From NCBI GenBank assembly GCA_947085205.1, contig CAMTVO010000017.1, positions 1-33,236 of the forward strand: 33,236 nucleotides of DNA. Direction: 5' to 3'. The DNA comes from an uncultured Nitrospiraceae bacterium (GTDB lineage: Bacteria; Nitrospirota; Thermodesulfovibrionia; Thermodesulfovibrionales; Dissulfurispiraceae). The notes under the pieces were generated by a model. The model had not been told where the DNA came from, did no database searches, and was given only the letters and a program-made list of their open reading frames with translations. The translations under genes and the position numbers were made by a program. The stretch's first letter is position 1. Each line of letters starts with the position of its first letter. Positions 1-33,236 of this stretch are shown here, piece by piece.

Positions 1-1618
1 CAAATATGCCTGCTGCAATAACCAATACCTTAATCCTGTGGTTGAGGGCAATTTTCAGAAGTCCTCTATATAGCTCCTCTGTTTTTTTATAAGCCTTTTC
101 AAAGGCATTAGAGAGCTTTGACTCTTGACTCCTGACTCCTGACTCCCGACTTTTTAAATATCTTGATGCCATCATCGGTGTAAGTGTAAAAGACACAAAC
201 AGTGATATAATTACTGCAAAGACAACAGTAATCGCGAACTGCAGGAAGAATTTTCCGATGATGCCTTTCATGAATGCCACCGGCAGAAATATGGCTACAA
301 TGGCCATTGTAGTTGCCATAACCGCAAGAGCTATCTCTGATGTTGCAAAGGAAGCGGCTTCGCGGGGAGACATGCCTTCTTCAATATGGCGATGGATATT
401 TTCAATGACTATAATGGCGTCATCAATAAGAATTCCGACCGAAAGGGACAGGGCGAGCATGGTCATGTTGTTGAATGTGAAATTAAAAAGCTTCATGATA
501 GCGAAGGTCGTGATGATAGACGTCGGGATCGCAAGCGCGCTTATCAAGGTTATCCTTGCGCTCTTTAAAAACAGGAGCACTGCAAGGGCAGCGAAGAAAC
601 CGCCGTAGATCAGGTGTTTCTGAACCTCGTTGATAGAGATCTTTATAAATGTCGACTGATCAAAGGAGATATCCAGATTCATTCCAGCAGGCAGGGTTTT
701 CCGTATCGCCTCTATTTCCTTTTTCACCCTTTCGATGACCTCGACGGTGTTCGTCCCCGACTGCTTCTGCACTCCCAAACCCACAGCAGGCAACCCATTG
801 AACCTTGCTATCGAGCGCTTTTCCTCCATGCCGTCTTCTGCCCTGCCCACGTCCGTGAGTCTGATGGGAGCGCCTTTCGAGTATCCCACGATGAGGTCGT
901 TGAAATCCTGTACCTTCAGGAACTCACCCTTGACCTTCACAGAGTACTCCTTGGTATCGCTCTCAATCCTTCCGCTCGGGAGTTCCACATTTTCACGCTG
1001 CAGCGCCCTCATGACATCATGGGCAGTGATCTGGTATGCCCGGAGCCTGTTCGTGTCGAGCCATACCCGCACCTGCCTCAGCCTGAGTCCGGCCAGTCGG
1101 ATTGCGCCAACTCCGTTCACCTTCTGGAGCTGTTCTTTCAGCACCTCATCAGCGTAAGTGGAAAGCTCCCTCGGTGATTTTTCTCCGGTAAGGGCAAGCC
1201 ACAAAACAGGAGTAGCATCCGGGTCAACCTTCTCTATTATCGGCTCATTGATATCCCTCGGCAGCTTCGATCTTATTGTAGAGATCTTTTCCCTCACGTC
1301 CTGAACTGCAAGGTCGATATCCCTTTCAAGCACGAACTCTACGAAGACGCTTGAGACTCCCTCCGTGCTTGTGGAGGCGATGGTCTTCACCCCGTTTATG
1401 GTATTGACCGCCTCTTCGATTTTATCTGTTACGTCAATATCCATAATCTCAGGGCTGGCGCCTCTGAGTGTTGTGGTAATGTTGACCATCGGAAAATCGA
1501 CTTTTGGAAAGAGATCAACACCGATGCCGGGATAGCTCACTATCCCGAATATAACGAGGGCAGCAATGACCATTGTTGCAAAGACAGGTCTTTTTATAGA
1601 CGTATCAGCGAGCCACAT
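1..1618 (-). CDS. RND efflux permease, AcrB/AcrD/AcrF family (5' part; runs off the window)
   Basis: Not in the ORF track; translated by hand from ATG at 1618: MWLADTSIKRPVFATMVIAALVIFGIVSYPGIGVDLFPKVDFP...; near the window edge it reads FAITVVFAVIISLFVSFTLTPMMASRYLK, typical of RND TM5-6. Overlaps the MFP stop. Confidence 0.95.
   Translation of the reverse strand, partial: MWLADTSIKRPVFATMVIAALVIFGIVSYPGIGVDLFPKVDFPMVNITTTLRGASPEIMDIDVTDKIEEAVNTINGVKTIASTSTEGVSSVFVEFVLERDIDLAVQDVREKISTIRSKLPRDINEPIIEKVDPDATPVLWLALTGEKSPRELSTYADEVLKEQLQKVNGVGAIRLAGLRLRQVRVWLDTNRLRAYQITAHDVMRALQRENVELPSGRIESDTKEYSVKVKGEFLKVQDFNDLIVGYSKGAPIRLTDVGRAEDGMEEKRSIARFNGLPAVGLGVQKQSGTNTVEVIERVKKEIEAIRKTLPAGMNLDISFDQSTFIKISINEVQKHLIYGGFFAALAVLLFLKSARITLISALAIPTSIITTFAIMKLFNFTFNNMTMLALSLSVGILIDDAIIVIENIHRHIEEGMSPREAASFATSEIALAVMATTMAIVAIFLPVAFMKGIIGKFFLQFAITVVFAVIISLFVSFTLTPMMASRYLKSRESGVRSQESKLSNAFEKAYKKTEELYRGLLKIALNHRIKVLVIAAGIF
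119..151. repeat. Heptamer tandem array (TGACTCC)x4-5, in frame in the RND permease
   Basis: TGACTCT TGACTCC TGACTCC TGACTCC CGACT; minus strand encodes SRESGVRSQES just after TM6. Confidence 0.9.
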
Positions 1619-2696
1619 TTACTCTCACCCCTTCGGAAAGATTTTGCTGCCCTGCTATGACAACATTTTCACCGCCTTTTAAGCCTTCCACAACCTCCAT
1701 CATCTCGCCGTATTTCTGTCCGACCTTCACAAACCTTTCCTTTGCCCTGCCGCCATCAACAACAAAGACCTTTACTGTCTCGCCTTCATATAGGAGAGAG
1801 ATTATCGGCACAAGAACCGTGTTTCTCTCAGCGCCTGTATAAAGTATCACATGGGCAAAAAGACCGGGTTTCAATAAGCTGTCAGGATTGGAAGCCAGTG
1901 CCTCTACCTGAAGAGTCCTCGTCTTTTCTTCGAGGCTTGGGTAAATGATGTTAACCTTTCCCTTAAATTCCATGCCCGGAAAGGCATCAACCTTAAAGGT
2001 TATATCCTGACCCTTCTTTAGCCTTCCCACATCCTTCTCTGTCACTGTGAAATTGAGTTTGAGCGGATTGTTCTGTATGATTACAAACATGTTGGCGCCG
2101 TTTCGCACATAATCACCCGCTGAGACCTTCTTTTCCTTTACATAGCCCGAAAGGGGAGAATAAATCCTCGTCTTGATGAGCTTCTGTTTTGCGAGGGACA
2201 ATGCTGCCTTTGCCCTTTCCACGTCAGACTCTGATAGGGAAAGCCTTGTAGATACGTCGTCGAACTGCTGTTGGGTCACAAGCTGCTCTTTATATAGGGC
2301 TTGCTTGCGTTCAAACTCAAGCTTTGTGTTTGAAAGAGTCGCATTAGCCTGTCTTAAGACAGCCTCTGCCCTTTTAACTTCAAGACCGTAATCGGTATCA
2401 TCAATTACCGATAACAGCATTCCCCTTGAGACTGCAGTTCCATTATCAACCTTTACTTCCTTTAAAATGCCATCAACCTCTGCGCTTACAATTTGGTCTT
2501 CATTTGGGTTTAAGGTGCCTATTGTCTCAACAAATGGCCTCTGCGCCTTCTCCTCAACAGATTGCACACGGACGTTCACAGACCTTTCTTCTGTCTTCTT
2601 TGTCTCCTTCTTCTTACAAGCCGGGGTCATGACGATTAAAACAATTGCGGTTAAAAGAATGATTTTAGCGAAGTTATTCCTGTCCGACTGCCACAT
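1605..2696 (-). CDS. RND efflux membrane fusion protein (periplasmic adaptor)
   Basis: Lipoprotein-like signal (MTPAC), hairpin coiled coil, IYSPLSGYV and LLKPGLFA motifs; lies between tolC-like and acrB-like genes. Confidence 0.95.
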   Translation of the reverse strand: MWQSDRNNFAKIILLTAIVLIVMTPACKKKETKKTEERSVNVRVQSVEEKAQRPFVETIGTLNPNEDQIVSAEVDGILKEVKVDNGTAVSRGMLLSVIDDTDYGLEVKRAEAVLRQANATLSNTKLEFERKQALYKEQLVTQQQFDDVSTRLSLSESDVERAKAALSLAKQKLIKTRIYSPLSGYVKEKKVSAGDYVRNGANMFVIIQNNPLKLNFTVTEKDVGRLKKGQDITFKVDAFPGMEFKGKVNIIYPSLEEKTRTLQVEALASNPDSLLKPGLFAHVILYTGAERNTVLVPIISLLYEGETVKVFVVDGGRAKERFVKVGQKYGEMMEVVEGLKGGENVVIAGQQNLSEGVRVNVAR

Positions 2697-4081
2697 CAGT
2701 TTGTCCTCCCTTTATCTTCCTTCTTTGACTTGGTGTCTTTGACTTGGTGTTCTATGGACTGCCGGCTGACAGTTGTCTTCAAAAATACGCCGGTCGTTCT
2801 CTGTAACCTCAGGATGGACAACTGATAACTATACCCTGCATCGGCAACCTGTCTTTCTGATGTCAGGAACAATGTATTTGCGTCAATGACATCTATGCTG
2901 TTGGCAAGGCCAAATTCATATTGCCTTGATACTGAATTATAGTTATCCTTTGCGAATGTCAACTGGTCTTCAAGGGATTTTAAGATTTCTTTCTGTGTCT
3001 GAAAATCAAGGCATGCATTTTCTACTTCGATGCCTACGGTTTTCTTAAGGTCTTCATATATAAATTCCGCCTGCCTCTGTCTTGACTCTGCCTCTCTCAC
3101 CTCAGCCTTTCTGAGTCCTCCCTCGAAGAATGGAAAATTTAACTTAATTCCACCGTAAATACTCTCCTTATTGAGAAAGGCAGATGCAGGGTCTTCCTCT
3201 CTCCTTGAGTAAACACCTTCTATAGATAGAGTTGGCCAGTATGAACCCTTTGCATATTTAACCTGCTCTTTTGCAACCCTCCTCTGCAACTCGATGGCCT
3301 TTAATTCAGCCCTTTCGGAAGAAGCTATCTGTTTCAGAGACTCAACTGTTTCCGTGCTTGCTGCATACTGTTTACTGTCTGCTGCTTCCTTAATATCAAA
3401 GTCTCCGCTTAGTCCGGCAACCCTTGCAAGCACCGCCTTTGTTAGCTTAAGATTATTTTCAGATTTCACCAGTTCCGCACGGGCGCCCGACAATTCAGCC
3501 TCTGCCCTCAGCAGGTCTGTTTTTGTGACCTCACCGACCTTGAGTCTTATTGCTGCTGCGTCCCTGTGTTTTGTCAGCCGATCAAAATTGCTCTTTGCAA
3601 TCTCGGCAGCCTTCTTTGCTCTAAGCACATCATAATAAGCAGACGCAACGCTGAAAATATAAGCCTCCTTCACTGCATGAAGGTCATATCTGCTCTTTTC
3701 AATGGCTTCCCTTGAGATTTTAAAGGCAGTAATTTCTCTGCCGCTTATTGATAGAGATTGATCAAGTCTTAAACCCCATGATGTAGAGTCATTCGGCTGG
3801 ATGACAGCGCCTGTTGATGAATGCTTGTCTTCACTGTATTTTGTGTAATTTCCGAATGCCGAAAGTTTAGGAAGCAGCGCTGAAACGGCCTTGTCCTTTC
3901 CTCTTTCTGCAATATAAAGGTCTTCTTCGGATATCCTTATCCTCTCAGCACGCTCAAGGGCAATCTGATAAAGGTCGCTGAGAGAATACTCCTGTGCTGA
4001 AAGAGTACCAGATGTAAAAATGACTATTACAACTGCCAAAACCATTAAAGATGGTATTTTTGATTTAATCATTGCAATCAC
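2696..4081 (-). CDS. TolC-family outer membrane efflux protein
   Basis: Signal peptide, two OEP-like repeats (ALLPKLS..., SYWPTLS...), GTG start with AGGAG 7 nt upstream. Confidence 0.93.
   Translation of the reverse strand: MIAMIKSKIPSLMVLAVVIVIFTSGTLSAQEYSLSDLYQIALERAERIRISEEDLYIAERGKDKAVSALLPKLSAFGNYTKYSEDKHSSTGAVIQPNDSTSWGLRLDQSLSISGREITAFKISREAIEKSRYDLHAVKEAYIFSVASAYYDVLRAKKAAEIAKSNFDRLTKHRDAAAIRLKVGEVTKTDLLRAEAELSGARAELVKSENNLKLTKAVLARVAGLSGDFDIKEAADSKQYAASTETVESLKQIASSERAELKAIELQRRVAKEQVKYAKGSYWPTLSIEGVYSRREEDPASAFLNKESIYGGIKLNFPFFEGGLRKAEVREAESRQRQAEFIYEDLKKTVGIEVENACLDFQTQKEILKSLEDQLTFAKDNYNSVSRQYEFGLANSIDVIDANTLFLTSERQVADAGYSYQLSILRLQRTTGVFLKTTVSRQSIEHQVKDTKSKKEDKGRTN
2722..2772. 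repeat. 14-bp tandem duplication plus degenerate heptamers in the TolC C-terminal tail
   Basis: TCTTTGACTTGGTG twice (2722-2735, 2736-2749), followed by GGACTGC CGGCTGA CAG. Confidence 0.6.
3355..3389. repeat. Heptamer array (TGCTTAC-like)x5, in frame in TolC
   Basis: TGCTTGC TGCATAC TGTTTAC TGTCTGC TGCTTCC; encodes EAADSKQYAAS between the two OEP repeats. Confidence 0.8.
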
Positions 4082-4093
4082 CCCTTTATCTCC

Positions 4094-4121
4094 TGTATTC
4101 TGCCTACTGTTTACCGCCTTT
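4094..4121. repeat. Heptamer array (TGYYTAC-like)x4 spanning the tetR stop codon
   Basis: TGTATTC TGCCTAC TGTTTAC CGCCTTT; minus strand reads GGC GGT AAA CAG TAG. Confidence 0.7.
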
Positions 4122-4715
4122 TATAGTTCCTCTCACAAAAATCTTCACAAATTCCCTTATCGTTATATTTTTATCCACATGCCTGTATTTTTTATGCATC
4201 ATCATTTCATGGACATTAAAATACGAAAAAAACATCCCTAAAAATGCCCTTGCACCGAACTCTGTATCAAAGCCTTTAAGAATCTTCCTTTTCTGCATCT
4301 CGCCAAAATAGGATGCAAGAATCTTAAATATCTCATCGATAAATGCATGGTAAATTTTATGGATCTTCTCAGGATACCTCTGCATCTCCGAATGCATTAT
4401 CTGTATCAGGTCTTTTCTTGACGAGAGTGTTTCTAAAAATCTTTTTGCGATTTCGGTTAATGCTTTTTCATATGACATCCGTGCTATTTCAGGCATCAGT
4501 TCTTTTAAGGCAGGCAGAAATGAATGGGTATTTATAACTTCTTCAAAGAGTTTTTCTTTTGAGGGGAAGTGCCTAAACAGCGTTACCTCTGCTATCCTCG
4601 CCTCTTTTGCAATCTCTTTTGTGGTGGCGCCGAGATAGCCTTTTTGGGAAAAGAGCTTCAGTGCCACTTCAAGAATTCTGTCCCTCGTGGATTGTGTGTC
4701 TTTTGAATCTCCCAT
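4104..4715 (-). CDS. TetR/AcrR family transcriptional regulator
   Basis: N-terminal HTH TRDRILEVALKLFSQKGYLGATTKEIAKEARIAEVTLFRHFPSKEKLF; first gene of the efflux operon. Confidence 0.96.
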   Translation of the reverse strand: MGDSKDTQSTRDRILEVALKLFSQKGYLGATTKEIAKEARIAEVTLFRHFPSKEKLFEEVINTHSFLPALKELMPEIARMSYEKALTEIAKRFLETLSSRKDLIQIMHSEMQRYPEKIHKIYHAFIDEIFKILASYFGEMQKRKILKGFDTEFGARAFLGMFFSYFNVHEMMMHKKYRHVDKNITIREFVKIFVRGTIKGGKQ

Positions 4716-4735
4716 TCAAACCTCTGCTTTATTTT

Positions 4736-4755
4736 ATGTAAGTGCTTACTTACAT
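4736..4755. promoter_or_regulatory. Putative TetR operator
   Basis: Perfect palindrome ATGTAAGT-GCTT-ACTTACAT covering the expected transcription start of tetR. Confidence 0.8.
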
Positions 4756-4782
4756 TATAAGGGGAATATATTCGCCTGTCAA
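4754..4782 (-). promoter_or_regulatory. Sigma70 promoter of the tetR-efflux operon
   Basis: Minus strand TTGACA (4782-4777), 17 nt, TATAAT (4759-4754): perfect consensus. Confidence 0.88.
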
Positions 4783-4790
4783 GAAAAAAT

Positions 4791-4820
4791 TTGACTTACG
4801 CAAAAGGCACGGTTTATATT
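4791..4820 (+). promoter_or_regulatory. Putative sigma70 promoter of tupABC
   Basis: TTGACT-18 nt-TATATT, then GAGG RBS and ATG at 4841. Confidence 0.5.
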
Positions 4821-4840
4821 GTAACAACAAGAGGCAATAC

Positions 4841-5695
4841 ATGCTCAAAAGAAGTTTTATATTAATACTGATTGTATCGGCTTGTCTCGCCTCGGCAGTC
4901 TCCGCCGAAACAAGAATACGCTGTGCATCAACTACAAGCACTCAGAATTCGGGATTGTTTGATTACATCCTGCCCATATTTCAGAAAAAGACGGGGATAA
5001 AGGTTGATGTGGTTGCAGTGGGGACTGGCGCTGCCATAGAGATAGGGAAAAGGGGAGATGCTGATGTGGTGTTTGTCCACGCAAAGGAGCAGGAGTTAAA
5101 GGCTGTGGAGGAGGGATATTTTGTTAATCGCCATGATGTTATGTACAATGATTTTGTCATCATTGGCCCTTCAGATGATCCTTTAAAGATAAAGGGCATG
5201 AAATCAGCATCAGAAGCATTCAAAAGGATAGGAGAACTCAACTATCCCTTTGTTTCAAGGGGCGATAAATCAGGCACACATACAAAAGAATTATCAATAT
5301 GGGAAAAAGCAGGAATCGATCCCAAAGGGGGTTCTCGTAAGGGGGACAAAGTCCCCCTTACGCATTCTCAAAAGTGGTATCTCGAAGTAGGTCAGGGGAT
5401 GGAAAAGACCCAGAGGATTGCCAATGAAAAGCGGGCATATACACTGACTGACAGAGGCACATGGCTTGCTACAAAGGATAAGGATAAGCTTGAGATGAAG
5501 ATTGTCCTTGAGGGCGACCCGATATTGTTCAATCAGTATGGAGTTATGGCTGTTAATCCTCAAAAGCATAAGCATGTCAAATACAGAGAGGCAATGGAGT
5601 TTATAAACTGGCTCATATCAAAGGAAGGACAGCGGGCTATTGCATCCTTTAAAGATAAACACGGAAATCAGTTGTTTATCCCGAATGCAAGATAA
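4841..5695 (+). CDS. tupA: Tungstate ABC transporter substrate-binding protein
   Basis: Signal peptide; STTSTQNSGL, FVSRGDKSGTH and YTLTDRGT motifs; start moved to ATG 4841 because of the RBS. Confidence 0.93.
   Translation: MLKRSFILILIVSACLASAVSAETRIRCASTTSTQNSGLFDYILPIFQKKTGIKVDVVAVGTGAAIEIGKRGDADVVFVHAKEQELKAVEEGYFVNRHDVMYNDFVIIGPSDDPLKIKGMKSASEAFKRIGELNYPFVSRGDKSGTHTKELSIWEKAGIDPKGGSRKGDKVPLTHSQKWYLEVGQGMEKTQRIANEKRAYTLTDRGTWLATKDKDKLEMKIVLEGDPILFNQYGVMAVNPQKHKHVKYREAMEFINWLISKEGQRAIASFKDKHGNQLFIPNAR
5336..5362. repeat. Perfect 12-bp-stem palindrome inserted in frame in tupA
   Basis: CGTAAGGGGGAC-AAA-GTCCCCCTTACG, flanked by TTCTC direct repeats (5332-5336, 5365-5369). Confidence 0.88.
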
Positions 5696-5767
5696 GTTCG
5701 GTGAAGGGACTTAGAGGAATTCTTACATTGATTCTCAAAAGATTTAATATCTGTAACTAAACCTGGT

Positions 5768-6487
5768 ATGCATTCAATATTTCTCGGCTTTAAAGAGGCA
5801 TTTCTCCTGATACTTAATCTTGATAGGGAATTGACGGGCATTATATTTTTGTCCTTCAGGGTCTCTGGTGCAGCACTGTTGATTGCCACCGCAATGGGGC
5901 TTCCCATTGGTGCATTACTTGGATTGAAACGGATTCCGATGAAGGCAATGCTCATCAGCCTATCAAATACCTTTATGGGGCTTCCTCCTGTGGTTGTCGG
6001 GCTCTTCGTTTATATCCTGCTTTCAAGGAGTGGTCCGCTCGGTTTCATGGGACTGCTTTATACCCCTTCGGCAATGGTCATAGCCCAGACAATACTTGCA
6101 TTTCCCATTGTGGTATCACTCTGTCACTCAGCCATTGTAAGTGTTAACCCTATTATAAAACAGGCATCCATGACACTTGGCGCAACACCATTTCAGAGCA
6201 CAATTACAATCATAAAAGAGGCAAGATATGGGATAATATCAGGTATAGTTGCTGCATTTGGAAGGGTAATGGCAGAGGTTGGGGCAATACTGATCGTCGG
6301 AGGCAATATAGCAGGTTACACAAGGGTCATGACAACCACCATTGCACTTGAAACGGACAAGGGGAATTTCGAACTTGCGATTGCACTGGGGATTATTCTT
6401 TTGATGCTCTCTCTTATTATTAATGCAATTCTCCATTCTATACAGAGGAGGGCAATCTCAGGTGCAAGGAGAATTGATATAAAATGA
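5768..6487 (+). CDS. tupB: Tungstate ABC transporter permease
   Basis: NTFMGLPPVVVGL and EVGAILIVGGNIAGYTRVMTTTI motifs; operon context. Confidence 0.93.
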   Translation: MHSIFLGFKEAFLLILNLDRELTGIIFLSFRVSGAALLIATAMGLPIGALLGLKRIPMKAMLISLSNTFMGLPPVVVGLFVYILLSRSGPLGFMGLLYTPSAMVIAQTILAFPIVVSLCHSAIVSVNPIIKQASMTLGATPFQSTITIIKEARYGIISGIVAAFGRVMAEVGAILIVGGNIAGYTRVMTTTIALETDKGNFELAIALGIILLMLSLIINAILHSIQRRAISGARRIDIK

Positions 6488-7146
6488 ATCTCAGTTTAAG
6501 CATATCCAGTGTGTCAAAAAGTTATAATGGAAAAACTGTTCTGAAGGATTGTTCCTATTGTTTTGATTCTGGCGGGATATATGTCTTAATGGGAGCAAAC
6601 GGCAGTGGTAAGTCCACATTTTTGAGGATATGTGCGCTTCTTGAAGAGCCTGACAGAGGAGAGGTCAATTATCTTTCAGGAGGCAGTATCATTAAAAAGG
6701 ACATAAGCCTCAGGCGAAGGATAACCCTTGTGCTTCCAGGAATAGGCATATTCAATACAACTGTTTTCAATAATGTAGCATACGGACTCAGGATAAGGGG
6801 ATTAAAATCAGGAGAGATAAAAGACAGGGTCGAGAGGGTGCTCGACTTTGTCGGCCTTATTCATAAAAGAAATCAGAATGCCCTCACCCTTTCAAGTGGC
6901 GAGATGCAGAGACTCGGTATTGCAAGGGCAATAGTCATAGAACCTGAGATACTTTTCCTTGATGAACCGACAGCCTCTGTTGATAAGGAAAATACCGAAA
7001 TCATAGAGCGGATTATTCTGGACATAAAATCGGGGTCCCAAAGAAGTCACAAGACCTTTATTATTACCACCCATGACATGGCTCAGGCAGAAAGACTTGC
7101 AGACAGTATATTGATTATGGCTGAGGGTAGGATTACTCGTGCTTAA
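6484..7146 (+). CDS. tupC: Tungstate ABC transporter ATP-binding protein
   Basis: Walker A GANGSGKS, signature LSSGE, Walker B ILFLDE, H-loop TTHD. Confidence 0.9.
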   Translation: MNLSLSISSVSKSYNGKTVLKDCSYCFDSGGIYVLMGANGSGKSTFLRICALLEEPDRGEVNYLSGGSIIKKDISLRRRITLVLPGIGIFNTTVFNNVAYGLRIRGLKSGEIKDRVERVLDFVGLIHKRNQNALTLSSGEMQRLGIARAIVIEPEILFLDEPTASVDKENTEIIERIILDIKSGSQRSHKTFIITTHDMAQAERLADSILIMAEGRITRA

Positions 7147-7180
7147 GTTGCACTTTCACGCTGTTTTTTAGTATCTTATT

Positions 7181-7351
7181 CAATAGCACGACAGAGCGAC
7201 ATTAGTGCGATAGTTAATAGAGCGACAGTGCGACAGTTTTTATAAGGAATAAATTTTTCCATAATTTGACTGTCGCACTGCCGAACTGTCGCACTAAAAA
7301 ACTAATTTGACTGTCGAACTGTCGTTCTGTAGCTCTATGTCGCTCTATGTT
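7181..7351. repeat. Inverted pair of octamer arrays (CGACAGWG)n / (CTGTCGCW)n abutting tRNA-Leu
   Basis: Left arm 7181-7238, AT-rich spacer, right arm 7270-7351; internal 14-bp direct repeat TAATTTGACTGTCG (7262, 7303). Confidence 0.88.
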
Positions 7352-7438
7352 GCCGGAGTGGCGGAATTGGTAGACGCAAGGGACTTAAAATCCCTCGGAG
7401 CTTGCTCTGTACGAGTTCGAGTCTCGTCTCCGGCACCA
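7352..7438 (+). tRNA. tRNA-Leu (anticodon TAA)
   Basis: Acceptor GCCGGAG/CTCCGGC plus ACCA, anticodon arm AGGGA-CTTAAAA-TCCCT, long variable arm, GTTCGAG T-loop. Confidence 0.97.
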
Positions 7439-7462
7439 AATAAAACTGGAGTAATGGAGTAC

Positions 7463-8338
7463 ATGAAAACCAGCGTCAAAAAGGCTATACTTCCGGCAGC
7501 AGGTCTCGGCACAAGGTTTTTGCCTGCTACAAAAGCGTCTCCAAAAGAGATGTTGCCTATTGTTGATAAACCCCAGATCCAATATGCAATTGAAGAGGCT
7601 ATGACATGCGGCATAGAGGAGTTTATCATTATTACAGGCAAGAATAAGCGAGCTATCGAAGACCATTTTGATTCTTCATACAGACTGGAAGAAAAACTCA
7701 AGGCATCAGGAAAAGAGAAAATACTTGAGGAGCTTAACAAGCTAAATGAGATTAACATTGCATATATACGCCAGAGGGCACCCCTCGGGCTTGGTCATGC
7801 AATACTATGTGCAAAGCCCTTTGTTAGGGATGAGCCTTTTGCAGTTATATTAAGCGATGATGTGATAGATCCTGAATATCCCCTGCTTAAGAATATGATA
7901 AGGGTTTATGAAGAACTGGATTGTCCTGTAATTGCTCTTGAAGAAGTGCAGGAGTCGGATGTTCATCGTTATGGAATTATTGACGGGTCTCTTGAAGGTG
8001 AGGTCTATAAGATCAATGACCTGGTTGAAAAGCCAAAACAGCAGGATGCGCCATCCAAATTGGCTATAATAGGAAGATATATTTTGACTCCGGATATATT
8101 TAAAATTCTCGAAAAACAAACGATTGACTCCGGGGGTGAAATTCAGCTTACAGATGCATTAAAAGAGTTGTTGAAAAAGCGGACAATTTATGGTTATCTG
8201 ATAAAAAAAGGCAAAAGATACGATGCCGGGGATAAGTTAGGATACCTAAAGGCGACTGTTGACTTTGCGCTTAAGAACAAAGAGCTATCTGATGATTTTA
8301 AAAAATATCTGATCGAAAAAGTAAAAACATTGGTATGA
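7463..8338 (+). CDS. galU: UTP--glucose-1-phosphate uridylyltransferase
   Basis: KKAILPAAGLGTRFLPATKASPKEMLP, LGLGHA and GGEIQLTDA motifs; start at 7463 or 7454 (the longer ORF would overlap the tRNA). Confidence 0.95.
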   Translation: MKTSVKKAILPAAGLGTRFLPATKASPKEMLPIVDKPQIQYAIEEAMTCGIEEFIIITGKNKRAIEDHFDSSYRLEEKLKASGKEKILEELNKLNEINIAYIRQRAPLGLGHAILCAKPFVRDEPFAVILSDDVIDPEYPLLKNMIRVYEELDCPVIALEEVQESDVHRYGIIDGSLEGEVYKINDLVEKPKQQDAPSKLAIIGRYILTPDIFKILEKQTIDSGGEIQLTDALKELLKKRTIYGYLIKKGKRYDAGDKLGYLKATVDFALKNKELSDDFKKYLIEKVKTLV

Positions 8339-8709
8339 AAAATGTTTTACAGGGTTTATTCTTTTATGCAGTAGAAAACTGCAGTGAGCCTCTGATAGAC
8401 TGTTACGAGACTGCCGATGACCTCGTATTTGAAATTGACCTGCCTGGAATAAACCCGGCAGATGCATCAATAAATGTGTATGAGGATTTACTGATCATAG
8501 AAGGAATGAAAACCGATGACGAATCAATATCAGGCGACTTAAAATACTTATGCATGGAGAGAAGCACAAAGGATTTCAGGCGTGTAATAAAAATGCCTAT
8601 CCATATCAATACCATAGCCGGCGAGGCATTTTATGCCAATGGAGTTATAACAATTAAGTTCCCAAAACTAAAGGGCAAATTGATAAAAATTAATATAGAG
8701 AGGAGATAA
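8335..8709 (+). CDS. Hsp20/alpha-crystallin small heat shock protein
   Basis: PLIDCYET...IDLPGI, CMERS...FRRVI and [12 protein letters not shown]; immediately upstream of lon. Confidence 0.88.
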
Positions 8710-8710
8710 G

Positions 8711-11164
8711 ATGGTTGAAGCCGATAAAAACTACGATAAAGAGCAGATAGAGATTCCCGATACATTGCCTGTGCTGCCGGCACGCGACATTGTTGTATTC
8801 CCCTACATGATACTCCCACTGTTTGTCGGAAGGGATGTATCAATAAAGGCAATAGACCATTCGCTTAATACAAACAGGATGATACTGCTCCTTACGCAGA
8901 AAGACCTCAATGTTGAGTCGCCTTCACCGGACGACCTATATTCTATGGGCACGGTCTGCATGATTATGAGGATGCTCAAACTCCCTGACGGCCGGGTGAA
9001 AATACTTGCACAGGGGTTGAGCAAAGCAAAGGCATTAAAATTTTCTCAGCAGGAGACGTTCTTCATGGCCGAGATAGAAAAGATTGCAGAAGAAAAGCCT
9101 GTGGAGATGACCCTCGAGAACGAGGCATTAATAAGAAATGTCAAAGAACAGATGGATAAGACCGTATCTCTCGGCAGGACAATGCTGCCCGATGTGATGG
9201 TTGTTATAGAAAACATAGACGATCCCGGAAGGCTTGCAGATCTAATAGCATCCAATCTCGGGCTGAAGACAGAGCAGGCTCAGGAAATACTCGAGATGTC
9301 GGACCCAATCGAGAGGCTGAGAAAGATAAGCGAGATATTAACCAGAGAAATCCAGCTATTAACCATACAGCAGAAAATCCAGACAGAAGCAAGGGGAGAG
9401 ATAGACAAAACTCAGAGGGAATACTTCCTGCGCGAACAACTGAAGGCAATACAGAGGGAGCTTGGCGAGATAGACGAGCGTGCGGAAGAGATAAGGGAGT
9501 TCAAAAAAAAGATAGAAGAAGCAAAGATGCCGGAAAAAGTGATGAAAGAGGCTGAAAAACAGTTGAAGCGTATCGAAAAAATGCATCCTGACAGCGCTGA
9601 GGCTGGAACCATAAGAACATATCTCGAATGGCTTACAGAGCTGCCGTGGTCAAAGAGCACAAAAGACCAGCTCGACATAAAAGTTGGAGAAAAGGTATTA
9701 AACGAAGACCACTACGACCTCGAAAAGGTCAAAGAGAGGATACTCGAATACCTCAGCGTAAGGAAATTGAAGGAAAAAATGAAAGGCCCGATTTTGTGCT
9801 TCATAGGACCTCCAGGCGTAGGAAAGACATCCCTCGGCCGCTCTATAGCCCGCGCTCTCGGGAGGGAATTCGTCAGGATGTCCCTCGGAGGCGTCCGTGA
9901 CGAAGCGGAAATAAGAGGACACAGAAGGACATATGTGGGCGCGCTTCCCGGAAGGATAATTCAGGGAATAAAACAGGCAGGGACGAACAACCCTGTATTC
10001 ATGCTTGATGAGGTAGACAAAATCGGAATGGATTTCAGGGGGGACCCGTCATCAGCGCTCCTTGAAGTCCTTGACCCCGAGCAGAACAATTCGTTTATGG
10101 ATCACTATCTGGCGGTTCCTTTTGACCTGTCGAATGTCATGTTCATAACCACAGGCAACCTTGCGGATACAATACCAAGCCCTCTCAGGGACAGGATGGA
10201 GATATTGTACCTCTCAGGATATACAGAGGAAGAAAAGCTGGAAATAGCAAAGAAATATCTCATTCCTAAACAATTGGAAGAGCATGGCATAACATCGAAA
10301 ATATTAAAGATAAGCGACTCGGCAATTCAGCGGATAATATCACATTACACAAGAGAGGCAGGGGTAAGAAACCTCGAGAGAGAGATAGCAAACCTCTGCA
10401 GAAAGGTTGCAAAACAGGTTGCAGAGGGAAAGGCTAAGAAATTCGATATTACCGGAGGCAATGTCAGGAAATACTTAGGAGTGCCGAAATATCTCCCTGA
10501 AGAAGAGATGAAAAAAGACGATGTTGGAGTCGCCACAGGCCTTGCATGGACAGAGGCAGGCGGCGATGTGATATATGTGGAAGCAACAACCATGAAAGGC
10601 AAAGGCAGCCTTACGCTCACAGGACAGCTCGGCGATGTGATGAAGGAATCTGCGCAGGCTGCATTGAGTTATGTAAGGTCAAAGGCAAAACAGCTTAACA
10701 TCAGCGAGGATGCATTCTCAAAGGTCGACATGCATATCCACGTCCCTGCAGGCGCAATCCCTAAAGACGGACCATCCGCAGGCATAACAATGGCGACTGC
10801 AATAGCATCCGCGCTTACAGGAAAGCCTGTAAGGAAAGATGTTGCCCTGACAGGTGAAGTCACATTGCGCGGAAGGGTTCTTCCGATAGGAGGACTTAAG
10901 GAAAAAACCCTCGCTGCAAAAAGAATGGGCATAAAGACAGTGGTAATTCCACATAGAAATAAAAAAGACCTTGAAGACCTTCCAAAATATGTCAAGGAAG
11001 GAGTGAACTTCGTCCTTGCTGAGACAATGGATGATGTCTTAAAGACAGCCATACCTCATAAAGTTCGGAGTTCAAAAACTACAAAAAAGGTTAGCTCAAC
11101 TAAAAATGAAACTCCATCAAATAGGAGAGTTAAAGCTCCTGCAAGAAGTAAGAAAAAGGTTTAG
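8711..11164 (+). CDS. lon: ATP-dependent Lon protease (LonA)
   Basis: N-domain [13 protein letters not shown], Walker [10 protein letters not shown], catalytic PKDGPSAG and GGLKEK. Confidence 0.98.
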
Positions 11165-12194
11165 CTCTAAAGACAGCAGCATCATTGTGGGTATCGGCGA
11201 TGATGCTGCTGTTATTGCCCCTCAAAAAGAAAAAATCCTTGTCACAACGGATATGATGAACGAGGGGATTCATTTTGATTTAAGCCTTACATCCCCTTTA
11301 CAACTCGGCTTTAAACTTGTGTCTGTCAATGTAAGCGATATTATGGCAATGGGCGGGAAGCCGAAGTATCTATTCCTGAGTATAGCCATGAAAAAGGATA
11401 CAGACGAAGAGATTTTCTGGAAGATGTATGAAGGGATTTCCAATGCAATGAACATCTATGAAGTGAATTTAGTGGGCGGGGATTTGTGTGCTGCAGAAAA
11501 TGACATGGTTCTTTCTGCTACAATAATTGGTGCGGGCGATAAGATTATCGCAAGGAGCGGGGCATCTGTCGGAGATAAGATTTATGTTACAGGTACTGTT
11601 GGCGATTCCGCGTGCGGATTGGAGATATTGAAGAAGCTTGCTCCTGAATCAAAAGATAGAGTTAAGAGTTATGAGTTTAGAGTTAGAAGCAAAAAACAAA
11701 AAAATAAGGACGAAAAGGCATTGTCTTTAACTCATAACTCCAAACTCCTAACTCTTGACTACGAGATTGCCGAGCCTTTGATCAGAAGGCATCTTATGCC
11801 TGTCGCAAGAGACTCCAGTGAGATTGCGAAACACGCGACATCAATGATAGATATAAGTGATGGTTTATTTATCGACCTTTGCAGGGTATGCGATGAAAGC
11901 AATGTGGGTGCAAAGGTTTATCTCGATAAAATACCTGTATCAAAGGAATTGAAGCAAGCTGCTGATATAATGGGCTTAGACCATATACACCTCGCAACAT
12001 CTGGCGGCGAGGATTATGAGCTTTTGTTTACAGCACATCCACACCCCCCCATCCTTCCCTTGTTAAGGGGGGGCGCAGGGGGGGTAAGAATAACCTGCAT
12101 TGGCGAAATCACAGAAAAGGATAGGATTGTTGTGGATAAAAGGGGCAGGGAATTCCCTATCAAAGCAGAGGGATACCAGCATTTTGGAATTTGA
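11106..12194 (+). CDS. thiL: Thiamine-monophosphate kinase, with two in-frame repeat insertions
   Basis: [37 protein letters not shown] and terminal GYQHF. Confidence 0.96.
11657..11760. repeat. Inverted pair of heptamer arrays (NNGAGTT)4 / (AACTCNN)4, in frame in thiL
   Basis: TAGAGTT AAGAGTT ATGAGTT TAGAGTT, 44-nt A-rich spacer, AACTCAT AACTCCA AACTCCT AACTCTT. Confidence 0.92.
12043..12085. repeat. C/G-tract palindrome, in frame in thiL
   Basis: ACCCCCCC-AT-CCTTCCCTT-GTT-AAGGGGGGG-CGCA-GGGGGGGT; encodes [14 protein letters not shown]. Confidence 0.88.
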
Positions 12195-12221
12195 AATTTA
12201 ATTCAGAGGGGTATCAGCACT

Positions 12222-12653
12222 TTGGCTCTTCGAGATAAGTTATCTGCGATTTTCAGCGTAAAAGATTCTCCAAAAAAGATTGCAATATCCTTTGCAGTGG
12301 GCATCTTTATCGGCATGTCTCCAATACTCGGGCTGCATACTGTGCTTGGCATTGCCGCTGCATGGATGCTCAGGCTCAATAAATTTGTGACCATAGTCGG
12401 GGTATATATCACCAATCCATGGACTATCGTGCCGATATATACGTTTGCAACATGGTCCGGCGCAAAACTGCTGGGCATGAAGAAAATAATACCGTCCATC
12501 GACTGGAACAATATAAGCTTTAACTATCTATTGAATGAGATGAGCCATCTTTTATTACCCTTTGTCTTTGGAACAACGCTTCTCGGCCTTCTGTCGGCAG
12601 TAGCAGGCTATATCATAATCTATCGGGCAGTAATGAGAAGCAGGCAGGAGTGA
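12222..12653 (+). CDS. DUF2062-family membrane protein
   Basis: DSPKKIAISFAVGIFIGMSP and ITNPWTIVPIY motifs; TTG start. Confidence 0.85.
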   Translation: MALRDKLSAIFSVKDSPKKIAISFAVGIFIGMSPILGLHTVLGIAAAWMLRLNKFVTIVGVYITNPWTIVPIYTFATWSGAKLLGMKKIIPSIDWNNISFNYLLNEMSHLLLPFVFGTTLLGLLSAVAGYIIIYRAVMRSRQE

Positions 12654-12731
12654 AATAAAAGGTTGCATTATGCTGCAAAATGAATTGTAATTATAGCAAA
12701 GCATAACAAATATGAAGAGGAGGCAATATAT

Positions 12732-12923
12732 ATGGCAACAGCAGTTAGGGTATCTGAAGAATTGCTTAACGAGGCACGGGGCATATTTGTCCATAAATTC
12801 AAAATCAAAACGATTGAATATCTTCTTGCTTATCGAATTATTGGAAAGGATTTAGAATTAATTATGATTGGTCCTCATGAAAACTATTATCGTGACTTGA
12901 AAAGTTACCTAAAGAGCAAATAA
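12732..12923 (+). pseudogene. In-frame fusion remnant: ParD-like antitoxin N-terminus plus RelE/ParE-like toxin C-terminus
   Basis: MATAVRVSEELLNEAR (RHH-like start) joined to GIFVHKFKIKTIEYLLAY...IMIGPHENYYRDLK (ParE-like end); strong AGGAGG RBS. Confidence 0.72.
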
Positions 12924-12972
12924 AAGTGATAGGGCAAGAGGGTCATGTCTTGTTTCTTGCATAAATCGCTCT

Positions 12973-13314
12973 TTAATCGCTTGAAGTCCCCTTTAGATAA
13001 TCTCCGAGAAGCCCTCTGCTGTGCTCGTCGTCATGACAATAAATACAGAGATTCTCCCAGTTAGAGCCATCGGAGGGGTTGTTCCGGTGATTCCCGTCTT
13101 TATGGTGTACGGTAAGAATATTCCGGTTTTTGAAATCGAACTCTCTCCCGCATTTGGCGCAGATCAGGCCGTGGATTTTCAGGGATTGTTCCCTGTAATT
13201 GGATGCAGCGGCGGCGCCCTCTTTTAATTCCCTGACGATTTCAGCAGCGGTTTTGCCTACCGCGGGCTTTTGCGGCTGAGGTTTTCTGAATTTTATTCGC
13301 TGTCTGCTTCCCAA
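12973..13314 (-). CDS. YajD-family HNH nuclease
   Basis: YREQSLKIHGLICAKCGREF...LTVHHKDGNHRNNPSDGSNWENLCIYCHDDEH; TTG start 6 nt after AGGAGGTG (the ORF-track GTG lies within the RBS). Confidence 0.88.
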   Translation of the reverse strand: MGSRQRIKFRKPQPQKPAVGKTAAEIVRELKEGAAAASNYREQSLKIHGLICAKCGREFDFKNRNILTVHHKDGNHRNNPSDGSNWENLCIYCHDDEHSRGLLGDYLKGTSSD

Positions 13315-13485
13315 AAAACTCACCTCCTATGGACATTCGGAACACATTATATATTTTACCACAGCCTACAAAACCCCTTTTCTCAAGGCGCTCAGGAATA
13401 CCTCTGGTCCGCCTCATCAGTTAGCCAATTCATGTTATCATAAATAGTTCTACTTTAATAAATAGTATTCCAGTGAGGAACAAAA

Positions 13486-14850
13486 TTGACTACAATTAAC
13501 ATCACAACCCTCGGCTGTCCAAAAAATGTTGTTGATTCAAGACATTTGGCAAGAAGATTTGTATCAGAAGGCTTTGTCCATGTGGATGATGCAAATGATG
13601 CGGATATCCTTCTTGTAAACACATGCGGCTTTATACGGGATGCAAAGGAAGAGTCCATAGAAGAGATACTAGGACTTGCCAAGATGAAAGGTAAAAGGGC
13701 GAAGCTTATTGTATTCGGATGCCTGGCACAAAGATACAGGGATGAACTCCTGAAAGAGATTCCTGAAATAGACGCTATCTTTGGAGTTGGAGAAGATAGC
13801 AACATAATTGAATACTGCAAGGATTTGGCTATAGGCTATAGGCGCGAGGCGATAGGGAATACCAAAATGCCTATTGCCCATTGCCAATCGCCTATCGCCT
13901 CGTCCTATGCCTATCTCAAAATCGCAGAGGGCTGTGATAAAAAATGCACATTCTGCGTTATACCATCCATAAGGGGAAGATTCAGGAGCATTCCACCGGA
14001 ACAAATATTGAAAGAGGCAGAGGAATATATACAGAAAGGCATCAGAGAGTTAATACTCGTGGCGCAGGATATTACTAACTATGGAAAAGAATTAAAGGGA
14101 TATCCCCTTGTATCTTTACTAAAGGATCTGGCATCCATAGATGGTGATTTCCGAATCCGCCTCCTTTATCTTTATCCAACAGAAATAAGTGATGAATTGC
14201 TGGAGTGCATAGCCGGTGAGGACAAAATACAGAAATACCTCGATATACCTCTTCAGCACTCTGAGGATAAGATATTGAGGCTAATGGGAAGAAGAGGAAC
14301 GAGAAAAGAATATATCAAACTGATAAGAAACATCAGGCGCACCATTCCGGGAGTTGCGCTCAGGACAACATTCATCGTTGGATTTCCCGGCGAGACAGAA
14401 GAAGATTTTCATGGACTTGTGGACTTTATAGAAGAAGTACGATTCGACAGGCTTGGGGTCTTCAAATATTCAAAGGAAGAAGGAACGTCAGCATCAAAAC
14501 TCAAAGGGCATGTGCCTGAGAAAGTAAAAAACAGAAGGCTCGATAAGATAATGACAAGACAGGCAGCCATCTCACTTGAGAAAAATAAGGAACTTGTCGG
14601 CAAAAGATACGAGGCGATAATAGACGAATCTGACGATAATGTTGCCATTGCACGGCTTTATTCCCATGCGCCTGAAATAGATGGAGTAATAATTATTGAT
14701 GATTTCAGATTGAAGATTGAAGATTTAAAAACAAAAAAATCCGAAATCATAAATCATAAATCTGCAATCCCAAAGGTTGGTGACATCGTGAAGGTTGAGA
14801 TTGTGGATGCCCTCGATTACGATGTAAAAGGCGTCCTTGCAAACACATAA
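13486..14850 (+). CDS. rimO: Ribosomal protein S12 methylthiotransferase, with two in-frame repeat insertions
   Basis: TLGCPKNVVDS, NTCGFI, YAYLKIAEGCDKKCTFC and TRAM-domain APEIDG. Confidence 0.96.
   Translation: MTTINITTLGCPKNVVDSRHLARRFVSEGFVHVDDANDADILLVNTCGFIRDAKEESIEEILGLAKMKGKRAKLIVFGCLAQRYRDELLKEIPEIDAIFGVGEDSNIIEYCKDLAIGYRREAIGNTKMPIAHCQSPIASSYAYLKIAEGCDKKCTFCVIPSIRGRFRSIPPEQILKEAEEYIQKGIRELILVAQDITNYGKELKGYPLVSLLKDLASIDGDFRIRLLYLYPTEISDELLECIAGEDKIQKYLDIPLQHSEDKILRLMGRRGTRKEYIKLIRNIRRTIPGVALRTTFIVGFPGETEEDFHGLVDFIEEVRFDRLGVFKYSKEEGTSASKLKGHVPEKVKNRRLDKIMTRQAAISLEKNKELVGKRYEAIIDESDDNVAIARLYSHAPEIDGVIIIDDFRLKIEDLKTKKSEIINHKSAIPKVGDIVKVEIVDALDYDVKGVLANT
13827..13899. repeat. Inverted pair of heptamer arrays (GGCKATA)5 / (TATYGCC)5 in the RimO interdomain linker
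   Basis: GGCTATA GGCTATA GGCGCGA GGCGATA GGGAATA, CCA, AAATGCC TATTGCC CATTGCC AATCGCC TATCGCC. Confidence 0.92.
14701..14769. repeat. Inverted pair of heptamer arrays (GATTKAA)4 / (NNAAATC)5 in the RimO TRAM domain
   Basis: GATTTCA GATTGAA GATTGAA GATTTAA, 6 nt, AAAAATC CGAAATC ATAAATC ATAAATC TGCAATC. Confidence 0.9.
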
Positions 14851-14864
14851 TCCTGTGCTATAAT
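14837..14864 (+). promoter_or_regulatory. Extended -10 promoter of the kinase gene (probably leaderless)
   Basis: TTGCAA-16 nt-TATAAT with TGn extension; ATG 7 nt downstream; no SD. Confidence 0.7.
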
Positions 14865-14871
14865 ATACACC

Positions 14872-16110
14872 ATGTCATACGAATCAGGCGAAAAATCCAA
14901 TATCGGCAAAATCCTTTTACGGCATGACATTGCATTTGATGAAAAGCTTCAGGAAGTGCTTACCATTCTAATAGAACTCCTGAAGGTGAAAAGATGCTCC
15001 ATAATGATCATCAATCCCGAAGACTTAACTCTGGAAGTAAAGGCATCGACAAACCCTGAAATAATCGGCTTTAAGAGAAGGCTCTGCGATGTCACAATCT
15101 CCACGCGGGCATTGATAGATGACAAACCATTTCATGCAGATGAAAAGAGAAGGTCATTTTTCACGCCTCTGGACTCTTCTCAATATTCCTCGAAGAACTC
15201 TCTCAGCATTCCGATTAAATACTTTAATGAAAAGCTTGGCGTTATAAATCTCACCGACTCAGAGGAAGGAAAGCCTTTTTCCATAGAACAGGAAATTATA
15301 GCAATGGATGTGGCGCAACATCTGGCGCCGTATATTTATAATGAACAGATAAGAGAACAACTGGATATAAAGATAAAAAAACTCGAAGATGCCAACAAGC
15401 AACTCGCGGAGTTGGATGAATTAAAGACAAATCTTACAAGCTTCATAGTTCATGACCTAAAAGGACCAATCGGTACAATAATGGCAAATCTTGACCTTTT
15501 AAACTACGAACCGCTCACACCGCAGCAATTTGAATACGTCAATCTTGCAGCGGAAGATGTCTATAAAATGCAGAACATGGTTATGAATATCCTTGACGTG
15601 CTTAAGCTCGAAGAAGGAAAGATAAAAATATACAGGGAAGAAACGGATATCTATACTTTAGCTAAAAGAGAGATAACATCACTCAAAAATGTCTTATCCC
15701 GCAGGAATATTGAACTGGCATTGGAAGGGGATTCTCACCTGTGTTATATAGACGAAAATCTCATAGACAGGGTAATAACAAACCTCTTGCGAAATGCAAT
15801 AGAACACTCCCCTGATGGCAGTAATATCACATTGAAAATTCAGTACGATGACAATAAAAAGGAGACATCGATCAGTATAACCGATCAGGGAAAGGGTGTC
15901 CCCGATGATATGAAAGGGAAGATATTCGATAAATTCTTTCAAGTAGAAGGAGAAGCAAAACAGAGAAAAACGAGTACCGGTCTGGGACTGACTTTCTGCA
16001 AGCTGGTGATACATGCGCATGGCGGGGATATCCGGGTCGAGGACTCTGAAAATGGCGGTGCAAAGTTTGCGTTCACCCTCCCTGAAACCCTAAAAGAGGT
16101 GATATCCTGA
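14872..16110 (+). CDS. GAF-domain sensor histidine kinase
   Basis: GAF-like N-terminus, H-box FIVHDLKGP, NLLRNAI, DQGKG, FDKFFQ and TGLGL. Confidence 0.94.
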   Translation: MSYESGEKSNIGKILLRHDIAFDEKLQEVLTILIELLKVKRCSIMIINPEDLTLEVKASTNPEIIGFKRRLCDVTISTRALIDDKPFHADEKRRSFFTPLDSSQYSSKNSLSIPIKYFNEKLGVINLTDSEEGKPFSIEQEIIAMDVAQHLAPYIYNEQIREQLDIKIKKLEDANKQLAELDELKTNLTSFIVHDLKGPIGTIMANLDLLNYEPLTPQQFEYVNLAAEDVYKMQNMVMNILDVLKLEEGKIKIYREETDIYTLAKREITSLKNVLSRRNIELALEGDSHLCYIDENLIDRVITNLLRNAIEHSPDGSNITLKIQYDDNKKETSISITDQGKGVPDDMKGKIFDKFFQVEGEAKQRKTSTGLGLTFCKLVIHAHGGDIRVEDSENGGAKFAFTLPETLKEVIS

Positions 16111-17291
16111 TGTCAATTCCAATGCAATATTTAAATATAAACTGTCTTGTGGTTGATGACGAATCATCCATGCGGAAAACAGTCAGTAACATGCTGACAA
16201 GAATGGGATTCAAAAATATCATTACTGCAGTCGACGGGAAAGAGGCTTTCATCATTATCCAGACTTCGAAAATAGACCTTGTTGTCTGCGACATCAATAT
16301 GCCCGAGATGACAGGGCTTGAACTGTTTAAAACAGTAAGGGAAAATCAAAAATACAGTAATATTATTTTCATATTCGTTACAGCAGAGATAAGAAGACAC
16401 ACTGTTGCAAGGGCTGCAGAGGAGGGAGGAGCGGCATATATCATAAAACCCTTTGTAATGGCCACACTGGAGGATAAAATATCTGCGGTATTGAATAAAA
16501 AGTTCAAGCCGTCCTCACTTGAAACACATCTGAAAAACTTTCAAAGGTATTTAGAAAGCAGGGATTTACAGATAGCAGAGGATGAGCTAAAAAAGGCATC
16601 GGAACTACTACCCGATTCTCCGACAATCATTTACAACTTTGGGCAACTGGCCATTGCCAAAGGAGAGACGGACCAGGCAATTGAGTTTTTCAAAGAGTCC
16701 ATCGCAAAAAAACCGCTTTTTGTAAAGGCATACGATGCGATTGCTAAGATACATGAGGACAGGGTTGATGTAGAATCCGCAATTAAATATTATGAAGCAG
16801 CCCACGAGATAAGCTCTTCAAACACCGACAGGCTCATTATACTGAGCAAGCTCTATAAAAAAGCTGGTAAGACAGAAAGGGCAGAAAATATACTGAAGGA
16901 TGCTGTATCGGATGTAAGACAGGATATTTCCACTTCAGGACATTTAATGGGCGAGATGTATCTGGCGAAGAATGAAAACGAAAAGGCCATTGAAGTGCTC
17001 ATGAAGGCGCACAAGAAAAACCCTTCTGATACGTCCATAATTCAGAGTCTTGCGGAAGCACATCGGAAGCTGGGACAGCAGGAACAGGCAATAGAAAAAT
17101 ATCGTGAGATTCTAAAAATAACTCCAAATAATGCAGATACTCATTACAACATGGGCAAAACGTATTTAGAAATTGGAGATAAAAAAAAGGCAATAGAAGC
17201 AATTAAAAAGGCATGGGAGTTAAATCCATCCTCAAAGGAAATAACTACCGACCTCAAGGCGCTCGTTGAAACGGAAAAGTTTAAAATTTGA
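16110..17291 (+). CDS. Response regulator: receiver domain plus TPR repeats
   Basis: LVVDDE, CDINMPEMTG and YIIKPF, followed by multiple TPR-like helices; no DNA-binding domain. Confidence 0.92.
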   Translation: MSIPMQYLNINCLVVDDESSMRKTVSNMLTRMGFKNIITAVDGKEAFIIIQTSKIDLVVCDINMPEMTGLELFKTVRENQKYSNIIFIFVTAEIRRHTVARAAEEGGAAYIIKPFVMATLEDKISAVLNKKFKPSSLETHLKNFQRYLESRDLQIAEDELKKASELLPDSPTIIYNFGQLAIAKGETDQAIEFFKESIAKKPLFVKAYDAIAKIHEDRVDVESAIKYYEAAHEISSSNTDRLIILSKLYKKAGKTERAENILKDAVSDVRQDISTSGHLMGEMYLAKNENEKAIEVLMKAHKKNPSDTSIIQSLAEAHRKLGQQEQAIEKYREILKITPNNADTHYNMGKTYLEIGDKKKAIEAIKKAWELNPSSKEITTDLKALVETEKFKI

Positions 17292-17310
17292 TTATTCTGA
17301 CAATTGATAA

Positions 17311-18102
17311 ATGGATACAGAAATATTCAAGGCAGTAATACTTGGCATTGTAGAAGGCATTACCGAATTTTTACCCGTATCTTCAACAGGTCATCTTATC
17401 CTTGCGGGTGATATGCTCGGTTTTACCGGGGATAAGGCAAAGACTTTTGAGGTATTTATACAGCTTGGCGCGATACTGGCAGTGGTATGGATGTATCGTG
17501 AGAGGGTATTATCGTCCATAAAAGGGATTGGCACAGAAAAGACAAACCGTTTTTTATTAAGCCTCTCGATAGCATTCCTGCCTGCTGTGTTTCTGGGGCT
17601 TCTCACACACTCTTTTATAAAAAACAATTTATTTAATCCGATAACAGTTGCATTTGCGCTTATCTCAGGCGGCATTGCCATACTTGTGATTGAAAGGGTT
17701 GTTAAAAAACCGGTTGTTATGGATATGGATGAGATGTCGTTTAAGCAGGCGCTGGGCATTGGTTTGGCCCAGACCTTGTCTCTTTTCCCAGGTGTTTCAA
17801 GAGCCGGGGCAACAATAATGGGCGCCATGTGCTTTGGGCTGGAGCGAAAGGTAGCCACAGAGTTCTCATTCTTCCTCGCAATACCCACCATGTTTGCCGC
17901 TACATCGTATGATCTATTGAAAAGCATTCATAGCCTAAACACAAACGATATACCTACTTTTGCGGCCGGCTTCTTCGCCTCCTTTTCCTCCGCACTGCTT
18001 GTTATAAAGGCGTTTTTAGGATTCGTTACAAGGCATACCTTTGACTCCTTTGCCATATACCGCATTGTCTTTGGCGCCGTTATACTCTTTTACTATCTGT
18101 AA
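17311..18102 (+). CDS. uppP: Undecaprenyl-diphosphate phosphatase (BacA)
   Basis: GIVEGITEFLPVSSTGH, PGVSRAGATI and EFSFFLAIP. Confidence 0.97.
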   Translation: MDTEIFKAVILGIVEGITEFLPVSSTGHLILAGDMLGFTGDKAKTFEVFIQLGAILAVVWMYRERVLSSIKGIGTEKTNRFLLSLSIAFLPAVFLGLLTHSFIKNNLFNPITVAFALISGGIAILVIERVVKKPVVMDMDEMSFKQALGIGLAQTLSLFPGVSRAGATIMGAMCFGLERKVATEFSFFLAIPTMFAATSYDLLKSIHSLNTNDIPTFAAGFFASFSSALLVIKAFLGFVTRHTFDSFAIYRIVFGAVILFYYL

Positions 18103-20204
18103 TGGAAATGATAAACTTAAACATGCAGAAATATCACGCCATAAATAACAATGATCTCCCCACAAAAAAAAATAAGCGTCTGCAGGAAATCATCGGCGTT
18201 ATTGCAATCTTAGGAGGCTTGTATCTCGCCATCTCCCTTTTTACTTATGATAAATGGGATAAATCCCTGCTCACATTTTCGAATACTTCTCCAAAAAATT
18301 ATGGCGGTATCGTAGGAGCGTATATCTCAGATGCCGTATTTTCGACAATAGGCTTTTCAGGTTTCTTTATACCTTTATTCCTTGTTATTTACGGCATCTG
18401 GAGGGTCATCGGCAAAGAGAAACAAAAAGCGCATGTTTTTGGCGTTATTCTCTTTCTGCCGTCATTGTCCATGCTTCTCCATCTCGCATCAAAGAGCATC
18501 CATCTGAATACAGATCCTCCGGGCGGTTTTTTGGGCGCCTTTCTTTCAAATCTGTTCGAAAGTCTTCTTTCAAGCATAGGCGCATATATAGTCAGCATTG
18601 CTGTAATTCTTGTCTCCGTAATCCTTATGAGCCCTGTCTCTCCATTTGAGTATATCATGCATCTGAAAAACAGAAAAAAGCTCAAGGAAGAACCTGTGCC
18701 TGAAGATTACGACTCAGGCATTATTATAATAAGCGAGCCGAAAAATAGAGAAACACAGACTAAAGCTGCTGCCGCGAAAAAAGTCCCGAGAGAAAAACCT
18801 GCGCAGGAGACAGGCGGCTACAAACTTCCCTCTCTCGAATTATTAAAAGATGCTGAAGGGGTATCAGGGCCGGCAAAGGAAGAACTGACCTCAGCAGCAT
18901 CAGGACTCGAAAAGAAACTCTTGGATTTCAGCGTCAGCGGAAAGATAAAACAGGCGCATCCAGGGCCTGTGGTGACAATGTATGAGTTTGAGCCGGCAGC
19001 CGGCGTAAAGATAAACAGAATAGTCTCACTTTCAGACGACCTCGCCCTAGCCCTCCGTGCGCAGAGCATCAGGGTATATCCCATTGCAGGCAAGGCAACC
19101 ATAGGCATAGAGGTGCCAAATAACGAGCGCGCAACCGTTTCCCTTAAGGAGATAGTCTCATCCGACATATTTCAGAGGAGTTCATCACTGCTGACACTTG
19201 CGCTCGGCAAAGACATATTCGGCAATCCTGTTGTTACAGACCTCGCAAGAATGCCGCACCTGCTGGTGGCGGGCGCAACAGGCTCGGGCAAGAGCGTTTC
19301 GATAAACGCCATGATAATCAGCCTTCTTTATAAGGCAACACCGGATGAAGTGCAAATGCTGATGGTTGACCCTAAGCTTCTTGAACTCTCTGCATACAGC
19401 GATATACCGCATTTGATTTCACCAGTTATAACCAGCCCGAAAGATGCATCAGATGCGCTTAAAAAAGTAGTTTTTGAGATGGAGAGAAGATACAGATTAC
19501 TTTCTGAAAAAGGCACAAGGAATATCGAAAACTATAACAGGCAGGTGTCAAAAGATGAGAAACTTCCTTATATAGTCGTCTTCATAGACGAGCTTGCTGA
19601 CCTCATGTTTACAGCGCCAAGCGATGTAGAAAATGCCATTGCAAGGCTTGCACAGATGGCAAGGGCATCAGGCATCCATCTCATCCTCGCAACACAAAGG
19701 CCCTCGGTTGATGTAATTACAGGATTGATAAAGGCAAACTTTTCTGCGAGGATATCATTTCAGGTGACATCGAAGATAGACTCAAGGACTATCCTCGATG
19801 CGCAGGGAGCAGAGCAGCTTCTTGGAATGGGCGACATGCTCTTTATGGTGCCTGGCGTTAAGATAGTGAGGATTCACGGCGCTTATATAAGCGACACAGA
19901 GGTTAAATCGGTAACAGAGTTTGTAAAATCGCAGGGAAGTCCTGATTATTCATCCTTTGAGAATATTATTGTAGCCGACGAACAAGAGAAAGGCATCGAT
20001 ATTTCAGGCGAAAGGGATGAGATATATCAGAGGGCGCTTGAATTTGCAGAAGCTGCGGGAGAGGTCTCCATATCCTCTATACAGAGGAGGTTTAAAATCG
20101 GCTATAACAGAGCAGCAAGGATAATGGAACTCCTCGAAGAAGACGGCCTCGTGGGTCCTCCAAAGAGTGCGGGAAAGCCGAGGGATTTCTTGGGGAGAAG
20201 ATAG
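18102..20204 (+). CDS. ftsK: DNA translocase FtsK
   Basis: 4TM N-terminus, PHLLVAGATGSGKS, IDELADLM, ATQRPS and gamma domain QRRFKIGYNRAARI; exact start uncertain. Confidence 0.97.
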   Translation: MEMINLNMQKYHAINNNDLPTKKNKRLQEIIGVIAILGGLYLAISLFTYDKWDKSLLTFSNTSPKNYGGIVGAYISDAVFSTIGFSGFFIPLFLVIYGIWRVIGKEKQKAHVFGVILFLPSLSMLLHLASKSIHLNTDPPGGFLGAFLSNLFESLLSSIGAYIVSIAVILVSVILMSPVSPFEYIMHLKNRKKLKEEPVPEDYDSGIIIISEPKNRETQTKAAAAKKVPREKPAQETGGYKLPSLELLKDAEGVSGPAKEELTSAASGLEKKLLDFSVSGKIKQAHPGPVVTMYEFEPAAGVKINRIVSLSDDLALALRAQSIRVYPIAGKATIGIEVPNNERATVSLKEIVSSDIFQRSSSLLTLALGKDIFGNPVVTDLARMPHLLVAGATGSGKSVSINAMIISLLYKATPDEVQMLMVDPKLLELSAYSDIPHLISPVITSPKDASDALKKVVFEMERRYRLLSEKGTRNIENYNRQVSKDEKLPYIVVFIDELADLMFTAPSDVENAIARLAQMARASGIHLILATQRPSVDVITGLIKANFSARISFQVTSKIDSRTILDAQGAEQLLGMGDMLFMVPGVKIVRIHGAYISDTEVKSVTEFVKSQGSPDYSSFENIIVADEQEKGIDISGERDEIYQRALEFAEAAGEVSISSIQRRFKIGYNRAARIMELLEEDGLVGPPKSAGKPRDFLGRR

Positions 20205-20211
20205 GATAGTC

Positions 20212-20979
20212 ATGACAGGGCACAGTATTTACGCTCATTCTCGAAAGGCATCCAAGCCTTTCTCCGAGGCTACGCCAGCCCGCTTAGACATCCATGTCAC
20301 GCTTGGGCTGCCGAAGCCGCTTCAATACAATGCCCTGCCTGACAAATTATTCATATTAGAAATCCTTATTATTTGTCTATTCTCTGTCTTATGTCTTTCG
20401 TCTTCTATTACTTTTGCTTCGCAAGCTGATGATGAAGTTCTAAAAATCCAGAAGGCATACGAGAACATAAAAGACATTAAGGGGAGTTTTGTTCAGAAAA
20501 GCTACATAAAAGACCTGAAAAAAACCGATACTTATAAAGGGCAGTTTTTCATAAAGTCTCCAAAAATGAGATGGGAATACAAGGGAGACAAACCCCAGAT
20601 TGTGTATATCACTGGAGAGGACATGATAATTTATCAGAAAAAAGAAAAGCAGGCGTTTAAGGCAAGATTCGACAGGGCAACCTATGGACAGGCTCCGATA
20701 GCCCTTTTGGGCGGGTTTGGAGATATTAAAAAGGAGTTCGACGTTTCGACAAAAGCAGAACACAGACTTTTATTGAAACCTAAAAAACCGATGGGGAATA
20801 TCTCTCATATTGAGCTTTCGTTGTCAGACAACGAATTCCCAATAGAATCCCTTACAATTACCGACACCCTATCCAACAAGATTGAGATTAATATTAAGGA
20901 TGTTAAAACCAACACTGATTTGAAAGATAAGCTATTTGAATTTTCACCGCCTGAAGGGGTGAATGTTTTACAACAATAA
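20212..20979 (+). CDS. lolA: Outer-membrane lipoprotein carrier LolA, with an element-derived N-terminal extension
   Basis: GSFVQ, PKMRWEY and terminal FEFSPPEGV; follows ftsK; ATG 20212 has AGGA 5 nt upstream. Confidence 0.88.
   Translation: MTGHSIYAHSRKASKPFSEATPARLDIHVTLGLPKPLQYNALPDKLFILEILIICLFSVLCLSSSITFASQADDEVLKIQKAYENIKDIKGSFVQKSYIKDLKKTDTYKGQFFIKSPKMRWEYKGDKPQIVYITGEDMIIYQKKEKQAFKARFDRATYGQAPIALLGGFGDIKKEFDVSTKAEHRLLLKPKKPMGNISHIELSLSDNEFPIESLTITDTLSNKIEINIKDVKTNTDLKDKLFEFSPPEGVNVLQQ
20216..20337. mobile_element. 122-bp MITE-like element inside the 5' end of lolA
   Basis: 14-bp imperfect TIRs CAGGGCACAGTATT / AATACAATGCCCTG; internal hairpins GAAAGGC-ATCCAA-GCCTTTC and CAGCCC...GACAT-CC-ATGTC...GGGCTG; GC-richer than its flanks. 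Confidence 0.75.
20382..20409. repeat. Degenerate heptamer array in the LolA signal peptide
   Basis: CTCTGTC TTATGTC TTTCGTC TTCTATT; encodes SVLCLSSSI. Confidence 0.55.
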
Positions 20980-21008
20980 ATGTGTATGTTATTGTATAAT
21001 ATACACAT
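20980..21008. promoter_or_regulatory. Putative vapBC operator overlapping the -10 box
   Basis: ATGTGTATGTTAT-TGT-ATAATATACACAT: 13-bp inverted repeat with one mismatch, containing TATAAT (20995-21000); GGAGG follows. Confidence 0.78.
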
Positions 21009-21022
21009 GGAGGTGATGGAAT

Positions 21023-21232
21023 ATGCAGTCAACAGCCAAAGTAAGAAAACAGTTTCTCCTCGACCCCGAGAAAATCGAGACCGTTAAAAAAATTACCCGC
21101 GCGGCAACCGATACCGAGGCGATTAACAGAGCCCTTGACATGGTAATTGCGAATGAAAAAATCCAGAAAGCGCTTACGTCAGTAAAAGGCAAGGGCAAGA
21201 TAGAGGATGCCTTTGGCAGAGTATCCGCTTAA
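21023..21232 (+). CDS. Putative VapB-type antitoxin
   Basis: 69 aa with RHH-like RKQFLLD...TDTEAINRAL; overlaps the PIN gene. Confidence 0.8.
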   Translation: MQSTAKVRKQFLLDPEKIETVKKITRAATDTEAINRALDMVIANEKIQKALTSVKGKGKIEDAFGRVSA

Positions 21233-21644
21233 AGCCATCTGCGACACCTCGGTATATATTCCTTTCATCAATCATGGGATTATACATCCGGCTTTCTCCG
21301 ACGAATCCGTCAGGCCGGTGTTGTACATGAGCGCAGTTGTTCTTTCAGAACTCTATGCCGGAGCGCATGACAATCAAACCATTAAGCTTCTCGACAAGCT
21401 TCACCAAACGTTTCTCAATGTCGGCAGGCTCATTGTGCCTGATAGCGTGGACTGGCGGAAAGCAGGCGGTATAATTGCCGGGCTACAAAGAAAATACGGC
21501 TTTGAATCAAAATATCTCGCAAAACTACAAAATGATATCCTTATTGCTTGTTCCGCACGAAAGATCGGAGCATTCGTAGCATCGCACAACAAAAAAGATT
21601 TTCTGAGGATAAAGGAATTTATTGATTTCAGGATTTATGAATAA
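21207..21644 (+). CDS. PIN-domain VapC toxin
   Basis: ICDTSVYI, SAVVLSEL, NDILIA and HNKKDF acidic PIN motifs. Confidence 0.9.
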   Translation: MPLAEYPLKAICDTSVYIPFINHGIIHPAFSDESVRPVLYMSAVVLSELYAGAHDNQTIKLLDKLHQTFLNVGRLIVPDSVDWRKAGGIIAGLQRKYGFESKYLAKLQNDILIACSARKIGAFVASHNKKDFLRIKEFIDFRIYE

Positions 21645-21657
21645 CGAGGACAAGAAG

Positions 21658-22608
21658 ATGAGCACAATCAAAAAAATCGCCATCACCATAGGAGACCCGG
21701 CAGGCATAGGGCCTGAGGTAGCTCTAAAGGCAATCTCCGCAAAAGAGATTGCCGGGATATGCAAGCCCGTGATTGTAGGAGATAGAGCCGTCATTGAAGA
21801 AACTATCGACAAACTTGGCATTCCTCTCAGCATAAATGACCTTGAATTAATAGACGCAGGTGCGATCAAGGACAGAAATTTTCAAAAATGCATGCCTACC
21901 GCTGAAGGCGGAAAGGCTTGCATGGCGTATATAAAAAAGGTTGTCGAGCTTGCGTTGAATAAAAGCGTTGATGCCATTGTAACCGCACCGATTTCAAAAG
22001 AAGCATTGAAAATGGCCGGTTTTAAATGGCCGGGTCATACCGAGTTGCTGGCTGAATTAACAAATATAAAAGATTTTGCCATGATGTTTTACAGCGATAA
22101 ATTGAAGGTCATCCTCGTTACTATCCATACTGCGTTAAGTAATGTTCCGGATTTAATAAAAAAGGGAAAGGTACTGAAAACTATTCTGCTTGCAAAAAAG
22201 GCATGCGATATGCTGGGCATAGAAAATCCCCGCATCGCGGTCTCAGGGCTTAATCCCCATGCAGGAGAATCCGGCATCTTCGGAAATGAGGAGATAAAAG
22301 AGATTACTCCGGCAATCGAAGAAGCGCAAAATATGGGGATTTCAGTATCAGGCCCCTCCCCTGCCGACACTTTATTTTACAGGGCATATAACGGAGAATT
22401 TGATATAATAGTCTGCATGTATCACGATCAAGGCTTGACGCCGTTTAAAATGATAGCCTTTGAAAAAGGCGTGAACATGACTGTCGGTCTGCCGATTGTC
22501 AGGACTTCTCCGGATCACGGCACAGCCTATGACATAGCGTGGAAAGGCATCGCAAACCCGTCGAGCATGATTGAGGCGATAAAACTGGCAGTAAGGGTGA
22601 AAACATGA
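21658..22608 (+). CDS. pdxA: 4-hydroxythreonine-4-phosphate dehydrogenase
   Basis: ITIGDPAGIGPE, GLNPHAGE, MYHDQG and RTSPDHGTAYDIA; GAGGA RBS before ATG 21658. Confidence 0.95.
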   Translation: MSTIKKIAITIGDPAGIGPEVALKAISAKEIAGICKPVIVGDRAVIEETIDKLGIPLSINDLELIDAGAIKDRNFQKCMPTAEGGKACMAYIKKVVELALNKSVDAIVTAPISKEALKMAGFKWPGHTELLAELTNIKDFAMMFYSDKLKVILVTIHTALSNVPDLIKKGKVLKTILLAKKACDMLGIENPRIAVSGLNPHAGESGIFGNEEIKEITPAIEEAQNMGISVSGPSPADTLFYRAYNGEFDIIVCMYHDQGLTPFKMIAFEKGVNMTVGLPIVRTSPDHGTAYDIAWKGIANPSSMIEAIKLAVRVKT

Positions 22609-22862
22609 ATAACGACATCCTCACAAAAATCGCCTCCCTCAAATCCGTCCTTGACGGCTATCGTCCTTTCTCCGACCATGTTGTCAAGCAGTTAAAAGAT
22701 TATTACCGCATCGGGCTGACTTATACATCCAATGCGATTGAATGGAACACGCTTACGGAGTCGGAGACAAAAGTTATCATTGAAGACGGTATAACCATAG
22801 GTGGTAAGTCTTTAAGAGAACACCTTGAGGCTATAGTACGCCATGATAGGGCGATTTTATAA
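22605..22862 (+). pseudogene. Truncated Fic-family gene (N-terminal part only)
   Basis: TYTSNAIE(W)NTLTESET...GITIGGKSLREHLEA matches Fic N-termini (normally SNAIEGN); stops before the HPFxDGNGR motif. Confidence 0.82.
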
Positions 22863-22909
22863 ACCCATATGGTAAAATGATATTATTGAAGCGACGAGAG
22901 GTGCTTAAT

Positions 22910-23995
22910 ATGTTATTCAAACCTTATAACTTAGCCGGAATCGAACTTAAAAACCGTCTTGTCCGCTCTGCAACCTACGAAAAGCGTGCCGATATCGACG
23001 GTTTTGTAACGGATGCCCTTGTCGAATTTTACAAAGAACTCGTGAAAGGCGGAGTCGGTTTGATAATTACCGGCAATGCGCTCGTTCATATCTCAGGCCG
23101 TTCTGTGACCCAGATGATATGCATTCACAATGACCATTACATAAACAAATTAAAACTGCTTACAGAAGCCATTCACAAACATTATGGGAAAGTAGTAATC
23201 CAGCTTGTTCACGGAGGCAGGCAGTGCTTCCCTGCACTTCTCGGCGGGCTGCAGCCAATTGCACCATCCGCAGTCTACGACCCATCAACAAAAATTGCGC
23301 CAAGGGAAATGACCAATGAGGAGATATGGGAAATAGTCGAGGCATTCGGAGATGCTGCACGAAGGGCCATGTATGCAGGTTTTGACGGTGTACAGATACA
23401 CGGCGCGCACGGCTATCTTATAAGCGAATTCCTTTCTCCGCATACGAACAGGAGGGATGACTACTGGGGAGGAGACGAAGAGAGGAGGTTCCATTTTTTG
23501 GAAGAAGTCTATAAAGTAGTGAGAAAAGAAGTGGGGGATAATTACCCGATTCTTATAAAAATGAATGCCGATGATTTTGTCGAAGGCGGATTAAAACCTA
23601 AAGAAAGCGTTAAGATCGCAAGGAGACTCGAAGAACTCGGCATGGATGCGATAGAAGTAAGCGGCGGCATGTACGAATCCGGGGCAAAGACAGCTCAATT
23701 GAATATTCTCAAAACCGAAGAGGAGGCATACTTCAGAAATTCATCAGGGCTGTTTAAAAAAGAATTGAACATCCCTGTCATCCTCGTCGGCGGAATCCGT
23801 TCGAAGCCCGTCGCTGAAGACGTTATCCAAAAGGGTGACGCAGACCTTATATCCATATCGAGACCGCTTATAAGAGAGCCAGACCTGCCGAATAAATTCA
23901 AGGAAGGTAAGGAGAAGGCTGACTGCATCTCATGTAACGGCTGCATGAGATTTCAAAAGCTGGATGTTGTGAAATGCACGCAGATAAATAAATAA
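22910..23995 (+). CDS. NADH:flavin oxidoreductase (old yellow enzyme family)
   Basis: LKNRLVRSATYE, QLVHGGRQ, GFDGVQIHGAHGYL and C-terminal CISCNGC; GAGGTG RBS before ATG 22910. Confidence 0.93.
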   Translation: MLFKPYNLAGIELKNRLVRSATYEKRADIDGFVTDALVEFYKELVKGGVGLIITGNALVHISGRSVTQMICIHNDHYINKLKLLTEAIHKHYGKVVIQLVHGGRQCFPALLGGLQPIAPSAVYDPSTKIAPREMTNEEIWEIVEAFGDAARRAMYAGFDGVQIHGAHGYLISEFLSPHTNRRDDYWGGDEERRFHFLEEVYKVVRKEVGDNYPILIKMNADDFVEGGLKPKESVKIARRLEELGMDAIEVSGGMYESGAKTAQLNILKTEEEAYFRNSSGLFKKELNIPVILVGGIRSKPVAEDVIQKGDADLISISRPLIREPDLPNKFKEGKEKADCISCNGCMRFQKLDVVKCTQINK

Positions 23996-24041
23996 AACGG
24001 TCTATTGCCTATAATCTACAACCTGTTTTATTATATTAGCC

Positions 24042-25253
24042 ATGCTTTCACCGGAGAGACAATTCGAAATAATAAAAAGGGGCACTGTTGAGATAATCCT
24101 AGAAAAAGAGCTTCTCCGCAAACTGGAGAAATCCTGCAAAGAGAATAGGCCTTTAAAGGTCAAGGCAGGCTTTGACCCGACTGCTCCGGACATACATCTC
24201 GGACATACGGTGCTTCTTGAGAAGATGCGGCAATTTCAGGAACTGGGGCATGAGATCATATTTCTGATCGGTGATTTCACAGGCATGATAGGGGACCCTA
24301 CAGGCAGGTCAGAAACAAGGAAACCTTTGACAAAGGAAGATGTGCTAAAAAATGCTGAGACATACAAAGAGCAGGTATTTAAAATCCTTGACCCTGAAAA
24401 GACACAAATACTATTCAACAGCGAATGGTTCGAGAAGATGAGCGCGATGGAGGTTGTTCAACTCGGTGCAATGCGGACAGTGGCAAGAATGCTCGAAAGA
24501 GAAGACTTTAAAAAGAGATTTACAGGTCAAAAAGAAATAACCATACTGGAATTTTACTATCCGTTGTTTCAGGCGTATGATTCGGTATATTTAAAATCAG
24601 ACATAGAACTCGGCGGAACAGACCAGAGATTCAACCTATTGATGGGAAGGCAGATGCAGGAGACAATGGGCATGGAAAAGCAGGTAGTAATAATGATGCC
24701 TTTGCTTGAAGGAACGGACGGAGTCCAGAAAATGTCAAAAAGCCTCGGCAATTACATCGGCATCTCGGAGCCTCCGAAAGATATGTATGGCAAGCTTATG
24801 TCCATCAGTGACGAGTTAATGATTAAATATTACGAATTGCTCAGCCGCATCAGCATTGAAGAGCTAAATGCCATTAAAGACGGTTTGAAGGCTGGTACTG
24901 TCCATCCCAAAAATGCAAAGGAAAATCTTGCACTCGAAATCATAGAAAGGTACCGGGGCAAAGATGCTGCAATACACGCAAAAGAGGAATTTGACCATAT
25001 ATTTAAAGAGAAAGGCACGCCCGACGAAATACCTGTTTTTGAGCTTCTATGGGAAGATGAGGAGATATGGCTTCCGAAAATCATGAAATTGTCAGGAATA
25101 GTTCAGAGCACAGGAGAGGCCATGCGGTTAATAAAGCAGGGAGCAGTGCAGATTGATAATCAGAAAGTCTCTGATTCTGACATGAAACTCGGCAGAGGAA
25201 ACTACCTGATCAAAGCTGGAAAAAGAAAATTCGTTAAAATCCTCTCCAAATAG
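24042..25253 (+). CDS. tyrS: Tyrosine--tRNA ligase
   Basis: [25 protein letters not shown] and C-terminal S4-like domain. Confidence 0.97.
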
Positions 25254-25261
25254 TTCTTATT

Positions 25262-26380
25262 TTACGATGTTGCAGCAGGCGATTTGCCGATCAGTTCATC
25301 CATAAGCGCCTTGACGGTCACTATCTTATCAATCCTGTACGCATTGGTGCCAACCGTATAAAGCGGCTCTTCCTTGTCACGGTTATACCCGGCAGAACTC
25401 AACAATCCGTTACAGATGCAGAAGTGGTGTTCGTTGCTCTCCTTTGCAGGGCAGATGGTAAACTTGCCTTCTTTATCCTTGAGAAGCACATAGCCCTTAT
25501 CGCATTTCGGCAGTCTCGATCTCTTAAGCGCAGAGACATACATGGGTGACTGCTTTATTACCCTGAAGGGCAGACCACAGGGAGAACCCGGGTCATGGGC
25601 AACGACGATGTCCTCTTCCTTTGCAGTGATCACAGCCTGTTTGTAGTCATCTGATGCGCTGCTTTCCTCTGTTGTGAGAAACCTCGTGCCTATCTGAACG
25701 CCATCTGCGCCCATCTTTAGAAACTTCACGATGTCGTCGTGGGTGTAAATCCCTCCTGCAACAATAACAGGGAAATCGCCGTACTTTTTAGCCATGTCTT
25801 TGACAGGGGGAAGGAGATTCTCAAGCTTATTGGATTCGATATCTATCTGGTCAATCTTGAATCCGAGATGTCCTCCGGCAAGCGGACCCTCAAGCACTAC
25901 GGCATCAGGCCTGTATCCCAATTTTTCCCATTTTTTGCATATTATCTCCAGGGCCCTTGTTGATGACACTATGGGGATCAATGCCGTATCTTTTGGCGGC
26001 TGGATAACCGGTAAGGTCAATGGTAACCCCGCTCCGGAGATTATGGCATCAGCTCCGGCATCGAGCGCGCCTTTCACCGAATCGTTATAATCCCTGACCA
26101 GAGCGCCCATTATATTGATGCCGGCATAACCCCCCTCTGACTTGGCCCGTGAGACCTCCTCATATGCAGCCTCGTACGAATTATATCTTTTGCCTGTTCT
26201 CTTTGAAACGAGCCTGTCAAGGCAGGCGCTCGAAACAATACCGAGACCGCCCTCTTTTGCAACCGCACCTGCAAGAGGATACAATGACACGCCAACGCCC
26301 ATCCCGCCCTGTATTATGGGAATACTTATTTTTTTGCCTTTTATAGTCAGCGGCGCCAATAGTGATTCAGATTCAATCAT
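25262..26380 (-). CDS. Nitronate monooxygenase / FabK-like FMN oxidoreductase
   Basis: PIIQGGMGVGVS, SGAGLP, EGPLAGGHLG and GVQIGTRF. Confidence 0.9.
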   Translation of the reverse strand: MIESESLLAPLTIKGKKISIPIIQGGMGVGVSLYPLAGAVAKEGGLGIVSSACLDRLVSKRTGKRYNSYEAAYEEVSRAKSEGGYAGINIMGALVRDYNDSVKGALDAGADAIISGAGLPLTLPVIQPPKDTALIPIVSSTRALEIICKKWEKLGYRPDAVVLEGPLAGGHLGFKIDQIDIESNKLENLLPPVKDMAKKYGDFPVIVAGGIYTHDDIVKFLKMGADGVQIGTRFLTTEESSASDDYKQAVITAKEEDIVVAHDPGSPCGLPFRVIKQSPMYVSALKRSRLPKCDKGYVLLKDKEGKFTICPAKESNEHHFCICNGLLSSAGYNRDKEEPLYTVGTNAYRIDKIVTVKALMDELIGKSPAATS

Positions 26381-26411
26381 AATAACCCCTTAATAAGTAA
26401 CTCTCGACACA

Positions 26412-26462
26412 AATCATAAGAAAAGCACATTAAATACAGGGAATATGTGCCAATTTATGATT
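26412..26462. promoter_or_regulatory. Nested inverted repeat in the leader of the nitronate monooxygenase-family gene
   Basis: AATCATAA...GCACAT-14 nt-ATGTGC...TTATGATT. Confidence 0.5.
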
Positions 26463-26622
26463 AACGCTTCACTTTGAAGGTTGCCATTATAATCGCTCAA
26501 AACCGTGTATTTTATCAAGGGAAATATCACCGATACGGTATTTGCCGTTCTTGAAGTGCAAACAACCGAGTTTTAGTGATGCCCGACTTCTGCATGGCCT
26601 CCGGCAATTATGTAAACATCCT

Positions 26623-26657
26623 TCAACTGTTCACTATTCACTAATCACTGTTCACTG
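26623..26657. repeat. Heptamer array (TTCACTR)x5 just after the argJ stop
   Basis: TCAACTG TTCACTA TTCACTA ATCACTG TTCACTG. Confidence 0.85.
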
Positions 26658-26660
26658 TTT

Positions 26661-27854
26661 TTATGTCCTATATTCCGCATTTATTTTCACATAGTCTTCT
26701 GTCAAATCGCATGTTAAAACCTTTGCACTACCTTTGCCGAGACGAAGGTCAACAACGATTTTGACTTCCTTGCTCTTTAACCTCTCATTAGCCTCTTTGT
26801 CCTTACCGGTTCCCATTCCTTTGTTTACTATCTTAAGGCCGTTTAATGATATGTCGGTCTTCTCTTCTTTAATAGCACTGCCTGAATACCCCAATGCCGC
26901 CATTATCCTACCCCAGTTTGCATCATTGCCGTATATGGCAGTTTTAACAAGCAACGAATTTGCAATAGCAAAGGCGCCCTTTTCAGCATCCTTATCATTC
27001 TTTGCATTCTTAATCTCTATCTCAACGAGTTTCGTTGCGCCTTCCCCGTCCTTTGCTATCATCTTGCTTAATTCATATGTTATATCTGAAACTGCTTTTG
27101 CAAAAATCTCAAACTCCTTTGAATTTATTTTGATTAAATTATTGCCAGCCATGCCATTGGCCATAATTAAAACTGTATCATTTGTTGACATGTCTCCGTC
27201 AATAGTTATCCTGTTAAATGATTTTTGCACAGCATTTTTTAAAGCTGCGTCAAGGGCTGTTTTTTCTATATTTGCATCTGTCATGATAAAGCAAAGCATT
27301 GTAGCCATATTGGGGCATATCATACCTGCGCCTTTGCATATAGCTGAAATAGCAACTGTCTTGCCATTAATTTTTATCTTTTTGCTTATTGCTTTTGGAA
27401 ATGTATCTGTGGTCATAATTGCATCAGCCACATCATTAATGGTCGCTTTTCCAAGATTATTTGCAAGCTCAGAAATCTTAGGTCTTATCCTCTCCATTGG
27501 CATGGGAGCGCCGATAACACCTGTGGAGCAGACATAGACCTTATTTGTTTTCAGTCCCAGTGCTTTGGCAGTTAGTTCAGTCATCTCAATTGCATCTTCC
27601 ATTCCCTGTCCACATGTGCACGCGTTAGCATTGCCGCTGTTGACGATAACAGCCTGACCCTTGCCTGTCTTAATTTTTTTCATATCAAGTTTCACAGGTG
27701 CTGCCTTGATATTGTTTGTGGTGAACATAGCGGAAACAACAACTTCCTTTTCTGAATATATAAGGGCGAGATCTTTCCTGCCCGGCTTTTTGATTGCCGC
27801 CTCAGCAGTGGAAAAAAGAAAACCTTTCGGTTGGATAATTGATTTCTCTTTCAT
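26661..27854 (-). CDS. argJ: Ornithine acetyltransferase / N-acetylglutamate synthase
   Basis: NSGNANAC, STGVIG, KGAGMICPNMATML, DGDMSTNDT and terminal INAEYRT. Confidence 0.97.
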   Translation of the reverse strand: MKEKSIIQPKGFLFSTAEAAIKKPGRKDLALIYSEKEVVVSAMFTTNNIKAAPVKLDMKKIKTGKGQAVIVNSGNANACTCGQGMEDAIEMTELTAKALGLKTNKVYVCSTGVIGAPMPMERIRPKISELANNLGKATINDVADAIMTTDTFPKAISKKIKINGKTVAISAICKGAGMICPNMATMLCFIMTDANIEKTALDAALKNAVQKSFNRITIDGDMSTNDTVLIMANGMAGNNLIKINSKEFEIFAKAVSDITYELSKMIAKDGEGATKLVEIEIKNAKNDKDAEKGAFAIANSLLVKTAIYGNDANWGRIMAALGYSGSAIKEEKTDISLNGLKIVNKGMGTGKDKEANERLKSKEVKIVVDLRLGKGSAKVLTCDLTEDYVKINAEYRT

Positions 27855-27856
27855 GT

Positions 27857-28897
27857 TTACGGAAACAATGCCAGTGACTCAAGGGCCGTAGTCTCTTTAA
27901 AGCCCATCATGATATTCATATTCTGCACAGCCTGTCCTGATGCGCCTTTGGCAAGGTTGTCGATTGCAGAAACTATAATCAATGTATTTGTACGCTTATT
28001 AACCTTAAGCCCAATATCGCAATAGTTGCTGCCGCGAATATTTTTTGCATTGGGGAAAACCTCTTCATCAAGAACATTCACAAAAGTCTCTGCATCGTAA
28101 AACTTTTTATAAACGGAGAGCATATCCGCAGTATCAATCTTTTTAAGCATCTTCCCATACATGGTCGAAATTATTCCTCTGTCCATAGGAACGAGATGAG
28201 GAGTAAAGTTTATGGTTATCTTCTTTCCTGCAATGCCTGATAATTCCTGCTCTATCTCAGGCGTATGGCGGTGAACACCGATTCCATAAGCCTTAAACCC
28301 TTCATTCACCTCGCAGTATGAAAATCCAATATCTGCCTTTCTGCCTGCGCCTGATGTGCCTGACTTTGAATCTATGATGATATTTTCAATATCAATTATT
28401 CCCTCTTTAATTGCAGGATACAAGCCCAAAATTGCGCTTGTAGGATAACAGCCTGGATTAGCAATAAGTCTTGCATTCTTAATCTCCTCGCGATGAAGTT
28501 CCGGGAGGCCGTAAACAGCTTTGTTCAATGTATCTTTATAATTATGCGGTGTCTTATACCATTCTTCATAAACAGCGGCGTCCGATATGCGGTAATCGGC
28601 AGAAAGGTCTATTACCTTTTTGCCATTCTTAAAGAAATAATCCACTGCCTCCTGAGATGCGGCATGCGGTAATGCCATAAAGAAAAGGTCTGCCTTCTGG
28701 AGTATTTTCTCTTTATCCAAAAGCTCATAGACTAAATGTGCATACTTGTGAAGATGAGGGAAAAGGTCTGTAACCTTCTTGCCTGCCGACTTCTCTGATG
28801 TGACCGCAGTTATCTCGACTTCAGGATGTCCTGAAAGGATACGCAGAAGCTCTGCACCTGTATAACCGCTTCCTCCGCAAATCGCTGCTTTTATCAT
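27857..28897 (-). CDS. argC: N-acetyl-gamma-glutamyl-phosphate reductase
   Basis: GGSGYTGAEL, IANPGCYPT, HRHTPEI and IDNLAKGASGQA. Confidence 0.97.
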   Translation of the reverse strand: MIKAAICGGSGYTGAELLRILSGHPEVEITAVTSEKSAGKKVTDLFPHLHKYAHLVYELLDKEKILQKADLFFMALPHAASQEAVDYFFKNGKKVIDLSADYRISDAAVYEEWYKTPHNYKDTLNKAVYGLPELHREEIKNARLIANPGCYPTSAILGLYPAIKEGIIDIENIIIDSKSGTSGAGRKADIGFSYCEVNEGFKAYGIGVHRHTPEIEQELSGIAGKKITINFTPHLVPMDRGIISTMYGKMLKKIDTADMLSVYKKFYDAETFVNVLDEEVFPNAKNIRGSNYCDIGLKVNKRTNTLIIVSAIDNLAKGASGQAVQNMNIMMGFKETTALESLALFP

Positions 28898-28935
28898 AGT
28901 TCCATACCTTTCGAAATTTATACAATTATACTGCT

Positions 28936-29099
28936 TATTATAGCAGGTATGTATGCGATAAAAGGCTTTATCTCGCCACCATTGTAAGACTTTTGGATAC
29001 TGACAAACAACCGCTTTTTAATGCAACATGAAAAGCATTTCTGTTTAAACCAAATTGCGAATTATAAAGACTTTTGCCGCATACATACCTGCTATAATA
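28936..29099. mobile_element. 164-bp MITE with 36-bp terminal inverted repeats
   Basis: TATTATAGCAGGTATGTATGCGATAAAAGGCTTTAT (28936-28971) matches the reverse complement of 29064-29099 at 33 of 36 positions; TA-rich ends; no ORF. Confidence 0.88.
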
Positions 29100-29131
29100 C
29101 ACGCTTGTCTCTTTTTGCCACCCTAAATACA

Positions 29132-29160
29132 AAGCCCGTTCAAGGAACGGGCTTATTTTA
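29132..29160. terminator. Intrinsic terminator after rpsI (possibly bidirectional)
   Basis: AAGCCCGTTC-AAG-GAACGGGCTT hairpin with T-rich tails on both strands. Confidence 0.8.
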
Positions 29161-29186
29161 TCACAACCATTAGTAAACCGTATCTG

Positions 29187-29579
29187 TTATCTCTTGGAGA
29201 ACTGGAACCTTGCCCTTGCGCCCTTCTGTCCGAATTTCTTTCTCTCCACTTCCCTCGGGTCTCTTGTGAGAAGCCCTTCTTTTTTAAGCTTTGACTTCAG
29301 GTCAGCGTCAACCGTAACCAAAGCCCTTGCAATACCATGCCTCAATGCGCCTGCCTGACCGCTCAATCCGCCGCCGTCGACATTTGCTACCACGTCATAC
29401 CTGCCAAGCACGCCTGTAACATGGAGAGGCTGCTTGATAATCATCCTAAGGGTTTCACGGGGGAAGTAATTCTCAAACTCCCTGTCATTTACGGTAATCT
29501 TGCCTTTGCCTGGAACCAAGGTAACCCTTGCTATTGATCTCTTTCTTCTGCCTGTTGAATTATACTGTATCAAAGCCAT
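29187..29579 (-). CDS. rpsI: 30S ribosomal protein S9
   Basis: [22 protein letters not shown] and QFSKR. Confidence 0.98.
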
Positions 29580-29588
29580 TTCTACTCC

Positions 29589-30026
29589 TTATTTTGTAAG
29601 TTCTATCGACTCTGGTTTTTGTGCAGCGTGACCATGCTCGGCTCCGCGATACACTTTTAATTTCTTAATCATCTGCCTGCCAAGCCTATTCTTTGGAAGC
29701 ATTCCCCAGACTGCATCCATTATTACCTTTTCGGGCTCCTCGTCCATCCTGTCCTTAAGCGCCTTTTCCTTTATGCTTCCGATGTAGCCTGAATGGTGGT
29801 AATACATCTTATCAGTGAGCTTTTTTCCTGTAACCTTAACCTTCTCTGCGTTGACAACAATCACAAAATCTCCTGTATCCACATTTGGGGTAAATATAGG
29901 CTTATGCTTTCCGCGGAGGTACGATGCAATCCTGCACGCCATCCTTCCGAGCACCTTATCCTTTGCATCAACAACATACCATTTACGATCAATGTCTTCT
30001 TTTTTTGCAAACTTCGTCGTCTTCAT
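29589..30026 (-). CDS. rplM: 50S ribosomal protein L13
   Basis: [23 protein letters not shown] and [10 protein letters not shown]. Confidence 0.98.
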
Positions 30027-30073
30027 CTATACACCTTCCCAATGTTTTAAATATCGAATAGATTAAGTTAAAT

Positions 30074-30126
30074 AAGATAATAGAAATCACATGGATTTGT
30101 CAATATTCTCTCCTGCCTGATATAAT
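30074..30126. promoter_or_regulatory. Overlapping divergent promoters for rplM and thiD
   Basis: Minus strand: TTGACA (30103-30098), 18 nt, TATCTT. Plus strand: TTGTCA (30097), 18 nt, TATAAT with TGn extension (30118-30126), and ATG 7 nt later. Confidence 0.65.
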
Positions 30127-30133
30127 AATCTTC

Positions 30134-30890
30134 ATGAAAACAGCCCTTACCATAGCAGGCTCAGACCCAACAGGAGGGGCTGGGCTGCAGGCAGATATCA
30201 GGGTTTTCAACCGGTTCGGTGTTTACGGGCTTTCGGCAGTCTCTGCACTTACGGCCCAGAACACATATGAGGTCAATACAATTTTAAAGGTAGACGGAAA
30301 ATTTCTTGAAGAACAGCTTAATACACTGATTAGCGATATACGGCCTGATGCAATCAAAACAGGGATGCTTTTTTCAAAAGATGCTGTAAAAGCAGTAGCA
30401 AAAATTATTAAAGGGTACGAACTTGAGAATCTCGTTATCGACCCTGTTACAATATCATCCACAGGCACGAGTCTCATGGAAGAAGGCGGTCTCGATTTTC
30501 TGAGGGGAGAGATGTTTCCGCTTGCAAAGGTGATAATGCCCAATATTTATGAGGCATCCGTAATTTCCGGCGTAAATATCATCGATGAGAAGGATATGGA
30601 AAAAGCTGCGATTGTACTAAAAAAACTCGGGCCGGAAACAGTGATAATAACAGGCGGACATTTTGAACAAGAGACGCTGGACTTAATATATGATGGAAAA
30701 AGTTTCCATCGCATCAGAGGTAAAAAGATAAAAGGCGAATACCACGGGACAGGATGCGCCTTTTCTGCGGCTATTACTGCCTGTCTTGCCAAAGGCATAT
30801 CTGTCTTAGATGCTGCCAAAAAGGCAAAGGAATTTATGAATGATGCAATAACGAATGCTCACAGTATCGGCAAGGGCATGAGGTTATTGA

Positions 30891-30898
<8 letters not shown>
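30134..30898 (+). CDS. thiD: Hydroxymethylpyrimidine/phosphomethylpyrimidine kinase
   Basis: TIAGSDPTGGAGLQAD, IKTGML and HGTGC. Confidence 0.96.
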
Positions 30899-32985
<2,087 letters not shown>

Positions 32986-32989
32986 CAAA

Positions 32990-33119
32990 TAAATAGTTAA
33001 ATTAAACAAATAGTTTAATAGGAAGTAAAAAAGGAAAATTTCCTTAATTCTTAATTATATCAAAAACTGTCGCTCTGTAGCACTGTAACTCTGTCGCTCT
33101 GCCGCTCTGTCGCGCTATT
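32990..33119 (-). repeat. Second, inverted copy of the octamer element, directly after the cas1 stop
   Basis: CTGTCGCT CTGTAGCA CTGTAACT CTGTCGCT CTGCCGCT CTGTCGCG (33067-33114); its ends and spacer motif match 7182-7260. Confidence 0.85.
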
Positions 33120-33236
33120 TTACCACCACGCCTTAAACGGGACATAAAGCTCATCCCCTATCAGGTGCTTTATGAGTTTGTAACACTCAAGCCTGACAAG
33201 CGTCCGGTATGAGACATTCCTTTTCAGTTTCCGGTG
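33120..33236 (-). CDS. cas1: CRISPR-associated Cas1, type I-B-like (3' end only)
   Basis: Hand translation [38 protein letters not shown], which resembles the type I-B (Hmari/Tneap) Cas1 C-terminus; only 38 aa visible. Confidence 0.8.

Follow-up and report, generated by a model that had tools for sequence, protein, structure and literature searches.

Reuse of 7/8-base repeat array sites with different words among relatives of an uncultured Nitrospiraceae bacterium, and a candidate link to four-helix-bundle gene cassettes

The main result of this analysis, as judged from sequence comparison, is that the sites of short tandem arrays of 7/8-base words in an uncultured Nitrospiraceae bacterium are reused with different words between relatives. 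The genome under study comprises 1.885 Mb in 65 contigs (assembly 89.7% complete), and the window, the 33,236-nt stretch analysed here, is the entire contig C17. An earlier note on the window described about 14 arrays, often as inverted pairs, and proposed that they are the empty footprints of a cassette carrying its cargo gene elsewhere. Seen against relatives, the window sites resemble positions overwritten time and again with other words more than they resemble single footprints.

The enrichment of period-7/8 arrays is genuine. At a score of 11, the window contains 11 arrays compared to a mean of 0.1 and a maximum of 1 in 30 codon-block shuffles, and at a score of 8 it contains 14 compared to 1.4, an excess over controls of the kind named in the earlier note. 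Across the genome, 255 period-7 and 54 period-8 arrays were found versus 2 and 0 in one shuffle, while other periods yielded 0–15 arrays each. In total there are 378 non-overlapping period-7/8 arrays with a median length of about 30 nt (4–5 units), of which 238 lie inside genes as predicted by our own gene caller, below the 91% coding share of the genome. The intergenic arrays are found between co-directional genes in 84 of 96 cases, and 34 arrays overlap stop codons. These placements, together with several strong hairpins and the cleavage of the heptamer-bearing Coxiella IVS stem by RNase III described in the accessible part of PMC4990558, would suit processing, terminator or stability elements that are kept and renewed by the host as RNA signals. 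Such an origin is highly improbable, as single arms predominate, most arrays lie within genes, sites are empty in kin, and the folding of paired arms does not favour the transcribed strand (247 G-T and 282 A-C pairs; the sense strand folds better in 60 of 121); selection of this kind would account for retention at best, not origin.

The arrays also have a consistent polarity. Among neighbours less than 110 nt apart in this genome, a G-rich arm is followed by a C-rich arm in 50 cases, the reverse order occurs in 2 and 11 are of the same type; thus, of 52 close opposite pairs, all but 2 begin with the purine arm, in agreement with the earlier observation in the window, and the same count in the relative G008 is 8 vs 1. 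A strong complement is located downstream of 120 of 374 arrays, compared to 11 upstream and 30 with swapped partners. The description of the arrays as often paired therefore applies to about one third, which have a strong partner, while unpaired arrays are the majority. Likewise, the words are diverse as claimed (113 distinct 7-mer words) but not free: 244 of 307 7-mer arrays have an exact word in common with another array, versus approximately 101 after letter shuffling within words, and the words have the loose consensus A-G-T-N-A-R-N. The two arms of one element can differ in word, as at 32258/32305, where pairing covers 6 of the 7 positions and includes one G-T pair. Whole arm-spacer-arm units occur dispersed, nested in one another and swapped between the same flanks; one subfamily consists of eight dispersed copies with a common unique spacer, the dispersed whole-unit copying typical of MITEs, and most other elements have unique spacers. 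Because words are common to several arrays, arms are matched and copies share a spacer, slippage alone is insufficient, as the earlier note had argued, with slippage still acting on existing arrays. At free arrays no fixed terminal motif was found, the k-mer counts giving A-rich and word-derived signals only; at cassettes, a left end AAAG(A/G)C-AG is frequent as judged by eye.

Most of the arrays listed previously in the window were recovered, while those at 3355, 4094 and 20382 are weak. A clear single purine-rich arm (119..151, minus strand; gene-strand word GGAGTCA) lies in frame in a loop of an AcrB-family gene that holds other words in relatives G014 and G002. In the C-terminal tail of a TolC-family gene, two 14-mer copies without a hairpin (2722..2750, minus strand) are likely a decayed arm, and in a TolC loop a faint and decayed periodicity (3355..3385, minus strand) is detected by looser scoring only, its counterpart in G008 being of equal length without an array. 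The purine-rich stretch at the tetR stop (4094..4115, minus strand) is unmarked even by looser scoring and is not confirmed as an array. Near the lolA start, a weak pyrimidine-rich arm that encodes a hydrophobic stretch (20382..20405, plus strand) is again seen by looser scoring only; G008 has an 8-mer pyrimidine arm at this site. Directly 3' of the argJ stop codon is a clear single purine-rich arm, CAGTGAA / TAGTGAA (26626..26659, minus strand), of which about one unit remains in G008 and whose word also flanks four-helix-bundle genes in G036 and G021.

The remaining window elements are on the plus strand and illustrate the presence/absence differences among orthologues that the earlier note anticipated, together with differences in word, for example at thiL, rimO and the tRNA leader. 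Those at 11658/11728, 13827/13868, 14695/14737, 32258/32305 and 33067 are clear arrays. Immediately before tRNA-Leu(TAA) at 7352, an 8-mer element (7181..7350) with arms CGACAGAG and CTGTCGCA around a unique A/T spacer forms a strong hairpin (z -6.0) and is one of the eight shared-spacer copies. Between the same flanks G008 has a different 7-mer element, and in one contig of run X6 the interval holds 17 letters, this single contig providing the sole useful empty allele among contigs of four DNA runs. The in-frame element AGAGTTA / TAACTCC in thiL (11658..11754; second arm 11728; z -3.9) is the same in G014, replaced by other words in G008 and G002, and represented by a short loop in distant kin. 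Two in-frame elements are found in rimO. The first, GGCTATA / GCCTATC (13827..13900; second arm 13868), occupies the linker before the radical-SAM domain and is nearly unchanged by inheritance in L325, while other genera have other words. The second, GATTGAA / AAATCAT (14695..14762; second arm 14737), is in the TRAM domain and its hairpin is not significant; between the same codons L325 and L329 each have a different whole element (99 and 87 nt, compared to 87 nt here), such that one rimO loop is occupied by three different whole elements across three close genomes. A contracted in-frame element in radA (31211..31250) is too short to score; in G018 this spacer lies between arms that are each 21 bases longer. 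The radA stop is spanned by another element (32258..32337; second arm 32305; hairpin z -5.0). Translated as part of the next gene, which overlaps radA, it yields the basic and hydrophobic parts that precede a cysteine, a likely lipoprotein signal peptide. Five relatives have other words at this site, G008 has elements nested in one another, and in distant kin the leader is short. This likely lipoprotein gene also contains a clear, in-frame single pyrimidine-rich arm (32861..32897), with a related word in G008 and absent from several kin. Its stop is followed by a compound element (32985..33113), ending in an 8-mer pyrimidine arm (33067-33113), that is common to G008 and absent in L149.

The same pattern extends beyond the window. 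Of 92 coding sites, 34 hold an array in the compared relative as well (28 with a different word, 6 with the same word) versus 10 of 478 controls, and at non-coding sites both have an array in 11 of 53 cases versus 21 of 378 controls. Among variable internal protein segments, 30 of 534 have arrays in both genomes where about 10 are expected (odds ratio 7.5). At 30 sites with different words, the word present in each genome occurs on average more often there than in the other genome, and opposite orientations and nesting are seen at reused sites. Length differences between orthologous sites peak at 30-36 nt (16/92) and 59-70 nt (9/92), with single arms of about 30-36 bases gained or lost as a quantum, and in-gene slippage shortens arms by three units (21 bases). 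Several array-free orthologous sites contain one word-like stretch.

A source of the words is suggested by cassettes of the PF05635/TIGR02436 family, two of which are present in this genome (contigs C65 and C23), both between protein-coding genes. The nearest solved relative of the four-helix-bundle protein is 2GSC (E 9.8e-15). Here and in relatives, the gene is flanked by runs of a 7/8-base word, purine-rich on one side and pyrimidine-rich on the other, as the earlier note had guessed for a small four-helix-bundle/IVS-type cargo. Arms are found on both sides in 15 of 24 scored loci and on at least one side in 23 of 24 (periods 6-10 allowed). For 1852 genes of the genome under study, the both-sided share is 2.3% (periods 7-8), and six further four-helix-bundle loci have arms as judged by eye. 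Filled and gene-less states were observed at two orthologous sites on contigs other than the window, and a filled and a clean empty state at hisA-hisF. Within the window there is no cargo gene, as had been stated, its elements carry no PF05635/TIGR02436 gene, and no window site was found filled among 30 rimO, 24 radA and 24 thiL loci and two syntenic stretches of relatives. Other cargo was also considered. In this genome, 14 genes are preceded by a purine arm and followed by a pyrimidine arm; by eye, the four-helix-bundle gene alone among them is cassette-like, the rest being ordinary genes between separate elements, and GxxExxY (PF13366) has no match in this 89.7% complete genome.

The word of a cassette tracks its protein lineage, being shared within 8 of 11 between-host protein pairs with at least 50% identity versus 3 of 496 below, in a comparison that left out the fragmentary cassettes L052 and L053 and included some imperfect automatically called words. 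This covariation shows co-inheritance, not recognition. In the complete genome of G008 (2.37 Mb, of which 1.64 Mb and, in addition, two short stretches were covered), 65 of 165 free arrays are within one mismatch of its own cassette words, compared to 40 of 377 arrays of the genome under study. The cassettes of G008 at 1.737 Mb (locus L057) and 1.520 Mb have the same word family, and its second commonest family, AAGACAG/AAGTCAG, matches none of its examined cassettes. The two cassettes of the present genome fail to explain its arrays (14/377 vs 6/165 in G008); consequently, in an assembly that is 89.7% complete, lost or unassembled cassettes must be assumed. The co-occurrence proposed in the earlier note is also observed, with arrays in the sampled DNA of 12 of 23 relatives with a four-helix-bundle gene versus 2 of 16 without, for related and hence not independent genomes whose gene counts were set by hand with weak matches (E above ~1e-8; G028, G029) taken as zero. 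This sampling left out G011 and covered 3.5 kb of G016, and 11 of the 23 gene-bearing relatives have no array in 20-40 kb.

Taken together, these findings make it somewhat probable that the arrays are gene-less offspring of four-helix-bundle cassettes, spread to new places and over old arrays by cassette-templated copy-and-replace. A cassette would enter by horizontal transfer and seed its own word, and new arms or mini-elements may prefer landing in old arms, aided by the common A-G-T word core. Selection would then retain in-frame copies in loops, tails and signal peptides as well as those just after stops, and words would persist beyond their cassette before decaying. Putatively, the four-helix-bundle protein binds its own word and recruits a host enzyme; we know of no catalytic domain in this protein, and no generating enzyme was found in this analysis. 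More tentatively, and with the balance against it, the four-helix-bundle (IVS/S23p) pentamer might provide the specificity in a novel type of DNA-writing system. Through own-word recognition and with a host enzyme, each lineage would then write patches some 33 bases long, either single or in inverted pairs, into the chromosome and also on top of the arrays of earlier lineages. A passive origin is comparably doubtful. In this case, cassettes would only import words, host slippage would expand single seeds to 4-5 units, and ectopic gene conversion would spread and swap words with the protein uninvolved. The 21-nt changes in the radA arms show slippage, and the single word-like stretches at array-free sites, a cassette without an enzyme and the mismatch between this genome's arrays and its own cassettes are all in keeping with such a process. 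It leaves unexplained the period-7/8 preference, narrow length and fixed polarity, whole-unit insertion into array-free sites, nesting or opposite orientation at one site, and the rarity of arrays in relatives without the gene.

If confirmed, copy-and-replace from cassettes would unite two long-standing puzzles, the heptamer-repeat excess of many bacteria and the role of the S23p/IVS protein family, in one system that is testable with cognate and non-cognate word-protein pairs, for which reused loops may serve as natural assay target sites. Loops of RimO, ThiL, RadA and AcrB and signal peptides are rewritten with unrelated words in sister genera, which shows fast, directed coding turnover in essential genes. 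The DNA-writing reading, if true, would account for the long-noted bacterial heptamer excess and for how rRNA intervening sequences have spread; it would also provide a standing supply of new protein loops and signal peptides.

No description of the cassette-array system was found in the literature searched, whose coverage excludes most subscription journals. Rickettsia palindromic elements and other in-frame MITEs insert in frame in surface loops of housekeeping proteins with a fixed, long consensus. The arrays described here are also in frame in protein loops; unlike those elements, they have periodic arms of many words. Neither a target duplication nor ends shared with an IS transposase were seen between the compared genomes, which are different genera and too distant for exact ends or event order. 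Short period-7 tandem arrays are over-represented here, as in heptamer simple-sequence repeats, a descriptive class without a mechanism to which the cyanobacterial STRR belong. Other examples are GGGAATC in Xanthomonas and GGGGAYT in Nostoc (PMC4692102) and TAACTGA in Beggiatoaceae (PMC4679880). In the accessible text of these reports, the similarities are the period of 7, few copies, convergent inverted pairs in Xanthomonas and placement filtered by stop codons; in contrast, each treats one word per genome, whereas the 113 7-mer words found here are linked to cassette lineages and exchange with one another at fixed positions. The available main text of PMC4679880 makes no mention of four-helix, IVS or S23.

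REPINs, according to the accessible part of PMC3337134, are non-autonomous inverted pairs with a variable spacer. One genome contains several families, and each family has an associated small gene with the family's repeat on either side. The arrays here share these features, including two inverted arms around a variable spacer, and Y1_Tnp genes occur in 5 of 5 array-bearing genomes tested, raising the idea that the hairpins are mobilised in trans by an HUH tyrosine transposase of the RAYT/IS200 type encoded at another locus, with the four-helix-bundle gene as a passenger. This is quite improbable: Y1_Tnp also matches in 6 of 14 control genomes, the one Y1_Tnp gene of this genome has no adjoining heptamer arms, single arms have no leading/lagging-strand bias (64/129 in 1.6 Mb of G008), and the words track the four-helix-bundle protein. 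The arrays also differ from REPINs as that source portrays them: tandem 7/8-mers take the place of REP palindromes as arms, the linked gene is of a family other than the tyrosine transposases, and the 238 of 378 arrays inside called genes are at odds with an extragenic location.

Short repeats of fixed length are reminiscent of reiterative synthesis, such that a reverse transcriptase with an Avd-like four-helix-bundle protein could be imagined to produce the arrays by copying an RNA template, much as diversity-generating retroelements do. PF05635 does resemble Avd, as far as the available portion of PMC10053308 indicates. Such writing is extremely improbable, as an RVT_1 match is absent in 4 of 5 array-bearing genomes (89.7-98% complete), namely here and in 3 of 4 relatives, and adenine-specific variation was not found within arrays (A 0.075, C 0.090, G 0.056, T 0.063).

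A further close likeness is to ORF-bearing rRNA intervening sequences. The 23S rRNA IVS of Coxiella burnetii has an S23p ORF, a terminal stem and GACAGAT heptamers before the ORF in strain-variable copy number (PMC4990558, accessible part), and the present cassettes have in common with it the protein family (TIGR02436), a terminal inverted stem and tandem heptamers. GACAGAT itself is present here as free arrays (n=6). In this genome the PF05635/TIGR02436 gene is found in the C65 and C23 cassettes and absent from the window elements, and the examined cassettes lie between protein-coding or tRNA genes, not in 23S rRNA. Also unlike the rRNA IVS, this genome has hundreds of gene-less arms chromosome-wide and in genes, with many words that coexist and replace one another.

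Array sites are rewritten with other words (a word being the repeated 7- or 8-nt unit), and this is the main result of the analysis. The source genome (1.885 Mb, completeness 89.7%), in which the window spans all of contig C17, contains 378 arrays once overlaps are removed, mostly of 4–5 units and ~30 nt. Gene names are based on Pfam and NCBIfam, and the closest named relatives of its RimO belong to Nitrospirae and Thermodesulfovibrionales genomes. The enrichment of periods 7 and 8 proposed in an earlier note is borne out in the window (11 arrays vs a mean of 0.1 in 30 shuffles) and genome-wide, where 255 period-7 arrays are found vs 2 in shuffled sequence, 54 period-8 arrays vs 0, and 0–15 at other periods. 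Nine of the 14 window sites listed in that note are clear and that at 31211 is recovered via a relative, while the site at 2722 is a doubled 14-mer and those at 3355, 4094, and 20382 are weak. The purine-arm-first polarity holds, as close neighbours are G-rich then C-rich 50 times and the reverse twice. Inverted pairing, previously described as frequent, applies to about one-third of arrays (a strong inverted partner in 120/374, vs 11 when sought upstream and 30 when partners are swapped), and the supposedly diverse words form families, with 244 of 307 7-mer arrays having the same word as another array (~101 in shuffles). Our own gene caller places 238 arrays within genes, 44 across a gene end, and 96 in intergenic regions; of the last group, 84 are flanked by co-directional genes. 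Words with a coding-strand stop codon are under-represented within genes, as expected from selection; translated purine arms give basic or polar residues, and translated pyrimidine arms give hydrophobic residues.

The first element in rimO is nearly unchanged in the closest relative (locus L325). In the TRAM-loop of the same gene, identical flanking codons enclose three distinct whole arm-spacer-arm elements in this genome (87 nt), L325 (99 nt), and a further relative, L329 (87 nt); on visual inspection, eight further genomes have yet other words, and the loop is short in distant kin. Similarly, the tRNA-Leu leader of this genome contains an 8-mer element, and the complete relative G008 has, within the same flanks, a 7-mer element with a word that matches one of its cassettes; one contig of sequencing run X6 has 17 plain letters instead. 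Word replacement of this kind is also found in thiL, acrB, and the post-radA signal peptide, the last of which in G008 has one element nested inside another. A likely lipoprotein gene starts within the last radA codons (window 32224-32258), indicating that most of the leader is provided by the repeat element; this gene continues directly into rsmA-like sequence in several relatives. The radA element of the relative G018 has exactly three extra units per arm, which shows that slippage also acts on arrays. Passive slippage combined with gene conversion is the strongest rival model for the arrays, and we consider it possible but improbable. Eight dispersed elements, including that at window 7181-7350, have a common unique spacer, indicating that whole units are copied.

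Comparison with G008 used 1.64 of its 2.37 Mb and anchored 145/315 sites. Of the 92 coding sites, 34 also have an array in G008, with another word in 28 cases, vs 10/478 control positions; for non-coding sites the corresponding figures are 11/53 vs 21/378. Both genomes have arrays at 30 of the 534 variable internal segments found in 789 orthologous proteins, a count that includes ancestral arrays common to both, where ~10 are expected; site reuse consequently goes beyond a tolerance filter. Length is kept within 3 nt at 12 of the 28 different-word sites, some with opposite orientation, and length differences peak at 30–36 and 59–70 nt, corresponding to one arm or two. At 30 sites, each genome's word tends to be common in its own genome (21 vs 5; 16 vs 4).

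Other insertions and gene differences were also observed. Palindromes with a C-run and a G-run, a second repeat family, are inserted in frame in thiL (window 12045-12085) and tupA (5314-5368), the latter absent from G008 and from contigs of runs X2 and X5. A similar palindrome in the radA loop of the relative G002 indicates that differing element families strike the same loops. A third palindrome family, of the GTCATTCCC..GGGAATC type, lies within or adjoining gene-less heptamer arms elsewhere in this genome (C38:17343-17466, C24:18560-18769). A small insertion carrying part of a ParE-like toxin gene (window 12652-12972) is missing in one X6 contig, and a VapB-like and PIN-domain pair (21023-21644) has no G008 alignment. 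The truncated gene at 22605-22862 has a full 248-residue counterpart in G018, which we take from its motif to be Fic-like, and a small, presumably cupin-like gene that follows argJ in both G008 and G018 is absent here (26400-26660).

Genes for a four-helix-bundle protein (PF05635) are present in 24/41 searched genomes. This genome has two above cut-off, both on off-window contigs and flanked by 7/8-mer arms, and a third, weak match that is longer and without arms (C14:122175-122750), followed by what is presumably a type I restriction subunit-like gene. Scored loci have the purine arm first, with arms on both sides in 15/24 and on at least one side in 23/24, while both-sided arrays surround only 2.3% of this genome's 1852 genes. 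The suggestion that window arrays are empty footprints of a cargo cassette is thus supported in part: four-helix-bundle genes do lie between such arms, but window sites were not found filled, with no cargo gene among the relatives' orthologous loci compared. Two cassette-filled sites in relatives are gene-less arms in this genome, the word being identical at one of them. The hisA-hisF site carries a cassette in two relatives and is clean in this genome. Period-9 and period-6 arms occur at relatives' cassettes L046, L058, and L047; the period can thus depart from 7/8. In G008 (C1:1489650-1520634, including locus L035), a cassette and a broken copy adjoin CRISPR-like repeats, and an 894-residue reverse transcriptase-containing frame lies ~16–30 kb from this group.

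Cassette and word appear to travel together. Between-host protein pairs of at least 50% identity have a common word in 8/11 cases vs 3/496 for more distant pairs, and cassettes co-resident in one host differ in word. Of the free arrays in G008, 65/165 differ from a G008 cassette word by at most one mismatch, vs 40/377 of this genome's arrays; the reverse test fails, as this genome's two cassettes explain just 14/377 of its arrays. Sampled DNA contains arrays in 12/23 relatives with a PF05635 gene vs 2/16 without, in small samples of non-independent kin. The most likely reading, to which we lean, is cassette-templated copying of arms or mini-elements, preferentially into old arms. Cassettes would enter by transfer, each with its own word, and would serve as templates from which single arms or mini-elements are copied to new places, with old arms preferred; selection would retain those copies that lie in frame in loops, tails, or signal peptides. 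A role for the four-helix-bundle protein is inferred solely from its co-inheritance with the word. Tests were negative for an RNA-strand role of hairpins (this genome's arrays), a replication-strand bias of arms (G008), a reverse transcriptase (RVT_1 match absent from 4/5 array-bearing genomes), adenine-specific change within arrays, and a cognate Y1 transposase (this genome's copy is without heptamer arms).

The phenomenon is real, genome-wide, and outside any described family; a search of the accessible literature returned no earlier description of a heptamer-arm/cassette system. Heptamer repeats have been described in Xanthomonas and Nostoc, with inverted pairs (PMC4692102), and in Beggiatoaceae (PMC4679880), and the available portions of these accounts offer no mechanism. 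In the Coxiella 23S intervening sequence, tandem heptamers precede the same protein family (PMC4990558), and it therefore looks like one such cassette sited in an rRNA gene. PF05635 also resembles Avd (PMC10053308). The REPIN-RAYT system (PMC3337134) has a similar logic, but its defining features are not found in the heptamer system. Arrays and cassettes belong with the hairpin-element-plus-helper-gene kind.
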